Part shown: positions 1 through 64,000 of the stretch, piece after piece
Layout of the letters: each line of letters opens with the position of its first letter
Numbering within the stretch: position 1 is the first letter of the stretch
Source of the DNA: a candidate division WWE3 bacterium
Lineage (GTDB): Bacteria > Patescibacteriota > 4484-211 > GCA-002791395
DNA length: 64,000 nt
Assembly: GCA_013335095.1 (NCBI GenBank)
Contig: JAAXWF010000002.1
Location: 269,566 to 333,565 of the forward strand
Reading direction: 5' to 3'
Notes under the pieces: generated by a model
What the model saw: only the letters and a program-made list of their open reading frames with translations
The model's database searches: none
What the model was told of the DNA's origin: nothing
Program-made: the position numbers and the translations under genes

Positions 1-343
1 AGATCATTTGTTAATGCATCATATCGAAACGATCCAGAAGCTCGGTATTTCATATCAGGATTTTCTCAATTCACAACAAAAGACAATCGAAGATGTACAT
101 AATGAGCTTACGGTAGAAGCCGAAAAAAATCTTAGGATTCGATTTATTCTTGGAGAGATAGCCAAAGAGCGCCGTGATTTCTTTGCTGATAATGCAACCT
201 TGCGCGATGTAATGAATTATTTGCGCCAATTAGCTAAAGGTGAAAAACCCTCCCCAGTAGAAAAAGATAACACATCTGATAAATCAGAACCTCATGTTCA
301 CGACGAGCAAGAACACCATCACGACCATAATCACCAGCATTAA
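1..343 (+). CDS. tig: Trigger factor (Tig) C-terminal fragment, 5'-partial, with a His-rich tail
   Basis: The frame is open to base 1. The motif ELTVEAEKNLRIRFILGEIAKE resembles the trigger factor C-domain (EEQAKRRVVVGLLLGEVIR in E. coli). It ends in the His/Asp-rich tail HVHDEQEHHHDHNHQH. This is established knowledge of the family, not a search result. Confidence 0.45.
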   Translation, partial: DHLLMHHIETIQKLGISYQDFLNSQQKTIEDVHNELTVEAEKNLRIRFILGEIAKERRDFFADNATLRDVMNYLRQLAKGEKPSPVEKDNTSDKSEPHVHDEQEHHHDHNHQH

Positions 344-422
344 TTCAGAAAATATTGAGTTATTACAATAAATAAAACATCGCCCCGTTCTTATCTATTT
401 CTTACATTGACAGACATACGTT

Positions 423-1754
423 ATGAGGATTACAGTATCCACCATGAGCCGGTCAAATGACTTTTTATTTGGAGTATCGAGTAGTTCATATCATATTGAG
501 GGCGGAAATACGGCGTCAGATTGGCATGAATTTGAAAAAAATATCTTTAAGGATCATCCAGAACATCGTAACGAAATGGGAATTGATTATTGGAATAGGT
601 GGTCACAGGACCATGATCATCTATCCGAGCTTGGTGTAGATGCATTTCGGACCTCGATTGAGTGGAGTCGTGTTCAGCCAATCTCAAGTGATTATTTTGA
701 CGAATCTGCGATTGAACAGTATTGCCAGATGCTTTCAGATCTAAAGAAACGAAATATTCGCGTCGTTCTTACTTTTGTACATTATGTCGTTCCAAAGTGG
801 TTTGCCGACATGGGCGGATTTTCCAAAAAAGAGAACTTGATTTATTTTGACCGATTTGTTGAAAGAATTCTCCGATCATGTGGTGAAAATATCGATGTGG
901 TAACCCCAGTGAATGAGATGATGGTTAATGCAGCTTTTGGATACCTCATTAAGTATTTCCCTCCGGGAGAACGAAATTTTATAAAATTTGTTCCAGTTGT
1001 CCGCAATCTTATTCGATCTCATTACATTGTTGCACAATTAATCCGAATGTATCACCCGCACATACACATCAGCACCGCTGAACAGTTTCGATTTATTAAA
1101 CCTGAACCGTCAAATCTATTCATGAAGATGATTGCCGGTATCTCAAATTATTTAGTGAATGATGTGATCTTAAAATCAATAGTGTCCAATCACTTTTTAC
1201 CACCGTTTGGATTTGGTGGAACAATCGACCGGTCTGTTAAAAAACCCGTCGATAGTATCGGAATTCAAGTATACGGAACAATTCCAATTCGATTAGGAAT
1301 GAGAGGCTGGAAACCCACGATAAAACCATCTGGATATACTTTTTGGTCGGATGCTATTTATGATGCGAAAGTTACTGCTGAAAGTCTAAAGGAAGCCGTA
1401 CTAAGAACTCAGCAAAAGTATAAAAAGCCCGTATTAATCACCGAGATTGGTATGGCGAGTGAAGATGTAACCGAACATGAACGGAAACTCCATGAATTAG
1501 TTATGGCGGTAGAATCGCTCTTAGAGCAAGGTGTAAAACTGAACGGCTTTTTGTATTTTACCCTGTTTGACTGTTTTGAATGGAATCATGGATACGACAA
1601 AAAGTTTGGTCTTATCGAAATAGATCGCGCTAATAACTTTGCCCGAAAGCCCAAACCTGCTTTTTATGCGTATAAAAATCTTATATTACGAGTAAAAAAC
1701 ATGCTGATGCCGAAAGGCAAACACCAGGTACAACCAGTCCAGTCGAAACAATAG
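423..1754 (+). CDS. Glycoside hydrolase family 1 (beta-glucosidase-like), divergent
   Basis: It carries the N-terminal GH1 signature FLFGVSSSSYHIEGG, an acid/base-like TPVNEM (the NEP motif) and a nucleophile-like LITEIGMA (the ITENG motif). Length is 443 aa. A TTGACA-like promoter lies upstream. Confidence 0.6.
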   Translation: MRITVSTMSRSNDFLFGVSSSSYHIEGGNTASDWHEFEKNIFKDHPEHRNEMGIDYWNRWSQDHDHLSELGVDAFRTSIEWSRVQPISSDYFDESAIEQYCQMLSDLKKRNIRVVLTFVHYVVPKWFADMGGFSKKENLIYFDRFVERILRSCGENIDVVTPVNEMMVNAAFGYLIKYFPPGERNFIKFVPVVRNLIRSHYIVAQLIRMYHPHIHISTAEQFRFIKPEPSNLFMKMIAGISNYLVNDVILKSIVSNHFLPPFGFGGTIDRSVKKPVDSIGIQVYGTIPIRLGMRGWKPTIKPSGYTFWSDAIYDAKVTAESLKEAVLRTQQKYKKPVLITEIGMASEDVTEHERKLHELVMAVESLLEQGVKLNGFLYFTLFDCFEWNHGYDKKFGLIEIDRANNFARKPKPAFYAYKNLILRVKNMLMPKGKHQVQPVQSKQ

Positions 1755-1773
1755 GGTATAATAACCTGTATTA

Positions 1774-1850
1774 GGGCGGTTAGCTCAGTTGGTTAGAGCG
1801 CCACATTGACATTGTGGAGGTCTCAGGTTCGAGTCCTGAATCGCCCACCA
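1774..1850 (+). tRNA. tRNA-Val (anticodon GAC), CCA encoded
   Basis: Cloverleaf is readable by eye. The acceptor pairs GGGCGGT/ATCGCCC. It has the D-arm GCTCAGTTGGTTAGAGC and the anticodon loop TTGACAT. The T-arm is GGTTCGAGTCC and the sequence ends ACCA. A TATAATA -10 sits about 20 nt upstream. Confidence 0.85.
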
Positions 1851-1920
1851 TATATACTGACAACGCTTTGAATCTGGTGTGTTGATATTTATTCTACGTT
1901 AGGATAATCTATTTATAGAA

Positions 1921-3003
1921 ATGTTAACAAAAGTTTTGAAAGGTTTAATTTTATATGTGTTCCCTTTCTTTATTCTTTATATAGTTTGGTTCTTATTGGG
2001 GTATGTGGGAACTTCAATAGAAAGCCAAAACTTTCGGTTTGAGCATGTAGAAATATTTACACTGTTATCCTTGGTTACAGGCACAGCTCTATTTGTTTTT
2101 TATCTACTCCTTATGAATAAAACTCACAAGCAGATAAAAGAGAACGTATCGATGTCTGATCAAAAAACGTCAGGATTTAATATCGTCGATCCTATGAAGC
2201 CAATTTTTATCGTTGCAAGTAGTCTATTTGGCTTAGTAGTCATTAGTATTGCATTAGGTGTATTTGGTGGATTGCGTGGAATTCTTTTGGTCATAACCTA
2301 TGGGTGGATATTTCCAGCAGCCGGGTTATTAATAGCAACTATCTATTCAATTAAATTATTAATTTCGGGAAAAAAATCTCCAGTGTTAATCATCATTACC
2401 ATATCATTGTCAATGCTATTTGTTATTCTCATATTTGCAGTAATTCGTATGTTTTCGGGTGAAAATGAACACTTACAACAAAGAAACCAGCCAATTTCGA
2501 CACAAGAAATTAATTTAGCCCAAGATAATGTTGATTCAGAATCTTCGACCGTGGCGAATTTCACCGGTGATGGTTTATTTACCTATAAAATCCCCTCTGA
2601 GTTACAAGTCATTAACAAGACGTCAACCATGGAATCGTACCAAACCAGTAATCGTGAATTTATCCTTAGCGTATCGACCCAATCTTCCAATCGTTCTTTT
2701 GACGATGTCACCCAAGAGATAGAAACAAATGATATCTATCTCGACATTGATCAAAAGTTGACAGGACAATACGAAGGGCATCCTTTTATTCTCTACATAG
2801 ATCGTCCGACATCATCTCCAGGAAATGAATTTATCGTATACTCATACACAGCCTATGTGGGTAATATTGCAAATGCAAATGGATCTAATAGTACTAATCT
2901 AGTAATTAATGCAGCATTTTACCCATTGGGATCGGAAAATCGAGATCAACACTACACAGAGATCATTAAAAAAATAATCTCTTCATTAACATTTACGTAC
3001 TAA
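1921..3003 (+). CDS. Hypothetical polytopic membrane protein with a Ser/Thr/Asn-rich C-terminal domain
   Basis: A 360-aa ORF. The N-terminal two thirds hold several hydrophobic helices. No family was recognised. Confidence 0.5.
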   Translation: MLTKVLKGLILYVFPFFILYIVWFLLGYVGTSIESQNFRFEHVEIFTLLSLVTGTALFVFYLLLMNKTHKQIKENVSMSDQKTSGFNIVDPMKPIFIVASSLFGLVVISIALGVFGGLRGILLVITYGWIFPAAGLLIATIYSIKLLISGKKSPVLIIITISLSMLFVILIFAVIRMFSGENEHLQQRNQPISTQEINLAQDNVDSESSTVANFTGDGLFTYKIPSELQVINKTSTMESYQTSNREFILSVSTQSSNRSFDDVTQEIETNDIYLDIDQKLTGQYEGHPFILYIDRPTSSPGNEFIVYSYTAYVGNIANANGSNSTNLVINAAFYPLGSENRDQHYTEIIKKIISSLTFTY

Positions 3004-3045
3004 TTTATCGAGCACTTTCTGTTTTAAAAATTAATGGTAATAAAA

Positions 3046-3077
3046 CCCCCTGACCAGGGGTTAAGCTGGTCAGGGGG
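3046..3077. terminator. Bidirectional hairpin terminator between convergent genes
   Basis: A perfect 12-bp inverted repeat CCCCCTGACCAG / CTGGTCAGGGGG flanks an 8-nt loop. It sits between the 3' ends of 1921..3003 (+) and 3082..3471 (-). Confidence 0.6.
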
Positions 3078-3081
3078 TCGA

Positions 3082-3471
3082 TTATTCAACCAACTTGATC
3101 ACCGGATATGCGCCGGCACGGTCGAGGACGAATTTGTGGGAAACCTCGAGCCACGTATACATTAGGCCGCTTCCCCAGCAAAAGACCTGATTGTTTCGTA
3201 CCGGTACAACCTCCCAGCTGATATCCTCCAGCTGAAGAAAACCGGCGATATCGGTACTTGGCAGCCCTTGCAGTGTGAGGCTGTATGCATGCATCCCTGT
3301 GACGGATACGATTTGGGGCTGTGCATACAAGTAGAGCCGCTCGCGCATGCCCCCCTTAAAGGGGAACTCCACCATATACGATGTCTTGGCTAACTGAGAG
3401 AAATCGATATCTTCGGGTAGGCCTCCATATGGAGAGGGGACATCTCCACTACCAGGTAAGAGAATTCTCAC
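3082..3471 (-). CDS. Hypothetical protein (GC-rich ORF, GTG start)
   Basis: A 129-aa ORF with GGAGGTG immediately upstream of the GTG start. Its GC content is clearly above that of the flanking genes. No family was recognised. Confidence 0.45.
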   Translation of the reverse strand: MRILLPGSGDVPSPYGGLPEDIDFSQLAKTSYMVEFPFKGGMRERLYLYAQPQIVSVTGMHAYSLTLQGLPSTDIAGFLQLEDISWEVVPVRNNQVFCWGSGLMYTWLEVSHKFVLDRAGAYPVIKLVE

Positions 3472-3570
3472 CGCGCACCTCCAGGTTAAATCCTATTGCT
3501 ACAATCAGCATGGAAATTATACACCGTCTTTCCTAAATAGCTGTTTCAATGCTACGATAAAAATTAATCC

Positions 3571-5352
3571 ATGCAATTACTTCGTAATATTATTCGCACG
3601 CTGGGTATTCAATGGCAGATTAGCAAGTTAAAAACACTATTTATCTTTATGGTAGCAATCGGCGCCCCCGCGACTTCGATTGCAAGCGTTTATATATTAG
3701 GACGTTTCATAGATACAATTACCATGATCAGCGATAATCCAAGCGTAACTTCAAGGGCAACTATTCTATTTATATTTCTTTTAGTTGGAGGTTTCTTAAC
3801 TGAACTATTCAAGAAGTTGCGCTTATATGTGGAACGTATTATTTTCTATGACTGGCATCACGAAATGATCATGCGAGTCAACGAAAAAGTATCGATGCTC
3901 GACTTTCCGACGCTCGAGAATGGCACGTTTAACACACTGCTTAACAAGATAAAGATCGGATATGAGCACATTCCTGGCAATTATATGAATCCGCTATTTT
4001 CAATGACCAGCGAGGGGATTCGTCTGATTTCAGCTGTAATACTTATTTCAGTCGTACTGCCAATTACCGCCCCGATTATTGTCGTTTCGCTTATTCCTCA
4101 ATTCTTTGTTTCAAAAGAGGGCAGTAAATTGTACTGGGGTATTTGGGACTCTCGAGGTGAAGATGCTAAACGCTACTTTAGCACTCGCGATAATTTAACC
4201 AGTATAGGATCAATAAAAGAAGTAAAACTATTTGGGCTCAAGGATTACTTATTAAACAGAATAGATATCATAATTACGAGTTTCCTGGCTGAACAGAAGC
4301 GCATCTTATCTCGAGAGATGAGGCTGGGTATTGGTGCGCAGATTGTGGAGTTTGTTGCGATTGCTGGAATCCAAACATGGCTGCTGTTTAATGTACTAGC
4401 CAGTAAGATTGCAGTTGGATCGTTTATTTTTTATCTTCAAACGACTAATGAATGTATATCGGCTGGACGTGAGTTTTTTCGTAATTTATTAAAACTTCAT
4501 GAGTTTAATCTGTTTATGACTGATTTGTTTGCATTCCTTGATCTACAGCCAACAATTATCAGTAAAACTAAAGCACCAAAGGTATCGACAAAGCATGTAC
4601 CACTTATCGAGTTTAGAAACGTAAGCTTTGCATACCCCAATTCGGGTACAAATGTATTTAAGGATTTCTCGCTAACAATTAGCCCCGGTGAAGATATTGC
4701 GATTGTGGGGGAGAATGGTGCCGGTAAAACAACTTTCGTCAAATTGCTTGCGCGACTGTACGATGTGACCGAAGGGGAGATACTAATAAATGGCATGAAT
4801 ATCAAAGATATTGATCTGCCATCGTGGCATAAAAACTTAGGTATTCTTTTCCAAGATTTTAATCGGTATGCCGATTCGGTAAAAGAAAATATTAAGCTCG
4901 GAAATATCAATCAAAAAGTGATTATGAAAGAGATTCAACATGCAGCAAAGTCTGCTGGTGCAGATAGTTTTATTCAAAAGTTCCCGCATACATATAATCA
5001 GATGCTTGGGAGCCATTTCATTCATGGTATTGATGTGTCGGGTGGGCAATGGCAACGAATCGCGTTAGCCAGGGCATATTATCGGAAAGCAAATATATTA
5101 ATTCTTGATGAACCGACATCGGCGATTGATGCCAAAGGCGAGTACGAGATATTTGAAAAGATATCCAAAATGCAAAAAGATAAGACGACTATTATTATTT
5201 CACATCGATTTTCAACAGTACGGATGGCTGATAAAATTTATGTTGTCGATAAGGGCAAGATAATTGAACAAGGTGATCATAGGCAGCTCATGGCGATAAA
5301 AAACGGCACCTATCATTCTCTGTTTACCACCCAAGCCAAAGGGTATACATGA
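3571..5352 (+). CDS. ABC transporter, fused permease/ATPase (type I exporter, MsbA/multidrug-like)
   Basis: The N-terminal TM domain is followed by Walker A GENGAGKTT, the ABC signature VSGGQWQRIALARA and Walker B ILILDEPTSAID. The H-loop ISHR is present. Confidence 0.9.
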   Translation: MQLLRNIIRTLGIQWQISKLKTLFIFMVAIGAPATSIASVYILGRFIDTITMISDNPSVTSRATILFIFLLVGGFLTELFKKLRLYVERIIFYDWHHEMIMRVNEKVSMLDFPTLENGTFNTLLNKIKIGYEHIPGNYMNPLFSMTSEGIRLISAVILISVVLPITAPIIVVSLIPQFFVSKEGSKLYWGIWDSRGEDAKRYFSTRDNLTSIGSIKEVKLFGLKDYLLNRIDIIITSFLAEQKRILSREMRLGIGAQIVEFVAIAGIQTWLLFNVLASKIAVGSFIFYLQTTNECISAGREFFRNLLKLHEFNLFMTDLFAFLDLQPTIISKTKAPKVSTKHVPLIEFRNVSFAYPNSGTNVFKDFSLTISPGEDIAIVGENGAGKTTFVKLLARLYDVTEGEILINGMNIKDIDLPSWHKNLGILFQDFNRYADSVKENIKLGNINQKVIMKEIQHAAKSAGADSFIQKFPHTYNQMLGSHFIHGIDVSGGQWQRIALARAYYRKANILILDEPTSAIDAKGEYEIFEKISKMQKDKTTIIISHRFSTVRMADKIYVVDKGKIIEQGDHRQLMAIKNGTYHSLFTTQAKGYT

Positions 5353-5381
5353 TACAAACGCAGCACCTCTTTAATAAAACC

Positions 5382-5399
5382 CATAATATAGTATAATAA
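5382..5399 (+). promoter_or_regulatory. Putative promoter, conserved 17-nt module ATAATATAGTATAATAA (copy 1)
   Basis: An identical 17-mer recurs at 7635..7651, upstream of the third paralog. It contains TATAAT about 40 nt before the AAAGGAG RBS and the ATG. Confidence 0.4.
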
Positions 5400-5438
5400 C
5401 GCTGCCGGAATTCGCATAAAGTAAAGGAGTTTGTCCTT

Positions 5439-6212
5439 ATGGACGACACCACTCGGTCGGACGATCAGGGTTTTGATCGTGAAGGGTACATCGCAGAAGC
5501 TCGACAGGAGATCGAGCCTGCGATTGAAAAAATCCGCCAACTGACAATCAATTGGCAACAGTATTATCCAGGCGATGGCAACATGGTACTGATCATGGAT
5601 CGGGTACCTGGTATTGCTGAAGGATTTGGTTTGGACTTTATGAGCGCCCTTGCGATCTCGCCCATACCCCAAACCCCCGAGGAATCGGATTTCTTCACCC
5701 GCCTCGAAACGATGTTCACACCTGGGCAATATGTCCCGATCGTACTTATCCATAAAGGCAAGTACGTCGTCACATTCGTGGTACGGCCAAATCATCCAAC
5801 CGACAAGGTCGTGACGTGTGAGGGGTACAAAGTACCCGACTTCGATTGTCCGCCAGATACAGCAGAGATTGCTGATGACCTGGCGTTTATCAGGGAACAC
5901 TGGCTTGAGGTTATTAGAGCCTTGCCAGAATTTGCGGCTTCAGCTGGTGAGGGAATGATGACCCTCATCAAGTACCTGAAGACTGGTCAACGGGGCATCT
6001 ACTACACTACCACGGCAGCTGCGATGGAAGTGCTGACGACATACCCAACTGCGCGTCAGGTATTCCAAGAGCAGGTCACCCGGGTTGACCCAACTCGGTA
6101 CATCCCGCTAATGGTTGTTAGCGATATCCCCGGCGGACCGGTACTGTTCTACGGTCTCATTGTTCCCCAGGCTGGGGAAGCGCCTACAGTTGAACAAATC
6201 GACGCTGGCTAG
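5439..6212 (+). CDS. Hypothetical protein, paralog A of a triplicated GC-rich family (two repeated sub-domains)
   Basis: A 257-aa ORF with an AAAGGAG RBS. It shares YVPIVLI..FVVRP and YIPLMVV..PVLFYGL motifs with the ORFs at 6778 and 7686. It is acidic and has no TM segment or signal peptide. Confidence 0.75.
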   Translation: MDDTTRSDDQGFDREGYIAEARQEIEPAIEKIRQLTINWQQYYPGDGNMVLIMDRVPGIAEGFGLDFMSALAISPIPQTPEESDFFTRLETMFTPGQYVPIVLIHKGKYVVTFVVRPNHPTDKVVTCEGYKVPDFDCPPDTAEIADDLAFIREHWLEVIRALPEFAASAGEGMMTLIKYLKTGQRGIYYTTTAAAMEVLTTYPTARQVFQEQVTRVDPTRYIPLMVVSDIPGGPVLFYGLIVPQAGEAPTVEQIDAG

Positions 6213-6232
6213 TTTGTAGCTTCGACTTCAAA

Positions 6233-6266
6233 CGGCGGCAGGGAGAAATCTCTGCCGTTTTTTTTT
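6233..6266 (+). terminator. Rho-independent terminator
   Basis: The stem GGCAG(G)GAGA ... TCTCTGCC is followed by nine T residues. Confidence 0.7.
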
Positions 6267-6328
6267 GCAATACTATTCATAAACAAATTGGTATAATTTA
6301 TTTAGAACAAAAGGGGAGGTGATTACTC

Positions 6329-6634
6329 ATGAAAGGATTTATTGATTTCATTCGTGAACAAGGCGTGGTAGGACTCGCGGTTGGTTTTATCCTTGGTGGG
6401 GGAGTTGCTAAAATAGTCGATTCACTCGTTCAGGATATTATCAATCCGGTGCTCGGACTTATTTTAGGAGCTGCTGGAAGTCTGAATGAAGCGGTGCTAA
6501 CAATCGGCGAGGCACAAATCAGATGGGGTAGTTTTGTAAATACAGCCATCGACTTCACGATCATCGCATTTATCGTTTATTTTGGGGTGAAAGCGTTAAA
6601 GCTCGATAAATTAGATAAAACAGAGGCAGCATAA
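6329..6634 (+). CDS. mscL: Large-conductance mechanosensitive channel MscL
   Basis: FIDFIREQGVVGLAVGFILGGGVAKIVDSLVQDIINPVLG aligns with the E. coli MscL N-terminus and TM1. The TM2 motif NTAIDFTIIAFIVYF is present. A strong SD AGGGGAGGTGA precedes the start. Confidence 0.85.
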   Translation: MKGFIDFIREQGVVGLAVGFILGGGVAKIVDSLVQDIINPVLGLILGAAGSLNEAVLTIGEAQIRWGSFVNTAIDFTIIAFIVYFGVKALKLDKLDKTEAA

Positions 6635-6777
6635 TTACCACAACACTGCCCGTAAAACACACCAACACATAGTTTGATGTAGTAATTTATTGTATAGAAC
6701 TCTCATACCCATTGAACACAACATCCTTGCTATATAATTAGTCCGAACGAAGATATTGCATGTAGGAGAGCAGCATC

Positions 6778-7551
6778 ATGGACGATCAGGTATCGGATCG
6801 ACAGGAGCTAATAGCTCACACGTTGCGTTTCCTTTCCGAATCACTTACCGAGGTTGCAGCAGTAAGTCTTGCTCATATCGGACTAATCGGCTCACCCTAC
6901 CTACTTACGGTAAGTGGTCGAACCGATGGATCCACATGTCAATGTGAGATTCGGATGATAGGCGGTCGAGATCTGGCATTGTTTCAATCAGATCTCGAAG
7001 GTATTGATCTAATCCAACTATCGAAACGTCATATTCCGGGATGGTATATCCCAGTCATTGTCGAAGATGCAGGACGAGCGCTGGCCGCTGTTATAGTACG
7101 GCCGCATAACCAAGAGTTTCCGGTGGTACTAAGCAGCTCGGATAAACTCATCGACGGATACGAAGCCCCACTAGTCAGTACCACCCTCGAGGAGATGGTT
7201 ACTCCAGCAGATGAACTGTTCTTAATAACGCAGTTCGAAACGCTGGTTAGTCGATATCCGGCCTGTCTGGATCAATTCGGGTTAGGTATGTTTTGCCTCG
7301 CTCGAAGTAGTGCCACGGGGCGCACGGTGTTGGTTTTCTTCGCGCTGCAGACCATCATCGATGGATTAATCAGTGGAGGACATTACCACGCTCTAAAAGT
7401 TATCGGAACGCTCATACCCCAAACCGCTCACGGTATGTACTACCCAGTCATGGTAGTAACCGACGCACCTAACAGTCCGGTCGGTTTTGTCGGGTTAACA
7501 AAGGGCGTACAAGGAGTACAGGCAGCGCAGATCGCCTATAATTCGTTATAA
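6778..7551 (+). CDS. Hypothetical protein, paralog B of the triplicated family
   Basis: A 257-aa ORF with the same length class, two-domain layout and shared motifs: WYIPVIVED..AAVIVRP and YYPVMVVTDAPNSPVGFVGL. Confidence 0.7.
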   Translation: MDDQVSDRQELIAHTLRFLSESLTEVAAVSLAHIGLIGSPYLLTVSGRTDGSTCQCEIRMIGGRDLALFQSDLEGIDLIQLSKRHIPGWYIPVIVEDAGRALAAVIVRPHNQEFPVVLSSSDKLIDGYEAPLVSTTLEEMVTPADELFLITQFETLVSRYPACLDQFGLGMFCLARSSATGRTVLVFFALQTIIDGLISGGHYHALKVIGTLIPQTAHGMYYPVMVVTDAPNSPVGFVGLTKGVQGVQAAQIAYNSL

Positions 7552-7556
7552 AATTG

Positions 7557-7582
7557 GTTGGGAAGAGTGTATTCTTCCCAAC
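7557..7582 (+). terminator. Hairpin terminator (weak U-tract)
   Basis: A perfect 10-bp stem GTTGGGAAGA / TCTTCCCAAC with a 6-nt loop lies directly after the stop of paralog B. Confidence 0.45.
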
Positions 7583-7634
7583 ATAATCTATAGACACTCA
7601 ATGGTTGCGCAAATTCCATCATGGCAAAAAACCT

Positions 7635-7651
7635 ATAATATAGTATAATAA
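7635..7651 (+). promoter_or_regulatory. Putative promoter, conserved 17-nt module ATAATATAGTATAATAA (copy 2)
   Basis: Identical to 5383..5399. It is followed by an AAAGGAG RBS and the TTG start of paralog C. Confidence 0.4.
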
Positions 7652-7685
7652 GCACGCGTTTGAAGTATAGGCAAAGGAGCGTCCA

Positions 7686-8471
7686 TTGGACAGCACAACC
7701 ACGTCTAATAAGCCCTTTTCGCGGGACAGCTATCTGGCCCAGGTAGTCGAATTCATCCGCGGCAATCGGGTTTATGTGATTGACTCGAGCCTCGAATACG
7801 GCAGCATCACTTCAGTCAGGCCGCAAATCCTGATCATTATGGATGAATGCGGTGAGCTAGACCAGATCGGGCTCTACCAAACTGGTAGCATGGCCCTCGA
7901 TGGTTACGGCAAAACGCCCGAAGAAAAAGATTTCATCCGGGCGATGGCCGAGAAAACCAATCCAGGGGTGTATATCCCGATCGTGGTTTTCTTCGACCTT
8001 GAACTGGTGGCAATGCTGGTCTTCCGGCCCCTCGCGGCCGAAGATAATCAGCTTGTCGAGGTTATAGACTGGACCAATCCTCCGGTAGATGATCTATCAG
8101 CCTACCTGGCCGAAGTGGACGACGACCTAACGGTATTCCGCGATACATTTTGCGGCATTCGTCCGGTGATGGACAGATACCGAACCGGCTATGGTCCGGG
8201 GGTGTTTTCATATATGTGTGGTAGCGATGCCTCGATGCTCGCTTACCATCTAAAGGATCATCTCATCAGGATGCTCGCCCTACTGGCGGTAGAAAATCCC
8301 GAAGAGCAGGGATCAGCGATCACGAATGCGGCCAGTGATGGCACGTATGTCATCATGGTCGTCCCGATGCAGGCGCAAAGGCCGATCGTGTTTTATACGA
8401 TCAAAAGCACGCCCGAGGGTGCGGTGACGCAGCATCTGCCCATCCGGGCGATCCCGGTCATCAGCGCATAA
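7686..8471 (+). CDS. Hypothetical protein, paralog C of the triplicated family (TTG start)
   Basis: A 261-aa ORF with a TTG start and an AAAGGAG RBS. Its upstream region is paralogous to that of paralog A. Shared motifs are YIPIVVFFD..AMLVFRP and YVIMVVPMQAQRPIVFYTI. Confidence 0.7.
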   Translation: MDSTTTSNKPFSRDSYLAQVVEFIRGNRVYVIDSSLEYGSITSVRPQILIIMDECGELDQIGLYQTGSMALDGYGKTPEEKDFIRAMAEKTNPGVYIPIVVFFDLELVAMLVFRPLAAEDNQLVEVIDWTNPPVDDLSAYLAEVDDDLTVFRDTFCGIRPVMDRYRTGYGPGVFSYMCGSDASMLAYHLKDHLIRMLALLAVENPEEQGSAITNAASDGTYVIMVVPMQAQRPIVFYTIKSTPEGAVTQHLPIRAIPVISA

Positions 8472-8476
8472 TACCT

Positions 8477-8513
8477 ATGGCGTTAGAGGAAACACCTCTA
8501 GCGCCATTTTTTT
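8477..8513. terminator. Rho-independent terminator (bidirectional, between convergent genes)
   Basis: A 13-bp stem ATGGCGTTAGAGG / CCTCTAGCGCCAT with one G-U pair is followed by TTTTTTT. Confidence 0.75.
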
Positions 8514-8541
8514 AATTTTATAAATATCTCCAGAAAATCAA

Positions 8542-10254
8542 TCAAGAAAATAATGATGAATTAAGCGAAGTTACACCTTTTATTGTCTGCATACCTTTAA
8601 TTGGCAACTTAATATAAAACGTTGTACCCTTATTAACTTTGGATTCAAACCAAATCGATCCACCAGTATGATCAAGGATCGACTTTACGATATAGAGTCC
8701 AAGACCAGTACCATCCGCTTCAACATCACGAGCATTATCGGCACGAAATAGTTTGGTAAAAATTTTATTTTTTTGTTTTTCAGGAATTCCAATCCCTTGA
8801 TCAGCAATGGCAATAATGACATCTTGATCTTGGATAGAAACTGATATGTCTATCGTACTTTGATCAGGACTATACTTAATTGCATTGGTAATAATATTTT
8901 GTAAAATTATCGCCATAAGCTGTTGATCAAGCATAATATCGGGCAATGAATCAGGATATGATTCTTTAATACGAGCGTGATGAGATTTTATAAACGGATC
9001 AAGCAGCACAACTAAGTCATGCAATAACTGTCGAAGATTTAACTTGATCGGATCAACAGAAAATGTACCCATTTCAATTCGAGAAACATTCAGAAGAGCA
9101 CTCACTAAGTTAGTCATACGTTGATTCCCTTTGCATATCTCTAATAAAAATGTGCGTTGTTCGTCGTTTAATGAGCCGGCATTCTGATTTAAAAGTAACT
9201 CGGTATACCAATTTATGGTTGATAAAGGAGTCCGCAGCTGATGAGATGCTAGCGAAACAAATTCACTTTTTGCTTTATCAATCGCTATCTCCCTAGCGAC
9301 ATCACGAATAATGATTGCGACACCAATGATATCTTCCGACATATGTATAGGCGAAACCGTTGCCGCGACTGGAAAAACCTTACCATCTTTGCCGGTGTAA
9401 TAATAGGGATGATAAATGGGCGTACTACTCCCTTCTTTTTGTTTAAGCGCACGGGTTATCATTTCTGATTCAACAGAGCTGGACCGATTATGATCATTAA
9501 CAGGAGTAACACAATCTGGCCAAATTTGGCCCATTAGTTCATCATTTGAATAACCAGTAGCTTCGGTTACTACTTTATTAGCCATGATTACATGGCGTGA
9601 AGTATCAAGCACAACTAATCCATCACCGATATTATGCAAGATCGCCTCATCCTTTGCTTTCTCTTCGGCAAGCTTCTTTTTTTCCTCCAGTAAATTTTTC
9701 TCTAAACGAGTTCGTTCTTGAAGAGCAACGCTTAACATTTCTGAGTTAATCTCTAATTCAGCCCATTTTGCGAAATTCATTAATATTTCAATGTCCTCGT
9801 CGGTAGGAGTTCTTGGCTGTACGTCTTTAATACAAAAAACCCCAACACGGCTACCATCGGCGGCATAGAGTGGAACGCCCGCATAAAAACGAATGTTAGG
9901 AGCACTAATTACCATCGGGTTATCACGGAACCGCTCATCCTTGAGTGTATCGGGAATTATCATGACGCCTTCACTAAGTAATGCGTGACCACAAAAAGAG
10001 ATTGCGCGATCTTTCTCCTGAGAATCAACACCCTGGCATGATTTATACCATTCGCGACTAGTATCGATTATCGTAATTGTTGAGATCGGGGCATGAAATA
10101 CACTCGTAGCTGTTTTTGTTATTCGATCAAACCGTTCTTCGGGGGGAGTGTCCAAAATATTCAACGCATGAACAGATGCAATGCGCGTTGCTTCATTGGC
10201 AGGAATCGGGGCCTTTTGCATAGGGTATAAGCATAGTATGAATTTTTTACTCAA
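8542..10254 (-). CDS. Sensor histidine kinase, cytoplasmic, GAF + coiled-coil + PAS + HisKA + HATPase
   Basis: The H-box reads ASHQLRTPLSTINWYTELL. The N, G1 and G2 boxes are NAIKYSPD, DQGIGIP and GTGLGLYIVKSI. An N-terminal GAF-like region is followed by a long EEKKKLAEEKAK coiled coil. No TM segment or adjacent response regulator was found. Confidence 0.85.
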   Translation of the reverse strand: MSKKFILCLYPMQKAPIPANEATRIASVHALNILDTPPEERFDRITKTATSVFHAPISTITIIDTSREWYKSCQGVDSQEKDRAISFCGHALLSEGVMIIPDTLKDERFRDNPMVISAPNIRFYAGVPLYAADGSRVGVFCIKDVQPRTPTDEDIEILMNFAKWAELEINSEMLSVALQERTRLEKNLLEEKKKLAEEKAKDEAILHNIGDGLVVLDTSRHVIMANKVVTEATGYSNDELMGQIWPDCVTPVNDHNRSSSVESEMITRALKQKEGSSTPIYHPYYYTGKDGKVFPVAATVSPIHMSEDIIGVAIIIRDVAREIAIDKAKSEFVSLASHQLRTPLSTINWYTELLLNQNAGSLNDEQRTFLLEICKGNQRMTNLVSALLNVSRIEMGTFSVDPIKLNLRQLLHDLVVLLDPFIKSHHARIKESYPDSLPDIMLDQQLMAIILQNIITNAIKYSPDQSTIDISVSIQDQDVIIAIADQGIGIPEKQKNKIFTKLFRADNARDVEADGTGLGLYIVKSILDHTGGSIWFESKVNKGTTFYIKLPIKGMQTIKGVTSLNSSLFS

Positions 10255-10274
10255 ATGTAAAGATGCGCAAACCA

Positions 10275-10313
10275 GCCTATAGCTATTGCCTTTTTTATAT
10301 AACGTATTAAAAT
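10275..10313 (+). promoter_or_regulatory. Degenerate copy of the cccatagcRtttgact promoter module
   Basis: cctatagctattgcct-ttttttatata..tattaa parallels 22298..22340. It lies upstream of the small ORF at 10346. Confidence 0.25.
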
Positions 10314-10345
10314 ATCAGAATATCCTTATGTGAGGAGGTGTTATC

Positions 10346-10675
10346 GTGTCTCTACACCCGGAAACGCCCGAAGGTTCGGCGGTACTCGCTCTTCGAATAC
10401 GGTACGAATCTCGCCGAGGGACCTGGCGGGATCTGTCAAGACCGATCACCCTTGGGGAATTGGCCATTGTCCCAGTTTCATGGTTTCTCATGATTTTGGG
10501 CGGTGCTCAACTCTTAACGGTTTGGGGTGAATTAAGCTTTCTATTATTTCCATCGTACGTGGAATTATGGATTGCTTCATTAAGCCTGCTCATTGTTGTC
10601 GGAATTCCGGCAGCGACACTAGCGCATATCGTGGTAAGACTTTTTGCCCGATTCGGTGGAAAAGAACTCTTTTAG
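10346..10675 (+). CDS. Hypothetical small membrane protein (GTG start)
   Basis: A 109-aa ORF with an AGGAGGTG RBS and two or three hydrophobic helices. The alternative frame 10330..10530 was judged less likely. Confidence 0.4.
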   Translation: MSLHPETPEGSAVLALRIRYESRRGTWRDLSRPITLGELAIVPVSWFLMILGGAQLLTVWGELSFLLFPSYVELWIASLSLLIVVGIPAATLAHIVVRLFARFGGKELF

Positions 10676-10695
10676 ACAAACCAAGATACATAATA

Positions 10696-10730
10696 AAGCG
10701 TATGGTCACTCAAAATGTGACTATACGCTT
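10696..10730 (+). terminator. Hairpin terminator
   Basis: The inverted repeat is AAGCGTAT-g-GTCAC (loop tcaaaat) GTGAC-t-ATACGCTT. Confidence 0.45.
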
Positions 10731-10789
10731 ACAATAATTCATCAATTGTTATTGGACGTAATTAAATATGAGTACTATTATATTTACAG

Positions 10790-12634
10790 ATGAATTTAAA
10801 TAAACCCGCGCCACCAATAGCATGGATCAGCGTAGTGTTCGCGAGTACAACGGTGGCATTGTTTTTATCTATTGCAACGCTAACCAATCCAACCCTTCCT
10901 CAATTTGGTCAAATAAATAAACCTTCACAATCTCAAGCAGCAACAACAATTACCGTTTCAGTCGATCCAAATCAGACTATTGCTCAATTTAAACCGGGCA
11001 TGCGCGGAATTGATTTCGTAAACTGGGAGCACAGCTGGGGAAGTAAGCCCTTTGTAAATGAAGTACCTGGATTAGTTCAAGCCATCAAAGAAATTAACCC
11101 AGGCTTACTTCGATATGCAGGCGGATTATGGGCAAATAGTGTGGGATTTGAACGATCAGCTCAAAAGCGCCCATATACCGAATGGACGCATAACGGCATG
11201 ACGTATTATTTTCACTACGGTACGGACGAATTAGACAGCCTTGCCAAATTTGCTAAAGCAGTAAATGCCGACACGATGATTCAAGTTAATGTATCAAACA
11301 ATGACCCTTCAATGTGGGCAGATATGGTTAAGTACACTAATAGCGAAAAAGGATACGGCTTTAAATATTGGGAGCTCGGAAATGAATTAGACTTAAACGA
11401 AGACACAAACATCTCACCAACCGTCTATGCACAAAGATTTGCCGCTTATTACAAAGCGATGATCGCAATGGATTCATCGATAAAATTACGCGGCCCAGCG
11501 GTAGCCTTTGCGATACAACAAGATGACTCAAACAGCATTATTAGCCCGAACCTTAGTAGTCTTCCTAAACTTATCAAAGATAACGGCGGACAGATGGAGG
11601 GAATGACCTGGCATTGGTATCAGGGATGTAATCTTGGTTCATACACCGATCCATTACTCTGGACATGGGATTCAACTGTTCCTGATAATTCTTGGCGTAA
11701 TGCGTATGTCCGAAAATGGTCGACACTCATGCCTTCGCGTTTGGACCGAGAAGTACTAACACCAGCCGGTGGAATGAACCAAGGTGTAACTGAATTAAAT
11801 GTCGATGCATGTAATTATGACAACCCGATGAATGGTAATCATATTGGGGCGTTGTGGTTAGCCGATGTACTCGGAAGGTTAGCAGCAAATGGTACAGATT
11901 TTGTGACTATGTATGATGCGTATGGGGTGCAAGCCTACTCACTCCTATATCCAGATGCAGGTGATTTCCCAAGTCGCATCGATGCCCGACCTACTTACTA
12001 CACGTATATCATGTACGCTCGCTATTTTGGAGACCAAATGGTTCGGACAACAACAAGTAACGAAAGTACATTATCGGTATGGGCGAGCAAAAAAACATCA
12101 GAGCCAAATAAGTTATATGTGATGGGTGTAAATCTAAGTGGAGATACCGTAACTAGTCCGATGACGTTTACCACCTCAGTGAGCAATGGGAAATCATACA
12201 CCATGAAGAGTAATAACCCAACCAATATTTCTGATGCAAGTATGACCACGGGAGCGACGACCACGATTAATGGAATCAAAATTGATGCGATGGATGTAAC
12301 CAACAGCTTGGCTAAAATTCAACCGACCTCAGTATCTGCTACAGGAACCTCAATAAGTTATTCGTTCCCGGCATATTCGGTAACTTCGCTTGTTTTTGAT
12401 ATTGGAGGGAGTTCGACCAATCCGACTCCTACACCAACAACAAATCCATCTCAAACGGCTGATATCAATCAAGATGGTGTGGTTAACGTATTTGATCTAG
12501 GAATTCTGGCAGCTCGTTATGGCATGACGATTACCGCCTCATCAACAGCACTTGATCGACGTTGTGATATGAATCAGGATAATACAATAAACGTCTTTGA
12601 TCTTGGTATTTTAGTTGGCCAATACCGTTCATAA
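10790..12634 (+). CDS. Secreted clan GH-A glycoside hydrolase with a Thr/Pro linker and a C-terminal type I dockerin
   Basis: It has an N-terminal signal-anchor. LRYAGGLWAN and YWELGNELD motifs are typical of clan A (beta/alpha)8 hydrolases (GH5/30/39/79-like). A TNPTPTPTTNP linker follows. Two dockerin calcium-binding repeats are present: DINQDGVVNVFDLGILAARYG and DMNQDNTINVFDLGILVGQY. Confidence 0.6.
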   Translation: MNLNKPAPPIAWISVVFASTTVALFLSIATLTNPTLPQFGQINKPSQSQAATTITVSVDPNQTIAQFKPGMRGIDFVNWEHSWGSKPFVNEVPGLVQAIKEINPGLLRYAGGLWANSVGFERSAQKRPYTEWTHNGMTYYFHYGTDELDSLAKFAKAVNADTMIQVNVSNNDPSMWADMVKYTNSEKGYGFKYWELGNELDLNEDTNISPTVYAQRFAAYYKAMIAMDSSIKLRGPAVAFAIQQDDSNSIISPNLSSLPKLIKDNGGQMEGMTWHWYQGCNLGSYTDPLLWTWDSTVPDNSWRNAYVRKWSTLMPSRLDREVLTPAGGMNQGVTELNVDACNYDNPMNGNHIGALWLADVLGRLAANGTDFVTMYDAYGVQAYSLLYPDAGDFPSRIDARPTYYTYIMYARYFGDQMVRTTTSNESTLSVWASKKTSEPNKLYVMGVNLSGDTVTSPMTFTTSVSNGKSYTMKSNNPTNISDASMTTGATTTINGIKIDAMDVTNSLAKIQPTSVSATGTSISYSFPAYSVTSLVFDIGGSSTNPTPTPTTNPSQTADINQDGVVNVFDLGILAARYGMTITASSTALDRRCDMNQDNTINVFDLGILVGQYRS

Positions 12635-12672
12635 CCCATAGCATTTGACTTTCATATTTTCTACGATACAAT
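12633..12672 (+). promoter_or_regulatory. Promoter module aacccatagcatttgact (-35 TTGACT, 16 nt, -10 TACAAT), copy 1
   Basis: Near-identical modules occur at 13172 and 22297. It abuts the stop codon of the upstream gene and precedes a GGAGG RBS and the ATG at 12720. Confidence 0.5.
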
Positions 12673-12719
12673 TACTATGCCAATATTGGTGATTCGGAAG
12701 CATCTACGGAGGTCATCCT

Positions 12720-13109
12720 ATGGATCAGCGCCAGAAGGTGCACGGCCCGTATCTAGGGGTCAGCATGATCGTCGTCAGCAACCAGCTGAATACAGCGGCG
12801 GTCACCAGGGTCAACTCAGATACGATTGATATCCTAGTCGCCGGAGCCACCCAGCACGTCTGGGTCGATACTTCGGGAACTGTGCTTTTTATCAATAAAG
12901 CATTCGTTCCCGAGGAACAGAGCCAGATCACGAGTACCGTGACTATTACCGACAACGCCGTCGTTACAATGGTGGCCGGGATAAACACCGGCACCATCGC
13001 CGCGAACTTCGACGGGGAGAGGATGACGGAAGCGCACATAACTGCCGCACCTCCGCCCTATACAATCACGATCCATTGCCCAGCGCATGTGATTGTGCGA
13101 TACGCATAG
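12720..13109 (+). CDS. Hypothetical protein (GC-rich)
   Basis: A 129-aa ORF with a GGAGG RBS and a dedicated consensus-like promoter. Overlapping antisense ORFs are attributed to high GC content. Confidence 0.45.
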   Translation: MDQRQKVHGPYLGVSMIVVSNQLNTAAVTRVNSDTIDILVAGATQHVWVDTSGTVLFINKAFVPEEQSQITSTVTITDNAVVTMVAGINTGTIAANFDGERMTEAHITAAPPPYTITIHCPAHVIVRYA

Positions 13110-13143
13110 TCTATAGTGACATGTCCTAGTCTCATTAATCACG

Positions 13144-13167
13144 ACGAGGTCCTTAATTGGACCTCGT
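13144..13167 (+). terminator. Hairpin (9-bp stem ACGAGGTCC / GGACCTCGT, 6-nt loop)
   Basis: A perfect inverted repeat lies 35 nt after the stop of 12720..13109. Its U-tract is weak. Confidence 0.4.
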
Positions 13168-13171
13168 TTAA

Positions 13172-13211
13172 TCCCATAGCATTTGACTAATCTAAATAAA
13201 TCCGGTATGAT
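13172..13211 (+). promoter_or_regulatory. Promoter module tcccatagcatttgact (-35 TTGACT, 17 nt, -10 TATGAT), copy 2
   Basis: The same 16-mer as at 12635 lies directly after the hairpin and precedes the ORF at 13359 with an AAGGAG RBS. Confidence 0.5.
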
Positions 13212-13358
13212 TGAAATCACAATTTAGCTTCTATTGGTTTATATAAACCAGTAGCGGTTGCATACATAAGACAGTCCAGTCTTGTGCCCACAAACGGAAG
13301 TTTGTTGACATAATACCGGGCTGTTTTTTTTGGCACCTACCACCTTAAGGAGATCGCT

Positions 13359-13784
13359 ATGCGAATCGTCACGTCATTTAGCCAGGTCGTTGCGTTAGTC
13401 GAAGAAGAAACGGCCATCGTTGCCGTGTGCTGGTTTTTCGACTCACAAGGGTTTGATCCGATCTTTGCTCTATGCACGGTCGAAGATGTTGCCCGCATCG
13501 ATCAAATAGCGTTGCTCAAATGGAATGATCAGATCATTCCGGCAGAGGATCTATTTGACCCGGAGCATCTCCATAGCGACTATTTCTTCGTCGGTCCAAA
13601 GCGGATCTTCGATAACCGGGAGTGGCTTGCCCCAATCGAAGAATTGCGCCACCGAGCGATAGCTATCGATCCTGTGTACGATGAAGCATATCGACGGCCA
13701 ATTAACTGGCGCCACCTTGATAACAGCCCTCCCAGCGGGTCAACCAACCTGGGAAACCCGGGCGGCACGACGTACTGCTACTAA
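13359..13784 (+). CDS. Hypothetical protein (GC-rich)
   Basis: A 141-aa ORF with an AAGGAG RBS. No family was recognised. Confidence 0.45.
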   Translation: MRIVTSFSQVVALVEEETAIVAVCWFFDSQGFDPIFALCTVEDVARIDQIALLKWNDQIIPAEDLFDPEHLHSDYFFVGPKRIFDNREWLAPIEELRHRAIAIDPVYDEAYRRPINWRHLDNSPPSGSTNLGNPGGTTYCY

Positions 13785-13811
13785 AGCGACGTCCATACCG
13801 TCATAACCCAA

Positions 13812-13846
13812 GCCTCGGTGTTTACTCATCGAGGCCTCATTTTTTC
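13812..13846 (+). terminator. Hairpin plus T-tract terminator
   Basis: The stem GCCTCG ... CGAGGC (overlapping a GAGGCCTC palindrome) is followed by TTTTTT. Confidence 0.45.
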
Positions 13847-13908
13847 GAGATAACTTCTAACAATACTTTTTAGTTATAAAACTTGGTATTATGTAAATAC
13901 ACACCCCT

Positions 13909-15159
13909 ATGAAAAAGATTCTCATTTGGCTGATAATAATTGCAGGTTTAATTGGTGGTGGGGTTTATTACTATATGAGTAGACCCAAGCCAGTTACGAC
14001 GTATGATTTTGGAACTGTAGAGCTTGGTTCGATTGTAAAAACGGTCAGTGAATCTGGTGAAGCATTCATCAGCGATCAGTATCCGATCAACGCGACGATA
14101 ACTGGCGTTATTGATGAATTATTCATTAAAAATGGAGATAGTGTAACTGCAGGTCAGAAATTACTTACTATAAAAAGTACCGCGACTGATGATGACCGTA
14201 AAGCCGCCGAGACAACCTTACTAAGCGCTCAATCAAATCTTAATTTAGCTGAACAAAATAAATATAATTACCAAATCCAACTCGAACAGGCTAAAAAAGA
14301 TTTACGCAATGCCGAAGAGGCGATCGTTCAAATGAATAATCACCTTGGAGATAATAAAATTAACCCGGCCACAGGAAAGCAATACACTCAGTTAGAGATC
14401 GATAACATTTATGCGACTCGGGATGTAGCAAAGTTGAATAAAACAACAGCAGAACAGCGATATAAAGATGCAGATCTTTCGATTAAAGCGGCGCAAGGTT
14501 CGGTTAGCAATGCAGAAACAAACCTAAACAAACTAAAGGCGGCAACGATAAACGCTCCAGTAGGAGGACAGATATCAAACCTTACAGTCGGACGGGGTGA
14601 CTATGTTTCGGCCACCACAACCGCTATTAGCGCAGTAGGCTCGGCATCCACCCCACTTTTATACATACTTCCCAGCACCGATATTTTAATCAAAGCCCAA
14701 TACAATGAAGTAGATGCGGCCCTAATAACACCTGGTCAAAATGCAACAATCACCGTAGACGCTCTTGCCAATGAAGAGTTTGCCGGACATGTTGATCGTA
14801 TCGACACAATTGGAACAAAAACGCAAGGAGTTGTTAGCTATACAGTATATTTAAAGTTGAATGCTGAGGATAAGCGTATCCGTCCGAGTATGACTACAGT
14901 TGTAGAAATTGAGGTTGCGCGTAAAGATCAAGCGTTAACGGTGGCAACGTCTGCGGTTAGACCATATCAAAATGGTTTGGCTCTAATGCAACTGCAAGAA
15001 GATGGAACAATTACATACTTACCGATAAAAACCGGTATTACGGATGGGAGTAAAACCGAAATAATATCAGGAGTAACCCAAGGTACAAAAATTATTACAA
15101 AGGTCAACGAGCCAGAGACTAATGGAGGTGGTTTGATTGCCCGACCATCGACAAATTAA
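13909..15159 (+). CDS. Periplasmic adaptor / membrane-fusion protein (HlyD/MacA/YknX-like)
   Basis: An N-terminal TM anchor precedes a long coiled-coil segment and a beta-barrel C-terminal region. It is the first gene of an operon with the MacB-type ATPase and FtsX-type permease. Confidence 0.7.
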
Positions 15160-15853
15160 CCAGCCTTTAATCCAACTGAAGAATATCCATAAAAGTTATG
15201 ATATTGGTGAAGAAGAATTCAAAGCGTTAAAAGGCGTCGATTTAACGATTGAGAAAGGGGAGTTTGTCGCAATTATGGGACCATCCGGCAGCGGTAAATC
15301 GACCTTAATGCATATCATGGGAGCGCTAGATACGCCTTCAGAAGGAACGTACACCCTTAACGGAAAATCGATCGAGAGTCTAAAAGACGATGAATTAGCC
15401 GAGATTAGGAATAGACAAATAGGCTTTGTCTTTCAGTCGTTTAACTTATTGCCTCGGACATCTGTATATAAAAATGTCGAACGACCAATGATGTACGGTA
15501 ATATTCCGTCAAAGGAACGTCAAGAAAGAGTGATGAAAGCACTTTCATTAGTCGGACTTAATCAAAAAACACAAAATCTGTCGAACCAATTATCAGGTGG
15601 CCAAATCCAGCGAGTCGCCATTGCCCGGGCATTAGTTATGAATCCACCAATACTGCTTGCCGACGAACCGACAGGTAATTTAGATAGTAAAACATCTCAT
15701 GAAGTTATGAAATTTTTTCAGACGCTCAATAATCAAGGAAATACGATAATCGTAATAACTCATGAAGAAGACATTGCTCGCTTTACCAAACGTGTCGTAC
15801 GAATAAAAGACGGACTTATTGTCTCGGACGAAAGAATTAACCAAATATTATGA
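15137..15853 (+). CDS. ABC transporter ATP-binding protein (MacB/LolD/YknY-like)
   Basis: Walker [10 protein letters not shown], signature [15 protein letters not shown], Walker [12 protein letters not shown] and the H-loop ITHE are all present. Confidence 0.9.
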
Positions 15854-17064
15854 TCTTTATTGAAATATTTACTACCGCAATCCAGGCACTTCGCGGAAAC
15901 CTACTCCGGACATTACTAACTATGCTCGGCATTGTTATTGGTATAACATCGGTAATTCTCATTGTTTCACTGGGACAAGGAGCCACAGCGTCAATCACGA
16001 GTCAGATATCCTCTCTTGGGGTAAACCAAATCTATGTAGCACCAGGTTCACCAAATGATGATGCCTTTGAATCTACCGGAAATATGGATTCACTTTCTCT
16101 GGATGATACAAATCGATTATCTGAAGAATTAAGTGGAATTGATGCAGTATCGGCTTCAGTAAGTACTCGTTTATTAATTACAGCTAATGGTCAAAAAGTA
16201 AATGCTTCAGTTTTTGGTATCCAACCGGACTATCTTACCGTACAAACTCTGAGTATGAATCAAGGAATATTTATTGACGATAAAGACATCAATTCTCAAG
16301 GTCGTGTTGTTGTTCTGGGTCCAACGATTCGGGACAAATTATTTGGTGAAGGAGCTGATGTTGTCGGAACCCTTGTTCGTATAGATAATAAGCCGTTTCG
16401 AATTATTGGAGTCACCGAGCCTAAAGGTGGAAGCGCATTTTCAAACCCCGATGAATATGTGTATATCCCGATAACTACTGCAATGAAACAAGTTATAGGG
16501 ATAGATTATGTTCAAAGTATCGTTATCATAGCAACGGATCCGAATAACGTTGAATCAATTCAGGCAGATATAAAACAGATTTTACGAAGCGCTCACGGGA
16601 TAGCCGAAGGCCAACCGGCAGATTTCCAGATGTTTTCATCAAAGCAAGCACTTTCGACGGTTAATAATGTCACCGGCCTTCTTTCAACATTTCTGTCAGC
16701 AATAGCAGGGATATCACTTGTCGTTGGAGGGATTGGAATCATGAATATAATGCTTGTAACAGTGACCGAAAGAACCAGGGAAATAGGGTTGCTAAAGGCG
16801 ATTGGTGCTAAAAGACGTGATATTTTAACGCAATTCATTGCTGAGGCACTTGTATTAACGTTTTTAGGTGGAGTTATAGGTATTGTCTGCGGATATGGTT
16901 TGACCTTTATAGTTGCATCACTTATCAACATCCCATTAGTTATGAAGTTAAGTACAATTGGACTTGCTTTAGGGGTTGCAGCCGGAGTTGGATTACTCTT
17001 TGGTTATTATCCTGCGCAAAAAGCGGCTAAGCTAAATCCAATAGATGCACTAAGGTTTGAATAA
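15850..17064 (+). CDS. ABC transporter permease, FtsX/MacB family
   Basis: Four TM helices and a large extracytoplasmic domain fit the family. It overlaps the ATPase gene through an ATGA junction. Confidence 0.85.
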
Positions 17065-17087
17065 CTATTCCTAATTTGACTATAGAT

Positions 17088-17551
17088 TTATGTGTCGACT
17101 TTTGTACTTAAAAAAATCTTGCGTACGATTTCATTTTCACTGGACGAATTAACATACCCGTGAATAAGTAACTTATTTGATAATTGGACAGCTGAATTTT
17201 GAGGATCCGTTTCTAGAAAAAATGCAGTATAACCCGGATATCTAGCCGGACGAATAAGCGTACTTTGATATGAGTCAACCCTGATCGATTCTGTTTCCGA
17301 ATCTATAACGTCTGAGGGCAATGCCGAATAGGGACCAAAGTCATACATCAATCTAAAATCATTACAGTTAATTACGCCGACGTTCGAGTCAACTCCTTGG
17401 AGGAACTAGTTATTACAATGATCAGGCAACTCAACAGAGAATCCATCAAGTGATACGCGTCTCCAAGATGACCCCGAAGGTGTCACAGTGCGATTAGTAG
17501 TATCATCTAATATTGCGGACAGTTGTAACCGAATCGGGGGATCAGTTACCT
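17088..17551 (-). pseudogene. Possible gene remnant: reading frame interrupted by two in-frame TAG codons
   Basis: An 87-aa minus-strand ORF (17088..17351) continues upstream in the same frame through TAG at 17408 and a second TAG at 17552, with no ATG. The 676 bp between the convergent genes has no intact ORF. Confidence 0.25.
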
Positions 17552-17740
17552 AGTTATCTGGAATGGCAGAAATAGTGTCACGCATTTGCCAAAATGACCA
17601 CAGCCGAATGCTAGTACCAACGATTAAAAGTACAATTACGCTACCTTAGCTTATTGGTCAATTAATGAAACCCTTCTGAGCTGTTCCACAGCACTAATAG
17701 TAACAAAATCTGGATGATTATTTAAAAAAGTTCAAAACAA

Positions 17741-19270
17741 TTATTTAAATACCACAGCATTTTTCTCAAGCGTTTGTTCAAATCCTGTGGTATCAAGATC
17801 CTTCACCTGTTGGTATTGGTAATATTCCGAAATATTAAGAGTACGCCAATCGTATGAATCATATTTATCCTTCAAGTAATTGATTTTATTTAAGACTTCG
17901 GTCCCGGCATTAAGTAACGCAAATCTTCGAGCATCTGATAGATTGGATTGATTAAGCTCAGATCCAATTAAATTGATCAATTCATCATACGCATGAGCAT
18001 CGCTCGATAATTGGGCGAGATATTGATAATCAACGCCATCAGAAGTTGAGGCTTTATGGTAACGAAACATGATGTCATCAAAATTGACAATATTGATCGT
18101 AATCAAGACTCCTACCGAAAATACGATCATCGACTTAATCCATTGATAATGCGAGATACGGCGCCAAAATGCATAACCATAACTAGACAATACGACAAAG
18201 ATCCAAAATACAACGGCGTATCCCCATAAACGTTTATACGTGAATCCCCACATTTGGCTATAGTCGATAACACTCTTGAGTGCCATTATCGTTAAAAATA
18301 ACCCCTCAAGAACAAGAACATACGTAAGGATTTGGGATCGCGCTTTGTAGGATCGATCGTTATAAAGAAGCACAACGATAACTCCCGCAACAATTGAAAG
18401 TTGAGCAAAAACTTCACGGGCATACTGGGAATGAGTGTAGCCTAAGATCTGAAGAGTTTCTGATGTAGAAAAATATAGTTGAATCTGACTAGCGAAAAAT
18501 ATCAGTAGCAACAAACTTAATACCAGCTTAGGTAAAAATAACGGCCACGCTGGTTCCTTTTCAGCAGAGGGTTTGTCTAAAGGCACTAAGCTAGAAACCA
18601 TACTAACCATTCTTGGCAAGAATAGACTAAAAATTATAAAGCTAATAACTTGGACAATAAAAAGATCGCCAAGAATCGATTGAATCCACTCCACGAGTCT
18701 ATCTAAACTCAAAGCCGAAAGAACCGTCTCGACCCATTGATTAAAAAATGGATTGGCAGAGGCAAGTAGGGGAATGACCACGATAAGTACACCCAACGAA
18801 ACACATACCGAAATCACTAATTCTTTAATTTTAGATGCAGAAATGGTCAGAGATCCCAGTTTTATTTGACGAGAAAAGGTGACTAAGTTGGGCGATATTA
18901 TTGATCGAACGAGAAACAGGATTGGAGCTGCAATCAGTGTACGAATCGGCTGAAATAGTGCCGAGTCAAAATGATATAGAGAAAGCCATGCTCCAAAGAA
19001 TAACAACGTTACGATATCGAGAAATACTAATAATGGATTTGCCCGAGATACGATAAAAAAACTTAATATTAGTATTACCGCAAACATAAATGCATCAAAC
19101 GCCATTTTATTTTGCTTAATAACAAAAACCAAACTGGCAAGAATCGCTAAAGCACATGCGATACCATCGTACGGAAAATAATTTTCGACAAATAACAGAT
19201 ATGAAAATGTAGCTGATATTAGTATTAATATCCAACCAATTCCGTTTACTAACGTATTTCTCATAGTCAT
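17741..19270 (-). CDS. Hypothetical polytopic membrane protein (about 12 TM) with a C-terminal soluble domain
   Basis: A 509-aa ORF, highly hydrophobic, with a C-terminal domain of about 110 aa. No family was recognised. Confidence 0.6.
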   Translation of the reverse strand: MTMRNTLVNGIGWILILISATFSYLLFVENYFPYDGIACALAILASLVFVIKQNKMAFDAFMFAVILILSFFIVSRANPLLVFLDIVTLLFFGAWLSLYHFDSALFQPIRTLIAAPILFLVRSIISPNLVTFSRQIKLGSLTISASKIKELVISVCVSLGVLIVVIPLLASANPFFNQWVETVLSALSLDRLVEWIQSILGDLFIVQVISFIIFSLFLPRMVSMVSSLVPLDKPSAEKEPAWPLFLPKLVLSLLLLIFFASQIQLYFSTSETLQILGYTHSQYAREVFAQLSIVAGVIVVLLYNDRSYKARSQILTYVLVLEGLFLTIMALKSVIDYSQMWGFTYKRLWGYAVVFWIFVVLSSYGYAFWRRISHYQWIKSMIVFSVGVLITINIVNFDDIMFRYHKASTSDGVDYQYLAQLSSDAHAYDELINLIGSELNQSNLSDARRFALLNAGTEVLNKINYLKDKYDSYDWRTLNISEYYQYQQVKDLDTTGFEQTLEKNAVVFK

Positions 19271-19333
19271 TATTATACTATAGGAAGTATATTTTTATCT
19301 TGTTTTCTTAACTTTAAGAGAATGACAATACAT

Positions 19334-19349
19334 TGTGATCAAGATCACA
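19334..19349. promoter_or_regulatory. CRP/FNR-family-type palindrome TGTGA-N6-TCACA
   Basis: The sequence TGTGAtcaagaTCACA lies in the 281-bp divergent region between 17741..19270 (-) and 19552..21042 (+). Confidence 0.4.
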
Positions 19350-19416
19350 TTCTTACACGGAAAAACTCTCTATTATCACAATAGTTAGTTTTTCGCACCT
19401 TACATTCGCATTAGGG

Positions 19417-19450
19417 TGGACAGGTCTTCCCGCCTGTCCATTTCTTTATT
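19417..19450 (+). promoter_or_regulatory. Leader hairpin with U-rich tail upstream of 19552
   Basis: The stem TGGACAGG / CCTGTCCA (loop tcttcccg) is followed by TTTCTTTATT. It sits about 100 nt before the start codon. Confidence 0.3.
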
Positions 19451-19551
19451 ACTATCTGATATTCACATTTCTTTTCATTAACTTTATTTACCACCGTTAC
19501 CTTAATTTTTATTGAAACAATTGATTCTTAGGATTATTATTTGTATATACT

Positions 19552-21042
19552 ATGAAAGTTCAATCGCTTAAAATTGTTGCCATACTGTTATTCTTAGTAA
19601 TCGGTTGGGTATTTAGGCCTTTTATCCATCCGCTAATAATGAGTTTTGTTATTAGCCCGCTTCGTATATTACAAATTGCAATTATTATTTGGATGTTGTG
19701 GATTTTATTCTCCCGGACCTTATGGCCGAAGATAAAAGTTTCATCTCAAGGTTCAGTAAAAATTGATTGGCAAGATGGCACGTATAGGAAAGTCGGATTA
19801 ATAGTAGGGGTGCTCATACTCATAAGCTTAGGCCTAACATTAGAGTCAGATATAAGAGCCTCACTAACTGCGCATCAAATTACCTATGAAAAAAGAGAGC
19901 AATTGCCTGAATTCAACCCTTTGCGGTTAACCCCTAAGGGAGTGGCACAACGGTATGCCCAAGATTCGTTTCAAAACCCTCAAGAATACCTAGGCGATTC
20001 ACAAATAGTTTTAATTCATGACCAACTATATCGAGTATTTCCTCGTTTGCCAGATGGAGCACTGCTTTATTTTTTTAATAAACTGAGTGGATTTGTGACT
20101 GTTGAAGTAAGTACACTCGATCGCACGGTAAATATAGAAGATCAAACATTTAAATATGCTGAAGGCATTGGCATCTTTGATAACTTGTACTACCAATTAC
20201 CACTAAAGCGATTTTTTGTTACATATAGTAGCGAACCAATTTATTTGAAAAATGACACCAATAATTGGGTTACGATCGTTCCATACATTACGTATAAAGG
20301 ATTTCCATTCACAATACCGACATGGGGTGGGGTAATGGAAATAAAGCCCGATGGAACAATAAATGACTACACTCCAGAACAAGCGCAGGAGATTAGTTAT
20401 TTAAAGAATAACCGAATATATCCCAAAGAATTATCTGAATATTATGCGCAGTCCTTCGCCTATAAAAATGGAATATTAAACAAATGGTTCCTCCATAAGG
20501 ATGAAACCGAAGTAGTGAATCTACCATCAGATGAAATGGTTCTTCATGTACCGACCAAAGAAGGCTACAAACAAATGATTGTCGCCGAACCTTACGGTCG
20601 ATCATACGGAATTTATAAAATATTCTTCACTGACGCAACCACCGGCAAGCGCGAGATTATTGAATATGATTCTCAATCCCAATTAACAGGTCCAATTGCC
20701 GCAGCTGATTATGTAAAACGAAACTTTCCAACCTACGACTGGAGCAGTTTTAGCCTAGTCGAACCAAGACCTATTACCATTAATAATAGCCTTAATTGGA
20801 TGCTCTCTATTGTTCCTAATGATTGGGCTGGTATTGCTTCAACAGTATTTCTAGATACAAAAACAAATAATGTCCAAAAGGCTGATGATGAATCCCAGAT
20901 TGATCAGATCCGTCAAGGTGAAAAGAACATACCTAATGAGATAACACCAACACCAGGAAACACTCAAAATTCACAAATTAATCAAAAAATAAATGATATT
21001 CAGCAACAGTTAGATGAGCTGAAAAAACTCCTTAATCAATAG
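19552..21042 (+). CDS. Hypothetical membrane-anchored protein with a large extracytoplasmic domain and a C-terminal coiled coil
   Basis: A 496-aa ORF with N-terminal TM helices. The tail is Gln/Asn-rich: NSQINQKINDIQQQLDELKKLLNQ. Confidence 0.55.
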   Translation: MKVQSLKIVAILLFLVIGWVFRPFIHPLIMSFVISPLRILQIAIIIWMLWILFSRTLWPKIKVSSQGSVKIDWQDGTYRKVGLIVGVLILISLGLTLESDIRASLTAHQITYEKREQLPEFNPLRLTPKGVAQRYAQDSFQNPQEYLGDSQIVLIHDQLYRVFPRLPDGALLYFFNKLSGFVTVEVSTLDRTVNIEDQTFKYAEGIGIFDNLYYQLPLKRFFVTYSSEPIYLKNDTNNWVTIVPYITYKGFPFTIPTWGGVMEIKPDGTINDYTPEQAQEISYLKNNRIYPKELSEYYAQSFAYKNGILNKWFLHKDETEVVNLPSDEMVLHVPTKEGYKQMIVAEPYGRSYGIYKIFFTDATTGKREIIEYDSQSQLTGPIAAADYVKRNFPTYDWSSFSLVEPRPITINNSLNWMLSIVPNDWAGIASTVFLDTKTNNVQKADDESQIDQIRQGEKNIPNEITPTPGNTQNSQINQKINDIQQQLDELKKLLNQ

Positions 21043-21061
21043 AATATACGACATCATAAGC

Positions 21062-21089
21062 TTGACACATTCAATGAACCAGTTAGAAT
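21062..21089 (+). promoter_or_regulatory. Promoter TTGACA-16-TAGAAT
   Basis: It sits 13 nt upstream of the MFS start codon. Confidence 0.45.
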
Positions 21090-21101
21090 TACTGATGACT
21101 A

Positions 21102-22304
21102 ATGCGAAAACTCTTTGTCGGAAATCGAAATTTAGCGATTATTGCACTTATCGCAATAGTGAACGCCCTCGGATACGGTATTGTAATTCCGGTTCTATAC
21201 TCTTATTCAGTTAAATTTGGACTCACTGATTTTCAAAACGGTTTACTATTCGCGCTGTTTTCACTATGCCAATTTTTATCAACACCGATAATTGGACGAT
21301 TCTCGGATAAATTAGGACGTCGCCCTCTCCTTATTGCTTCTCTAGCCGGCACAACATTGTCTTTTTTCATCATGGCATTTGCACCAAGTGCAGCATTTTT
21401 ATTTATTGCCCGTGCGTTGGATGGATTAACTGCTGGTAATATTCCAGTAGCTTCAGCGGTAATTTCGGACACAACGACCGGAGCAGACCGTGCAAAGGGC
21501 TTTGGAATTATTGGAGCTTCGTTTAGTTTAGGGATGATCTTAGGTCCAGCAATATCGGCACTCTCGGTGGGAATATCTCCAGCATTACCTTTCATTATCG
21601 CTGGGGCGATATCAGCAATTTCGGTTGTTGTAACAGTACTATATTTACCTGAGACAAATACACATTCTAAAGAGATCCAACATGCAAAGATGTTTGATTT
21701 CTCACGTTTGTTTCACGCGCTCATCGATAAAAGAATTGGTTTAGTGTTGGTTTTATCACTCCTTAATGCATTCGGTTTTGCGATGCTAATTTATGCCTAC
21801 CAGCCATATGCGACCAAAATATTAAGCTTAAATAGTCAGCAGATCGCGCTGCTATTTGTCATGTTTGGCGTCTTAGGCATGCTTTCACAACTGTTTATTC
21901 TCAGTCAAATGATAAAACGATTTGGCATCGAAAGGTCATTGTCCTTCTCTTTAATCGGAATGAGCATAACGTTTTTGGCTATCCATCTATTCCACTCACT
22001 AGCGGTATTTATTGGAGCATCTATCGTCATGGGCCTGGTTAACGTTATCCAACCATTAATTCAGACAGTGCTTGCAAGAGACACTGATCAAAACTCCCAA
22101 GGATCACTTCAGGGATTAAACGCCTCGTATATGTCGATCGGCCAAATACTCGGGCCAATTATTGGAGGGACATTAGCAACTTTCGAGATTACCTACCCAT
22201 TTTTACTTGGTAGCATCATCTTTATAATTTGTTTCTTTATCTCTATTAAGGCAGTAAAACCGCTGCAAAAAATCGAACAAGCATTTGAAACGCAAAACCC
22301 ATAG
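21102..22304 (+). CDS. MFS transporter (drug:H+ antiporter-like, 12 TM)
   Basis: Motif A GRFSDKLGRRPLL lies between TM2 and TM3. The fold shows 12 TM helices over 400 aa. Confidence 0.85.
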   Translation: MRKLFVGNRNLAIIALIAIVNALGYGIVIPVLYSYSVKFGLTDFQNGLLFALFSLCQFLSTPIIGRFSDKLGRRPLLIASLAGTTLSFFIMAFAPSAAFLFIARALDGLTAGNIPVASAVISDTTTGADRAKGFGIIGASFSLGMILGPAISALSVGISPALPFIIAGAISAISVVVTVLYLPETNTHSKEIQHAKMFDFSRLFHALIDKRIGLVLVLSLLNAFGFAMLIYAYQPYATKILSLNSQQIALLFVMFGVLGMLSQLFILSQMIKRFGIERSLSFSLIGMSITFLAIHLFHSLAVFIGASIVMGLVNVIQPLIQTVLARDTDQNSQGSLQGLNASYMSIGQILGPIIGGTLATFEITYPFLLGSIIFIICFFISIKAVKPLQKIEQAFETQNP

Positions 22305-22336
22305 CGTTTGACTTTTATATATCTATTAAGTATAGT
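22297..22336 (+). promoter_or_regulatory. Promoter module aacccatagcgtttgact (-35 TTGACT, 17 nt, -10 TATAGT), copy 3
   Basis: Over about 30 nt, 27 match the copy at 12633. The stop codon of the MFS gene lies inside the motif. Confidence 0.55.
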
Positions 22337-22382
22337 AAACCCCATCGAGTCGGATTTTAACTTAGGAAGGACACGCACGATT

Positions 22383-23258
22383 ATGCGTACACCGAGGATC
22401 ATCTGGATTCTGCTTGCGGCACTGCTGCTCGCAGGTTGTGGCCAAACAACGAGCGGACAAACGATGAGCCTAGACGGGGAGAAGCCACCGTCAACTGCTG
22501 TGGTCGAAACTACAACGAGTGGCCCTGTCGCTAACACCGAACAGACGGACCTTGTTATAGCAACACCACCACCAGCAACGGTGGAGCCGCCTACAAACGA
22601 ACCGGTCCCGACAAGGACTGTGGATCCCACGGCAACACTAACACCCGTACCAACTGCGATTCCACAAGAGGTGGAGGGCTTCCAACTACCGCAAGAGATG
22701 AAAAACTGCGCTGCAGTAGCATCAGTGGATGGGCTCGAGAATGCAACCAGACGCAATTATGCCTGGATTGCATTCGATCAAGGCGGTAATGTCAGGCTGG
22801 TCACGGATTTGGTTACGTACGAAAAGGCAAAGTACGTACGATTAACCCGCGTCGCCGATAGTAAGGTCAACCTTTACAAATGTCGCTCAACGGCATGGGA
22901 AGATGACCTGGCTAAGGCGCTGTTTGAGATGGTGCCTACCGATTTTAATCGGTGGTGGGCAACAACCAGGAGCGTTGGGTTTGGCCAGGGCATTACACTA
23001 ATCGACACTGAAAAGATGACCCTGGTGATTAGTGGGCTGACCCAAGAGGGTGAAACATTGACCTTTAAATACAAGGTCAACGGCACTGAATCATCCATGC
23101 AGCAACCTGTTTCGTTTAACCCAGCAACCCCAATCAGCGTCGATGGAAGTGGTGGGAATACCTACCAAGTACTTCTCATCGAAATGAACGGGGAGAAAGG
23201 TGTGCGTTTGCTCATTCTATCAACAGAGCCAGCGCATATCAGTGGTGGTAGTAAATAA
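22383..23258 (+). CDS. Lipoprotein, hypothetical (GC-rich; Thr/Pro-rich linker)
   Basis: The ATG at 22383 follows an AGGAAGGA RBS. The signal peptide MRTPRIIWILLAALLLAGC carries the LAGC lipobox. The ORF track extends it to the TTG at 22308. Confidence 0.65.
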   Translation: MRTPRIIWILLAALLLAGCGQTTSGQTMSLDGEKPPSTAVVETTTSGPVANTEQTDLVIATPPPATVEPPTNEPVPTRTVDPTATLTPVPTAIPQEVEGFQLPQEMKNCAAVASVDGLENATRRNYAWIAFDQGGNVRLVTDLVTYEKAKYVRLTRVADSKVNLYKCRSTAWEDDLAKALFEMVPTDFNRWWATTRSVGFGQGITLIDTEKMTLVISGLTQEGETLTFKYKVNGTESSMQQPVSFNPATPISVDGSGGNTYQVLLIEMNGEKGVRLLILSTEPAHISGGSK

Positions 23259-23283
23259 ATAGCAAGTTCGTGTTTGCTCAACA

Positions 23284-23312
23284 AGCCGGGAAATAAAACT
23301 CCCGGCTTTTTT
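23284..23312 (+). terminator. Rho-independent terminator
   Basis: The stem AGCCGGGA / TCCCGGCT has an 8-nt loop and is followed by TTTTTT. Confidence 0.75.
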
Positions 23313-23346
23313 ACTTTTAATCTGCTTTCGATGATAAAATAATTGT

Positions 23347-23916
23347 ATGTCGCGAAAAGTTATCATTGTGCATCGGTGGGAAGGAACCCCCGAAGCAGAT
23401 TGGTATCCATGGGTACATGAGCAATTAACTCAGAGTGGATATGTTGTCGAAATACCCGAGATGCCAAATACCCAGGCACCTGACATAAGTGAGTGGATTC
23501 GAACGCTACATAGAATAATCCCCGTACCTGATGAGCGAATAACGCTAATTGGCCATTCTATTGGCAGCCAGGCAATTCTTCGGTATCTAGCAACTTTTTT
23601 TACCCCACTTACATTAGGCGGAGTAATTTTGGTTACTCCTTGGCTTAATTTAACCCAAGCCGCCACACAGGGAGTAGAACAGATCGCCGCCCCGTGGCTT
23701 ACCACACCAATAAATATGGGAAGAATACGCTCACATCGTATTCGATATACTGCGATCTTTTCAGATAATGATCCTTTTGTTCCAATAACCGATGCCGAAA
23801 TTTTTCGATATCAACTTGGTGCCAAAATTGTTGTGGAGAAGAGTGCTGGCCATATGACCACCCAAGATAATATCGTCGAGGTTCCCTCAGTGTTAGAAGC
23901 GGTATTTAGTGCTTAA
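23347..23916 (+). CDS. Alpha/beta-fold serine hydrolase (YdeN/RBBP9-like small esterase)
   Basis: A 189-aa ORF carrying the nucleophile elbow GHSIGS. Confidence 0.55.
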   Translation: MSRKVIIVHRWEGTPEADWYPWVHEQLTQSGYVVEIPEMPNTQAPDISEWIRTLHRIIPVPDERITLIGHSIGSQAILRYLATFFTPLTLGGVILVTPWLNLTQAATQGVEQIAAPWLTTPINMGRIRSHRIRYTAIFSDNDPFVPITDAEIFRYQLGAKIVVEKSAGHMTTQDNIVEVPSVLEAVFSA

Positions 23917-24431
23917 TCTATCCCAAAAGACATGTTGTGAATCAAACCATCGGATGATCGAATAGGGAGAAATGAGTAACTTCGATTATTAACAGCTACA
24001 CGAAAGACAGTAGAACCGTTTTCGGTAACCGATTCCGGCGATAAAGTATTTACGTTTTCAATTGAATAAACCGTTGTTAATATTTCGCGAATGACGGTAG
24101 TAATCAGCTGAGTATCGTTCGGGAGTTCAGGGCTAAATGTTACGGTTGCACGAGATGTTCCGTCCCTAAAGATAATCAAGTAATCCGAACCTTCAACATG
24201 GCCATGAACGCTCTGAATGGTCTGACTATTTTGAGCTTTTTTCTGAGTAGATTGATTAAAATTTAGTACCAGAAGAACACAAAGACCCGAAAGGACGACC
24301 ACGGCAGCAAACAAATTTATATTTATAAGCCATTTAGTTGGTAAAATACGTTCTTCTTTTTGTGGACGCTTTGTCTTCATGTACTTAATTATATACACGA
24401 GATCGGGTTGAATAAAAGAGATAAAAATCAA
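23913..24431 (-). CDS. Hypothetical membrane-anchored protein
   Basis: A single TM helix follows a basic N-terminus. The likelier start is the internal ATG at 24380 (MKTKRPQKEE), which has a TATATAAT box 8 nt upstream. Confidence 0.45.
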   Translation of the reverse strand: MIFISFIQPDLVYIIKYMKTKRPQKEERILPTKWLININLFAAVVVLSGLCVLLVLNFNQSTQKKAQNSQTIQSVHGHVEGSDYLIIFRDGTSRATVTFSPELPNDTQLITTVIREILTTVYSIENVNTLSPESVTENGSTVFRVAVNNRSYSFLPIRSSDGLIHNMSFGID

Positions 24432-24495
24432 TACTGTATTTAAGCTTAAATCACTCGAAAGACATCACAATATTTGATACAATCCACCCTATAAG

Positions 24496-25425
24496 ATGAT
24501 TACCTTTGTATTTCCTGTCTACAACGAAGAACAATCGATCGCCAAATTAGTTGAAGAAATGTTTCGCGTTCGAGAAAAAATTGACGATGATGTCGAAATG
24601 TTATTTATCAATGACGGGAGCAAGGATAACACCGAACGGATCCTCTTAAACTATGCCAAGGAACACTCCTCAATAAAGGTCATCTCGTTCTCGCGAAACT
24701 TTGGTCATCAAATAGCCCTGACTGCTGGCCTTGATTATGCGAGAGGAGATGCAGTGGTCGTTATGGATAGTGATTTACAAGATCCACCCATGGTAGCGCT
24801 TGAACTTATTGAAAAATGGAAAGGCGGGTATGAGATCGTATACGCCAAACGCCGAAGTCGTAAAGACGGCTTCTTAAAAAAACTGACTGCATGGGGATTT
24901 TATCGGACCTTAAGAACCCTCTCTTCAATCGACATCCCAGAAGATACCGGCGATTTTCGATTACTCGACAGAAAAGTAGTTGATACACTTAAACAATTTC
25001 GTGAAAGTAGCCGATTCATGCGTGGACTAACGAGCTATGTCGGGTTTAAGCAGACTGCGGTATTATTTGACCGGAATGAACGATTTGCCGGAGAGACGAA
25101 ATACCCGTGGCGCAAGATGGCCAAATTCGCATGGGATGGAATAACAAGTTTTTCAATGATTCCTCTTAGGATCTCAACGTATCTGGGCTTTTTTGTTGCC
25201 ATATTAAGCTTAATCGGAATAGGGTACGCACTATTTATGAAACTATTCTTCCCTGATATTACCGTTACGGGTTGGACGCTTATGATTATCGCCATCTTTT
25301 TTATTGGTGGTACCCAGATGGTTGTGCTGGGAATAATGGGTGAATATATTGGCCGAATCTATACAGAGGTTCGCAATCGACCGCTATACATAGTTAAACA
25401 GACCACAAATATTGATGCTCACTAA
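24496..25425 (+). CDS. GT2 polyprenol-phosphate glycosyltransferase (GtrB / dolichol-phosphate-mannose synthase-like)
   Basis: It has the GT-A fold motifs VYNEE, DDGSKD and the DxD-like MDSDLQD. Two C-terminal TM helices are typical of GtrB. Confidence 0.85.
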   Translation: MITFVFPVYNEEQSIAKLVEEMFRVREKIDDDVEMLFINDGSKDNTERILLNYAKEHSSIKVISFSRNFGHQIALTAGLDYARGDAVVVMDSDLQDPPMVALELIEKWKGGYEIVYAKRRSRKDGFLKKLTAWGFYRTLRTLSSIDIPEDTGDFRLLDRKVVDTLKQFRESSRFMRGLTSYVGFKQTAVLFDRNERFAGETKYPWRKMAKFAWDGITSFSMIPLRISTYLGFFVAILSLIGIGYALFMKLFFPDITVTGWTLMIIAIFFIGGTQMVVLGIMGEYIGRIYTEVRNRPLYIVKQTTNIDAH

Positions 25426-25843
25426 ATTAGAACAATTCGTTTCCAGCAAGCTAAATATCTCGATTCAATTTATCCGCTATGCATTAGTCGGGGTAAGCGG
25501 GGTCACCGTCGATTTTTTCATATTTTTCGTATTAACGCATTTATTACACGTAAACTACCTGATAGCAAATGTTTTAAGCGTATGCAGCGGAATAACAAAT
25601 AACTTTACCTGGAATATGCTTTTTACATTCAATAAACGCGACATAATTTTGACACGTTTTATTAGGTTTTTTACGGTTGGAATAGGTGGCTTAATTATAA
25701 GTTCAATGATCATGTTTATATTAGTAGACGTTATCAAAATGTACGTTTTAATCGCTAAGGGGCTAACATTAATTGTCATTACATTCCTCCAATACAATTT
25801 GAATCGGAAATACTCATTCGGAGATTCTGTTAATAAAGTATAA
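25412..25843 (+). CDS. GtrA-family membrane protein (flippase-associated)
   Basis: The GtrA signature is FIRYALVGVSGVTVDFFIFFVL. It has four TM helices and overlaps the GT2 gene. Confidence 0.7.
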   Translation: MMLTKLEQFVSSKLNISIQFIRYALVGVSGVTVDFFIFFVLTHLLHVNYLIANVLSVCSGITNNFTWNMLFTFNKRDIILTRFIRFFTVGIGGLIISSMIMFILVDVIKMYVLIAKGLTLIVITFLQYNLNRKYSFGDSVNKV

Positions 25844-25847
25844 AAAA

Positions 25848-25872
25848 GGCGCGAATCATACTGATTCGCGCC
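25848..25872. terminator. Bidirectional hairpin terminator
   Basis: An 11-bp perfect stem GGCGCGAATCA / TGATTCGCGCC with a 3-nt loop sits between convergent genes. Confidence 0.6.
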
Positions 25873-25898
25873 ATGCGATCTTAGAAAACCGTATCCAT

Positions 25899-26756
25899 TT
25901 ACACCTTGCCAATGTTCACCGCTGGGGGAACACAGGCCGTCATAGTTTGCTCCTGGAGCACCACCGCAATGTTGTCGCGGAAGTACACCATCTGTACCAT
26001 CACCGCAACCGGCAAACACGTCTCATCACCTTTCAGTGATTTTGCCGGATCGGGGTAATGCTCTACGATCCCCGGTGTAGCCCAATTCCCGTAATCATTG
26101 GGATCCGTATCAGGCACAGGAACGAATTGGTCTTGGCGAACCTGATGCCAGACCCACCATCCGCTATTAGCTGGTGGGGTGGAAGGACTCCATTTAAACT
26201 CAAGCTGAACGTTCCCATCCTTATCCAGATTAGGTATCAAGGCAGGGGGGCTCATCTTAAGCTCGGCAAGACTCTTCACATCGACCCCGATATCAGCACC
26301 CGTTAAGGGTTTTAGCTGATCGATCGGCGTGAACGTCACTGGAACAGGATCGCTAAACGATCCTTCGGGCCGGCGCAGAACGGTCACCGACGCGGCAGTC
26401 GTATCATACCCGCCATCAAAGGCAAAGAACGCCTCGTTGGAACGAGATGCGGCGATACGCGTGGCCAAATCCTTGCCATCGCGCTGAAACGTCACATCGT
26501 ACCATTCTTGGTTTGGTGTGAGCGGACGCCCTTCCCATTTCACCATCAGGACCGGACGATTCTTTGCATCAAGACCGATCACCCGGGCTTCAGTGATTGT
26601 GATACCACCGATACCAGCCATATTAAGCAAGCGAGGCCCATAGATAACAGCAATGGTAGCGCCTGCGCCTAGCAAGAGCAGGATCAGACACGCGATCAGA
26701 ATCCAAGCGCCACGCGAGGTTTGATTCCGCGGTTGATCCAAGCCTGAAAGAGCCAT
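25899..26756 (-). CDS. Hypothetical membrane-anchored protein (GC-rich)
   Basis: A 285-aa ORF with an N-terminal TM helix and a Trp-rich C-terminal domain. It is co-oriented and probably co-transcribed with the M50 protease. Confidence 0.5.
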   Translation of the reverse strand: MALSGLDQPRNQTSRGAWILIACLILLLLGAGATIAVIYGPRLLNMAGIGGITITEARVIGLDAKNRPVLMVKWEGRPLTPNQEWYDVTFQRDGKDLATRIAASRSNEAFFAFDGGYDTTAASVTVLRRPEGSFSDPVPVTFTPIDQLKPLTGADIGVDVKSLAELKMSPPALIPNLDKDGNVQLEFKWSPSTPPANSGWWVWHQVRQDQFVPVPDTDPNDYGNWATPGIVEHYPDPAKSLKGDETCLPVAVMVQMVYFRDNIAVVLQEQTMTACVPPAVNIGKV

Positions 26757-26768
26757 AATCGGGCCTCC

Positions 26769-27485
26769 TTATGATTGTGCTGGGTCAGGAAGATTCCCGA
26801 CCTCCCTAATCGTAGCCGCCATCATACTAAGTCCATTGATGATCCAGATCGTGAGCCCAAGGCCATTCCCCAGGCCAATCAAAATACCTGCAGTAATAAT
26901 CCCAATCGTAATTGGAATTCTATCTGCAAGGCGTCGATCTTCGGTCCATCCCCAAATCACCGAGCGAAGCAGAGCGCCACCATCTGATGGGTGGCCGGGC
27001 ATGCAGTTGAATGCCCCGATCAGAATGTTCCCCTGTGCTGTATTGAAAAGTAGTACAGAGGGAATTATACCGATGACAGATCCGAACTTTAGCCACAGCG
27101 CAAAAAGCACCGTTCCGATCACAATGCTTGCAAGGGGACCAATAAGGTACACCCACAGCTCATGGAGATGCCTTCGCTGCCGATACGCAAACTCGATATT
27201 ACTTCCGATAATATAAATCGTTACCCGAGTGATCGGAAGCTTAATCAGCCGTGCGACCATAATATGCGACAACTCATGGATCCACAGACTCATCCCGAAC
27301 AATGCGATTGATACCGCACTAATCAGGTGGTACTGCCAGAGGGCAAAACCAGGCAGCTGATACGGATACTGAACCTTATACAGGATCACATAATCCATAA
27401 TCAACGCTAACCAGGTCGTCCAATGCAGCTTAACCGCCACGGTCTGTTTACGATGGGCGACTTCGCCTCTTCCAATTTGGGTCAC
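26769..27485 (-). CDS. Site-2 protease family (M50) membrane zinc metalloprotease
   Basis: The HExxH motif IHELSHIM sits in a TM helix of a polytopic membrane fold. Confidence 0.65.
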   Translation of the reverse strand: MTQIGRGEVAHRKQTVAVKLHWTTWLALIMDYVILYKVQYPYQLPGFALWQYHLISAVSIALFGMSLWIHELSHIMVARLIKLPITRVTIYIIGSNIEFAYRQRRHLHELWVYLIGPLASIVIGTVLFALWLKFGSVIGIIPSVLLFNTAQGNILIGAFNCMPGHPSDGGALLRSVIWGWTEDRRLADRIPITIGIITAGILIGLGNGLGLTIWIINGLSMMAATIREVGNLPDPAQS

Positions 27486-27557
27486 AAACTGTGCCTCCTT
27501 CTATGACACGATTAATGCGACAACGATATTATACACGACAAACTATAGGACACAACA

Positions 27558-29123
27558 TTACCGTACATGCCATACCATTCCTCCAAATCCGATATATACC
27601 AGCTGTAACTTTTCGTCTTGTGATAGTTGAGATATTAATGAATCGTAACCTGGAATGGGTTGTCCCTCTCTAGTTACCGGTACAAATATAAAATCGTAGG
27701 CTAAATCATCATCGTTGAGTTTATTTTGTAAACATCCCCACGCCAACTCACATTGCTTCAATGATCGAAATAATTCATGGGCGGTAGAAAATCGGTTATC
27801 AGATAACCATTCACTGCCTTGAACGGTTGTTATACTTTGCCGATTTGTTATGGCTGGAAACCACTCAGCCACATAATCATTCGACCAATACTGCTGTTCA
27901 CCTGGGCGAGGAATAAGCAAAAAACGAGCGTTATTAGGAGTAGATTCACTAATCCAAATCATAGCATCAGCTTCATTAATTGAGAGCGCGGAAAGTAGGG
28001 GATCTACCCGATTAATGAATAAAAATATCCCTCCCCAATAAATTAGCATTAAAATCACCAAACTAATCAAAATAAATCGCCCGTGGATAATGCGCTTAAA
28101 TGGAGTGAAATCATTCATCTGTGAGCGCATTGCTGGATAAATCACGTAAGAAATACCATATGCGCTCAATAATGCCATTAGGGGCGTACCGAAAGTAGCA
28201 GCACTGCGCGGTATCAGCACAATTATTAATCCTAACCATAGTGGTACATAAAATGAACCTCGCGCGATCTGCAATAAAATTCCGATTAACGCCAGTACGC
28301 TAATTAACGGAACAAATGGCTCGTGGGTAAAATCCCATAAAACGAAGTGAGTATAGAGTCCAAAACCCCAGCCACCGGTTTGAGAAGCATTCAAAAATGG
28401 TGCGACTCCGTGATACACAAGCACCGTGGCCCACCAGGGAGATGCGATTATTAACCCAATAAGAAGGCATATTAAAATATCTAATAGGCCCCTAAATAAT
28501 CCACGAAAATAAATTGACGAAACAGCAATACTTATAATCGCAAAGATAGTCATTTCTGGATGAGACAACATAGTCAATCCGAGTAAGACCCCGGCGAAAA
28601 ATAGCCGATATCGCAACGATGAAATAATGAGAATAATTGACCCGAGCGCCCAAACCATCCCGAGACTTCTTGTTAAACCTCCGCCCATAATTAACCATTC
28701 GAAACTCCGAGGCAGACTAATAAACAGCAATACTGCTAATACGCTAATCTTTTTATTTTTAGTTATGATCCAGCTGAACAGGTACATTAAGGGGATTGTT
28801 AAACTTGAGATAAAAACGGGCAACCATTTTATTAGTGAAAAAACAGGTATGTTGAATAAATTCGATACTAAAGCCGCAAGATAAAACGATAATGGGGGAT
28901 AGGCGAATGGTATGAAGACGTGATTGTATGAGGTAAATCGAGGGAGTACAAAATGATTTGTGATCAGGTCATTGATCATGGAATACCATAGCCCGCCATC
29001 ATTTAAAGGAAATTCATGAAATAATACTGGAGTCGCCCTAAATAGGAATCCGACTACCGTCAGTACGATGATCAATTTAACAGTGCGAAACGAGATTTTT
29101 ACCGAATGATCGTGTTCATTCAT
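27558..29123 (-). CDS. Polytopic membrane glycosyltransferase-like protein (GT-C / ArnT-PMT-like), putative
   Basis: A 521-aa ORF with about 12 TM helices. It lies near the GtrB and GtrA genes. The family call is inferred from topology and context only. Confidence 0.35.
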   Translation of the reverse strand: MNEHDHSVKISFRTVKLIIVLTVVGFLFRATPVLFHEFPLNDGGLWYSMINDLITNHFVLPRFTSYNHVFIPFAYPPLSFYLAALVSNLFNIPVFSLIKWLPVFISSLTIPLMYLFSWIITKNKKISVLAVLLFISLPRSFEWLIMGGGLTRSLGMVWALGSIILIISSLRYRLFFAGVLLGLTMLSHPEMTIFAIISIAVSSIYFRGLFRGLLDILICLLIGLIIASPWWATVLVYHGVAPFLNASQTGGWGFGLYTHFVLWDFTHEPFVPLISVLALIGILLQIARGSFYVPLWLGLIIVLIPRSAATFGTPLMALLSAYGISYVIYPAMRSQMNDFTPFKRIIHGRFILISLVILMLIYWGGIFLFINRVDPLLSALSINEADAMIWISESTPNNARFLLIPRPGEQQYWSNDYVAEWFPAITNRQSITTVQGSEWLSDNRFSTAHELFRSLKQCELAWGCLQNKLNDDDLAYDFIFVPVTREGQPIPGYDSLISQLSQDEKLQLVYIGFGGMVWHVR

Positions 29124-29248
29124 ACTTTTGCAAATGTACCGGCATTGTATCAGAATGAACGATCGCTAAAATGGTCCTTAAGGGATCAATATTTGTTGCC
29201 ACGAACAGCAAATTAATATAGTATGGTAGATAATACTTATCTTGCCCC

Positions 29249-31003
29249 ATGGACGTAAAACAAGTTAGTCGTTACTTCAAACACTTTGAATTTTCTATTT
29301 GGTCTTTGATCGTATTTCTTGGGATTCTGATAAATTTTTCTGGAATAGAATCGCTGATCCAACATGAATTCGCGATGAACATATTGCTTGGAGTAATTTC
29401 GATCTATACCCTCGTTCATTTTCGACTGATTCCCGCAGAAAAGCATACCAGTACCGTTATCGTTGCATCAACATTAATCTTTACCACGTTAACACTGTGC
29501 GTCGTGCATTTTAGCGGTTCCTTTGACAGTATATTTTTTCCGGTAATTTATATCCCGATACTTTTTTCGATGATGATGGCCGGATGGAGAGTCGTTCTTA
29601 TCGTCGGATTCTATACGTTGGCGTTTCTGTCGTTTGAATTTCTGATCTATTTTTTGCCCCTTCACGGGTGGGCGACAGAATCAATCCGAATATTACTAGA
29701 TCGAGTAATTGGTTTAGTGATCGTTACCTATATCTCTTATGTCAACACACAGGAAGTCTTAACGCGGGCCAAAGAGAATCTAGCATTACAAGAAGAAAAG
29801 GAAAAGATACATGCAATACAACAGCGAGAAGAAACGATCTTCCAATCAATCCAAGACATGGTGATTGCGCTTGATAAAACAGGAAAAGTCATACTCTCAA
29901 ATCGGAGCTTTGAAAATACAATGGGCTTGCCTCGAATAGATATATTAAATAAGCATTATCGTGATCTATTTAACATTTTTGAGATTGATCATTTAGGTAA
30001 TTTGATTGCCGAGATCGACTTGCTTCTAACAAAAGAGTTTTCGATTTTCTTTAGTGATGCCGAAAAAAATAATGACAACCGAGACCTCAAATTAGTCAGC
30101 AAACACAATCAAAAGGAAGTATTCATTGAACTAACAAATTCTCCATTATCAGCTGAAACCGATCAAACCGTCGAAGGCGCGGTTGTGGTAATGCGAGATG
30201 TAACCGATCAAAAACAACTCGATAAGATGAAGCTTGATTTCGTTTCAATGGCGGCGCATGAGCTGCGAACCCCAATAACAGCAGTACGCGGTTATCTTAG
30301 CGCACTTAAAGAAGAAGCATGGAACGTACTTAATGAAGAGCAAAAACGCTTTGTTGATCGGGCCGATATTGCATCAATACAGCTTGCGACTTTAATGGAG
30401 AACCTTTTATCAGTTTCACGTATCGAGCGCGGTTCGTTTAATTTAGATCGACGCGAAACTGATTGGAAAAAATTAGTCGAGCAACGCGTTGAAGAGTTTC
30501 AAACCCGAGCCGAAGCTCATGGACTCGCATTAATTTATCAGGCCCCACCAGTGGATATTCCGAAAGTGTTTGTCGACCCACTTCGTATTATCGAGGTGCT
30601 AAATAATCTTATTTCAAACGCAATAAATTACACCAACGAAGGACGGGTTGAAGTACGAGTAGAATATGATCCAAAAGAAGAGGTCGTTATAACCAACATC
30701 CAAGATACAGGCCAAGGAGTCCCACAAGATGCCCTTCCTCATATGTTTGAAAAGTTCTTCCGAGTATCGGGTGTGCTCGAACAGGGATCCAAAGGTACAG
30801 GACTGGGACTTTATATTTCAAAGCAAATTGCCGAGTTACATGGTGGTAAAATATGGGTGCAGAGTAAAGTTGATATAGGTTCAACGTTTAGTTTTAGCGT
30901 ACCGACGATAAATAATAAAAATATTCAGGAAGCGCTAAAAACACAACCACAAGCAGTTCGGCAAGCGTATCATGGACAACGGCCAACCACAAACCCAACC
31001 TAA
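29249..31003 (+). CDS. Membrane sensor histidine kinase (6 TM + PAS + HisKA + HATPase)
   Basis: The H-box reads AAHELRTPITAVRGYLSAL. NAINYT, DTGQGVP and GTGLGLYISKQI mark the ATPase domain. Confidence 0.9.
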   Translation: MDVKQVSRYFKHFEFSIWSLIVFLGILINFSGIESLIQHEFAMNILLGVISIYTLVHFRLIPAEKHTSTVIVASTLIFTTLTLCVVHFSGSFDSIFFPVIYIPILFSMMMAGWRVVLIVGFYTLAFLSFEFLIYFLPLHGWATESIRILLDRVIGLVIVTYISYVNTQEVLTRAKENLALQEEKEKIHAIQQREETIFQSIQDMVIALDKTGKVILSNRSFENTMGLPRIDILNKHYRDLFNIFEIDHLGNLIAEIDLLLTKEFSIFFSDAEKNNDNRDLKLVSKHNQKEVFIELTNSPLSAETDQTVEGAVVVMRDVTDQKQLDKMKLDFVSMAAHELRTPITAVRGYLSALKEEAWNVLNEEQKRFVDRADIASIQLATLMENLLSVSRIERGSFNLDRRETDWKKLVEQRVEEFQTRAEAHGLALIYQAPPVDIPKVFVDPLRIIEVLNNLISNAINYTNEGRVEVRVEYDPKEEVVITNIQDTGQGVPQDALPHMFEKFFRVSGVLEQGSKGTGLGLYISKQIAELHGGKIWVQSKVDIGSTFSFSVPTINNKNIQEALKTQPQAVRQAYHGQRPTTNPT

Positions 31004-31397
31004 ACAAATCTTGTTTATCGAAGATGACCTACTTCTGCGAGATATTTATTCACGTAGTTTAACGAAAGCGGGCTTTAACGTTGTAATGGCTGAAGATGGT
31101 GTTATTGGACTTGAAAAAGCCGATGATCAACCGTTTGATCTAATATTACTTGATGTGATGATGCCCAAGATGCATGGAATTGACGTGTTAAAACATTTAA
31201 AAATGAATGTAAAGACAAAAGACATTCCAGTCCTGATGATGACCAATCTAGGACAAGAAAGCGTTCTCGAAGAAGCCTTTGGGCTTGGAGCTATTGGATT
31301 TCTGATTAAAGCAAAACTACTTCCGCCAGAGCTATCTCAAAATCTAAAAACATACTTTGAGACTGGCCAAATGCCAATAAATATCAAATCTATATAA
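30972..31397 (+). CDS. Single-domain response regulator (CheY-like receiver)
   Basis: ILFIEDD, DLILLDVMMP and the Thr/Lys motifs MMTNLG..KAK are present. It overlaps the kinase gene by 32 nt. Confidence 0.85.
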   Translation: MDNGQPQTQPKQILFIEDDLLLRDIYSRSLTKAGFNVVMAEDGVIGLEKADDQPFDLILLDVMMPKMHGIDVLKHLKMNVKTKDIPVLMMTNLGQESVLEEAFGLGAIGFLIKAKLLPPELSQNLKTYFETGQMPINIKSI

Positions 31398-31583
31398 GAT
31401 CTTCACATTCGTTGACATTCGTTTTATACTAATAACCACAATTATATTTGTCTGTTGAGAGCGTAGTAATGTCACGATTTTACAGAGAGGGGAGCAGAAG
31501 TTGAGAATCCCTAAATCACATTACCAAGACCACTCGGCATAAAAAAGACAACGTGCCATCACGAACGATGTAAAATTAAGATG

Positions 31584-31653
31584 GTCGCTAAAGCGGCAAT
31601 CAGGATGGAACCTCCCATAACTGGGATCCTGAAAGCGTTAGGCGACTTTTTTT
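31584..31653 (+). promoter_or_regulatory. Leader terminator/attenuator in front of thrS (T-box-like candidate)
   Basis: An imperfect long hairpin, GTCGC..TCAGGAT / ATCCTGA..GCGAC, ends in TTTTTTT 1 to 7 nt before the thrS start. Its 5' arm contains AATCAGGATGGAACCTCC, resembling the T-box consensus AATTAGGGTGGTACCGCG. Confidence 0.35.
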
Positions 31654-31654
31654 A

Positions 31655-33421
31655 TTGAATATGAAAAATAACGAATACCTACTACATCTCCGCCATACCA
31701 GCGCACATCTTTTGGCTGCAGCTGTTTTAGAACTATGGCCAGAGACCAAGCAAACCATCGGGCCAGCCATAGATACGGGGTTTTATTATGATTTTGAATT
31801 TGCAAAACCGATCACCGAGGAAGACCTACCTAAAATCGAAGCGAAAATGGCTGAACTTTTGAACGGTTGGTTTACAATCACACATCGAGAAGTGAGTCCT
31901 GAGGAAGCCAAACAATTATTCTCAAATAACCAATATAAGCACGAACTCATTGATGAATTTGCAAGTGAAGGTCAAACGCTGACCGTATATACCAGTGGTT
32001 CATATACTGACCTTTGTCGGGGCGGCCATGTCGAACACCCGGCCAAAGAAATCGGTGGATTTAAGCTTTTATCAATAGCGGGTGCATATTGGCGAGGTGA
32101 CGAAAAAAATAAGATGTTAACCCGAATTTATGGTACTGCATTCCCAACCAAAAACGAACTCGAAAAGTACTTAGCCGAATTAGAAGAAGCTAAAAAGCGG
32201 GATCACCGCAAGATCGGTAAAGAACTTGATTTATTTGCGTTCTCGGATCTTGTCGGTGCTGGTTTACCGCTATTTACTCCCAACGGAACAATTATCCGTA
32301 TGGAGCTCCAAAATGCGCTTTTTGAAATAAGTCGTAAATATTCGGTACTTCCGGTAACAATACCTCACTTAGCCAAGATTAAATTGTATGAGACATCGGG
32401 ACATGCCCAAAAGTTTGCTGGGGAATTATTTAGGGTAATTAGTCATTATGATGAAGAATTTGTCATGAAGCCGGTCAATTGTCCCCATCATACTCAAATT
32501 TATGCATCTCAGCCTCGTAGTTATCGAGATCTGCCGCTGCGATATATGGAATCAACCATGCAGTATCGCGATGAAAAACCAGGTGAAATAGGTGGATTAA
32601 CCCGCGTACGCTCAATAACTTGTGATGATGGGCATACATTTTGCACAGTCGACCAAATCAAAGAAGAGGCTCAAAACATCTGCCGGATTATCGAGGAATT
32701 TTATACCGGACTAGGGCTTTTTGGTAATCATTGGGTATCACTATCTGTTAGGGATCCTCAAAAACCAGACGCATATATCGGAGAACCTGCGGATTGGGAA
32801 AGAGCGGAGATGATGCTTCAACTAATATCCGATCAATTAGGACTAAATGCCATTCGACAAGAAGGGGAGGCCGCTATCTATGGACCTAAATTAGATTACA
32901 TGTTTAAAGATTCTCTCGGTAAAGAGCGCCAGCTCGCGACGGTCCAAATAGACTTTGCCATGCCAAAACGATTCGGATTAACATATATTGACCAACAAGG
33001 CAGCGAACAAACACCTGTCATGCTGCACCGTGCGATACTAGGTTCGTATGAACGATTTTTGGCGATCCTCATTGAACATTTTGCGGGAGCATTTCCATTG
33101 TGGCTTCACCCGACACAGGTTGCATTAATACCGATTAGTGAAAATCAACTCGAATATGCTCGAGCAATTGAGCAAAAAATTCGAGAGCTAATGCCAACAG
33201 TACGATTATCAATTGATACATCCAACGAAACACTACAAAAAAAGATTCGAAATGCACAAATGCTAAAGACTCCGTATATGTTAGTTATTGGCGGGAAAGA
33301 GCAACAGAATAACACCGTCAATGTCCGCTTACGAACTGGTGAATCACTTGGGGAATTAACTCCAGAGGAATTTGCTAAACGAATTGTTGAAAAGACTAAC
33401 CAGAGATCCCTTGATTTATAA
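31655..33421 (+). CDS. thrS: Threonyl-tRNA synthetase, reduced form lacking the N-terminal domains
   Basis: HRDLPLRYMESTMQYRDE, GLTRVRSITCDDGHTF and RAILGSYERF are class II motifs specific to ThrRS. The alternative start is the ATG at 31661. Confidence 0.9.
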   Translation: MNMKNNEYLLHLRHTSAHLLAAAVLELWPETKQTIGPAIDTGFYYDFEFAKPITEEDLPKIEAKMAELLNGWFTITHREVSPEEAKQLFSNNQYKHELIDEFASEGQTLTVYTSGSYTDLCRGGHVEHPAKEIGGFKLLSIAGAYWRGDEKNKMLTRIYGTAFPTKNELEKYLAELEEAKKRDHRKIGKELDLFAFSDLVGAGLPLFTPNGTIIRMELQNALFEISRKYSVLPVTIPHLAKIKLYETSGHAQKFAGELFRVISHYDEEFVMKPVNCPHHTQIYASQPRSYRDLPLRYMESTMQYRDEKPGEIGGLTRVRSITCDDGHTFCTVDQIKEEAQNICRIIEEFYTGLGLFGNHWVSLSVRDPQKPDAYIGEPADWERAEMMLQLISDQLGLNAIRQEGEAAIYGPKLDYMFKDSLGKERQLATVQIDFAMPKRFGLTYIDQQGSEQTPVMLHRAILGSYERFLAILIEHFAGAFPLWLHPTQVALIPISENQLEYARAIEQKIRELMPTVRLSIDTSNETLQKKIRNAQMLKTPYMLVIGGKEQQNNTVNVRLRTGESLGELTPEEFAKRIVEKTNQRSLDL

Positions 33422-33516
33422 CAGTTTAGAATATTTAATTCCAATTGTTTTTTTGCCTTCTCTTTCCTATAATCGACATCACGGTTAATACGCCCTACCA
33501 GAAAAGGAGTGATCCA

Positions 33517-33954
33517 ATGATGGATCCAAATGCCGTAGGAACCCCAGCCGTCCATTCAATACGAGTCTGGGTAGTTGCCCCGGACGACCGCAGAGATGTG
33601 CTGGAAATTTTCCAGCATAGTGAAGGGCAACAGTTTCAGGTCGATATCGTAATTATCGATATGAATAAACCCCATGGGAAACTCGCTGGACTACCCGATG
33701 AAAACACATGTTTCATCGTCTGCCGAAATGCTCCAGTTGTGGAACAATTGGACGATTTCACCCCCGACTTGCTGAAAGTAGTCCCCGGAGGTATAGGCGG
33801 CATCGAACTGCCAACGTACGTCTTCACGGGAAGCCTCCTTCAGTTTCTTCTTAGCCTTGAAGGAAAAGAGGTATACCCGATCCGTACAGATATTGAGTTT
33901 GGACTCGATATCCATCGGCTTAAATTGGGAGAGACGTGCAAAATAATTGAGTAA
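33517..33954 (+). CDS. Hypothetical protein (GC-rich) inserted between thrS and infC
   Basis: An AAAGGAG RBS precedes ATGATG at 33517. The ORF track extends it to 33445. No family was recognised. A hairpin AAAAGGGAGGGG / CCTCTCCCTTTT follows its stop at 33983-34014. Confidence 0.45.
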   Translation: MMDPNAVGTPAVHSIRVWVVAPDDRRDVLEIFQHSEGQQFQVDIVIIDMNKPHGKLAGLPDENTCFIVCRNAPVVEQLDDFTPDLLKVVPGGIGGIELPTYVFTGSLLQFLLSLEGKEVYPIRTDIEFGLDIHRLKLGETCKIIE

Positions 33955-34073
33955 AGACTACGCGGAACATGCGTAAAAAGGGAGGGGAGCACAGTCCTCT
34001 CCCTTTTATAACGCCAGTATCAAATACGTACATTGCGCTTGAAAACTGTTTCTGCTACAATACCGGGCGTATA

Positions 34074-34592
34074 GTGAAGAAAAATAACGGATTGTATTAT
34101 CCTACCAATCAAAATATTCGAGATAATGAGCTTCGAGTTATTGATGCGGAGGGACAAAATCTAGGGATATTGAGTCGGGAAGTAGCGCTCACTAAAGCCG
34201 CTGAAGCAGGTTTAGATCTAGTATTGATTTCAGCCCATGCAAAGCCGCCGGTTGCGCGCATTGTCGACTATAGCAAATTTAAATACGAAAAAGAAAAAGC
34301 TGCGGCACAAAGTCGAAAGGGAAGATCATCTGAAGTCAAGGAGCTTCGGTTCCGTCCTAATATTGATGATCATGACCTTGAAGTCCGGATAAAACGAACA
34401 CTAGAATTTATCAAAGATGGTAATAAAGTGAAGTTCACGATTCGATTTTCTGGACGAATGATTACTCGAAAACAGCTTGGATATGAAAAAATGGGACGCA
34501 TTATCAAAGCACTTGAAGGTATTGCAGAAGTAGAAAAGCAACCCGCATTTGAGGGTGATATGCTCATAACGATAGTAAAGCCAGTAAAATAA
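34074..34592 (+). CDS. infC: Translation initiation factor IF-3
   Basis: NQNIRDNELRVIDAEGQNLGILSREVALTKAAEAGLDLVLIS matches the IF-3 N-domain. The ORF track starts it at 33969, but homology begins near the GTG at 34074 or the ATA at 34071. Confidence 0.85.
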   Translation: MKKNNGLYYPTNQNIRDNELRVIDAEGQNLGILSREVALTKAAEAGLDLVLISAHAKPPVARIVDYSKFKYEKEKAAAQSRKGRSSEVKELRFRPNIDDHDLEVRIKRTLEFIKDGNKVKFTIRFSGRMITRKQLGYEKMGRIIKALEGIAEVEKQPAFEGDMLITIVKPVK

Positions 34593-34594
34593 TT

Positions 34595-34798
34595 ATGCCA
34601 AAGATGAAAACCCGAAAAGGGGTTGTAAAACGAGTTAAATTAACCGGAAGTAAGCGAGCTCCTAAAATACTTCGTAGGAAACGGGTTATTGGTAATTTTA
34701 CCAAAGCTCGCAATGCAGCTAAGCGAAGTAATCGGAAGCCTGTTGAAATTAAAACAGCTGATCGCCGCGTATTGAAGAAATTATTACCAGGAATATGA
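34595..34798 (+). CDS. rpmI: 50S ribosomal protein L35
   Basis: MPKMKTRKGVVKRVKLTGSKRAP is the canonical bL35 sequence. Confidence 0.9.
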   Translation: MPKMKTRKGVVKRVKLTGSKRAPKILRRKRVIGNFTKARNAAKRSNRKPVEIKTADRRVLKKLLPGI

Positions 34799-35136
34799 GA
34801 GTAAAAAAAGGTACAACACGAGCACGAAAACATCGAGAAATAAAATCAGAAGCCAAAGGCTTTATTGGTCATCGTCGCCGAACAATTAAGGGTGCAAAAG
34901 AGGGAATAATGCATTCGCTCAAAAACGCCTTCGTCGGACGGAAAGACAAGAAAGCTAATATGCGCGCATTATGGATTATTCGAATCAATGCTATTCTCTC
35001 AGAAAAGAATATTTCATACTCCCGATTCATTAAACAACTAAAAGATAAAAATATTATTTTAAACCGAAAGATCTTGAGTGAAATAGCTGTACAAGACCCT
35101 GCCACCTTTGATAAAATAATCAAAGAAGTTGCCTAA
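34795..35136 (+). CDS. rplT: 50S ribosomal protein L20
   Basis: MRVKKGTTRARKHREIKSEAKGFIGHRRR is canonical bL20. It joins rpmI through an ATGA junction. Confidence 0.9.
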   Translation: MRVKKGTTRARKHREIKSEAKGFIGHRRRTIKGAKEGIMHSLKNAFVGRKDKKANMRALWIIRINAILSEKNISYSRFIKQLKDKNIILNRKILSEIAVQDPATFDKIIKEVA

Positions 35137-35342
35137 TGAACGTTATATCAACAGTCATACGAGACTTTTTTACTGTTTTTGTGATTCTCCAATTATTGTT
35201 TGGGTATCTTGAATATCGTCATACACCTGATTTTATCTATATCGTTGGTCGTCTATTCTCATCTAAATATTTAGTCCCGTCACTAATAATTCCGATTGCA
35301 TATATCATCCTAAAAGCATTGTTAAACTTTCTCTTTGCATAA
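35136..35342 (+). CDS. Hypothetical small hydrophobic protein
   Basis: A 68-aa ORF with two predicted TM helices. Its start overlaps the rplT stop (TAATG). Confidence 0.3.
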   Translation: MNVISTVIRDFFTVFVILQLLFGYLEYRHTPDFIYIVGRLFSSKYLVPSLIIPIAYIILKALLNFLFA

Positions 35343-35411
35343 TTGAAGCTAATCTTTGCGTAAGGTTAGCAATGAGGTACAATCAATACACACCCCACAA
35401 CAAAGCATGTT

Positions 35412-36437
35412 ATGGATATCGATACTGTATTAAACTCATTAATTCAAAGGCTTAACACCACAAACTCTGTGGACGAATTTCTAAAACTTCGGAAAGAATA
35501 TATTGGACCAAATGGAATCGTCAAACAGCACGAACAACAGCTCGCATCATTACCGGTTGAACAAAAAAGAATTATTGGTCCTAAATTGCAACAACTTAAA
35601 AAAGACGTTGAACGCGTAATCGAGGAAAAGAACGGCGAATTACATTCAAATACATTACTGAAACGCCAGGAATCAGAAAGTGAATCAATCAATTTTTCTC
35701 AGGCCAAAATCGGTCATTACCATCCGATAACGAACACCATAAGTATGATGAATCAACTTTTTATTGAGATGGGTTATAGCATCATGAATGGACCGGAAAT
35801 AGAAACAGATACCTATTGTTTCCAACGGCTGAACGTTCCCGTTGATCACCCAGCTCGAGATATGCAGGATACAATCTACGTCCAAGCACCCAATATACTC
35901 CTTCGCACCCAGACATCATCAATTGAATCCCGGGTACTTGAAGAGTTTAAACCACCTATGAAAGTTATCTGTCCTGGCAGAGTATACCGCAACGAAAAAG
36001 CCAATAGAAGTAATCATTTCATTTTCCATCAATATCAAGGATTTGTCGTGCTTCCTCATGTTACGTTGAAGGATCTATTTGGCACTTTTAATGCCTTATT
36101 TAAAAGAATGTACGGTGATGATGTTGAGGTTAGATATCGAAATAAATATTATCCCGAAGTTGAACCAGGCGTAGGACCCGATATGAAATGTTTCAATTGT
36201 AAAGGTACCGGTTGTGCAGTATGTAAAAACGTAGGGTGGATAGAAATGGGCGGGGCCGGAATGATCCATCCCCATGTTCTTTCGATGGCCGGAATAGATC
36301 CTCAAAAATGGATGGGCTTTGCCTTTGGTTTAGGGATAGATCGTTGGGTGATGGCAAAATACAATATAACTGATATTCGAACGTTACTAGGTGGAAATGT
36401 TGGTTACAAACCCAATCTATATGAAAATACTATATAG
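35412..36437 (+). CDS. pheS: Phenylalanyl-tRNA synthetase alpha subunit
   Basis: FQRLNVPVDHPARDMQDTIY, the motif 2/3 region and GFAFGLGIDRW are present. A Cys4 insertion reads CFNCKGTGCAVCKN. Confidence 0.9.
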   Translation: MDIDTVLNSLIQRLNTTNSVDEFLKLRKEYIGPNGIVKQHEQQLASLPVEQKRIIGPKLQQLKKDVERVIEEKNGELHSNTLLKRQESESESINFSQAKIGHYHPITNTISMMNQLFIEMGYSIMNGPEIETDTYCFQRLNVPVDHPARDMQDTIYVQAPNILLRTQTSSIESRVLEEFKPPMKVICPGRVYRNEKANRSNHFIFHQYQGFVVLPHVTLKDLFGTFNALFKRMYGDDVEVRYRNKYYPEVEPGVGPDMKCFNCKGTGCAVCKNVGWIEMGGAGMIHPHVLSMAGIDPQKWMGFAFGLGIDRWVMAKYNITDIRTLLGGNVGYKPNLYENTI

Positions 36438-38439
36438 CGATCTTAAAAAATATATACCTGGTCTGCACGCAACTCCCGAGCAAATTGCCGAGTTTTACAC
36501 AATGACTGGACTAATGCTCGATAGCCGCACCGATGTAAGTTACAACAATCACGTCGATACACTTTTTAGTCTTGAGGTTCGACAAAATAGAGCCGATTGT
36601 TTTTGTGTACTTGGACTCGTAAGAGAATTAGCGGCATCGGTAAATAGTCCCATTCAGATCCCAAGCGTATCGGAAATAACTAAATCTGAAACATTCCCGA
36701 ATATTACCATCGTTGATGAAAGGTTTGTCCGACGATTAACGGCAATACAGATTAATAACGTAACGGTCAAACAATCGCCACAATGGCTAAAAGAATACGT
36801 CGAACTTCATGGAATAAATTCAATAAACCTATTAGTTGATCTTTCAAACTATACGATGCTTCTAACTGGATATCCTAATCACATCTTTGATATGGATAAA
36901 GTTCAGGGATCACTCCAATGGCGCGTATCATCTCAACACAAAAGTATGATCACCTTGGGCAGTAACGAAGTTCAGTTGCATTCAGAAGTTCTCACGATTG
37001 AAGATGATAATAGTCCACTCGCATTAGCCGGAGCAATCGGAGGTGACATCGCACGCGTAGACGAAAATACGCACAATATCCTTATTGAAGTCGGCGTATA
37101 TGACCCCGCATTAGTTATGAGAAACTCACGGTCATTATCGATTAGTACCGAAACAAGTCGCCGACTCGAAAAAAATCTTGATCCTCATGGAACTCGTTAT
37201 GCTTTAGAGCTATTAGTTTCACTTGTATTACAAGAATGTGGCGGTATCATATCATCCGAGGTATTCGATTTCTTCCCAGGAGAGAAGGACGCCATCCCAG
37301 AGATACCATATGATCCGCATCTCGCCGAACATATTGCAGGAGTTCCAATATCATCCGATGACTCACTGGGGATTCTACAGAGATTAAATTTTACGGTGGA
37401 CAGTACGGCTATTCCGTGGAAAATCGTTCCGCCTACCTACCGTACCGATATCAGTATCGCCGAAGATATCGCCGAAGAGGTCATCCGATTTGTCGGATAT
37501 AATAAGATACCGTCCGATGAAATCCCAGCTTTAGACGTGGTAACCAACATAACTCCAGAGGAAGAAATTCTAGTGACAAATCTACGACCCATACTTATCT
37601 CTGACGGTTATGATGAAATATTAAGTTCACCATTAATTACACCGGCACAAAACGTCGAAACAAACTATGCTAAAGATGAATCAATCATAGTGGAAAACGC
37701 TGTAAATGAAGAATTTACGGCACTGAGACAATCGCTCGCCGCAGGGTTAATGAACCAGGTTACAAATTACCTCAAACAAGGGATTAGCACTATCCAAATT
37801 TTTGAAATCGGCACGGTGTTTAGTAAAAAGGGGACTATGTTTAACGAAAAGCTACACCTAGGGCTTTTACATTTTGTTTCACCACAAGAGCAGCAAATTG
37901 GAACCTTCTGGCTGCATGTAGATCGTTTACTAAAGCATGCTGGAATAACTTCAATTGACTTAGTTCCTTCGGAGTCTGGTCAAAGGCCTCAGATCGCAAA
38001 TGAGTCCAGTTGTTGGCTAATAATGCATAACGAAGAACAAATAGGAGTTATTTATAAAACAAAGCCTTTGTGGAAAGAGGGGAGTGCCTATATTGCCGAA
38101 ATCAACATACACGAACTAATAAAAGTGGACATTGATCAAAACAACCGAGCCACAACGGAATTGACTCAACGCATGAGTTCGTATGACATAAATATAGTTC
38201 GACCCGAAAACTCAAATACATTTGAACTGGCCGCCGAGATTGAAACGCAACTCCCGGTAAATTCGCTATGGTCGATATCATTAACCGACCGATACAAACT
38301 TGCTGACGGCAAACAACCTAATTTAACCCGATACACCTTCAGGATTTCTTATATCAACTTGGCTGAACAAGATGCAAAACTACTTCATGAAAAGCTGTAC
38401 ACGGTAATACCAGGGGCTGAACAAGGAGAGCTGCCATGA
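36421..38439 (+). CDS. pheT: Phenylalanyl-tRNA synthetase beta subunit (shortened)
   Basis: B3/4 and B5-like regions are present. The likely start is the ATG at 36421 (MKILYSDLKKYIP), overlapping pheS by 17 nt. The ORF track starts it at 36391. Confidence 0.8.
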   Translation: MKILYSDLKKYIPGLHATPEQIAEFYTMTGLMLDSRTDVSYNNHVDTLFSLEVRQNRADCFCVLGLVRELAASVNSPIQIPSVSEITKSETFPNITIVDERFVRRLTAIQINNVTVKQSPQWLKEYVELHGINSINLLVDLSNYTMLLTGYPNHIFDMDKVQGSLQWRVSSQHKSMITLGSNEVQLHSEVLTIEDDNSPLALAGAIGGDIARVDENTHNILIEVGVYDPALVMRNSRSLSISTETSRRLEKNLDPHGTRYALELLVSLVLQECGGIISSEVFDFFPGEKDAIPEIPYDPHLAEHIAGVPISSDDSLGILQRLNFTVDSTAIPWKIVPPTYRTDISIAEDIAEEVIRFVGYNKIPSDEIPALDVVTNITPEEEILVTNLRPILISDGYDEILSSPLITPAQNVETNYAKDESIIVENAVNEEFTALRQSLAAGLMNQVTNYLKQGISTIQIFEIGTVFSKKGTMFNEKLHLGLLHFVSPQEQQIGTFWLHVDRLLKHAGITSIDLVPSESGQRPQIANESSCWLIMHNEEQIGVIYKTKPLWKEGSAYIAEINIHELIKVDIDQNNRATTELTQRMSSYDINIVRPENSNTFELAAEIETQLPVNSLWSISLTDRYKLADGKQPNLTRYTFRISYINLAEQDAKLLHEKLYTVIPGAEQGELP

Positions 38440-39524
38440 AAGCGGTTGTATTCTGTGGCGGATCAGGAAAACGGTTGTGGCCACTCTCACGCGAACATTC
38501 ACCGAAGCAATTAAATCAACACATTTTTGGCGGTAAATCAACATTTCAAATGACTATGGAACGAGCGAATCAAGTTGTGCCGACCGACAACATCATGATC
38601 TCGACGAATAAACACTTTCTTGATGAAATAGTACGACAAGCACCCGAAATATCAAAGGATCGGATCGTTTGTGAACCCGAGATGCGAGATGTGGCAGCGG
38701 CAGTTGGGCTAATGGCGGCGATAACTGAACGCGAAAATCCAAATGAACCAATGCTGATATTGTGGAGTGACCATATGGTTGATGATTTGGAATTATTTAC
38801 CGAAATAATTCAACAAGCCGAGCAAAAGATCGAGCGGAATGAAGCTGGGATTGTGTTTATTGGTCATAAACCACGGTATGCTGAAGAAAATTTGGGTTAC
38901 ATTGGGTGCGGAGATTTGATTGCAACGAGCAATGATGTCCATCAGTATGAATTCAATGATTGGTACTATCGACCATCGAAAGAACGGGCCGAAGAGTTCT
39001 ATCTAGCTGGAACGTTTGCTTGGAATACAGGGTATTTTGTCACGACTCCATCCTTTATCTTAGATAAATTTCAAGAATATGCCCCCGAGATGTACGGCCA
39101 GTTGATAGAAATAAGTCATAGTTACAAAACACAAGATTGGGAGAAAACACTTAATTCAATTTATCCTCGAATTGAAAAGATATCATTTGATGATAAGATT
39201 TTAACCAAAATACGACCGAATGAAGCAATAGTACTCACCGCAGACTTCGGGTGGTTTGATCCAGGCAGTTTATACTCGCTTAAATCGTATTTTAACCCTT
39301 CAATAGATGAAAATGTCATTAAAGGACTTGGCATCACAATGCACACGACCGATTCATTAGTATTCAATGAAGCAAATGACAAACCGATTGTACTCCTTGG
39401 TTTAGAACAAAAGATTGTGATCAATATGAAGGATGTTGTATTGATCATTGATAAGGAATATATCCCTCAGTTAAAAGAACTCCTCGAAAGTCTTAAGGAA
39501 ACTGATTACGCCGAACTTTTATAG
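38436..39524 (+). CDS. manC: Mannose-1-phosphate guanylyltransferase (GDP-mannose pyrophosphorylase), no PMI domain
   Basis: The N-terminal VVFCGGSGKRLWPLSREHSPKQL is the nucleotidyl-transferase signature. It joins pheT through an ATGA junction. Confidence 0.75.
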   Translation: MKAVVFCGGSGKRLWPLSREHSPKQLNQHIFGGKSTFQMTMERANQVVPTDNIMISTNKHFLDEIVRQAPEISKDRIVCEPEMRDVAAAVGLMAAITERENPNEPMLILWSDHMVDDLELFTEIIQQAEQKIERNEAGIVFIGHKPRYAEENLGYIGCGDLIATSNDVHQYEFNDWYYRPSKERAEEFYLAGTFAWNTGYFVTTPSFILDKFQEYAPEMYGQLIEISHSYKTQDWEKTLNSIYPRIEKISFDDKILTKIRPNEAIVLTADFGWFDPGSLYSLKSYFNPSIDENVIKGLGITMHTTDSLVFNEANDKPIVLLGLEQKIVINMKDVVLIIDKEYIPQLKELLESLKETDYAELL

Positions 39525-42174
39525 TAGGTTGAGCCGCTTTGGTTGGAACAACTGACACATACGGCGGTATGGTAATAATATCTCCTAAAATCCCACCCTG
39601 ATTTGCGAGTTCTAACTGAACCTCATATGAAATCGAGCTTTCTTCTCCTTCGCTATCAAAGGCTGTAATAGTGATCAAATGGGTACCGTTATTACGTGCC
39701 TCTGTATCAAGCTTCTCAAGATCGTAGGTTACCGAAAATGGCTGACTAGTAACCGACTCGACGGGCGCATCATCCCAGGCAAAATTAACCTTGGTAATTC
39801 GCTGCTGGGAATAGACTTTAGCCGAAACAGGGAATGATGTCGTTGTCAGCTTAGTGCCTGCAGCAGGTGAATCGATTTGAATGTACGGTTTAGTTAGCGG
39901 ATTGCCATCAATACTAATGGAGCACATCTCTGTGGGTGGTTTCCCCCAACCTTCATTCAGACGTGACGACATCCATTCATTTGTATATGTCTGCCAAGCG
40001 GAATTAATCTCTTTGAGATACGTAAATGTACGTGTTTCAGAAAGCTCGTTTACTTTATGAAAGTCGGTTGCTTTTTTGAAGGGGTCACTTTTACATACTT
40101 CAACTTGGGAATGGAAATCATCAACCTGCGTAGGTTCAGACCCCTTAGCAAAAATCTCATTTCGGGTCGGATAACCTTTTCCATCTTGAGGAATCATCCC
40201 CGAAAGCGCGTCAACCACTTTATTTGTAACGTTAGCGGGTCTATCCCAATCCTTTGAAGGAATACCTTCAAGTACGCGACGCATATACGCCTTCATGATC
40301 GGTGTGGCACCAGTGGAACCCATAATTCCATTCATTGGAGAATTATCAAAGTTGCCGACCCATACAAGAGTTACGATCTGCGGCGTATATCCGATCGTCC
40401 ATGCATCACGGTTATCATTGGTCGTTCCGGTCTTTACCGCAAGCTTACGACCGATATCTAACGAATTTCCAAACGTAGGGCGACGGGCATCTGCATCCGA
40501 AAGAACATCATTTAATAAATAGGTGTATTCAGGTTTTACAACTTCTCGAGAGGTATCCTTATATTCATTCAATACTTTACCGGTTGAATCTTCGACCTTC
40601 ATGAGTGGGGTTAAGTCATGCTTCTGCCCTAATGCAGCAAACACCGAATAGACTTGGGCTAAATCAATAGGACGAACTTCACCACCACCTAACGTAAGTG
40701 ATAAACCATAGCGATCGCGTTCGTTCAATGTCGTAATGCCCAATTGATGAGCGAAATTAATTAATTCATCAGTTGTGATAACTTGGAGCATCTTAACTGC
40801 CGGGATATTACGAGAATTAGCTAAGGCAGTACGAACTGACATCGGTCCCCAGAATTTATCATCCCAGTTTTTCGGGCAATACTCTGGCTGTCCCGCACCA
40901 CCAGGAAAACAAGTTTTAATATCAGAAACAAACGTCGATGGACTATACCCCTTACTAAAGGCGTCGAGATAGGTTAATGGCTTCATCGATGAACCCGGCT
41001 GACGTTGGGCTAACATGACGTTTACATTTCCATCGTGGGCGGTGTCATAATAATCAACACTTCCAACCATCGCAAGTATTTGTCCTGTTGTTGGATCAAC
41101 CGAAATCATACCAGCATTACTCGCATTAGCTTTAGCCTTTTGTAGTGCATCAACTTGTTTTTTAACCTCTTCTTGTGCCGTCTGTTGTTTGTTCCAATCG
41201 AGGGTTGTAGTAACACGAAGTCCGCCTTGCTCAACCATTCGATCGCCGAACATTTCAGTCAGAAGGCTTTTTACATACATAACAAAATGTGGAGCTTTAA
41301 TATCATCAGCACTATTTCCCTGGCATACCACCTGTACCTCCGTTGCGTAAATTTCATCAGCCTGTTCTTGAGTTAAATATTGATTTTCAACCATTAAACG
41401 GAGTACTGTTTTCTGTCTACCCTTAGCGTTTTCTGGATAGGCGCCACAGGGTGAGTAATATGTAGGGGATTGAGGTAAACCAGCAATGTACGTGGCCTCG
41501 GCTGAGGTTAAATCGCGAACATGTTTACCAAAAAACATCTCTGCCGCCGCTCCAGCTCCCCATGCCTGGCCACCATAAGGAACTTCATTAAAGTACATTT
41601 GTAAGATTTGATCTTTAGTATATTTACGCTCTAATTCAATAGAGAGAATCAATTCCTTGATTTTACGGGTCATTGTACGTTCAGGAGTAAGAAGAGTGTT
41701 TTTAACCACCTGCTGGGTTATGGTCGATCCACTCTGTAGGTTTTCCCCACGGGCGACGCGAAATGCTGCTCGGGCAATCCCCAAAACATCAAAACCACGG
41801 TGGTTATAAAAATCTTTATCTTCAACCGCAATAGCAGCGTCTCTTAACGTTTGAGGGATGTCTTTTAACTCAACTAGTGTACGTCGTTCATCACCAAAAA
41901 TTTCATATAACAAAACACCATCTCGAGAGAAAATCTTGGTTGATTGCGGTACGTTTCGAGTACTTAGACGATCTGGGGAAGGGAGGTCCTTAGAGAAGTA
42001 GGCAATCACTCCAAACACCGTAATTAAACCAGCAATTATGAGGATTAATGTAATACCAGCTATTAGGGAAAGAATACGTAAGCGTTTCTGTTTAGCAGAA
42101 TACGTTGATCGAACGGATTTCGGATTAAGCCATTTTCTTAGACGTCGTTTTTGGCTCTTAAAATTATTAGACAT
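39493..42174 (-). CDS. Class A penicillin-binding protein (PBP1A; transglycosylase + transpeptidase) with a C-terminal extension
   Basis: GT51 motifs AVEDKDFYNHRGFD and RGENLQSGSTITQQ are present. The transpeptidase motifs are SSMKP, SRN and KTGTTND. An extra C-terminal beta-rich domain of about 200 aa follows. Confidence 0.9.
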   Translation of the reverse strand: MSNNFKSQKRRLRKWLNPKSVRSTYSAKQKRLRILSLIAGITLILIIAGLITVFGVIAYFSKDLPSPDRLSTRNVPQSTKIFSRDGVLLYEIFGDERRTLVELKDIPQTLRDAAIAVEDKDFYNHRGFDVLGIARAAFRVARGENLQSGSTITQQVVKNTLLTPERTMTRKIKELILSIELERKYTKDQILQMYFNEVPYGGQAWGAGAAAEMFFGKHVRDLTSAEATYIAGLPQSPTYYSPCGAYPENAKGRQKTVLRLMVENQYLTQEQADEIYATEVQVVCQGNSADDIKAPHFVMYVKSLLTEMFGDRMVEQGGLRVTTTLDWNKQQTAQEEVKKQVDALQKAKANASNAGMISVDPTTGQILAMVGSVDYYDTAHDGNVNVMLAQRQPGSSMKPLTYLDAFSKGYSPSTFVSDIKTCFPGGAGQPEYCPKNWDDKFWGPMSVRTALANSRNIPAVKMLQVITTDELINFAHQLGITTLNERDRYGLSLTLGGGEVRPIDLAQVYSVFAALGQKHDLTPLMKVEDSTGKVLNEYKDTSREVVKPEYTYLLNDVLSDADARRPTFGNSLDIGRKLAVKTGTTNDNRDAWTIGYTPQIVTLVWVGNFDNSPMNGIMGSTGATPIMKAYMRRVLEGIPSKDWDRPANVTNKVVDALSGMIPQDGKGYPTRNEIFAKGSEPTQVDDFHSQVEVCKSDPFKKATDFHKVNELSETRTFTYLKEINSAWQTYTNEWMSSRLNEGWGKPPTEMCSISIDGNPLTKPYIQIDSPAAGTKLTTTSFPVSAKVYSQQRITKVNFAWDDAPVESVTSQPFSVTYDLEKLDTEARNNGTHLITITAFDSEGEESSISYEVQLELANQGGILGDIITIPPYVSVVPTKAAQPTIKVRRNQFP

Positions 42175-42266
42175 ACGTAATTATTTTAGCATGCCGACCT
42201 AAAATATGTTATGATAAAGCCGCATAACCGTTCCAAAAGACATGAGGGAATCGGTAGATACTATTT

Positions 42267-42374
42267 ATGAAGTTTTTACGCAAACATAAACGAATCTGGT
42301 TCATCATCTCACTGATAGTCGCTTTTAGTATGGTGTTGATACCAATCTTAAGTATAATACCGTCGATATTATGA
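42267..42374 (+). CDS. Candidate 35-aa membrane sORF translationally coupled to rsmD
   Basis: MKFLRKHKRIWFIISLIVAFSMVLIPILSIIPSIL shows a basic N-terminus followed by one TM helix. Its stop overlaps the rsmD ATG as ATGA. Confidence 0.25.
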   Translation: MKFLRKHKRIWFIISLIVAFSMVLIPILSIIPSIL

Positions 42375-42937
42375 AAATTACTGGGGGAACGCTTCGCGGA
42401 AGAGAGATTATCGTCAATTCTAGGGCAGATTTAAGGCCATCTCAAAGCCGAGTAAGAGAAGCTATTTTTAACATCATTCCCGAGCTAAACGACAAATTAA
42501 TTATGGATCTATTCGCAGGTACGGGTATTTTAGGCATTGAGGCACTTAGTCGTGGAGCGCATTATGTAGATTTTGTCGAAAAGAATCCCCAAGGCTCCAA
42601 AGACCTTCATACCGTACTAAGTAAACTACAGATCGATAGTAAAGCCGATGTATATTGTGATCGTGTAGAAACGGTTTTAACTAGATATAAAGCACAAAAA
42701 TACGACGTAGTATTCCTAGACCCTCCCTATCGCCAATCAATTGAGTCAATCTTGCCACTTTTGGAGCATGTTCTTGTAGATGATGGATTAATCGTATATC
42801 TGCATAGCGCGCACCCAAGTAGCGCCATTTCGCCCGAGACGTATCAATCCAACAATCTATTCCTATCGGATCAAAGAAAATATGGTGATACGGTGGTCGA
42901 TTTCATTACCCACAACATAAATACATCGATAAAGTAG
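42371..42937 (+). CDS. rsmD: 16S rRNA (guanine966-N2)-methyltransferase RsmD-like
   Basis: The SAM motif LDLFAGTGILGIEALSRGA and the catalytic DPPY are present. Confidence 0.75.
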   Translation: MKITGGTLRGREIIVNSRADLRPSQSRVREAIFNIIPELNDKLIMDLFAGTGILGIEALSRGAHYVDFVEKNPQGSKDLHTVLSKLQIDSKADVYCDRVETVLTRYKAQKYDVVFLDPPYRQSIESILPLLEHVLVDDGLIVYLHSAHPSSAISPETYQSNNLFLSDQRKYGDTVVDFITHNINTSIK

Positions 42938-42969
42938 CTTTTTAGACAATTTCGGGTATAATAGGCGAC

Positions 42970-43191
42970 ATGGGAGCAGTACCAAAGAAACAACCATCAG
43001 ATGCCCGAAAAAATCGACGATACAGCAGTCATGTGCGCAAACAAATCAAAGCACAGCTGACGAATCTCGTAGTTTGCAGTAATTGTGGTTCCAGAACATT
43101 ACCACACCGAGTATGTACTGTATGCGGCCAATATAAAGGCGCTACTATAGTTGCTCCTAAAACCAGAGTGAAACGAGTATCATCTAACTAA
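42970..43191 (+). CDS. rpmF: 50S ribosomal protein L32
   Basis: [15 protein letters not shown] and the [22 protein letters not shown] zinc ribbon identify it. Confidence 0.85.
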
Positions 43192-43192
43192 G

Positions 43193-43687
43193 TTGAAAAA
43201 GAAAAACGACCCTCGACACCAAGCCCGACGTTTAGCTGTACAAATCCTCTTTGAGTGGTTATTTCAAGATAGCGTTCAAATCAAAGACATCACCGAAGCA
43301 ATTGTTGCATTAGAAGGTGATGAAGATCTTGATCGACCCCATAATAATCAATACGATAAAAAACTACTGGATGCGATTGTTACAGGAGTAGGCCACAAGA
43401 CAAAAGAGATCGATAAAATTATCGAGGAATCGGCTCCAGAATGGCCCTTAGACCAGATAGCACGGATAGACTTAACCACCCTAAGAATAGCTATATTTGA
43501 ACTCCTTTATTGGGAAAAAACCCCTACCAAGGTTGCTATAGATGAGGCGGTTGAATTAGCTAAAGAATACGGTGGGGAAAGCAGTCCGAAATTTGTTAAC
43601 GGGGTCCTTGGAACGGTGGTTAAACGGCATATACCCGCTGCCGTAACCCCAGAACCCCAACATACTGAAGTACAATCCGCACAATAG
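43193..43687 (+). CDS. nusB: Transcription antitermination factor NusB
   Basis: [15 protein letters not shown] and a helical bundle of about 140 aa fit NusB. Confidence 0.8.
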
Positions 43688-43711
43688 TAGCAATCGAGTA
43701 TAATCAACTTT

Positions 43712-44428
43712 ATGCAGTTAAACGATTTTCACGAATTACTTGCAAACATACAAACAACAATTGACTTTAAGTTCGACAATGAAACTTTTTTGTTAAATGC
43801 ATTTGTTCATCGATCATATCTTAATGAACATCGATCTTTTGGATTACCTTCAAACGAACGCATGGAATTTCTTGGAGATGCATGTTTGGAACTTATCATT
43901 AGTGAATATCTCTATAATGAATATCCTTCCGAACCAGAAGGAAAACTGACCAATTTCCGCAGTTCAATTGTAAACACCCATTCTTTAGCCGACTGTGCGA
44001 GGGAATTAAAGCTCGGTACGTTTCTACTGCTTAGCCGTGGAGAAGAGGCGGGCTCGGGGCGAAATTCAGAATATATCTTAGCTAATACGTTCGAAGCGTT
44101 ATTGGGTGCGATATACCTTGATCAAGGCTACCAAGCGACAGCAACATTTGTATACAAGCACTTAATTCATAAGTTAACCGATATCATTGAGAATGAACGA
44201 TATCGAGACCCTAAATCCAAGCTGCAAGAACTCACACAAGCCAAATTATCTGAAACCCCGCGCTATTCCGTTATCGAGGAGTGGGGACCCGACCATGAGA
44301 AAAATTTTAGAGTTGGTGTTGTAGTTGGCAAAAGTCAGGTCGCCGAAGGAATTGGTTCAAGCAAACAGAAAGCAGAACTTCAGGCCGCCCAAAATGCCTT
44401 AGAACAGTGGATTCCAACACTTAAATAA
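43712..44428 (+). CDS. rnc: Ribonuclease III
   Basis: The RNase III signature ERMEFLGDACLELIISEY is followed by a C-terminal dsRBD. Confidence 0.9.
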   Translation: MQLNDFHELLANIQTTIDFKFDNETFLLNAFVHRSYLNEHRSFGLPSNERMEFLGDACLELIISEYLYNEYPSEPEGKLTNFRSSIVNTHSLADCARELKLGTFLLLSRGEEAGSGRNSEYILANTFEALLGAIYLDQGYQATATFVYKHLIHKLTDIIENERYRDPKSKLQELTQAKLSETPRYSVIEEWGPDHEKNFRVGVVVGKSQVAEGIGSSKQKAELQAAQNALEQWIPTLK

Positions 44429-44508
44429 TGCATTATGAAGGCTCAAGAGAGTGTGCAAAGTATGGAATTCGTTGCAATCAGCGACGAATTTCGGTATAAT
44501 CAGCCGCA

Positions 44509-44739
44509 GTGGTAAAAATTAGACTTCATCGAACCGGCCGTAAAAATCAACCAGCTTATCGCGTTGTTGTTATAGATAACCGCACGAAACGTGATGGCAG
44601 ACATATCGAAATCCTTGGTTCTTATAATCCATTAGGAAAACAGGAAGTTGTTATTGATAAAGATAGATACGCATATTGGATTGGGCGAGGCGCACAGCCA
44701 ACTGAAAGAGTAGCGAAGTTAGTTGTGAAGGCAGCATAA
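44509..44739 (+). CDS. rpsP: 30S ribosomal protein S16
   Basis: MVKIRLHRTGRKNQPAYRVVVIDNRTKRDGR is canonical bS16. Confidence 0.9.
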   Translation: MVKIRLHRTGRKNQPAYRVVVIDNRTKRDGRHIEILGSYNPLGKQEVVIDKDRYAYWIGRGAQPTERVAKLVVKAA

Positions 44740-44744
44740 ATATT

Positions 44745-45023
44745 ATGAAAGAATTATTACAGTATTTGGTCATTAAAATCTTACCGCATGGAAATGATGC
44801 AAAAATTGAAGAATCTATTGAAGATAACGGAACAGTACGTTTCACCCTTATAACACATCCTGAAGATATCGGACTGGCAATTGGTAAAGAGGGTAGGACC
44901 GCTAAAGCGTTACGCGAAATGCTCAAAATTCAAGCGATACAACAAAACAAACGTGTGTATTTAGACATCAAGTCATCTGAAGAGGTTGAAACCCTACCTA
45001 CTGCTGAAGATTTATTAGGATAA
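44745..45023 (+). CDS. KH-domain RNA-binding protein (YlqC/UPF0109 family)
   Basis: The GxxG KH loop reads IGKEGRTAKALREML. It sits at the conserved position after rpsP. Confidence 0.75.
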   Translation: MKELLQYLVIKILPHGNDAKIEESIEDNGTVRFTLITHPEDIGLAIGKEGRTAKALREMLKIQAIQQNKRVYLDIKSSEEVETLPTAEDLLG

Positions 45024-45053
45024 TTCTTTTGTTTTTTTTAAAATTGATAAATT

Positions 45054-45941
45054 TTAGAATGGATTACTCTTACCTGCAGGATATTGATTTGTCTCAGTTA
45101 CTTTTTCTGGATCAAAGAAAGTCGTAAGACCTTGAAGTCCTTCGATTAATCGCAGCTCATCACGACTCAGGCTGGTCGCTGGAGTATTAATAGCCCCCAA
45201 GTCTTGTGGAATATCTTGAAATGGTCCACTACCTTCAAATGAGAATGATTTATCTACCGTGTCAGGACTCCCACCTTCGGTTTGATTAAGCGTTAAACGA
45301 AAATTCATCGCAAGGATCAATGGGTTTATCTTATGAACAGTTTTTAAGAATTCAACCACTTGGCCGTAATCTCCCTGCGCGCCAAGACTGACATCAACAT
45401 AGCCTCCCGCTAAAGACTTTAATGGGTCACTCGAGTCAGCTTGTGCTTGCTGCGACTGCAGGTCATCACTTGTAGATACCACAACACCGCCCCGCTGGAG
45501 TTCTTCTTTTTGTCTTATCCCACCATATTGCACGGATTCAACCGCCATACCCGCTGAATTTAATGCCTGTTCGATACTTGCTAAAACAAGTGGGGGAGAG
45601 GACTGCGACGGTACTGCGAAATTTAAACGGACCAAGTAAGCACGTAAATCTTCAGGAACTTGAGTATTTAACACATCAATCTTTGTCATTAAGTCACTAA
45701 TTTCGGTACGACCATCCTTTAATGCGGTCATCTTTTCAGCGATATCTTCGTACCATGGTTTTATAACGAAAACTCCAAGCAGTGCTAATAAACCCATTGC
45801 AGAAAGAGGCATGATCCATGCACGAATAGCTGTACGCACTTCTAGTGCCGAAACTTTTGGTGCATTTTTATCTGCATTTTGTGCCTCACTCGCAATCAAT
45901 GGTGCGGTGGCGTTGTTTAGGTTAAATGGTTGGTCTGCCAT
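45054..45941 (-). CDS. Type IV pilus assembly protein PilO-like (long form)
   Basis: It lies downstream of pilM and pilN on the same strand. An N-terminal TM helix is followed by a coiled coil and a periplasmic domain. Assignment rests on context and topology. Confidence 0.5.
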   Translation of the reverse strand: MADQPFNLNNATAPLIASEAQNADKNAPKVSALEVRTAIRAWIMPLSAMGLLALLGVFVIKPWYEDIAEKMTALKDGRTEISDLMTKIDVLNTQVPEDLRAYLVRLNFAVPSQSSPPLVLASIEQALNSAGMAVESVQYGGIRQKEELQRGGVVVSTSDDLQSQQAQADSSDPLKSLAGGYVDVSLGAQGDYGQVVEFLKTVHKINPLILAMNFRLTLNQTEGGSPDTVDKSFSFEGSGPFQDIPQDLGAINTPATSLSRDELRLIEGLQGLTTFFDPEKVTETNQYPAGKSNPF

Positions 45942-45949
45942 ATTTGGTC

Positions 45950-46513
45950 TTAATTTACTGTTGAATCCGTCTGGGTTGGTTCCTGATAGACAAATTCCAT
46001 ACTAAATCCATATTTAAAATCTTCCTTGTCAAAATTGATTTTAGTCAACTGTACTTTTTGATACTTATCACTAGCCTCATCGACATTTTTTGCATATGTT
46101 GCAAGATCCGGCAGTGTTTCTGCTTTTCCACTTACGGTGAAATTATCTTGATTTTTAAGCTCTACAGATAAAATTTTCACCTTATCACCCGCGCGATTAC
46201 TCAAATCCTCAAGAATCTCGCCATACGGATAGTTTTTGGCAAAAATCTCGCGAATTTTATCGATCTTCAAGTGTATCGATTGCAACGTTCCTTCAACCGT
46301 CTTTTGATCACTAACCCGTGCACGTAAATCGGTAAGTTGATCATTTACATCAGAATATTGACGATTTAAATATACCCGAAAACCAAACATACCAACAATC
46401 ACGACAATGACCACGACGAGAACAGAGGTTGAAAATGACCCAACCAGCATTTGCTGTTTCTCTCGCTTCTGCTGATGTAAAACGTCCTTTGGCAGTAAAT
46501 TAATTGCAGGCAT
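45950..46513 (-). CDS. pilN: Type IV pilus assembly protein PilN
   Basis: MPAINLLPKD is the PilN N-terminal motif. A single TM helix follows. The ORF track extends it to 46567, which would overlap pilM. Confidence 0.7.
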   Translation of the reverse strand: MPAINLLPKDVLHQQKREKQQMLVGSFSTSVLVVVIVVIVGMFGFRVYLNRQYSDVNDQLTDLRARVSDQKTVEGTLQSIHLKIDKIREIFAKNYPYGEILEDLSNRAGDKVKILSVELKNQDNFTVSGKAETLPDLATYAKNVDEASDKYQKVQLTKINFDKEDFKYGFSMEFVYQEPTQTDSTVN

Positions 46514-46514
46514 A

Positions 46515-47585
46515 TTATTTCTTTTCGATAGTACGCATAGCCAATCCGGCCGCAACCGCAAATGCAACCTGATTCTCTAATTGTGATGTTTTACCCGCAT
46601 ATTGTTCTGGCACAACAACAGATTCCCATGGATTGCCGATCTGAACTTCTAAACCTAGAGTCGTAGCAAGGAAAACAACGAGTCCAGGTAACTGTGATGT
46701 ACCACCCGTTAACACAACACGCTTGACTGTATTGTTCGGATTATGGCTTTGGAAATACATAATGGCTCGTTCGACCTCGCTGATAATGACATCAAACACG
46801 GGTTTAATAACTTGCATAATTTTACCTTCAAGTTGATCTTCTAATAATCCGTAGGCTTTTTTATATTCCTCAGCTTGATTCATATCAAAGCCTAATTCCT
46901 GAGAGATAGCCCGAGCCAATGCAGTACCGCCGGTACCGATGCTTCGAGTAAATTGAATAATTCCTTGGCTTACAACAGCTAAATCAGTCGTACTGGCACC
47001 AATTGACATAAGTAGGGTAGTCGGCGCGGTTGCCTCGGCACTAGTTAACGACCGGGCGATCGCTACGATCTCGGTCTCGAATGCAACCGGAATAAGTCCA
47101 GCGTCTTTCACTATTCGCAGATATCGTTCAACTAATGAGTTTGGAGCCGCAACTAACAACACTTTAATTTTTGGTTTTTTGGGATCTTTTGATTTTAAAC
47201 TTTGTTCTAAAAGTTCTTTATCCAATACCATCCAACTCAATCGAATTTCAGAAAGAGGCATTGGTATGTATTGTTCGGCTTGCCATTCGATCGCATGAGC
47301 AAGCTCCTCTTCGCTAACCGCAGGGACTTCAATAACACGGGTAAATACTAAACTCTCGGGGAAAGCCGTCACCATTCGTTTCGATTCGATACGACTCTCT
47401 GCAACTATTTCTTTAATATTTTTGCTTAATTCGCGTTGGTCTACATCTGACTCAGAAAATATAGCCCCAGATGGGGTTGGATGATATCCAAATGTCTTTA
47501 AGTAGAATCGGCCATCTTTACGAGCTAATTCAACTACTTTTAGTGAGTTGGATCCAATGTCCAGTCCAAAAAAATCTTCTTGCAT
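46515..47585 (-). CDS. pilM: Type IV pilus assembly protein PilM (actin-like ATPase fold)
   Basis: FGLDIGSNSLKVVEL is the N-terminal actin-fold phosphate-1 motif. The length of 356 aa fits PilM. Confidence 0.85.
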   Translation of the reverse strand: MQEDFFGLDIGSNSLKVVELARKDGRFYLKTFGYHPTPSGAIFSESDVDQRELSKNIKEIVAESRIESKRMVTAFPESLVFTRVIEVPAVSEEELAHAIEWQAEQYIPMPLSEIRLSWMVLDKELLEQSLKSKDPKKPKIKVLLVAAPNSLVERYLRIVKDAGLIPVAFETEIVAIARSLTSAEATAPTTLLMSIGASTTDLAVVSQGIIQFTRSIGTGGTALARAISQELGFDMNQAEEYKKAYGLLEDQLEGKIMQVIKPVFDVIISEVERAIMYFQSHNPNNTVKRVVLTGGTSQLPGLVVFLATTLGLEVQIGNPWESVVVPEQYAGKTSQLENQVAFAVAAGLAMRTIEKK

Positions 47586-47672
47586 AGGCAGTTTAAAACC
47601 ATGAGATAAATACTGTAAACATATTTATACTTTACAGATACCTCTTTTTTAGTCTATGCTACAATAAAATCA

Positions 47673-48026
47673 ATGTCAAGAGAAGCTGGATTAACCACTA
47701 ATTATGATCGAAGTAAATTAATTATTTTAGCTGGTACTTTTGGGACAACATTAATATTACTTGGTATTTTTACCTATCTTTTCACCTCGACAAATTATCG
47801 TACAGAAACGGAGAATGAACGGAAACATGAAAATGCCACACAGACTGATCCAATTGAAGAAATTACAATAGTGCCAACTGCCGAGGTTCTCAATTTGCCG
47901 ACACCACTACCAAATCCGACACTTACTAAGGAACAACAACAAGAATTAATATCAGGCATTAAACAGCTAAATGTTCCTCCCGAGGGTTTAAAAGAGATTG
48001 AAGATTATTTCAATTCACAAAAATAA
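47673..48026 (+). CDS. Hypothetical membrane-anchored protein
   Basis: A 117-aa ORF with one TM helix and a Pro/Thr-rich segment. Confidence 0.4.
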   Translation: MSREAGLTTNYDRSKLIILAGTFGTTLILLGIFTYLFTSTNYRTETENERKHENATQTDPIEEITIVPTAEVLNLPTPLPNPTLTKEQQQELISGIKQLNVPPEGLKEIEDYFNSQK

Positions 48027-48030
48027 AAAA

Positions 48031-49983
48031 TTACGGCTTCTCTATTTCTTGCCAACTATACTTCATACCCTGATTAGTTAAATAACTCGCCAGAGTAGAG
48101 TCGAGTAAATAACCAGGCTGCCAGTTGAACAATTCAGAAGGAGTGTTCAAATTACTGTCGCCACTGCCATCGCCTAAATCACGAGGTAAGACGTATCCGC
48201 TTAAGGCTAGAACAGCACCATTCACAGTCAAAGGACGATGTGAACTTCCTGATGAATCTGATTCGAATTGATTAGTAACGATATACACCCCACCAAACTC
48301 TTCAACATTCGGTAAGACGGTCATATCACCTTCAATTAAATACACAGTATGATTTGAAATACTTACGGGTAGATCCTCCATAACCGTAACATCGCCGGTA
48401 ACAATCACAACAGCAGAAACACTGGCCCCGTCATAGCCAGTAGGAATGGTTTGACTCTTTATATCAAAATCGTCATTAACGATATAAATACCATTTGTAG
48501 TTGGAAGCTGATCTCCTGGTAAGGGTAAAGCCTGGAGCTTTATATCATCGTAGTTGGGCAAAATACTTACAATCTGAGACGAACCAGAGACGGCATGGAT
48601 ATAAGTTTCATCATACCAATCTGGATCATCAGCAAATGTGACAATATCAGTTGCACTAAAGGCTTCGGCTGGGGAATGATTTTCACCTGTGGCAGGGTAG
48701 GGGATCGAAATTTCACCATCGATGTAAATAGAACCCGTTGCCTTAATCCATGGAGAAGCGATCTCGTATACCGGACTATCACTTGAATTTCCAGCCATAT
48801 CAGCAATCCTAAATTGGACACGAAATGGACGATCAGCATTGTCACCAAAGTTCAGTTCTGGTGTTTGTAATTTGACATAGTTGGTAGCCCCATCACTGGC
48901 TGCAACTCCATTAGAGACATTCGTGATCGAAGATACAGGACTCCAATTACTCCAAAACTGATTATTATATTTTGTATAATATCGATATTCTGCCGTTGAA
49001 ACATCTGCGCCACTAGACTGATCAACTACATCGGCCGAAGTTGTAAAACATACAGCACATCCACCATTTATGCTGGCAAATGTTTGCCAGGGATTGGGAA
49101 TCACTGTATCTTTCTTCAACGAGGTTGTTTTCTCGGCTTCAGTATTATTATCGTTATCCCGGCTATAGTAGTGAAGAGTATGGTTGCCTTCAGTACTTTG
49201 AGTGAAGTTAACTTGAGCGTTTGTGTTCACACCAGATGTTTGGATATTATCCCAATACACAATGGCTGCAGGAGTACCAATAGCTCCAACCTTTAAATAA
49301 ATATAATTCGTATCAGATGGAACCGTAAACTGAGCAGTGGCATTGCGCCATCCCCAAATAAATCCTTCAAGATGCTCGGATGACGCAAGTAATTGATCAT
49401 TAGTACCGTTTTGACGTTGTCCCCATACTTCAAAATATGCATAATCACCAGGAAACATGACGGTACGCGCCCAGGCACTTATTTGGACAACTTGGCCTGG
49501 TGTAAATGCCACCGCTTTAGATTCGTTACTCCAGTAATAAAATGTAGAACTAAGCCCGACGAATGCAATTGCAGCGGTCTTATTGCCGTCATAAGGACTC
49601 ACATTACTCTGATAGTACAGAACGAGTCCACCTGGTCCCTGATTCCAGTTGCTAATATTTAGAAAGGATCCTTGTTCATACGATGGATTTAGAAATGTCG
49701 GAGCCGAGCTGGTAGGAAAATTCACAGTAGTAGGTGCGGCTGAATCAATCCAATACGTAGTAGACATGGGACCACTTCCACTGTCCGTCACATCCAGTGT
49801 GACATCAATATTACTTCGATACCATCCTGATTGTCCTGCAGTACCACTTAGTGATGATGAAGTTACTGGTGGTGTAGTTTCGGCTTTAATTTCGCTTACA
49901 CAAAAACATAAAAACAGCAGTAATACGGTATTTAAAATTAATAATGATCTACGTGTTAAAAGGCAGTATTTTTGATGATACAT
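48031..49983 (-). CDS. Large secreted hypothetical protein at the distal end of the minor-pilin operon (candidate pilus-associated adhesin)
   Basis: A 650-aa ORF with a signal peptide MYHQKYCLLTRRSLLILNTVLLLFLCFCVSEIKA. It is rich in Ser, Thr, Asn and Gly and predicted to be mostly beta. It is co-oriented with the prepilin genes. Confidence 0.55.
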   Translation of the reverse strand: MYHQKYCLLTRRSLLILNTVLLLFLCFCVSEIKAETTPPVTSSSLSGTAGQSGWYRSNIDVTLDVTDSGSGPMSTTYWIDSAAPTTVNFPTSSAPTFLNPSYEQGSFLNISNWNQGPGGLVLYYQSNVSPYDGNKTAAIAFVGLSSTFYYWSNESKAVAFTPGQVVQISAWARTVMFPGDYAYFEVWGQRQNGTNDQLLASSEHLEGFIWGWRNATAQFTVPSDTNYIYLKVGAIGTPAAIVYWDNIQTSGVNTNAQVNFTQSTEGNHTLHYYSRDNDNNTEAEKTTSLKKDTVIPNPWQTFASINGGCAVCFTTSADVVDQSSGADVSTAEYRYYTKYNNQFWSNWSPVSSITNVSNGVAASDGATNYVKLQTPELNFGDNADRPFRVQFRIADMAGNSSDSPVYEIASPWIKATGSIYIDGEISIPYPATGENHSPAEAFSATDIVTFADDPDWYDETYIHAVSGSSQIVSILPNYDDIKLQALPLPGDQLPTTNGIYIVNDDFDIKSQTIPTGYDGASVSAVVIVTGDVTVMEDLPVSISNHTVYLIEGDMTVLPNVEEFGGVYIVTNQFESDSSGSSHRPLTVNGAVLALSGYVLPRDLGDGSGDSNLNTPSELFNWQPGYLLDSTLASYLTNQGMKYSWQEIEKP

Positions 49984-49997
49984 TAAATTTCATTACG

Positions 49998-50807
49998 TTA
50001 CTTTGAGAGTGATCCTGATGCCGAAAATAATACATAATCAAGAATAGCTGGTGGAACAGGAGCACTACGTTGTAATTGAACTGTACGCTCTGTCTCTCCA
50101 GACTGACCAGTCGCTTTAACAATAGTACTCTGAGTTGGTATTGTAGTACCGGCAAGAGGAGTAACGGAGAGATCTGAATCTCCATACATCACCCGGAAGC
50201 GCAAGATTTTGTCCGTAGCACCATTTACATTAAATTGTTGCTGACAAACGCCACTTGCTGCAGAGCTTTGAGTAAAACCATTTCCGGGATTAAATCCACA
50301 GTTGTATGCCCAACGCTCAACATTATAATTGGGACTGGTACCACTAATCTTAGTAACAACGATAGCGGTGTTAGCATCCCACTGAACGCGAACCTGTCCA
50401 GTACCGCAGCTGGCACAATCTAAATTAAGTTGGGCAACATCATCTTTTTTCAAATTATTAACTTGAAGCGTTGTATCGGGCTGAACAGTAACTTGTTTAA
50501 TAGTTGATCCACTGTCTAAATTTTTAGGATTAATTGTTGGAACAGGAGTACCTTGTTCAATTTTAAGAATAGCTTCTTCAACACCGGCTTCGGCAGCAGA
50601 GAAGGCTCGATTCGTTTCTTCGGTAGTTGCTGTTGATTCAAGATTTCTGAATGTAGTACCGGCAATAGATAACGCAATGGTTAACCCGACAATAACGATT
50701 AATAGTATAACCACTAATATTTGTCCTTGTTTAGCCGAACGGTCGGTAAAGATAAGATTCATGTATACTTCAACTTTAGTAATTTCTCGAATAAATGTCA
50801 AACACAT
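49998..50807 (-). CDS. Minor pilin-like protein (PilX-like), hydrophobic N-terminal helix
   Basis: The likely start is the ATG at 50762 (MNLIFTDRSAKQGQILVVILLIVIVGL). It follows three prepilin genes on the same strand. Confidence 0.5.
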   Translation of the reverse strand: MCLTFIREITKVEVYMNLIFTDRSAKQGQILVVILLIVIVGLTIALSIAGTTFRNLESTATTEETNRAFSAAEAGVEEAILKIEQGTPVPTINPKNLDSGSTIKQVTVQPDTTLQVNNLKKDDVAQLNLDCASCGTGQVRVQWDANTAIVVTKISGTSPNYNVERWAYNCGFNPGNGFTQSSAASGVCQQQFNVNGATDKILRFRVMYGDSDLSVTPLAGTTIPTQSTIVKATGQSGETERTVQLQRSAPVPPAILDYVLFSASGSLSK

Positions 50808-50828
50808 CTATTCAAACAATTACATTAC

Positions 50829-51434
50829 TTAATATCCGCGAGTTAACACACTTCTTTCAAATTGTTGTGATGCTTGCTGTTCCGGATCCGAAAGAGATGG
50901 TTCCTGCCTTAACACAAGAGAAATCCGGACCTGGTCGGGTGAATCGTCATTTTCAGTTACATCATATGACGCTGAAGAAACTTCAACAGTTGTGCTTGTC
51001 AGTACACAAGGATTACCGGAAGGGCACAGTGATGTACCGTCGCAAGAAGAAGTTGTTTTCCGAATAGAATTACTTGGATCATCATAATACAGCTCAACTT
51101 GAGTGCATCCACCATTACTTGAATACTCTAAGTTCCCCGCCTGACGGGGAATCGTTAAACGAACACCCGACGGGCTGGCTATTTCAACCGCATTACTCGC
51201 ATTACGAATAGTTCTAACCATTTGCTCCATGACACGAGAACCTTCTTGATTAACGGTACTAACAACATTTGCTTTGTCATAGGCTGAGCTTAGGGATAAA
51301 AAGATAGATATTGATATACCTGCAATAATCGACATGACCCCAATCGAAACCAGAATCTCAATTAAGGTAAAACCTTCAACTTTTTTATTAAAAAAATCAC
51401 CCGGTGTAATCATAGCAGTAGCTCCATCAAACAC
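50829..51434 (-). CDS. Type IV prepilin-like protein (minor pilin)
   Basis: The class III signal is KKVEG|FTLIEILVSIGVMSIIAG, with Glu at +5. Confidence 0.75.
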   Translation of the reverse strand: MFDGATAMITPGDFFNKKVEGFTLIEILVSIGVMSIIAGISISIFLSLSSAYDKANVVSTVNQEGSRVMEQMVRTIRNASNAVEIASPSGVRLTIPRQAGNLEYSSNGGCTQVELYYDDPSNSIRKTTSSCDGTSLCPSGNPCVLTSTTVEVSSASYDVTENDDSPDQVRISLVLRQEPSLSDPEQQASQQFERSVLTRGY

Positions 51435-51937
51435 TAATTTTTCCAGCGTGTCAAAATAGTACTTGTAGAAACGTTTGAATAGGTTCCTTCATTATTCCAG
51501 AAGACATATGCGGTAACATCTTTGGCATTTGTTAATCCAGTGGTATTTCGAATATTCACGACCCGCCAAAAAGTAATTGGCGCACCGCTCAGGGACATAC
51601 TAACCTCGCAACTATTTGATGCAGGAGGGGAAAAGGGTGTCGAAGTTGGATTACAATTTGATGAAGTGAACGCATCGGTAGTTGTATTAATTGAGTAATT
51701 TCCAGAAAGGGTGAAAAAGGTATTCGGATCATTGTCACGAATATAGCGAGAGATTTCGAGTGATTCATCTGCTAGCTGTAAAGCGATTGCTCGGGTTCGT
51801 GAAGAATCAGCTGTTCGAAGTGAAGATATACCCAACTGTACAAGCGCCGCGCCTACTAATAATAACAATCCAGCAGCGATAACAATTTCGATTAATGAAA
51901 TTCCCGTATTATTTAGGCGAAAGGTCTTCATGGGCAA
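51434..51937 (-). CDS. Type IV prepilin-like protein (minor pilin)
   Basis: The class III signal is NNTG|ISLIEIVIAAGLLLLVGA, with Glu at +5. Confidence 0.7.
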   Translation of the reverse strand: MPMKTFRLNNTGISLIEIVIAAGLLLLVGAALVQLGISSLRTADSSRTRAIALQLADESLEISRYIRDNDPNTFFTLSGNYSINTTTDAFTSSNCNPTSTPFSPPASNSCEVSMSLSGAPITFWRVVNIRNTTGLTNAKDVTAYVFWNNEGTYSNVSTSTILTRWKN

Positions 51938-52377
51938 AAGCTGTTAGCATTCTGACACGCCAATGATCCGCCACACACGCGAAAGGTTGATGGGGTAGAT
52001 CGTTCCATTGTTGCAGATAACTGAAAACACTTTTGATTGGCACTTACCGAATAGGTATAGGCAGTACTACCTGGATCGGTAGGAAAACTATCTAGGTACG
52101 GAGATAGGGGAGTCTGCAAACTACTGTATGCGACGTTTGGATAGACTCGGCCATTATCTAAATAATATTGTTCTAGTGCACCCCGTACTGACTGTAAGTC
52201 GCTTTGTCGACGAGTATCTCGCCCACGACCAAAAAAGTATGACGGATTTAATACGCTGAGTGTAAGAGTAGCCAAAATCCCCAAGATAACGATGACCACT
52301 AATAATTCAACCAATGTGAATCCGTGGTTAAAAGATGTTTTCTTAAAAGAGGTGTTTAAATTAAGGCGAGTGTTCAC
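51928..52377 (-). CDS. Type IV prepilin-like protein (minor pilin, long leader)
   Basis: The class III signal is SFNHG|FTLVELLVVIVILGILA. Confidence 0.75.
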   Translation of the reverse strand: MNTRLNLNTSFKKTSFNHGFTLVELLVVIVILGILATLTLSVLNPSYFFGRGRDTRRQSDLQSVRGALEQYYLDNGRVYPNVAYSSLQTPLSPYLDSFPTDPGSTAYTYSVSANQKCFQLSATMERSTPSTFRVCGGSLACQNANSFCP

Positions 52378-52408
52378 AATTTTTATTGATACCTACAATT
52401 TGAGAGTA

Positions 52409-53230
52409 CTAAACCCTCGTAAACATTGTCAAGTATAACTGCAGCAACCGCTCTCCCCACAATAGTGCAATATAGCCACCTAATGCAAGAAACGGGCCAA
52501 ATGGAATGGTTTGCCCAAAGCGTTTCTTACCGCTAATCAAAAGAATAACTGCGTAAAAGCCGCCAATAATAAACGATACATATATCGCAATGAGTGTTTG
52601 AGGATGCCCCAAAATTAGTCCCATGGCGAATGCAAGCTTCACATCGCCACCCCCCATACCTTTCCCCTTAGTAATCCATACGATTGAGTAAAAAAACATA
52701 CCGGCAAGAACCGCCGATGTTATCGAAGAAAGAAAGGGGAGTATAAATGCACCTGGATACAAAGCGACTCCCATAGTAATAGCAAAAATCAGGCGCAACA
52801 CAGTCCCCAAAAAGAATATCGCACAATTCGCGACAACTAATTCATCCGGAATAATTCCATGCTTAATGTCTATGACGGTAAGAATAATTAACGTACTTAT
52901 AAAAAAAAGATTCATAACAAATGTAATCGGATCGACATAGAGCTGCAGTTGATTGAAAAGGTAGTATACGACAAACAAAATTCCTGTAGAAAGTTCGAGC
53001 AGTGGATACTGCCATGACAATACAGCGTGACATGTTTTGCATTTGCCTCCCAAAACTAAAAAGGATAACAATGGAATCATTTCGTACCATTGCAAAGATC
53101 TCTTACAGGCGTCGCATCGCGAGCGTCCGTAGAAAAATTGTTCGCCAACTGGCAATCTTTCAATGATCACATTTAGAAAAGATCCAACAAATAACCCGAA
53201 AAAGCCGATTAAGGTAATCATTAGTTTCAA
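52409..53230 (-). CDS. pilD: Prepilin peptidase (A24 family) PilD
   Basis: The N-terminal zinc knuckle reads CDACKRSL...CKTC. It has about 8 TM helices and the conserved aspartates of family A24. Confidence 0.8.
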   Translation of the reverse strand: MKLMITLIGFFGLFVGSFLNVIIERLPVGEQFFYGRSRCDACKRSLQWYEMIPLLSFLVLGGKCKTCHAVLSWQYPLLELSTGILFVVYYLFNQLQLYVDPITFVMNLFFISTLIILTVIDIKHGIIPDELVVANCAIFFLGTVLRLIFAITMGVALYPGAFILPFLSSITSAVLAGMFFYSIVWITKGKGMGGGDVKLAFAMGLILGHPQTLIAIYVSFIIGGFYAVILLISGKKRFGQTIPFGPFLALGGYIALLWGERLLQLYLTMFTRV

Positions 53231-53324
53231 TTAATATGTATACTTTATTAATAATAGATTATTCAACCAAATACGAACATATCATATATTATTATGATTG
53301 ACGCGTTAAAACCAGCAAGGTAGC

Positions 53325-53873
53325 ATGAATACAATGATAATGAGTGAAGTGCTGTATCAAAATAAAGGATTTTCTATGTATAGTCTAATAACCACAATTG
53401 GCATTATACTTATCGCCATTAGTTTAAGTATCAATATTTATGATCCGGCTAAACAAATAATCCAAGCCAGAGACAAAACAAGATTTGAGAATATTAAGCA
53501 AATTATTGCGGCAGCGGAACGATACACTACTGTAAAAAAAGAAACACCCAATTGTGATCGGCTTGAAGATTGCCCCACAAACTTTCCCGTCACGGATAGT
53601 GATGAATTTAGTAATTCCCTAAAACGAGAAGCATTTATATCAGCTATGCCGATAGATCCTGATACATCGAAAAACGATCTATGTACCTATCAAGCATATT
53701 TATATCCTTCGAGTTCAAATAAATATTTTGTTCGTTGGTGTTACGAATCATGGACAGAAGATAATATTAATCAGTTGAATGCGCAACCCAATTCGTACAA
53801 TTGCAGTTGGGTTAGAGAAAAATCTATTGCCTTGTGTTACGGCGGTCCGGGGTATGAAATACCGCAACCATAA
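53325..53873 (+). CDS. Hypothetical pilin-like protein on the opposite strand (prepilin-like N-terminus lacking Glu+5)
   Basis: NKG|FSMYSLITTIGIILIAISL resembles a class III signal with Tyr at +5 instead of Glu. The C-terminal domain is Cys-rich. Confidence 0.4.
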   Translation: MNTMIMSEVLYQNKGFSMYSLITTIGIILIAISLSINIYDPAKQIIQARDKTRFENIKQIIAAAERYTTVKKETPNCDRLEDCPTNFPVTDSDEFSNSLKREAFISAMPIDPDTSKNDLCTYQAYLYPSSSNKYFVRWCYESWTEDNINQLNAQPNSYNCSWVREKSIALCYGGPGYEIPQP

Positions 53874-53875
53874 AT

Positions 53876-54121
53876 ATGAATAATATACTTCTATTACTGC
53901 AACAATATAATCTTTTTATTTTTAGTGTTGGGACAATTTTTACCGGCATAGGGCTTTATCATTCGTTTACGACTAAACCGACAGCCGAATTGCCAAAACA
54001 GAAATCATTTGTCCAGACACAAATTCAATCGAAAAAGGCAGATACACTCAATATTTATCCTAAACGTAATCCGACTATCCTGGACAAGATACTAAAAAGA
54101 TTCCTAAACTCAGATCATTAA
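53876..54121 (+). CDS. Hypothetical small membrane protein
   Basis: An 81-aa ORF with one TM helix, immediately downstream of 53325. Confidence 0.35.
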   Translation: MNNILLLLQQYNLFIFSVGTIFTGIGLYHSFTTKPTAELPKQKSFVQTQIQSKKADTLNIYPKRNPTILDKILKRFLNSDH

Positions 54122-54195
54122 AACATTTCTATATTAGTTCACTACCCATTGCATGAAATTAAATAATTAAAATGGTTCTTTAGTATTTAATGCTT

Positions 54196-54230
54196 GTATA
54201 TAAAACAAAGAGCCGTTAATACGGCTCTTT
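54196..54230 (-). terminator. Rho-independent terminator of the pilin gene
   Basis: On the minus strand, a 9-bp stem AAAGAGCCG / CGGCTCTTT with loop ttaata is followed by GTTTTATATA. Confidence 0.7.
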
Positions 54231-54266
54231 GAGTAAACATTGGTAATTACCAATAACGTTAAATCA

Positions 54267-54695
54267 TCACGGTGCGCTTAATGTACCGCATTCAACAGCA
54301 CTTAAGCCTGTTGCTGTTCGATATACCCAGTATTTTGTACCGGTACCGACCGAACATGTCGCGGAAGCCGCATTTAACTGTTTAGAGATATGTGCTTGAG
54401 TACCTCCAGCGTTAACAGTAATGGTTATACCGGATGGTGCCCGTTTCAAATATCCAGACGAAACCAAACCAGCAAGAGTAGCACCAGTATAACTACCGTT
54501 ACTATTGGTATATAAACTTTCTAATGCAGTTGCAACCTGAGAAACGTCATTTTTGGCACCTGCATCGTTTGCCTCGTTAATTCGTTCCCGAGGGTCGATC
54601 GCAACTAAGACTACCGCAGCCAAGATACCAAGAACGGCGATAACGACTAAAAGTTCGATTAAAGTAAAACCTTTTGTATTTTTAGGCAGTCTCAT
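54267..54695 (-). CDS. pilA: Type IVa major pilin (PilA-like)
   Basis: MRLPKNTKG|FTLIELLVVIAVLGILAAVV has a short leader and Glu at +5. A strong SD AAAGGGGGTGA lies 5 nt upstream. Its terminator is strong. The ORF track extends it to the GTG at 54704. Confidence 0.85.
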   Translation of the reverse strand: MRLPKNTKGFTLIELLVVIAVLGILAAVVLVAIDPRERINEANDAGAKNDVSQVATALESLYTNSNGSYTGATLAGLVSSGYLKRAPSGITITVNAGGTQAHISKQLNAASATCSVGTGTKYWVYRTATGLSAVECGTLSAP

Positions 54696-54809
54696 GTCAA
54701 TCACCCCCTTTCGGGGAAGTTCGCATAATCCACAATACTAAATTCATCATGTAATTTAACTGAACTTAGTATTACGTATTATGATCTCGAACAATTCAAT
54801 ATTTTCATA

Positions 54810-56015
54810 TCAGATTTGGCTTGTCAAGGAATAAATCGGCATAATTAGGCTGATAACTAAGAAACCGACCATCACCCCTAAGACGACCATCACAATTGGT
54901 TCAATTGCGCTCGCCAAATTATCCGTTTTACGTGATGCTTCTGATTCAAAATATTGTGATATTTTCTGTAAGACATCATCAACCTTACCTGTTTGTTCGC
55001 CAACTGCTAACATCTCCGACAGTAGGGGAGGGAATTCTTCGTGTTGTTTGAAGGCATCAGCAAGAGTCTTTCCTTTCTCGATCATAGAAGCAGAATCTTC
55101 TGCTGCTTTTCGATAAATACGATTTGCTAACGTTTCTTTCGAGATATCGATTGCTTCTAAAAGCGGTATACCTGATGAAACCAACATTCCTAATGTACGG
55201 GTAAATGACGTCAATTGGACCTGAGAGCTAAGCTCTCCAAATACTGGAGTTTTTAACTTAACTCGCGCGACCTGATCTTCGATTTCAGGATTCTTCATAA
55301 GCTGTCGCAAACCAAACCAACCACCAACTAGTCCAACGATAAACAACCACCAATATTTTGTTAATGCACCACTAAAATCGATCAATATTTGAGTCATGAA
55401 AGGTAGATCAGCATCGAGATCTTCATAGAGTTCGGCTAATCGAGGAATCACAAAGAAAAACATTATTCCTAAAACCAGAACCATCACGAATACGATGATC
55501 GCCGGATAAATTAATGCGCCTTGTACTTTCCCTTTAAATTCTGTTTCAGCTTCCATTGTGTCAGCCAACCTACTTAGGATATTTTCAAGATTACCAGAGG
55601 CTTCACCCGCTTTTATCAATGACAAATATAACCGTCCAAATTCTTTTTCATATTGGGAAAGAGCATTATAAAAACTGGAGCCGCCATCGATCTGCCGAAC
55701 GATGTCATTAATAACTTGCGCAAAATATTCACTCCTTGTTTGGTTGGCTAAGATGCGTAATGCCTGATTAATTGGAAGACCTGAGCCGATCATCGTTCCT
55801 AGTTGGCGGGTAAACACGACTTTATCTTGGGTTGGTACACCTCGGAAACGATTGAGAAAGCTATCGACACTGTTCGCATTTTCTTCATTTAAAGACGTTA
55901 CAATGTAATTGCGGGCACGTAATGCATCAGAAGCTTGCTGGCGACTAACCGCCTTCATCGAACCTGTATGTGGGATTCCGTCCGCATCAACTGCGGAATA
56001 TTTAAAACTCTTCAT
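54810..56015 (-). CDS. pilC: Type IV pilus platform protein PilC (GspF family)
   Basis: A 401-aa ORF with two GspF repeats and three TM helices. It sits between pilT and pilA. Confidence 0.85.
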   Translation of the reverse strand: MKSFKYSAVDADGIPHTGSMKAVSRQQASDALRARNYIVTSLNEENANSVDSFLNRFRGVPTQDKVVFTRQLGTMIGSGLPINQALRILANQTRSEYFAQVINDIVRQIDGGSSFYNALSQYEKEFGRLYLSLIKAGEASGNLENILSRLADTMEAETEFKGKVQGALIYPAIIVFVMVLVLGIMFFFVIPRLAELYEDLDADLPFMTQILIDFSGALTKYWWLFIVGLVGGWFGLRQLMKNPEIEDQVARVKLKTPVFGELSSQVQLTSFTRTLGMLVSSGIPLLEAIDISKETLANRIYRKAAEDSASMIEKGKTLADAFKQHEEFPPLLSEMLAVGEQTGKVDDVLQKISQYFESEASRKTDNLASAIEPIVMVVLGVMVGFLVISLIMPIYSLTSQI

Positions 56016-56051
56016 AGTTGCCTGTGTACCTAACTGAGATCAGTTTCATTC

Positions 56052-57107
56052 TTATCGTCCTAACAATCGAGATAGTTCATCAGGACGGAGAGTATGTGAC
56101 AAAGCTTGTTCTCGGGTAATCTTACCAGTTTTAACTAACACAAACAGTGATTGCTCAAGTGACATCATTCCCATTTCCTGCGAGGTGAGGATTTGGTTAT
56201 CAATTTGGTGAGTCTTACCTTCACGAATCAACGAACGTATGGCGGGATTCATTAACATAACCTCGGTAGCAGGGTAACGGCCACCTTCTATTGCCGGAAT
56301 AAGGCGCTGACTAATAACACCCTCCAGAGTCATCGCCAACTGTGCACGAACCTGGGCTTGCTGATGCTCTGGAAACACATCAATAATACGGTTGATTGTT
56401 GCAGCAGCACTGTTTGTATGCAACGTTGAGAAAACTAAATGTCCTGTTTCGGCGATCGTTAATGCCGCAGCAATTGTTTCATAATCGCGCATTTCGCCAA
56501 TAAGCACGACATCAGGATCTTCACGTAGTGCAGATCTAAGAGCAATATCCCAAGAATGCGTATCTAAATGGAGTTCACGTTGAGAGACCAATGAACGACG
56601 ATGGGGGAACACATATTCTATCGGATCTTCAATGGTAATAATGTGAGCAGAACGATTCTCGTTAATTTCATTGATCATCGCCGCTAAAGTAGTAGACTTA
56701 CCATCACCGGTCGGTCCAGTAACCAGAACAAATCCTTGTGGTAGCCGTGTAAAATTGCGAAGCAGAGGAGGTAGGTTCAATTCTTCAAGCGTACGAATTT
56801 GTACCGGAATGTAACGCAGCGCGGCCGACATGTATCCCTTTTGATGGTACACATTAACACGAAAACGAGCGACTTCACCCAGAGCAAAAGAAAAATCTAG
56901 TTCTTTATTAGCTTCAAGTGCATGCTTCTGATCCTCAGTCAAAATAGAGTGGATCAATTGGGTGATAGATTCTTCGTTAAGCGGTGTATATCCTTGAACA
57001 GGAACCAATGTTCCATCAATACGAATGGTCGGCATAGCCCCGACCATAAGATGTAAGTCACTAGCATTCTTTTTTACAACTTCTTCGAGCAGTTCTTGAA
57101 TCGTCAT
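56052..57107 (-). CDS. pilT: Twitching-motility retraction ATPase PilT
   Basis: A 351-aa ORF with Walker A GPTGDGKST, an Asp box, Walker B and His box. The N-terminus reads ASDLHLMVGAMPTIRIDG. Confidence 0.9.
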   Translation of the reverse strand: MTIQELLEEVVKKNASDLHLMVGAMPTIRIDGTLVPVQGYTPLNEESITQLIHSILTEDQKHALEANKELDFSFALGEVARFRVNVYHQKGYMSAALRYIPVQIRTLEELNLPPLLRNFTRLPQGFVLVTGPTGDGKSTTLAAMINEINENRSAHIITIEDPIEYVFPHRRSLVSQRELHLDTHSWDIALRSALREDPDVVLIGEMRDYETIAAALTIAETGHLVFSTLHTNSAAATINRIIDVFPEHQQAQVRAQLAMTLEGVISQRLIPAIEGGRYPATEVMLMNPAIRSLIREGKTHQIDNQILTSQEMGMMSLEQSLFVLVKTGKITREQALSHTLRPDELSRLLGR

Positions 57108-57172
57108 AATCTACGTAATTAAATGTAACGACTTTGCCGGCCGATTGCAAGTAGTTAGTCTTTGTTCAGTTA

Positions 57173-57664
57173 TTACAGAGGTACCGCGAGCGAATTCTCG
57201 GTTACTTGCCGTAATTCAGGATAAAGCAATATTCGGTCCAATGATTCTTCGTCAATAACAGCACTCACCGAAGCAATGTATTTTAGAGTCCCCGTTACAC
57301 GAAAAGTATAACCATCCATATACTGAATAAGAGCTTGCTGCTTCTGTGAAATCATGTCAAAAAACTCCTGTTCATATTCGATGCCTGGGTAGTCGTCAGA
57401 CTTTAGTGTCACAATAACAAGTATTTCATTTTGCGATTTTAGTTTCTCTCGTAGAGAAGCTACTAATTCATCTTGGGATGAACCAATTGGAGTAATGGTA
57501 GGGCCAATAACATACGGGGTGGGGGATATCACTGTGTCATTATTGTCGGGATTAGTTTCATAACCATTTTTTATGCCTAAAACAATAACAGCAAAAACTA
57601 AACATACAACAGAAAATATTGCCAGAAGTTCAATTAATCCAAAACCGAAATTGCGACCTTTCAT
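57173..57664 (-). CDS. Type IV prepilin-like protein (pseudopilin)
   Basis: The class III signal is MKGRNFG|FGLIELLAIFSVVCLV. Confidence 0.65.
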   Translation of the reverse strand: MKGRNFGFGLIELLAIFSVVCLVFAVIVLGIKNGYETNPDNNDTVISPTPYVIGPTITPIGSSQDELVASLREKLKSQNEILVIVTLKSDDYPGIEYEQEFFDMISQKQQALIQYMDGYTFRVTGTLKYIASVSAVIDEESLDRILLYPELRQVTENSLAVPL

Positions 57665-57715
57665 TAGATAATAAATACTATACCCACTAATTTAATACAT
57701 AACAACTGACTGAAT

Positions 57716-59422
57716 TTATTCTTGAATAACTCGTAAGACTTCTTCAAGCGGAGTTTGACCGTTAATAACTTTTAAGAATCCATCCTGAATCATCCGTACC
57801 ATACCTTCGGAAACAGCCTGTTTTTCAACGACATCGGCGGTTTCTCTTTCAAGCACTAAACGACCGACTTTCTCTGACATCGGTAGAACTTCATAAATTC
57901 CCATTCGTCCTAAATATTCTTTTCCGTTCTCGGCATCAGCCTTTAGTCGTGAAAGCATGAGTTCGCCTTCTTTTATTTCTTTCGGAAATAATGGCCCCAA
58001 GGCATTTCGGATCATTTGCTCAGTTTCTTCACCTGGATTATATTTTTCGGTCATCTCGGGATTTAGTACGCGCACCAGTCGCTGGCCAACAACCAACTGT
58101 ATCGTCGAAGCAAGAAGAAATGGTTCGGCACCCATATCAAGCATACGAGGAAGTGCACCCGCCGCCGAATTAGTGTGGATTGTCGAAAATACTAAGTGAC
58201 CAGTTAGGGATGCCTGAATCGCTAAGTCAAGGGTTTCTTTATCTCGGATTTCTCCAACCATTATCACATTCGGATCTTGCCGTAACAGGGCACGTAGTCC
58301 ATTCGCAAACGTTAAACCAGCTTTTGGATTAATCTGACTTTGATTCACACCAGGAATCGTGTACTCAACCGGATCTTCGAGTGTAGAAATATTTACCTCA
58401 ACTTTGTTTATCATAGTCAATGCAGTACGCAAAGTTGTCGTCTTACCACTACCGGTTGGACCGGTGATCAAGATAATACCATCACTCTTTTGAATCGCCG
58501 TTTGAAAATTCTTACGTGCAGTACCGATCATACCCAACTCATCAAGCGTTAATACTCGAGCACTTTTACGCAGCAATCGCATAACAACTTTTTCACCATT
58601 CGAAACGGGTAGGGTAGACACACGAAGATCAACGCTATCCTTACCAGCAGTGAATGAAAATCGTCCATCTTGAGGAACACGTTTTTCATCAATCTTCAAA
58701 TCTGACAAAATTTTGATACGCGATATCACTGCATCATGAACTCGTTTTGGGAGCGATAACCGTTCACGTAACACACCATCTAGACGAAATCGAACCCGAC
58801 TCCGATCCTCAAGCGGTTCGATGTGCACATCCGATGCCTTTGCTTTTATCGCATACTCCAAGATCGTAGAAACGATACGCGCAACCGGAGCAGAGTTGAC
58901 CAGTTCCTGAGCTTTATCAAGTGACGCTAGTTCTTGTTCGACTTTCTTTGTCTCTGATTCGGTTTCCTTTAATGCAGCATTAACCTCTTTTTCCATTCCG
59001 ACGTTATAGTTTTGATTGATCGACTTGATAATTTCTTCAGGCACAGCAAGAAGTGGTTCGATCTTTGTACCCGTCTTAGCCTCCAAAAATTCAATCACTT
59101 GAAGATCAAGAGGATCCTTCATAGCTACCTGTAACTTTCCATCCGCTTCACGAATTGGAACTAACGTATAATGTCGTGCAACTGATTCTGGGATTTTAAC
59201 TAGAACATCAGAAGATACCGTGGTAGTAGAAACATCAAAAAACGGAATTTTGAGCATCTCAGCACGAGCTTGAACAACTTGAGTTACGGTGACCCATCCC
59301 TTATCAAGCAATATCTGCTCCATATCTTGACCCGTGTTGATCTGCTCAACTTTGGCTTGAGAAGCTTGATCAGGAGTTAGACCACCTTGCTGAACTAATA
59401 TGTCGGCGAGATCTGTTTTCAC
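57716..59422 (-). CDS. pilB: Type IV pilus assembly ATPase PilB (GspE family)
   Basis: A 568-aa ORF. An N-terminal GspE_N-like domain precedes Walker A GPTGSGKTT and the tetracysteine-less PilB-like core LVFSTIHTNSAAG. Confidence 0.9.
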   Translation of the reverse strand: MKTDLADILVQQGGLTPDQASQAKVEQINTGQDMEQILLDKGWVTVTQVVQARAEMLKIPFFDVSTTTVSSDVLVKIPESVARHYTLVPIREADGKLQVAMKDPLDLQVIEFLEAKTGTKIEPLLAVPEEIIKSINQNYNVGMEKEVNAALKETESETKKVEQELASLDKAQELVNSAPVARIVSTILEYAIKAKASDVHIEPLEDRSRVRFRLDGVLRERLSLPKRVHDAVISRIKILSDLKIDEKRVPQDGRFSFTAGKDSVDLRVSTLPVSNGEKVVMRLLRKSARVLTLDELGMIGTARKNFQTAIQKSDGIILITGPTGSGKTTTLRTALTMINKVEVNISTLEDPVEYTIPGVNQSQINPKAGLTFANGLRALLRQDPNVIMVGEIRDKETLDLAIQASLTGHLVFSTIHTNSAAGALPRMLDMGAEPFLLASTIQLVVGQRLVRVLNPEMTEKYNPGEETEQMIRNALGPLFPKEIKEGELMLSRLKADAENGKEYLGRMGIYEVLPMSEKVGRLVLERETADVVEKQAVSEGMVRMIQDGFLKVINGQTPLEEVLRVIQE

Positions 59423-60131
59423 ACTCCCATGCTATACTTCTGTTAATATGGCGTCAAGCTCATACCTGCTCATAGATCCCGCTGGAGCAACCAGTCTTTC
59501 GTCTCATCCCGATAATTACATCATCAATAATCGATCCGGCTACGGAATAGATGAAATTCGAAAGTTTAATAGCTGGGTTCAACGTAAACCATTTTCGCGA
59601 CAGTATAAATTGGCCCTCATTATTCATGCCGAACATGTTAGCGTTGAAGGACAGAATGCGTTACTTAAAACGTTAGAGGAACCACCCCAACAAACGTTTA
59701 TTTTTTTATCAACCAAAAACAAGGAGTTACTTTTACCAACGATACTCAGCCGATGCCAAATGATTACACTAACAGAACTAACTCAAGGCAAAATCCCACA
59801 TCACCCAGACCAAGAAAGTTGGGAAAAAAATATCATCGAACAAGAGGTTTCCCATGATCCGATTGAACAATTTCCAGTTCTGCAATCGATGACTGACGTA
59901 TTTGAACAGGCGAAAAAGTATTCTTCAACAGACCGAATTCAACTTCAACAAGTATTCGAGGAATGGGGGAAACAAACGTTGGAAAACCCTAATACTGCTA
60001 ATTATCAATTAGCTGAATTCATCATCCAAGCCAAAGAGCATTTAACCCACAATACAAACGTACAACACACGTTAGAAGTTCTTTTTATGCAGGCTTTTAA
60101 CATCTCGACATCGAAAAATGAAGCTGTTTAA
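59400..60131 (+). CDS. holB: DNA polymerase III delta-prime-like clamp-loader subunit (degenerate, no Walker A)
   Basis: The RFC box VII-like LKTLEEPP and the SRC-like motif ILSRCQ are present. The alternative start is the ATG at 59448. Confidence 0.55.
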   Translation: MSARSVFTLPCYTSVNMASSSYLLIDPAGATSLSSHPDNYIINNRSGYGIDEIRKFNSWVQRKPFSRQYKLALIIHAEHVSVEGQNALLKTLEEPPQQTFIFLSTKNKELLLPTILSRCQMITLTELTQGKIPHHPDQESWEKNIIEQEVSHDPIEQFPVLQSMTDVFEQAKKYSSTDRIQLQQVFEEWGKQTLENPNTANYQLAEFIIQAKEHLTHNTNVQHTLEVLFMQAFNISTSKNEAV

Positions 60132-60173
60132 CTTGTCCGAAGTAGAACCTAGATGCTAAAATGACACCGTCTT

Positions 60174-62198
60174 ATGGCCGAACCAAAATATTCCTCTTAT
60201 GATGCCAGTTCTATTCAAGTTCTCGAAGGATTAGAGCCAGTCCGCAAGCGTCCCGCCATGTATATAGGCGACACCGGTGTATATGGTTACCATCACCTTT
60301 TAACCGAAATCGTAAACAACTCAGTTGATGAAGCACTTAGTGGATATGCGGATACGATTTGGGTAATCCTCCATCCTAATAATGCAGTCACCGTAATAGA
60401 TAACGGCCGGGGAATGCCGTTTGACGAACACCCTCAGTACAAAAAAAGTGCCTTAGAGATAACAATGACAATCCTGCACTCAGGCGGAAAATTCTCTGGG
60501 GAAGGATATAAAGTTAGCGGAGGATTGCATGGAGTTGGCGTTTCGGTAGTAAACGCAGTCAGTGAACGAACGCGGGTCGAAATCAAACGTGGTAACGTTG
60601 TGGTTTCACAGGAATTCTCTCGAGGTGGGGTACATAAAGAATTTGAAAAGACTAAAGCAAAATCAGATCAGCTCGAAACCCCTGAATATTCAAAAATTTG
60701 GGAGTATAAACTTCAGAACTGGAAGGCAGAATCGGGAACAGCATTTACGTTTGTACCCGATGAAGAAATCTTTCCCTCGGTAAAAGAATTTGATTACGAT
60801 CGAATTAAGCGCCAATTACGTGATTATGCCTTTTTAACCGGAGGGGTCAAATTCCACCTTATCGACGAACGAGATGTAACAAAACCAGTTCGGGCTTATC
60901 AGTTTTATTTTGAGGGTGGTATTCAATCATTTGTAAAATATCTGAATCGTCAAAACCATCCAATCATGGCAACTCCGTTTTACGCCAATAAAGATGTCGT
61001 ACTTAATGAACAAACCGGAGAAACGGCACAAATCGAAATAGCCATGCAGTATCATGATGAATACACGTTTGATATCCTCTCGTTTGTAAACAATATCCAC
61101 ACACCCGAGGGTGGTACTCATGAAGCTGGATTTAAAACCGCATTAACTCGAGTAGTAAATGATTATTCCCGCAAAGAAGGTCTTATCGGCGAGAAAAGTG
61201 ACAATTTAACAGGGGATGACATCCGCGAAGGATTGACCGCAATTGTGTCGGTCAAAATGAACTCGAAGAACCTCCAATTTGAAGGACAAACCAAACAAAA
61301 ACTGGGTAATCCCGAGGTCCGTTCTGCTGTTGAAACAGTATTAAGCACCGCATTAAGTACCTATCTAGCAGAAAATCCAGCTGATGCAAAAACAATTATT
61401 CAAAAAGCAAACCTCGCACAACAAGCCCGCAACGCAGCGAAAAAAGCACGTGAAACAGTCTTACGAAAAAGCGCATTGGCATCGGCCAGTTTGCCTGGCG
61501 TTTTGGCTGATTGTAGAGAAAAAGAGCCACATAAAGCCGAAATATTTGTCGTTGAAGGAATTAGTGCTGGAGGAAGTGCAAAGCAAGCCCGAGATAGTCA
61601 GTTCCAAGCCGTACTACCACTCAGTGGTAAGCCAATCAACACCGAAAAGAATCGTCTCGATCGAGTGCTTGCAAACGAAAAATTACGCGACATGTTGGTA
61701 GCATTAGGCTGTGGAGTCGGTGAGGAAATTGATTTAGAAAATCTACGCTACCATCGAATAATCTTAATGGCCGATGCCGATGTTGATGGAGAACACATTA
61801 CGACATTGATCCTGACATTCCTTTTCCGTCAGCTTCGTGGACTAATAGAGCATGGATACGTGTATTTGGCTCAACCACCGTTGTTTACGGTTAAAGCAGG
61901 CAAAGAACATGCCCATGTATTCACCGAACAAGAACGAGACCTTGTAGTAGATCAGTACGTTGCCAAAGGATTTAAACGAGACAATATAAATATTCAGCGT
62001 TTTAAAGGTTTGGGAGAGATGAATGCTGAACAATTATGGGAAACAACAATGAACCCCGAAAATCGGATCTTAAAGAAAGTTTCTATTGATGACGCAATGA
62101 GTGCTGATCAGACATTTTCAATGCTCATGGGGGATGATGTATTACCGCGCAAGAGATTCATTCAAACCCATGCGCGAATGGCAAATCTTGATGTGTAA
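60174..62198 (+). CDS. gyrB: DNA gyrase subunit B (compact form)
   Basis: YDASSIQVLEGLEPVRKRPAMYIGDTG is the N-terminal signature. The GHKL ATPase, the Toprim motifs EGISAGGSA and PLSGKP, and the C-terminal QRFKGLGEM are all present. Confidence 0.95.
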   Translation: MAEPKYSSYDASSIQVLEGLEPVRKRPAMYIGDTGVYGYHHLLTEIVNNSVDEALSGYADTIWVILHPNNAVTVIDNGRGMPFDEHPQYKKSALEITMTILHSGGKFSGEGYKVSGGLHGVGVSVVNAVSERTRVEIKRGNVVVSQEFSRGGVHKEFEKTKAKSDQLETPEYSKIWEYKLQNWKAESGTAFTFVPDEEIFPSVKEFDYDRIKRQLRDYAFLTGGVKFHLIDERDVTKPVRAYQFYFEGGIQSFVKYLNRQNHPIMATPFYANKDVVLNEQTGETAQIEIAMQYHDEYTFDILSFVNNIHTPEGGTHEAGFKTALTRVVNDYSRKEGLIGEKSDNLTGDDIREGLTAIVSVKMNSKNLQFEGQTKQKLGNPEVRSAVETVLSTALSTYLAENPADAKTIIQKANLAQQARNAAKKARETVLRKSALASASLPGVLADCREKEPHKAEIFVVEGISAGGSAKQARDSQFQAVLPLSGKPINTEKNRLDRVLANEKLRDMLVALGCGVGEEIDLENLRYHRIILMADADVDGEHITTLILTFLFRQLRGLIEHGYVYLAQPPLFTVKAGKEHAHVFTEQERDLVVDQYVAKGFKRDNINIQRFKGLGEMNAEQLWETTMNPENRILKKVSIDDAMSADQTFSMLMGDDVLPRKRFIQTHARMANLDV

Positions 62199-62219
62199 TA
62201 TTTTCTGATCATCGAAGAG

Positions 62220-64000
<1,781 letters not shown>

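Follow-up and report, generated by a model that had tools for sequence, protein, structure and literature searches.

Gene-sized cassettes in phages and bacteria

Bacteria of the candidate phyla radiation (CPR), whose genomes are tiny, rely on other cells, and their ways of gaining genes are poorly understood. Integron cassettes are gene-sized, mostly orphan, compositionally diverse and arranged in arrays; they are normally promoter-less, carry an attC site at their end and lie next to an intI integrase gene. Classical genomic islands exceed 10 kb and combine an integrase, a tRNA and direct repeats. In phages, the units called 'morons', first described in HK97 and HK022, are independently transcribed single genes, mostly of unknown function, whose GC content departs from that of their flanks (reviewed by Cumby, Davidson and Maxwell, 2012; PMC3594210), and which sit between two genes that are direct neighbours in related genomes. 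The PeSL of T4-type phages are repeated intergenic modules that run from the upstream stop codon to the Shine-Dalgarno sequence and start codon of an ORFan, combine a strong sigma-70-like promoter with a stem-loop terminator, and cluster in a plastic region (Arbiol et al., 2010; PMC2839356). In Patescibacteria, horizontal transfer and genomic islands are documented in a study based on island-prediction and best-match tools, which describes transfers mostly between Patescibacteria, accessory DNA of atypical composition in the streamlined genomes of CPR bacteria and donors that often were not recovered (PMC12455944).

We analysed a stretch of 64 kb from a candidate division WWE3 bacterium (hereafter the window) with a GC content of 0.412, in which 11 ORFs located at 3–34 kb reach about 0.47–0.55, versus about 0.40 in the genes that flank them. 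In the reading that we favour and hold to be fairly probable, these GC-rich ORFs are horizontally acquired, moron-like expression cassettes in an AT-rich WWE3 chromosome. They would make up ten stand-alone cassettes of 0.4–1.7 kb with eleven genes, each consisting of a sigma-70-type promoter, a Shine-Dalgarno sequence and an orphan ORF (two ORFs in one case), most of them ending with a GC-rich hairpin terminator and several having a conserved box in the promoter. Such cassettes would be transcribed independently of their neighbours, as phage morons are, but in a cellular chromosome.

The cassettes share with morons the independent single-gene unit, the deviant GC content, the mostly unknown function and, between thrS and infC, the position between otherwise adjacent genes. 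They differ from them in residing in a CPR housekeeping chromosome without nearby phage genes (the island ORFs match no PHROG family and no phage record), in their number, with ten units in 31 kb, and in the conserved promoter box common to several units. A phage, plasmid or defence origin was rejected, since PHROGs, PADLOC, INPHARED tblastn and IMG/VR protein and motif scans yielded no matches above the chance level; the IMG/VR motif matches were all single copies, and a PLSDB match was limited to the region of the M50 protease gene described below. As in PeSL, a repeated promoter and stem-loop module is found directly 5′ of ORFans, in a cluster; unlike PeSL, the setting is cellular, the hairpin closes the cassette on its 3′ side and is not inside the promoter, and the repeat has 16–28 nt. 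Mini-circle and recombination products are on record for PeSL, whereas the cassettes are known from sequence alone. In contrast to integron cassettes, each unit has a predicted promoter of its own, with neither attC nor intI. The island segments also depart from classical genomic islands in their size (0.4–1.7 kb) and in showing no association with an integrase, a transposase or a tRNA: integrase and tyrosine-recombinase domains are absent from the 40 proteins scanned with Pfam, and the sole tRNA (1774–1850) does not abut any island. Flanking direct repeats above chance were detected at 3025/3558 (11 nt), 12629/13801 (10 nt) and 25782/27576 (11 nt); they were rejected as transposition scars because their lengths and positions are inconsistent. 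Gene-sized cassettes with their own box, Shine-Dalgarno sequence and terminator, in a host mostly devoid of such signals, do not appear to be described in the study on patescibacterial islands (PMC12455944).

Composition, expression signals and reality of the GC-rich ORFs

The GC3 of the 11 GC-rich ORFs (0.445–0.685) does not overlap with that of the 49 backbone ORFs (mean 0.339, SD 0.036, range 0.22–0.419); the ribosomal-protein and tRNA-synthetase genes of the window lie at about 0.30–0.37. Ten of the GC-rich ORFs had been listed by the first-pass annotation as GC-rich in an AT-rich backbone. Their GC3 (0.457–0.685), which according to that annotation might have proved to lie inside the gene distribution, falls beyond all backbone genes of the window, with z values of 2.9–9.6 (Mann–Whitney p = 1.4e-7), but the list lacked an eleventh ORF, 10346–10675 (GC 0.494, GC3 0.445). 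The weakest cases are ORFs 33517–33954 (GC 0.47) and 6778–7551 (GC3 0.457). A two-state HMM run on raw GC delimited six high-GC segments (3046–3485, 5441–6257, 6765–8505, 12695–13838, 22365–23248 and 25848–27498), with GC contents of 0.51–0.54 and borders located about 50 bp or less from ORF ends, and no such segment across 27.5–64 kb. All 11 ORFs are confined to the first 34 kb of the window (chance about 0.001), and ORFs with outlier GC3 represent 18% here versus 3.4% in related loci. Antisense ORFs do overlap the islands, as had been remarked from the six-frame translation; ORF 12720–13109 is opposed by two long ones. An rRNA or ncRNA cause of the GC-rich segments was rejected, since Rfam detects only tRNAs here and in the loci of 15 relatives.

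The two classes of ORFs also differ in their expression signals. A strong Shine-Dalgarno sequence (at least 5/6 match to AGGAGG) precedes 11/11 GC-rich ORFs versus 3/47 backbone genes (p = 1.6e-9), and occurs in just 7% across the loci of 32 low-GC relatives. Intrinsic terminators follow 7/11 GC-rich ORFs versus 2/48 backbone genes (p = 3e-5), and promoter-like sites are found 5′ of all ten units, both types of signal being consensus and thermodynamic predictions. The earlier statement that the GC-rich ORFs tend to have a strong Shine-Dalgarno sequence and their own promoter or terminator is thus borne out. The 3′ ends of the cassettes are ordinary hairpin-plus-T-run terminators with no common sequence.

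The islands are physically continuous with the backbone. Four contigs produced from the same reads by a second assembler tile positions 1822–38663 with 100% identity and reproduce about twenty island/backbone junctions identically, with a single break at an island edge, at the poly-T run 6269/6274; a chimeric assembly is very unlikely. More generally, the GC-rich ORFs would be artefacts if they came from a chimera of two organisms or were non-genes, either chance stop-free frames or structured RNAs. This idea draws on the common reads of the two assemblies, on the antisense ORFs over 12720–13109 and on the five shortest segments (again including 12720–13109), whose ORF lengths are not significant relative to shuffles (p = 0.07–0.27). 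It is nevertheless highly improbable in view of the reproduced junctions, the six ORFs of at least 238 codons that exceed shuffles (p <= 0.03), the box-containing repeats that overlap stop codons of backbone genes, the correctly spaced Shine-Dalgarno sequence at every ORF and the terminator behind most of them, the conservation of two families at the protein level only, and the detection by Rfam of one tRNA and nothing else in the window.

Organization of the ten cassettes

Cassette 1 (3045..3554, minus strand) carries ORF 3082–3471, which encodes an orphan protein of 129 aa (GC 0.521, GC3 0.585); its predicted signals are the extended −10 element TGTATAAT at 3516–3523, the Shine-Dalgarno sequence TGGAGG and a hairpin terminator at 3045–3078 (dG −26). 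The next three cassettes, all on the plus strand, encode three tandem paralogues of a four-member family. In cassette 2 (5376..6259), ORF 5439–6212 (257 aa, paralogue 1) stands between the promoter box AAAACCCATAATATAGTATAATAA at 5376–5399 and a terminator at 6234–6259. Cassette 3 (6707..7582) has a promoter-like sequence, ACCCATTGAACA...TATAAT (6707–6738), ORF 6778–7551 (257 aa), which is the most host-like paralogue in GC3 (paralogue 2), and a hairpin at 7556–7582. In cassette 4 (7628..8507), ORF 7686–8471 (261 aa, paralogue 3) follows a promoter box at 7628–7651 that is identical to the 5376 box at 23/24 positions, and precedes a terminator with a 13-bp stem (8477–8507). Cassette 5 (10276..10675, plus strand) consists of the promoter CCTATAGCTATTGCCT-N16-TAAAAT (10276–10313) and ORF 10346–10675, whose product of 109 aa probably spans the membrane, as two hydrophobic segments were recognized by eye.

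Cassettes 6, 7 and 8 are on the plus strand as well. Cassette 6 (12630..13167) includes the promoter box CCCATAGCATTTGACT-N16-TACAAT at 12635–12672, ORF 12720–13109 (129 aa, GC3 0.685) and a hairpin at 13144–13167; an extended repeat of 28 nt (12630–12657) overlaps the TAA stop codon of the dockerin gene that precedes the cassette. The same 16-nt box (CCCATAGCATTTGACT) opens cassette 7 (13173..13835) in the span 13173–13211 and is followed by a 150-nt leader, ORF 13359–13784 (141 aa) and a terminator at 13812–13835. Hairpins of a preceding cassette stand directly 5′ of the next promoter, e.g., 13144–13167 before 13173. In cassette 8 (22293..23308), the promoter CCCATAGCGTTTGACT-N17-TATAGT at 22298–22336 overlaps the TAG stop codon of an MFS transporter gene; ORF 22383–23258 (291 aa), with a terminator at 23283–23308, encodes a lipoprotein-like product with a Pro/Thr-rich linker.

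Cassette 9 (25848..27549, minus strand) is a two-gene unit with the sequence CCTATAGTTTGTCGTGTATAAT at 27528–27549 and a terminator at 25848–25872. Its first gene, 26769–27485, encodes a short site-2 protease (M50) of 238 aa, in which HELSH (residue 70) and NCMPGHPSDGG (residue 160) correspond to the HExxH and NxxPxxxxDG motifs of the family. It is about 30% identical to proteins annotated as members of the site-2 protease family and matches PF02163 with 45.8 bits (cut-off 27.2; Pfam). This is the only Pfam or NCBIfam family found among the GC-rich ORFs, in line with the first-pass annotation, which could assign none of the others by motif. The second gene, 25899–26756, encodes a protein of 285 aa that looks membrane-anchored, judging by eye from an N-terminal hydrophobic segment. 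Cassette 10 (33445..34001, plus strand), located between thrS and infC, comprises the promoter TTGTTT-N17-TATAAT at 33445–33473, ORF 33517–33954 (145 aa; GC 0.467, GC3 0.48) and a terminator at 33980–34001. If, as we infer, the cassette proteins are made and useful, they would be a mixture of cytoplasmic, membrane and secreted proteins including the site-2 protease.

Four sites in the window correspond to the box CCYATAG-N25/26-TAnnRT, each located 5′ of a GC-rich ORF and combined with −35 and −10 elements (10276, 12635, 13173 and 22298); a second type of box forms the pair at 5376/7628. In 1.08 Mb of other loci, CCYATAG-N25/26-TAnnRT has three matches, none of them promoter-like, and the 16-mer present three times was absent from all 100 shuffles. 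The promoter box is better conserved (23/24 nt) than the proteins (24% amino-acid identity). Its confinement to GC-rich ORFs and its apparent maintenance by purifying selection show that these ORFs are tied into a common predicted regulation. Conservation of the box beyond that of the proteins reflects present-day selection in this genome, which is also what a native regulon would predict. According to this alternative, which has a minor but real probability, the GC-rich ORFs belong natively to this WWE3 lineage and to the organism behind a second contig described below, evolve fast and are controlled by a dedicated box-recognising factor; selection, for instance for insulated high expression or mRNA stability, would maintain their GC-rich coding sequences, Shine-Dalgarno sequences and terminators. 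The tandem arrangement of the paralogues agrees with such a regulon, as do the restriction and the conservation of the boxes. The low GC3 of the ribosomal-protein and tRNA-synthetase genes and the small proportion of GC3-outlier ORFs in related loci argue against it; to our knowledge, no selection yields an increase of 0.2 in GC3.

Probable source and insertion of the cassettes

The three tandem paralogues are mutually 20–25% identical, and at their conserved residues codon identity equals the chance rate, so that their synonymous sites are saturated. Since their GC3 is still 0.46–0.65, far from the host equilibrium expected for native genes, their divergence did not take place in this 41% GC genome. 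The pooled GC1, GC2 and GC3 of the GC-rich ORFs (0.585, 0.418 and 0.548) shift together, which is the pattern of a genome with about 50% GC; by regression on 47 loci anchored at thrS, most of them presumed to be CPR, they correspond to source GC contents of 0.50, 0.56 and 0.50, respectively. The RSCU of these ORFs is uncorrelated with that of the host backbone (r = 0.02) and correlates with that of a 1.77-kb contig from another metagenome, L002 (r = 0.50). The GC-normalised dinucleotide signature deviates weakly from the backbone (delta* 56 versus a null of 32 ± 11, underpowered at 6.8 kb; 60 between the two halves of the islands), a point in favour of the native regulon. Import is favoured by the coherence of the three codon positions with a source of 50–56% GC and by the RSCU, together with the Shine-Dalgarno sequences and hairpin terminators that are rare in the backbone, the split thrS–infC junction and the saturated high-GC3 paralogues. 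On the choice left by the first-pass annotation between a higher-GC donor and a lineage-specific regime, the evidence thus leans towards the donor; the native alternative is kept alive by the lack of a donor taxon, the orphan status of the genes and the conserved box common to them. The cassettes would come from a gene pool equilibrated at about 50–55% GC that uses Shine-Dalgarno-led translation and intrinsic termination, where the genes of the recipient mostly use neither; we infer the direction of the transfer and its recency.

The search for remote homologues in a large protein database covered the 257-aa family and the M50 protein. Among 1.84 billion proteins, a profile of the 257-aa family found the three paralogues and P0004, a protein encoded by L002 (GC 0.495), and nothing else; this presence in two sources only, among 1.84 billion representatives, again fits the native regulon. 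Profile comparison related the other island proteins to neither half of this family, and 7/7 GC-rich ORFs looked up in 15 billion proteins are singletons at 90% identity. On L002, the P0004 gene adjoins a homologue of ORF 10346–10675 (28% identity, gapless, E 4e-10), and these two side-by-side genes are the only homologues found for the GC-rich orphans. L002 has strong Shine-Dalgarno sequences and the same boxes, with CCYATAG-N25/26-TAnnRT occurring twice, so that, as far as its predicted genes and signals go, equally GC-rich homologous cassettes with the same box exist in another metagenome. No homologues were found in any well-sampled higher-GC lineage and no donor taxon was identified, which counts against import, as do the weak dinucleotide deviation, the inconsistent flanking repeats, the missing association with an integrase, a transposase or a tRNA, and the negative searches of phage, plasmid, PHROG, PADLOC and IMG/VR resources outside the M50 family. 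No close relative carries these genes, whose presence there with the same composition had been proposed as a mark of vertical origin; the nearest relative available has 58% ThrRS identity, and a synteny search anchored on the ABC transporter gave one unrelated locus, no GTDB representative being close enough.

The cassettes lie between genes in a 31-kb stretch of low conservation, next to thrS, infC, mscL, ABC and MFS transporter, histidine kinase and glycosyltransferase genes. In the 16/16 relatives that keep thrS and infC linked, the gap between them measures −92 to 272 bp, leaving no room for a gene; here the two genes are about 670 bp apart, and a promoter, an ORF and a terminator take up the space. 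Judged by gene order, an insertion has separated thrS from infC, a result at odds with a native regulon. Since no relative exceeds 58% ThrRS identity, this is the single empty site compared; the remaining nine cassette sites have no syntenic relatives among 80 loci.

The clustering in the first 34 kb might also be explained if the cassettes were remnants of one larger element of about 50% GC (a degraded plasmid, integrative or prophage-like element) scattered by rearrangement and insertion of host genes. The promoter boxes common to several cassettes would fit such an origin, as would the two families adjacent on L002, which are only 1.9 kb apart here. We consider it improbable, because integrase, replication, conjugation and virion genes are missing along with PHROG matches, the pieces match the size of genes exactly and are separated by AT-rich housekeeping genes, and the thrS–infC cassette resembles a clean single-gene insertion; the spread of GC3 among cassettes (0.445–0.685) likewise makes one event from one donor unlikely. 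The genes of host composition that separate related cassettes, mscL and a histidine kinase gene (the latter between the two families adjacent on L002), imply additional rearrangements or several independent neighbouring insertions.

For the favoured reading, import as individual cassettes, the route may have been the uptake of short DNA and its integration by recombination that was illegitimate or relied on short homology; the conserved promoter boxes are possible sites, by comparison with the PeSL of T4-type phages. Imports in this window can be recognized by their expression grammar (box, Shine-Dalgarno sequence and hairpin terminator) and base composition, and since this grammar is largely absent from the recipient's own genes, it provides a simple testable count of recent imports. 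It may also aid in tracing the donor pool; the host or a partner organism could be part of that pool. A bolder and rather doubtful proposal is that CPR chromosomes harbour a gene-shuffling system that works without a recombinase, has the cassettes as its units and is a cellular counterpart of PeSL. The box (CCCATAG at about −45, or AACCCATAAYATA...GTATAAT) would then be a candidate binding site for a dedicated transcription factor and at the same time a short-homology site for the excision of ORFan cassettes as mini-circles, which could pass from one patescibacterium to another through natural transformation and insert again at such a site. If the box does mediate recombination, it would make a minimal single-gene mover without any mobile-element enzyme. 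The identical boxes at 12635 and 13173 flank one ORFan, which is the geometry that yields mini-circles in PeSL (PMC2839356).

Gene-sized GC-rich islands in an AT-rich backbone

The window lies on a 358,632 bp contig from a MAG of 'candidate division WWE3 bacterium' (locus tags HGA91_04xxx, sample SRR11449211) and has an overall GC content of 0.412. The first-pass annotation had described GC-rich islands scattered in this low-GC backbone, an observation confirmed by disjoint GC3 classes and by a segmentation blind to ORFs. In per-ORF statistics, the 49 backbone ORFs, which include thrS, infC, rplT, pheST, gyrB, mscL, the type IV pilus genes, ABC and MFS transporters and two histidine kinases, have a GC3 of 0.339 ± 0.036 (range 0.22-0.419), whereas 11 GC-rich ORFs lie between 0.445 and 0.685 without any overlap (z = 2.9-9.6; Mann-Whitney p = 1.4e-7). 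The weakest members are ORFs 33517-33954 and 6778-7551, and one member, ORF 10346-10675, was absent from the ten originally listed. A two-state HMM run on raw GC called six high-GC segments (3046-3485, 5441-6257, 6765-8505, 12695-13838, 22365-23248 and 25848-27498) with GC contents of 0.51-0.54 and edges at most about 50 bp from ORF ends; none was called in the last 36 kb of the window.

Logan contigs, built from the same reads by another assembler, match the window at 100% identity over 1822-6269, 6274-25574, 25553-32316 and 32289-38663, so that every island/backbone junction is reproduced; the only assembly break near an island edge falls at a poly-T run. An Rfam scan of the window found nothing beyond a tRNA-Val. 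Six GC-rich ORFs (at least 238 codons) exceed the lengths found in shuffled sequences (p ≤ 0.03). In the five shortest segments, ORF length by itself is not significant against shuffles (p = 0.07-0.27); these are taken as putative coding sequences because of their start context, in some cases also a terminator, and, for ORF 10346-10675, a protein-level homologue as well. Among repeats of at least 14 nt, island-to-island pairs are over-represented, e.g., a 16-nt exact direct repeat (TCAAGACCGATCACCC) inside two separate GC-rich ORFs (10436-10451 and 26569-26584) and a 14-nt inverted repeat (CGCTGCCGGAATTC) shared by the leader of ORF 5439-6212 (5400-5413) and ORF 10346-10675 (10602-10615).

Expression signals and promoter boxes

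The main new result is that the islands have a distinct expression grammar. A strong Shine-Dalgarno sequence (at least 5/6 matches to AGGAGG, at most 21 nt from the start) precedes all 11 GC-rich ORFs, in line with the tendency first described, versus 3 of 47 backbone genes (p = 1.6e-9), and an independent gene caller agreed on the gene starts. Related lineages in general also make little use of strong Shine-Dalgarno sites, which precede 7% of 408 ORFs in 32 low-GC metagenomic loci recovered with ThrRS and presumed to be CPR. The proposal that these genes tend to have their own promoter or terminator also holds, with predicted terminators (hairpin dG ≤ -10 kcal/mol, then a T-rich tail) after 7 of 11 GC-rich ORFs versus 2 of 48 backbone genes (p = 3e-5) and promoter boxes upstream of several GC-rich ORFs.

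An unbiased repeat search revealed a first box (type B), the 16-mer CCCATAGCRTTTGACT, at 12635, 13173 and 22298, with a variant, CCTATAGCTATTGCCT, at 10276; no such triple 16-mer occurred in 100 dinucleotide shuffles. A TAnnAT -10 element lies 16-17 nt downstream of each, so that the spacing between CCCATAG and the -10 is constant at 25-26 nt. A second box (type A), the 24-mer AAAACCYATAATATAGTATAATAA, is present upstream of ORFs 5439-6212 and 7686-8471, with 23 of 24 positions identical between both. The window contains four matches to CCYATAG-N25/26-TAnnRT, each upstream of a GC-rich ORF; 1.08 Mb of other loci contain three, none of them followed by a gene start. The looser CCYATAR is found at most 200 nt upstream of 8 of 11 GC-rich ORFs versus 3 of 49 backbone genes (p = 9e-6), a count to which we give less weight because the motif comes from these very sites and in part falls on -10 hexamers.

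The box-containing repeats at 12630 and 22293 overlap the stop codon of the preceding backbone gene. At the first of these sites, the stop codon overlapping the 28-nt repeat is that of a gene (10790-12634) for a 614-aa secreted-looking protein with a C-terminal type I dockerin domain (PF00404, E 3e-7), which is unusual in CPR bacteria. Between the promoter at 13173-13211 and ORF 13359-13784, a 150-nt leader (13212-13358) without Rfam match carries a small hairpin and a T-run; it may act as an attenuator or hold a small feature missing from the annotation. A sequence resembling the type A box (TTCCTATAGTATAATAA, 19270-19297, minus strand) precedes the AT-rich gene of a DUF4153 membrane protein (17741-19270), the sole backbone gene so equipped.

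Orphan proteins and a contig from other metagenomes

Searches of Pfam, NCBIfam, PHROGs and PADLOC bear out that the GC-rich ORFs are unassignable by motif, the M50 protease excepted: they identified only this M50/site-2 protease (26769-27485; HELSH at residue 70, NCMPGHPSDGG at residue 160) and a lipoprotein signal in ORF 22383-23258. PDB sequence searches gave no significant match, and the seven GC-rich ORFs looked up among 15 billion proteins are all singleton clusters at 90% identity. ORFs 5439-6212, 6778-7551 and 7686-8471 (paralogues 1, 2 and 3) encode distant members of a 257-aa family, 20-25% identical. A profile search of 1.84 billion representative proteins retrieved these three and a single further member, P0004 (E 1.4e-22). 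Comparison of the N- and C-terminal halves (hhalign E 3e-4, probability 39%) hints at a possible, weak internal tandem duplication in this family, with a domain of about 120 aa present twice; each half would comprise a long helix, strands, a helix and then a 'YIPxxVV' strand; the AlphaFold2 model is poor (pLDDT 60), without PDB match.

The gene for P0004 lies on two short Logan contigs assembled from different runs (SRR21121628 and SRR21121620). One of them, L002 (1767 bp, GC 0.495, about 50% GC throughout), carries three genes on the same strand, encoding a SRPBCC/polyketide-cyclase-like fragment, P0004 and a 111-aa protein with two hydrophobic segments by eye. The latter is 28% identical, without gaps, to the product of ORF 10346-10675 (E 4e-10), so that two island families are neighbours elsewhere, under the same promoters. 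All three L002 intergenic regions contain the box (AACCCCATAACATATTTATTGTATAAT; TCCCATAGTATTGTCT-N17-TACAAT; AACCCATAGCAT...TAAAAT), with a strong Shine-Dalgarno sequence behind it in each case. Conservation is far higher in the boxes than in the proteins, so the boxes are under selection. L002 either samples the donor pool or is a further recipient.

Origin of the cassettes

Two origins had been proposed, of which horizontal transfer from a higher-GC donor is now better supported and a lineage-specific gene class less so. Regressions against locus GC, fitted for each codon position on 47 thrS-anchored loci (mostly presumed CPR), convert the pooled island GC1/GC2/GC3 values (0.585/0.418/0.548) into source genome GC contents of 0.50, 0.56 and 0.50, and the Muto-Osawa/Lawrence-Ochman equations into 0.515/0.56/0.515. 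The three codon positions agree, as expected for genes that reached equilibrium elsewhere and have ameliorated little. Island synonymous codon usage is uncorrelated with that of the host (r = 0.02) but correlates at r ~0.5 with L002 and with loci of intermediate or high GC. The paralogues share 11-22 identical codons at conserved residues, versus 15-21 expected from codon usage, which implies that their synonymous sites have completely turned over; such turnover in the host genome predicts a GC3 of about 0.34, versus the observed 0.46-0.65. Unless some selection holds GC3 up, this divergence took place against a higher-GC background, before the paralogues entered the present genome.

A native regulon upheld by selection stays in play, though we consider it unlikely, and so, with still lower probability, does a larger element since fragmented. 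Both readings draw on host-composition genes interspersed among related cassettes (mscL separates paralogues 1 and 2, and a histidine kinase gene separates paralogue 3 from ORF 10346-10675), on the uneven GC3 of the cassettes, on a GC-normalised dinucleotide signature only weakly foreign to the backbone, and on the lack of a nameable donor. Most notable are the clean contrast of expression signals between imported and native genes and the conserved promoter box shared with a second organism.

Insertion is visible at thrS. Among 80 metagenomic loci with a ThrRS at 45-58% identity, the 16 with infC downstream have a thrS-infC distance of -92 to 272 bp, versus about 670 bp in the window, where the surplus is accounted for precisely by a promoter (33445-33473), ORF 33517-33954 and a terminator (33980-34001). 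This hairpin falls within the supposed N-terminal extension of infC (33969-34592); in every relative, homology to IF3 starts only at residue 31-47, and the true start is probably downstream of 33969. GC3-outlier ORFs make up 18% of ORFs in the window versus 3.4% in low-GC relatives. Small clusters of GC-rich ORFs with no assigned function, several with signal peptides or membrane-spanning segments by eye, occur in other thrS-anchored, presumed CPR loci (L065, 13.6-16.4 kb; L045, 5.7-7.0 and 11.8-12.4 kb; L017, 15.6-16.4 kb; L056, 12.6-15.5 kb); they match neither rRNA nor other Rfam families and lack the CCCATAGYAT box.

We conclude that the cassettes are probably a chromosomal CPR variant of moron- or PeSL-like imported cassettes. 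Phage morons are independent units with their own promoter and terminator and a GC content unlike that of their neighbours, located between adjacent genes (PMC3594210), an anatomy that the cassettes match in their predicted signals and composition and, at thrS-infC, in their position. The PeSL modules of T4-type phages are a closer match: they begin at the upstream stop codon, combine a strong sigma-70 promoter with a stem-loop and precede ORFans in plastic regions, where exchange between modules by recombination shuffles genes and produces mini-circles (PMC2839356). The geometry that such an exchange requires is present at ORF 12720-13109, which has the same 16-nt box on either side, at a distance of 538 bp. 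Recombination at the boxes may thus move cassettes here. Neither an integrase nor a transposase was found, nor any attC-like site or consistent target duplication. Horizontal transfer and islands are documented in Patescibacteria, with donors that are mostly other Patescibacteria and often unrecovered (PMC12455944). No competence gene was identified within the window, which encodes a type IV pilus cluster of backbone composition (45054-59422; PilM, PilC/T2SSF, PilT-like and PilB-like ATPases). Type IV pili mediate DNA uptake in many bacteria.

Follow-up and report, generated by a model that had tools for sequence, protein, structure and literature searches.

A recurrent promoter-like module with an upstream box ahead of GC-rich orphan genes in a candidate division WWE3 genome

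Does the short sequence that recurs ahead of GC-rich genes in an uncultivated candidate division WWE3 (CPR) bacterium represent a promoter, the site of a regulator or the edge of a mobile cassette? The preliminary description, made from the letters alone, had proposed either of the last two. The stretch analysed, here called the window, is 64 kb of a 358-kb contig, and all window counts refer to it. To our knowledge, almost nothing is known of promoters in CPR bacteria. The only mapped CPR transcription starts found cited are those of one Saccharibacterium. On balance we consider it probable that the module is a strong promoter, conserved in the lineage and extended by an upstream box, which heads moron-like accessory units. 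The feature is a variant of known things and not a new kind of system.

An exact promoter-like module in the window

The sequence CCCATAGCRTTTGACT has three exact matches in the 64-kb window, all on the + strand (12635-12650, 13173-13188 and 22298-22313), compared with none at zero mismatches in 100 dinucleotide-preserving shuffles. The module is exact and non-random, and the original claim of a recurrent promoter-like module ahead of compositionally distinct ORFs is borne out. Copy 1 (12631-12672) comprises an A-rich lead-in, the box CCCATAGCAT (12635-12644), the -35 hexamer TTGACT (12645-12650), a 16-nt spacer and the -10 hexamer TACAAT (12667-12672), and adjoins the TAA stop codon (12632-12634) of a dockerin glycoside hydrolase gene. 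Copy 2 (13169-13211) has the box, TTGACT at 13183-13188, a 17-nt spacer and TATGAT at 13206-13211. Copy 3 (22294-22336) has the box CCCATAGCGT, TTGACT at 22308-22313, a 17-nt spacer and TATAGT at 22331-22336, and the TAG stop codon (22302-22304) of an MFS gene falls within its box. The three -10 hexamers and their 16-17 nt spacing are as first proposed. The proposal that every copy touches the upstream stop codon holds for copies 1 and 3 but not for copy 2, which lies 64 nt past the stop of the preceding ORF with a hairpin in between. This hairpin (13144-13167, + strand), also correctly anticipated, has a perfect 9-bp stem (ACGAGGTCC and GGACCTCGT) and a 6-nt loop, TTAATT; it follows the first ORF, stands directly ahead of copy 2 and is terminator-like with a weak T-run. 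The agreement of 27 of about 30 positions reported for the copies at 12633 and 22297 was too high, as an ungapped alignment (12633 against 22296) gives 24/30 followed by decay, and a value of about 27 requires a 1-nt gap. The weak copy suspected at 10275 is real: a diverged module on the + strand (10276-10313; CCTATAGCTATTGCCT, 16 nt, TAAAAT) heads a GC-rich ORF for a membrane protein of 109 aa (10346-10675, +), and the homologue of this ORF in L025, from another metagenome, keeps CCCATAGTATTGTCT, 17 nt and TACAAT at the equivalent position.

Each of the three exact copies matches 10 of the 12 sigma-70/sigma-A consensus positions of the -35 and -10 elements, and the arrangement (a -35 near TTGACA, a spacer of 16-17 nt and TAnnnT as the -10) has the geometry of such a promoter, so that the module is predicted to act as a near-consensus promoter of the sigma-70/sigma-A type. 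Transcription would start about 7 nt past the -10, which would place the box of the module, CCCATAGC, at about -45 to -36. The box appears to extend the promoter as an invariant, non-palindromic element made up of the A-rich lead-in and CCCATAGCRT; the latter is 50-60% GC and the A-rich part is only the 2-4 nt ahead of it. The distances from the -10 to the ORF start are 48, 148 and 47 nt, and the ORFs lie on the same strand and have Shine-Dalgarno (SD) sites.

GC-rich units behind the module

The orphan ORFs behind copies 1 and 2, both on the + strand, are 12720-13109 (129 aa, HGA91_04105; GC 0.55, GC3 0.68; SD GGAGG) and 13359-13784 (141 aa, HGA91_04110; GC 0.52, GC3 0.58; SD AAGGAG). Copy 3 precedes an orphan lipoprotein ORF, 22383-23258 (+; 291 aa, HGA91_04145; lipobox LLAGC; GC 0.52, GC3 0.51). 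The GC content of the three, 0.52-0.55, compares with about 0.40 in neighbouring genes (GC3 about 0.33), and a GGAG-type SD site was found in 3/3, in agreement with the earlier account of GC-rich ORFs with a strong SD. The first ORF had no Pfam, PHROG, PADLOC or phage match and formed a singleton cluster, the second had no Pfam, PHROG or PADLOC match, and the lipoprotein matched only itself among 5.8 billion proteins. For the five GC-rich genes searched (two against 5.8 billion proteins and the paralogue family described below against 1.84 billion cluster representatives), homologues were either none or distant, at 30-34% identity or less. The suggestion that the downstream ORFs might form one family was not upheld, since the three proteins share no similarity with each other; by these comparisons the cargo genes that were searched are unrelated orphans.

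The three ORFs belong to a larger class. The window contains about 11 GC-rich units, each with its own promoter and a strong SD and usually with a hairpin terminator, and this module-flagged gene class makes up about one tenth of the window. The native genes are AT-rich and mostly without an SD: an SD site is present in 9/10 GC-rich ORFs vs 3/50 native ORFs (p = 1.4e-7), while GC1/GC2/GC3 is 0.58/0.42/0.55 in the GC-rich units and 0.49/0.37/0.35 in their neighbours. CCCATAG, allowing at most one mismatch, occurs at 7/10 independent GC-rich unit heads compared with 2/37 native upstream regions (p = 6e-5), and among the motifs of the 10 unit heads only the SD ranks above it.

As proposed here, each unit has the promoter and a strong ribosome-binding site ahead of one or a few orphan ORFs, with a hairpin terminator after them. 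The unit hairpins are terminators of 24-30 nt, and the lipoprotein unit ends in an intrinsic terminator at 23283-23308 (+). The second ORF is preceded by a long structured 5' leader (13212-13358, +; MFE -42.3 kcal/mol, z = -3.4) with two hairpins, of which the second runs into U8 and is attenuator-like; no Rfam family matched the leader.

Insertion, cargo replacement and conservation of the module

Two of the upstream genes bear on how the units came to their present sites. Homologues of the MFS protein end in ...KESAF, and the window protein ends in ...EQAF plus ETQNP, which runs into the box; by this comparison, the stop that follows the conserved ...AF has been overwritten by the module in the window MFS gene. 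At the hydrolase gene, a 10-nt direct repeat, TCATAACCCA, on the + strand (12629-12638 and 13801-13810), flanks the interval 12639-13800 of the unit pair at 12635-13810 (p ~0.004 by shuffling). Its 5' copy covers the last sense codon and the stop of the hydrolase gene together with the opening 4 nt of the box. The 3' copy is immediately ahead of an intrinsic terminator (13812-13835, +; 9-bp stem and T-run), which ends the insert of two units and probably served the hydrolase gene originally. Direct repeats at the other units did not reach significance and were inconsistently placed with respect to the box.

The same picture is seen in other genomes. The close relatives L007 and L041 have flanks about 85% identical and a flank protein 94% identical, while their cargo proteins are 35% identical; DNA identity collapses directly past the -10, and L041 carries an additional 135-aa ORF. 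Head-to-tail arrays of units occur in L025 (three units) and in the window (12635/13173), with a hairpin and then AAYCCCATAG at each junction. In three cases (12632 and 22302 in the window and 334 in L025) the module adjoins the upstream stop or overlaps it, and the order of neighbours of homologous units differs between genomes. By these alignments, DNA that was inserted or replaced has the module at its 5' edge. The cassette idea of the preliminary description is supported to this extent, by unrelated ORFs, hairpin terminators, the overwritten MFS stop, the 10-nt repeat and the cargo replaced between relatives, but not as a defined mobile element, for which no recombinase (in the scanned parts of the window), conserved 3' site or terminal repeats were found.

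Cross-genome copies were found by an exact 16-mer search, so identity within the 16-mer is by construction; beyond it, only the adjoining TTT, the -10 hexamer, the context of the copies and the two footprints described below count as independent evidence. The 19-mer CCCATAGCATTTGACTTTT recurs in at least four other genomes (L002 and L008, which are one MAG, L007, L011 and L013), where the copies also have an extended -10 (TGn). L013, which shows synteny with the window at protein identities of about 50%, is the only genome shown to be related; the records of L002, L007 and L008 are labelled Gammaproteobacteria and Pseudomonadales and their taxonomy is uncertain. A downstream GC jump of at least 0.10 accompanies 5/8 copies (2/3 window copies plus L002, L008 and L011), and thus 3/5 copies outside the window. 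GC rises by 0.08 in L013 and not at all in L007, and copy 13173 already has the first GC-rich ORF upstream. The module goes strongly with GC-rich cargo, but there are exceptions (0.39 in the L041 type and 0.43 in L013). Among chance matches in other taxa, some of which lie clearly within coding sequence, only 3/29 showed a GC rise (L024, L032 and L037).

Two independent loci indicate purifying selection on the module. ORF 10346 and its L025 homologue share 28% protein identity, and the upstream regions of both keep CCYATAG-TATTGYCT, a T-run and an in-register -10. At the EamA locus, six haplotypes are invariant over 28 nt, from the box through the spacer; variation is found at codon third positions and in the stretch from the stop codon to the box.

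Known systems and alternative explanations

Phage morons, associated with Hendrix and colleagues, are reportedly an autonomous promoter, an ORF and a factor-independent terminator set between resident genes and deviant in composition. The window units resemble them in having their own promoter and terminator around an ORF inserted between resident genes, in a base composition unlike that of their neighbours and in diverse cargo or cargo of unknown function. They differ from morons in their location, a bacterial (CPR) chromosome that has no phage genes in the vicinity, and many of them have one exact promoter box in common. Most foreign DNA is AT-richer than its host, whereas the window units are GC-richer. 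The GC-rich ORFs had no PHROG matches and their neighbours are housekeeping and transport genes; viral contigs gave only chance matches.

Integron cassettes, which are usually promoterless, share with the units head-to-tail arrays of single ORFs, 3' hairpins and a fixed site at which the cargo varies. The units differ in that each has its own promoter, their hairpins are short terminators and no integrase (in the scanned parts of the window), attI or attC-like core was found. An IS or MITE with an outward promoter was rejected, as there are no flanking inverted repeats and the direct repeat is significant at one unit pair only. We know of no factor that reads a sequence like CCCATAGCRT. Like UP elements and the contacts of sigma region 4, the box lies at about -45 to -36, 5' of a consensus -35 and in fixed orientation (PMC12641261). 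UP elements consist of A-tracts and T-tracts in alternation (PMC12641261); they are A/T-rich, lie at -40 to -60 and are bound by alpha-CTD. With 50-60% GC, the box, a specific and invariant mixed sequence, was rejected as a UP element.

In the explanation that we favour, foreign-looking GC-rich units set between the AT-rich resident genes of a WWE3 (CPR) genome would owe their strong, insulated expression in part to a box read by the transcription machinery, be it sigma region 4, alpha-CTD or another factor. They may arrive and be exchanged through ordinary recombination without a dedicated recombinase, with the shared module of about 45 nt as homology anchor or with junctions at microhomology. 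In homology-facilitated illegitimate recombination, a process of naturally transformable bacteria, short homology anchors one side and microhomology the other. Were it to act on the window units, which is purely our inference by analogy, it would account for the conserved 5' module, the variable cargo and the 10-nt repeat. The window does contain a cluster of type IV pilus genes, which is no proof of competence.

It is possible, though doubtful, that a dedicated transcription factor instead uses the box as its operator or activator site and co-regulates the GC-rich units as, for example, accessory or host-interaction genes. The position of the box directly upstream of the -35 is fixed in at least 11 copies, and unit 3 of L025 has retained the box, still 32 nt from the -10, in spite of a degenerate -35 (AGATTT). 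About 95 nt upstream of both copies in the L002/L008 MAG is another conserved block, which contains the perfect palindrome GACAATTGTC; the two shared blocks, of 31 and 42 nt, resemble separate binding sites because the spacer between them is not conserved. The box is, however, short and asymmetric, no gene for a DNA-binding protein adjoins any copy, and with both hexamers so close to consensus no activator is needed. Scores from the position-weight scan are bimodal, the interval from 14 to 30 bits being empty, and exact copies without graded weaker sites are unusual for a regulon; no dedicated regulator of the kind first suggested was found. A chance origin, or convergence of independent sequences on the promoter consensus, is very unlikely: TTGACT-N17-TAnnnT is indeed a plain consensus promoter and some database matches fall inside coding sequence, but no consensus includes the 10 nt that precede the -35, the shuffles gave no exact copy and the box is conserved across deep divergence.

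The abutted stops, the hairpin-AAYCCCATAG junctions, the inclusion of the opening 4 nt of the box in the TCATAACCCA repeat, and the cargo replaced behind a fixed module amid differing neighbour order could also be explained by cassettes of a dedicated mobile system, with the box or its 5' AACCCA core att-like and the 3' hairpin as the other boundary. This is unlikely, given that no recombinase, integrase or transposase was found among the Pfam-scanned ORFs covering 423-45941 or in the annotation of the overlapping Logan contig (about 52-63 kb). The 3' ends have no enriched motif beyond T-runs, no terminal or flanking inverted repeats were found, repeats at the other units were inconsistently placed and the hairpins are much shorter than attC sites. 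Conservation that runs through the spacer and the -10 fits a promoter and not an att core. An undescribed cassette economy of WWE3/Microgenomates-type CPR bacteria, with insulated GC-rich units exchanged and stacked at AAYCCCATAGC slots and the box both promoter element and recombination anchor or site, seems to us rather unlikely. Distinctly improbable is the copying of the promoter alone ahead of pre-existing genes, the GC-rich ORFs having been acquired separately. Putative mobile promoters of 50-100 nt with at least 80% identity ahead of non-homologous CDSs, both inside a single genome and between distant genomes, have been described (Matus-Garcia et al. 2012, PMC3488235), and here too an identical module precedes non-homologous ORFs. 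Outside the searched 16-mer, the L002 and L008 copies are more alike (20/28) than either is to the window copies (7-14/28). The conserved block is, however, only about 20-45 nt, and the module coincides with the boundary of composition and SD use and with the insertion scars at the edge of inserted or replaced cargo, which suggests that promoter and cargo arrived together.

As an exact element of 19-28 nt with a specific upstream box, the promoter module offers a testable handle on CPR gene expression and is a candidate strong promoter for CPR genetic tools. It flags a distinct class of genes, GC-rich in an AT-rich genome and provided with SD sites and terminators. If it also anchors cargo exchange, it would provide a route by which ultra-small genomes renew their accessory genes.

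A second shared module was found on the + strand of the window. The sequence AAAACCCATAATATAGTATAATAA (5376-5399) precedes the GC-rich ORF 5439-6212 and its twin, AAAACCTATAATATAGTATAATAA (7628-7651), precedes ORF 7686-8471; the two are identical at 23/24 positions and the ORFs behind them are paralogous.

A repeated promoter module and the GC-rich genes behind it

Exact recurrence of the module was borne out. The 16-mer CCCATAGCRTTTGACT is present at 12635, 13173 and 22298, all on the forward strand, giving three zero-mismatch copies in the window vs none in 100 dinucleotide-preserving shuffles. The motif, written as a search string, is AAYCCCATAGCRT. Each copy opens with a CCCATAGCRT box and carries the -35 element TTGACT and a -10 hexamer, both placed by consensus scan; the -10 is TACAAT after a spacer of 16 nt at 12635, TATGAT after 17 nt at 13173 and TATAGT after 17 nt at 22298. 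Similarity among the aligned copies begins sharply at the A-rich lead-in and CCC, is perfect through TTGACT and decays beyond. The copies at 12633 and 22296, put at 27 of about 30 matching positions in the preliminary description, are indeed alike, but alignment gives 24 of 30. The hairpin at 13144-13167 was found as first described. Contact with an upstream stop codon, claimed for every copy, holds for two of the three, the third coming after the hairpin of the preceding unit.

The proteins encoded in the window bear HGA91_ locus tags, are assigned in NCBI to a candidate division WWE3 bacterium and belong to a contig of 358,632 bp. The window has a GC content of about 40%, from which about 11 ORFs stand out at 0.47-0.55 (GC1/GC2/GC3 of 0.58/0.42/0.55 vs 0.49/0.37/0.35 for the AT-rich resident genes). 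Strong Shine-Dalgarno (SD) sites, GGAG or GAGG, precede nine of 10 GC-rich ORFs vs three of 50 resident genes (p = 1.4e-7), in agreement with the strong SD first noted for three of them. Most of these ORFs also form units, each with a promoter-like site of its own and ending in a GC-rich hairpin terminator. The resident genes mostly lack an SD site across the window (for example those starting at 423, 1921, 3571, 10790, 13909, 19552 and 21102).

By sequence comparison, the GC-rich ORFs are orphans. Only 26769-27485 has a Pfam match (Peptidase_M50), with 10346-10675 being PspC-like below threshold, and none has a match in PHROG or PADLOC. The lipoprotein (22383-23258) matched only itself among 5.8 billion proteins, and the nearest homologues of the M50-like ORF are 30-34% identical and identify no donor lineage. 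The ORFs behind the three exact motif copies (12720-13109, 129 aa; 13359-13784, 141 aa; and the lipoprotein) are mutually unrelated, so gene duplication does not account for the repeat. Three GC-rich paralogues of 257-261 aa (5439-6212, 6778-7551 and 7686-8471) are 21-24% identical to each other; a search of 1.84 billion cluster representatives added only one more member to their family. AlphaFold models of this four-member family and of the 129-aa ORF had pLDDT values of 60 and 36, respectively, and the Foldseek search against the PDB returned nothing below E = 0.04; structure was an uninformative route to cargo function. The family model suggested, with low confidence, a tandem helix-plus-sheet repeat. 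RNA genes in place of the ORFs were considered and rejected, as Rfam at gathering threshold gave a single tRNA-Val across the window; at 12500-13900 it gave only noise at E below 1. Given their SD sites, and the lipobox in one of them, the ORFs are protein-coding.

A two-gene GC-rich unit (25899-27485, reverse strand) encodes the M50-like membrane protease (238 aa) and a 285-aa protein with, by eye, a hydrophobic N-terminal stretch that may be a membrane anchor; it stands behind CCTATAGTTTGTCGTGTATAAT and has a terminator at its end. The leader of ORF 13359 (13212-13358, 147 nt) contains two stable hairpins (folding z = -3.4), the second followed by U8 and resembling an attenuator or terminator within the 5' UTR. 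No Rfam family matched this leader.

Conservation of the module within and beyond the window

The box was assessed on 10 GC-rich unit heads that had been left out of the motif definition. CCCATAG, with at most one mismatch, is present in seven of these independent heads vs two of the 37 regions upstream of resident genes (p = 6e-5), and in an unbiased 7-mer comparison of unit heads it ranked second, behind the SD motif. The stricter CCYATAG was found in four of 10 unit heads by our own tally vs one of 50 native upstream regions in the window.

Searches for the motif plus a -10 covered one genome per GTDB species and the JGI metagenomes. Most matches are evidently due to chance, lying within coding sequences of unrelated taxa, and five share the context of the window: two contigs of one MAG (L002 and L008) and three further contigs (L007, L011 and L013). 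All five copies are CCCATAGCATTTGACTTTT and occur in intergenic DNA that is AT-rich; a -10, often of the extended type, follows at a spacing of 17 nt. GC content rises by 0.10-0.22 downstream of the copy in L002 (0.42 to 0.58), L008 (0.39 to 0.61) and L011 (0.42 to 0.52), by 0.08 in L013 and not in L007; a rise was seen for three of 29 chance matches. In a position-weight scan of all loci, the exact copies scored >30 bits and none fell between 14 and 30 bits. L013 shares synteny with the window over 43-45 kb, with proteins about 50% identical, and thus represents a distant relative. The NCBI titles of L002, L007 and L008 (records CAYHXX01 and CAYTOI01) read Gammaproteobacteria and Pseudomonadales; the compact, AT-rich gene content of these MAGs and the promoter module in common recall the CPR window, and the labels are doubtful and may be wrong.

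A second block, TTGACAATTGTCTKCAATTGCGAAATGCGTC, is common to both motif copies of the MAG (L002 2563-2593 and L008 1339-1369; 30 of 31 positions identical). The block contains a perfect 10-bp palindrome and precedes the box by about 95 nt, with an unconserved spacer in between; neither the window nor viral contigs have it. In the window, CCTATAGTATAAT (19271-19290, reverse strand) directly precedes the ATG of a DUF4153 gene (17741-19270), which suggests from its position that the transcript is leaderless or has a very short leader. The -10 of the motif in L013 is 7 nt before an ATG, and the transcript there is therefore probably leaderless too.

The further member of the paralogue family is carried by L025, a contig from another metagenome with three head-to-tail units, each of which opens with AAYCCCATAR directly after the preceding stop or hairpin and is equipped with an SD site and a hairpin terminator; one copy retains the box and has lost the -35. 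The second L025 ORF is a homologue, at 28% identity, of window ORF 10346-10675, before which a weak motif copy (10275/10276) had been proposed. Upstream of the former is CCCATAG-TATTGTCT, a T-run and TACAAT, in register with CCTATAGCTATTGCCT, a T-run and TAAAAT upstream of the latter, which validates the weak copy. At 28% protein identity neutral DNA is saturated, and the elements kept in register are thus a footprint of function. The L007 copy is preceded by an EamA permease gene, of which relatives at least 90% identical were found on 12 contigs representing six haplotypes. Across these, ACCCCATAGCATTTGACTTTTAGCCTCA (28 nt) and TGnTAWTAT are invariant; variation is seen in the few bases that separate the EamA stop from the box, with a 16-nt indel among the differences, and at the third codon positions of EamA. 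The L025 and EamA footprints are two independent lines of comparative evidence that the module is functional.

Another promoter module, AAAACCYATAATATAGTATAATAA, is present at 5376-5399 and 7628-7651 with 23 of 24 positions identical, before paralogues whose proteins are only about 24% identical. Promoter conservation that outlasts protein conservation is thus general in this gene class. This module need not be equated with the box, since its CCYATAATATAGTATAAT (CCYATAAT) may be just CC plus a -10-like hexamer.

Insertion and cargo exchange at the module

The MFS protein encoded upstream of the copy at 22298 has its closest homologues, about 60% identical, in Roizmanbacteria and other Patescibacteria. 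Nearly all MFS homologues have K(K/E)ESAF at the C-terminus; in the window protein, KIEQAF is followed by five extra residues, ETQNP, up to a TAG within the box. The altered C-terminus and the stop within the box indicate that the native stop was overwritten no more than 18 nt from the box. An AACAAGC duplication at the MFS/lipoprotein junction was rejected, as the conserved AF at the end of the protein would then be lost. An empty-site test for the lipoprotein unit was set aside because the nearest MFS homologues are non-syntenic and carry neither motif nor GC islands; the C-terminal comparison was the usable one for this unit.

A 10-nt direct repeat, TCATAACCCA, lies on either side of the two-unit block 12635-13800, with copies at 12629-12638 and 13801-13810 (p about 0.004). 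Its 5' copy takes in the last codon and stop of the upstream dockerin glycoside hydrolase gene, and the repeat includes the CCCA of the box. A good terminator (13812-13835) directly follows the 3' copy and would most simply be the original terminator of the hydrolase gene. Flanking repeats at the other units were not significant. The genes thrS and infC adjoin in many bacteria. An orphan unit (33422-33968) stands between them, ahead of rplT and pheST; its ORF (33517-33954) is GC-richer and has its own promoter, TTGTTT-N17-TATAAT, SD site and terminator.

Replacement of cargo was observed behind a conserved module between L007 (7170-7920) and L041-type genomes (L041 4950-5990). The EamA proteins are 94% identical and their DNA about 85%; identity drops to 35-45% directly after the -10 and recovers before rpmE. 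After the -10, an additional ORF of 135 aa is present in the L041-type genomes, and the next ORF, a small membrane protein, is 35% identical over 69 residues to that of L007. The slot is thus variable, and the module forms a conserved island at its 5' edge. The GC content of the L041-type cargo is 0.39, so GC-richness of the cargo is not universal.

Interpretation and relation to known systems

The simplest account would be a strong, near-consensus promoter of sigma-A type with a lineage-specific upstream box, heading insulated, moron-like accessory units. The box would sit where the alpha-CTD, sigma region 4 or a class I/II factor contacts DNA. UP elements are A/T tracts, whereas the box is a specific mixed sequence. 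The box is possibly the site of a regulator, in line with its fixed position, its retention in the L025 copy that has lost the -35 and the palindromic block upstream in L002 and L008; no regulator gene adjoins any copy.

A dedicated system of cassette mobility has some circumstantial support from the arrays of units, the abutment on stop codons and the direct repeat that takes in CCCA, but every defining component of known systems is missing. Neither terminal inverted repeats nor, apart from T-runs, a 3' boundary motif common to the units was found. The Pfam-scanned ORFs covering 423-45941 include no recombinase, transposase or phage gene, and annotation of the overlapping contig at about 52-63 kb, which extends 4.6 kb past the window on one side, added none. 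Like integron cassettes, the units form arrays with 3' hairpins and variable cargo; unlike them, they have no attC or integrase and are not promoterless. Putative mobile promoters (PMC3488235) likewise place the same upstream sequence before non-homologous genes, but the conserved block here is too short. Phage morons share the distinct composition and the own promoter and terminator, although the present units are not in phage. An origin from phage or plasmid was rejected after searches that covered PHROG, PADLOC, phage genomes and viral contigs. PHROG and PADLOC gave no matches, tblastn of the two small ORFs (129 and 141 aa) against phage genomes gave nothing, and the 11 motif matches in viral contigs all lie within unrelated sequence and are due to chance.

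The motif string occurs in no paper in the literature searched, nor does any connect WWE3, promoters and GC content. The module and its units give this CPR lineage a first concrete signature for promoters and accessory units and draw attention to a pool of GC-rich orphan genes that lacks an explanation. By annotation of the overlapping contig, a type IV pilus or type II secretion-like cluster (about 52400-59400, reverse strand) encodes a prepilin peptidase, pilins, a PilC-like protein and two PilB/PilT-like ATPases, which bears on possible DNA uptake.

Follow-up and report, generated by a model that had tools for sequence, protein, structure and literature searches.

What does a dockerin-bearing glycoside hydrolase dock to, and what does it cut, in a bacterium whose genome measures ~0.62 Mb? 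The gene that raises this question, HGA91_04100 (protein NTV31127.1, annotated 'hypothetical protein'), lies on a 358,632-bp contig in the MAG of a candidate division WWE3 bacterium (Patescibacteria/CPR), and we analysed it within a stretch of 64,000 nucleotides that we call the window. The gyrB product encoded in the window is 100% identical to NTV31180.1, which belongs to the same contig. The host species has no high-identity match in the GTDB genome collection (best 48%). The sequence-database cluster that holds HGA91_04100 is represented by a 51-aa fragment, which probably explains why the homologue search returned no 100% match, and scans of the flanks for a promoter and a terminator gave nothing above chance. 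The AF2 model of the whole protein has a mean pLDDT of 90.7 and runs from an N-terminal transmembrane (TM) helix through a clan GH-A (beta/alpha)8 domain, a beta-sandwich and a Thr/Pro linker to a type-I dockerin. The earlier note on this DNA had described a 614-aa ORF at 10790-12634 with a signal anchor, a clan GH-A TIM barrel carrying LR(Y)xGG and WELGNE motifs, a Thr/Pro linker and two 22-residue type-I dockerin repeats; its coordinates and length were reproduced exactly, and each element reappears among the following features.

10790..12634, plus strand: HGA91_04100, complete ORF with an ATG start, 614 aa
10817..10885, plus strand: N-terminal TM helix (aa 10-32), IAWISVVFASTTVALFLSIATLT; a single helix in the AF2 model, 19-mer hydropathy 2.11
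10955..11989, plus strand: catalytic (beta/alpha)8 domain of clan GH-A (aa 56-400); AF2 pLDDT >90, Foldseek matches to GH79, GH51 and GH44 at E 5e-27 to 1e-20, and PDB profile search
11384..11386, plus strand: E199, predicted acid/base in WELGNE (N198-E199); invariant in 65 homologues, aligns with the GNE of Burkholderia GH79 5bwi
11792..11794, plus strand: E335, predicted nucleophile in GVTELN; invariant in 65 homologues, profile 'GitElN' aligns with 'aitEyN' of GH44 CelM2
11990..12403, plus strand: C-terminal beta-sandwich of the GH51/GH79/GH44 kind (aa 401-538); Alpha-L-AF_C E 1e-3, below the cut-off, AF2 strands at pLDDT >90
12404..12457, plus strand: flexible Thr/Pro-rich linker, GGSSTNPTPTPTTNPSQT (aa 539-556); modelled as disordered, pLDDT <50 (AF2)
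12458..12631, plus strand: type-I dockerin (aa 557-614), PF00404; calcium loops at 12461-12496 and 12566-12601

By itself, HGA91_04100 is an ordinary modular CAZyme. We predict that it is a membrane-tethered, extracellular, retaining glycoside hydrolase, and in this account as a whole, docking included, we place moderate confidence.

What might such an enzyme cut? Close homologues carry CBM60, CBM6/35, PA14 and SGNH domains, and distant ones carry CBM2, CBM11 and CBM30. Because these carbohydrate-binding modules (CBM2, CBM6/35, CBM11, CBM30 and CBM60) and an SGNH esterase are fused to relatives, our best guesses for the substrate are beta-linked glycans of the cell-wall type, such as beta-glucan, xyloglucan or xylan. 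A CBM8/11-like module on the protein HGA91_03920 and a Pel9A-like beta-helix protein encoded beside the paralogue HGA91_03905 offer further hints. Alternatively, the organism could be an epibiont that uses HGA91_04100, as a weapon or for feeding, against envelope glycans of its bacterial or archaeal host; plant or algal polysaccharide from the environment would then not be the target. The small genome of this CPR organism and a type IV pilus cluster in the window would suit an epibiont, GH79 enzymes of the heparanase and hyaluronidase type, which act on glycans containing uronic acids, are among the closest folds, and the SGNH esterase of the paralogue HGA91_03905 could strip O-acetyl groups from cell-wall glycans; host-glycan targeting by such proteins has been proposed for Saccharibacteria (PMC10633639). 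We nevertheless consider this rather unlikely, since the CBMs of the relatives are of plant-cell-wall types and members of the family are found in free-living Chloroflexota, Planctomycetota and actinomycetes as well. The family's named members include other CPR lineages, and a C-terminal dockerin is present in ~40 of 120 homologues, so the first impression of the architecture as an oddity of one streamlined genome does not hold.

Is the C-terminus a dockerin? The curated Pfam model PF00404 matches aa 557-608 with 31 bits (E 3e-7), above its gathering cut-off of 22.9, and the best PDB sequence match is the cellulosomal dockerin 2y3n_B (E 2.4e-4). The AF2 model places three helices at aa 567-575, 587-592 and 602-610, with pLDDT 92-96. 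Two predicted calcium loops of 12 residues, DINQDGVVNVFD and DMNQDNTINVFD, each present D1, N3, D5, N9 and D12, and each is followed by the identical helix start FDLGIL; tandem repeats of ~22 residues in which an EF-hand-like 12-residue loop precedes a helix are what defines a dockerin. No other loops of this kind occur in the six-frame translation of the window, and the ..FDLGI.. core or variants of it are common to six dockerins of the WWE3 genome. As judged from the sequence and the modelled fold, this is a real type-I dockerin, and cohesin binding is predicted.

Where, then, is the cohesin? When 54 other window ORFs, each 120 aa or longer, were scanned with Pfam, neither a cohesin nor an SLH domain was found, an HMM built from the genome's own cohesin-like module gave zero matches in the six-frame translation of the window, and none of the window's ORFs is similar to the HGA91_03920 modules described below. 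The beta-rich ORF at 12720-13109, directly downstream of HGA91_04100, was considered as a hidden cohesin and rejected, as it matches neither those modules nor the cohesin-like HMM. When 20 unannotated window ORFs were compared with 80 homologue loci (tblastn), nothing was found to be conserved beside the hydrolase gene. The earlier note had likewise seen no cohesin partner in the window, and it had pointed to a divergent GH1 at 423-1754, which Pfam recognises. Two window genes may bear on the use of released sugars.

423..1754, plus strand: GH1 beta-glycosidase-like protein without a signal peptide; Pfam E 3.9e-58, NEM and ITEIG catalytic motifs
21102..22304, plus strand: MFS transporter; weak Sugar_tr and MFS_2 matches

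The GH1 protein is possibly a cytoplasmic partner for imported oligosaccharides, and the transporter may be functionally linked to HGA91_04100. The absence of a cohesin is a limit of the window only, because cohesin-like modules are encoded elsewhere in the MAG, both on this contig at a distance of 36 locus tags and on a second one, in proteins that are anchored or bear dockerins.

The rest of the genome was reached through exact-protein look-ups only. The protein found 36 locus tags from HGA91_04100 is HGA91_03920, in which a TM segment is followed by two beta modules, an Ig module, a dockerin that matches that of HGA91_04100 (E 5.7e-14) and a CBM8/11-like module. Its gene adjoins HGA91_03905, a paralogue of HGA91_04100 with the order GH-dockerin-SGNH esterase, which a Pel9A-like beta-helix protein also adjoins. 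On the second contig, which measures 260,013 bp and which MAG binning places with the same organism, a six-gene cluster encodes small proteins in which a beta module of the HGA91_03920 type is fused to LPxSG/LPxTG sortase signals, TM anchors or dockerins. HGA91_04670 and HGA91_04695 belong to this cluster; the sortase signal is LPSSG in HGA91_04695 and LPVTG in a 226-aa protein, and a 472-aa protein of the cluster has two modules, as does HGA91_03920. The genome thus holds eight cohesin-like modules, two on HGA91_03920 and six in the cluster. The cluster recurs with the same flanks in another sample and as a variant in a third. At related loci the cargo with the same dockerin type includes phosphoesterases, so polysaccharides may not be the only concern of the system. 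Provided that the modules are cohesins, the parts list of a cellulosome-like system is present by domain architecture: the dockerin enzymes HGA91_04100 and HGA91_03905, the two-module proteins and the sortase signals.

Are the beta modules cohesins? Their family is rare, with 36 representative proteins among 1.84 billion in an exhaustive HMMER search, and each module has two invariant cysteines. Among 35 proteins that were checked, an LPx[ST]G-like motif, followed by a TM segment and a basic tail, forms the C-terminus of ten, a TM anchor that of about 12, and ten have a dockerin; read from their sequences, these sortase, TM and dockerin termini are the domain grammar of scaffoldins. The Pfam family that matches most modules is Cohesin (PF00963), with 9 of 41 (best E 3.3e-7); in HGA91_03920 and its two closest homologues one of six modules reaches it, at E 0.087. 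Precomputed Pfam matches are absent from the modules of this genome, and seven modules show weak GspH matches (best E 0.0065). For HGA91_03920, most of whose length is covered by only two homologues, AF2 gave a mean pLDDT of 52, and the usable parts of the model are module 1 and the Ig module only. Module 1 is modelled with nine strands (pLDDT 73-87), and Foldseek superposes it on the Archaeoglobus fulgidus cohesin 2xdh with a TMt of 0.63 and an rmsd of 3.9 A over 124 columns (20% identity), and on the Ruminococcus flavefaciens type III cohesin 5n5p with a TMt of 0.64. Alignment of module profiles by hhalign with Clostridium thermocellum CipA cohesins, whose sequences were checked against the PDB, gave non-significant probabilities of 0.5% and 9%, and PDB searches with the modules, by profile and by single sequence, returned no cohesin. 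We consider the beta modules probably to be very divergent, unannotated cohesins, and treat them as candidates.

These observations must be weighed against the proposal that the dockerin of HGA91_04100 binds no cohesin and that the modules are unrelated surface domains of an Ig-like or pilin-like kind. Peer et al. (2009) reportedly found dockerins outside cellulosomes to be widespread in the absence of recognised cohesins; the window is without a cohesin, the sequence links from the modules to solved cohesins are non-significant, and some modules resemble GspH weakly. In addition, attachment to host or prey has been suggested as the role of dockerin surface proteins in ultra-small bacteria (PMC10633639; bioRxiv 10.1101/2023.11.21.568195). 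However, the modules almost always occur with sortase signals, TM anchors or dockerins of the enzyme's own subtype, Cohesin is both their best Pfam family and their best domain-sized structural match, and HGA91_03920 adjoins a paralogous GH-dockerin gene. An unpartnered dockerin is, in our judgment, improbable.

We propose instead that HGA91_04100 is most likely the cargo of a divergent, unannotated cohesin-dockerin display system, a reading built on sequence comparison and modelled folds that we hold with moderate assurance. First, Sec would export the protein, and its uncleaved N-terminal helix would hold it in the membrane. Second, the calcium-bound dockerin would plug into a cohesin-like module on HGA91_03920 or on the proteins of the six-gene cluster, and the resulting small surface assembly would set the enzyme beside a CBM and other docked enzymes. 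There, the catalytic domain would cut a beta-linked glycan by double displacement. Finally, the freed oligosaccharides would be imported and split by the cytoplasmic GH1. One point against this reading is that the dockerin would be dispensable for retention on the cell, because HGA91_04100 has its own membrane anchor.

How firm is that anchor? The hydrophobic stretch of HGA91_04100 comprises 23 residues and is followed by TNPTLPQFGQ, and no cleavage motif of the AxA or small-x-small type was found after aa 10-32. We therefore regard aa 10-32 as a probable uncleaved signal anchor. A classical secreted cellulosomal enzyme would differ in having its signal peptide cleaved, so that free HGA91_04100 would be bound to the cell solely via its dockerin on a sortase-anchored cohesin. 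Many homologues do have canonical signal peptides ending in AQ or AQT, and possible anchors exist in those cohesin-like proteins of the genome that carry sortase signals; yet the stretch is modelled as one long helix, and what follows it is without a small-x-small motif. We judge cleavage to be unlikely, and retain the signal anchor.

Which family does the catalytic domain belong to? Every top Foldseek match is a clan GH-A enzyme, and the features of the clan are in place: a barrel, an acid/base Glu after strand 4 in an Asn-Glu pair and a nucleophile Glu after strand 7. The motifs LLRYAGGLW (aa 105-113, with R108) and YWELGNE (aa 193-199) consist of residues invariant in 65 homologues. With this fold and both catalytic glutamates present, the assignment to the glycoside hydrolases stands, and so does the clan GH-A barrel of the first reading. 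As in GH79 and GH30, strand one of the domain (aa 56-66) is probably part of the beta-sandwich. Among solved structures, exo-beta-glucuronidases, heparanases, arabinofuranosidases and endoglucanases come nearest, at 14-18% identity (Foldseek), and the family profile matches PDB entries of GH44 (E 1.5e-13), GH79 (8e-13) and GH51 (3e-12) with partial coverage of the domain, the GH44 match being restricted to profile positions 261-486.

Family models are less welcoming. With 16 bits, confined to 49 residues, Pfam Glyco_hydro_79n (GH79n) stays under its cut-off of 23.1, Pfam GH44 does not match, and GH5, GH30 and GH39 have no match at E <=1 in Pfam and NCBIfam. Of the families first suggested, GH5, GH30, GH39 and GH79, only GH79 is therefore near, and GH51 and GH44 are equally close. 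A few distant relatives narrowly clear the Glyco_hydro_79n cut-off, and GH39 matches are confined to very distant relatives. That HGA91_04100 is simply an alpha-L-arabinofuranosidase of GH51, as the JGI names of several homologues, weak Alpha-L-AF_C and ArfA matches and GH51 structures at Foldseek E 1e-23 would have it, is very unlikely, since all GH51 scores lie well under their cut-offs (NCBIfam ArfA 15.9 bits against 625; Pfam Alpha-L-AF_C 19.7 against 27) and GH79 and GH44 match equally well or better. In the comparison with Pfam, NCBIfam and solved structures, none of the described GH families accommodates the domain, with GH79, GH51 and GH44 approximately equidistant.

Nonetheless, the likeness to GH79 is instructive. 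The Acidobacterium capsulatum beta-glucuronidase 3vny, the Burkholderia heparanase 5bwi and human heparanase 5la4 are top structural matches (E 5e-27, TMt ~0.8) and share the (beta/alpha)8 domain and the beta-sandwich. The acid/base motif WELGNE of HGA91_04100 resembles the FEIGNE of 5bwi and is identical to that of human heparanase, and HGA91_04100 and GH79 have in common a WHxY motif that follows strand 6 and a nucleophile Glu that follows strand 7. Against this stand the low identity and the GH79n score below cut-off. In heparanase, Gly-Gly backbone amides bind the uronate carboxylate; judged on sequence alone, HGA91_04100 has no obvious counterpart of this pair after E335. Similarly, GH44 (CelM2 3ii1, Cel44A 2e0p) and GH51 (3s2c, 1pz3) share the clan and the beta-sandwich with HGA91_04100 but match over part of the domain, without reaching a family threshold in Pfam or NCBIfam.

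Cellulolytic Firmicutes, whose genomes are large, supply the best-known cohesin-dockerin assemblies, and here at least nine genes of a ~0.6 Mb genome are apparently given to such a system. If our reading is correct, it suggests that the display of modular hydrolases is central to the uptake of sugar, and perhaps of phosphate, by ultra-small and biosynthetically poor bacteria. The cohesin side would have been missed by standard domain annotation, and many "orphan" dockerins of candidate phyla may consequently have undetected partners. Furthermore, the system would offer a compact, orthogonal set of cohesin-dockerin pairs for protein engineering. The catalytic domain itself belongs to a clan GH-A family that is widely distributed among CPR, Chloroflexota and Planctomycetota and awaits characterisation.

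Finally, how does the proposed system compare with those already known? Dockerin or cohesin genes have been reported in Patescibacteria before: the Southlakia dockerin protein SEML1_0315 is essential in culture, and Ca. Shapirobacterales BG1-G2 express cohesin and dockerin genes in groundwater (PMC10633639, PMC9123182). These, like the WWE3 case, are CPR bacteria with dockerin-domain surface proteins; however, the reports drew on standard domain annotation and did not describe a system architecture, whereas the WWE3 partner modules are unannotated and were found only via profile searching and fold comparison.

The cellulosomal type-I dockerins of C. thermocellum (Cel48S, Xyn10B; PDB 2y3n, 1ohz, 2ccl) share with HGA91_04100 a C-terminal position after a Thr/Pro linker, paired 22-residue repeats, D1/N3/D5/N9/D12 loops and a three-helix fold. 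In both, the repeats are near-identical, a pattern suggestive of dual binding. At the putative recognition positions 10-11, HGA91_04100 has V-F where the cellulosomal type-I dockerins have S-T. The hosts also differ, a CPR bacterium with a ~0.6 Mb genome as opposed to a cellulolytic Firmicute, and, unlike the cellulosomal enzymes, HGA91_04100 has its own N-terminal membrane anchor and has candidate partner cohesins too divergent for routine annotation.

The overall design has an analogue in the cellulosome of R. flavefaciens, which comprises a sortase-anchored ScaE cohesin, cohesin-dockerin adaptor scaffoldins and the pairing of an X-module with a dockerin. Its WWE3 parallels are single-module proteins at whose C-terminus LPxSG/LPxTG is followed by a TM segment and a basic tail, small module-dockerin adaptors, and two-module proteins in which an Ig-like module precedes the dockerin; likewise, the type III cohesin 5n5p is itself one of the structural matches of the WWE3 module. 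In contrast to R. flavefaciens, most WWE3 modules are unrecognisable as cohesins by sequence and carry two invariant cysteines each, some anchors are plain TM helices, the cargo includes phosphoesterases, and the interaction is a predicted one. The fullest version of our proposal, to which we give an even chance, is that a WWE3 lineage with a ~0.6 Mb genome has a complete, hitherto unannotated surface-display system built on rare, divergent cohesins. It would consist of single cohesins anchored by sortase or TM segments, cohesin-dockerin adaptors and two-cohesin scaffoldins that combine an Ig-dockerin pair with a CBM, and its cargo would include an unclassified family of clan GH-A hydrolases, an esterase and phosphoesterases. 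Such a system would be a general nanomachine for nutrient scavenging or host contact rather than a cellulosome in the strict sense.

How is the dockerin-bearing glycoside hydrolase HGA91_04100 (NTV31127.1) built, and what might its dockerin bind? The earlier note had described a 614-aa ORF comprising a signal anchor, a TIM-barrel glycoside hydrolase (GH) domain, a Thr/Pro linker and a two-repeat dockerin, and this description is confirmed throughout. The relevant features are as follows.

10790-12634 (+): complete, single ORF of HGA91_04100, 614 aa
12461-12496 (+): first dockerin calcium loop
12566-12601 (+): second dockerin calcium loop

No other such loop occurs across the six frames of the window. 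The AlphaFold2 model and hydropathy reveal a hydrophobic N-terminal helix of 23 residues (aa 10-32), the putative signal anchor. The linker (aa 539-556, GGSSTNPTPTPTTNPSQT) is disordered in the model, and aa 557-614 score 31 bits against Pfam Dockerin_1, which has a gathering score of 22.9. The top PDB sequence match is likewise a dockerin, that of a cellulosomal GH48 enzyme (2y3n_B, E 2.4e-4).

The catalytic domain carries both motifs named in the earlier note, as LLRYAGGLW (R108) and YWELGNE (E195, N198, E199), and neither these residues nor H275, Y277 and E335 vary across an alignment of the protein and 64 homologues. An AlphaFold2 model built on this 65-sequence alignment is confident (mean pLDDT 90.7, pTM 0.81). 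In it, a (beta/alpha)8 barrel packs onto a beta-sandwich formed by aa 401-538, to which the N-terminal strand at aa 56-66 probably also belongs. Foldseek ranks its PDB neighbours, all at 14-18% identity, in the order GH79, GH51 and GH44. The GH79 enzymes are led by the A. capsulatum beta-glucuronidase (E 5e-27) and include bacterial and human heparanase and leech hyaluronidase; the GH51 arabinofuranosidases follow at E ~1e-23, and the GH44 endoglucanases/xyloglucanases at E 1e-23 to 1e-20. The family profile matches PDB sequences of GH44 (1.5e-13), GH79 (8e-13) and GH51 (3e-12) roughly equally, and none of the GH79n, Alpha-L-AF_C and ArfA matches of HGA91_04100 itself reaches the Pfam or NCBIfam cut-off. 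In alignments, E199 falls on the GNE glutamate of a Burkholderia GH79 enzyme, and the profile's GitElN corresponds to aitEyN in CelM2 (GH44). We conclude that HGA91_04100 is a predicted retaining clan GH-A enzyme, and that its family is distinct from all those with a solved structure or Pfam model, a comparison that covered PDB, Pfam and NCBIfam.

The homologue search returned 148 matches to HGA91_04100, the best 57% identical, and a pattern scan covering a single genome for each species found 489 relatives. Named members come from the CPR groups WWE3, Roizmanbacteria, Dojkabacteria, Saccharibacteria, Wildermuthbacteria and Levyibacteriota, and from Chloroflexota, Planctomycetota and one Woesearchaeota archaeon; the family is common to ultra-small bacteria and archaea from groundwater. 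Every member has a signal peptide or N-terminal anchor, and about 40 of 120 homologues end in a dockerin. Others carry CBM60, CBM6/35, PA14, CHRD, CARDB, an SGNH esterase or a second GH5 domain, and distant relatives read GH-Fn3-CBM2 in actinomycetes and CBM30-CBM11-GH in Fibrobacter. These appended modules point to a beta-glucan or xylan-type cell-wall polysaccharide as the probable substrate. In a Candidatus Woesearchaeota (DPANN) locus (L016, 9134-13339), a homologue 35% identical is fused to CBM30 and Big_5. We also note that in a protein collection clustered at 90% identity HGA91_04100 falls beneath a 51-aa fragment representative (P0284). Clustering under a short representative can mask exact matches, which is probably why the homologue search lacks an identical one.

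The absence of a cohesin from the window is borne out: Pfam scans of 54 other ORFs, each of at least 120 aa, found no cohesin, SLH domain or second dockerin. They identified housekeeping genes (ThrRS, PheRS, IF3, NusB, RNase III, PBP1, GyrB), a type IV pilus cluster, MacAB-like and MFS transporters, GT2, GtrA and the expected GH1, which has NEM and ITEIG motifs and no signal peptide. NTV31180.1, a GyrB from a candidate division WWE3 bacterium, is identical to that of the window and shares a 358,632-bp contig with HGA91_04100. Several further loci were observed.

5439-6212, 6778-7551, 7686-8471 (+): three tandem paralogous ORFs (257-261 aa; mutually 20-25% identical, blastp E 1e-11 to 1e-12), none with a Pfam match or signal peptide
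12720-13109 (+): beta-rich 129-aa ORF, 86 bp beyond the 3' end of the GH gene, overlapped by two antisense ORFs and called as a gene on a Logan contig; no Pfam match, signal peptide or match to the cohesin-like HMM
13909-17064 (+): MacAB-like tripartite efflux set downstream of the GH region (periplasmic adaptor, ABC ATPase, FtsX/MacB permease), with no link seen to the dockerin GH
45054-59422 (-): type IV pilus cluster (PilM, PilN-like, prepilin peptidase, several N-methyl pilins, PilC, two T2SSE-family secretion ATPases of 351 and 568 aa)
48031-49983 (-): secreted 650-aa protein in the pilus cluster, without a Pfam match, possibly part of a pilus tip or adhesin

Among the tandem ORFs, aa 144-230 of the first align with aa 17-105 of the third (blastp E 0.009), which may reflect an internal duplication.

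Candidate partners are encoded elsewhere in the genome. HGA91_03905, a paralogue in the same sample and 45% identical to the window GH, has the architecture GH-dockerin-SGNH esterase, and three locus tags from it lies the scaffoldin-like HGA91_03920 (664 aa). A distance of 36 locus tags (34 protein accessions) separates the latter from the window GH and puts it outside the window, upstream.

5756-13117 of the locus on the window's contig: Pel9A-like beta-helix protein (adjoining HGA91_03920), HGA91_03920, 191-aa PsbP_2-like protein, HGA91_03905

HGA91_03920 opens with a TM helix, followed by two beta-rich modules of ~120 aa and, after a Thr/Pro linker, an Ig-like module. Next come a dockerin related to that of the window GH (E 5.7e-14) and, at the C-terminus, a module akin to CBM8 and CBM11. 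A profile of six modules, from HGA91_03920 and its two closest homologues, matches only 36 of 1.84 billion representative proteins. Among the 35 whose sequences were checked, ten combine a signal peptide, one module and a Thr/Pro linker with an LPx[ST]G-like motif, TM segment and basic tail, the last three forming a predicted sortase sorting signal; in about 12 the C-terminus is a plain TM anchor, and ten carry a dockerin of the ..FDLGI.. type. Matches to the module HMM are restricted to module loci, with none in the window or in 80 loci around GH homologues. Two of the 36 proteins, HGA91_04670 (module-dockerin) and HGA91_04695 (module-LPSSG), belong to this same metagenome-assembled genome and sit in a six-gene cluster on a 260,013-bp contig.

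199 aa: module-dockerin
185 aa: module-TM
226 aa: module-LPVTG
472 aa: TM-module-module-Ig-dockerin
212 aa: TM-Ig-dockerin, passing the Pfam Dockerin_1 cut-off
194 aa: module-LPSSG

The cluster recurs in a second sample between the same flanking genes (IF-2, YceG, PAS protein), and a variant in a third adjoins dockerin-bearing proteins, among them a phytase/metallophosphatase. In L084 (36-3960 and 12132-12896), a related locus of another sample, same-subtype dockerins occur on a 797-aa Phytase and Metallophos protein and on two small proteins, and the module protein P0242 joins modules with Metallophos; the cargo is thus not confined to carbohydrate-active enzymes. The contig of L084 also encodes a heliorhodopsin.

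Are the modules cohesins? Cohesin is the Pfam family with the most module matches (9 of 41, best E 3.3e-7), and modules and dockerins co-occur within genes and within loci. Module 1 of HGA91_03920 is modeled with nine strands (pLDDT 73-87) in an AF2 model that is poor overall. Apart from CBM8/CBM11 for the C-terminal module, the only low-rmsd, domain-sized Foldseek matches of this model are cohesins: A. fulgidus 2xdh (TMt 0.63, rmsd 3.9 A, 20% identity), R. flavefaciens type III 5n5p (TMt 0.64) and the C. perfringens cohesin-FN3 construct 2w1n. Moreover, the module proteins share the domain grammar of scaffoldins: sortase anchor, adaptor, and two-module protein with Ig-dockerin. On the other side, precomputed Pfam matches include none on the modules of this genome, just one of the six profile modules reaches Pfam Cohesin (E 0.087), hhalign against CipA cohesins gives 9% probability, and PDB sequence searches with the modules found no cohesin. 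We judge the chances slightly better than even that the modules are functional cohesins binding these dockerins.

With its architecture, catalytic residues and dockerin in place, and candidate partners in the same genome, we propose that HGA91_04100 would be exported with its N-terminal helix as signal anchor and would hydrolyze a beta-linked glycan by double displacement. Its dockerin would bind a cohesin-like module in a calcium-dependent manner, either on the CBM-bearing scaffold HGA91_03920 or on wall- or membrane-anchored modules, and the products could be taken up and cleaved by the window GH1. Because the enzyme carries its own anchor, the role of docking would be to organize the surface and not simply to hold the enzyme there.

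Taken as one gene, HGA91_04100 adds a new member to a familiar class, the dockerin-bearing modular CAZymes. In Patescibacteria, a dockerin protein is essential in Southlakia (PMC10633639), and cohesin and dockerin genes are expressed in Ca. Shapirobacterales (PMC9123182). In the part of the literature covered by our search, no cohesin-dockerin system is described for WWE3. Three elements appear to be new: a divergent cohesin-like family that lacks annotation, a complete set of scaffoldin-like genes within a genome of ~0.62 Mb, and an unclassified clan GH-A family. Finally, the dockerins of this genome form two groups: the enzyme-borne dockerins of the window GH and HGA91_03905 contain FDLGIL, whereas the scaffold-borne dockerins are preceded by an Ig-like module. 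Classical cellulosomes divide their dockerins into type I and X-module/type II, and the two WWE3 groups recall this division.
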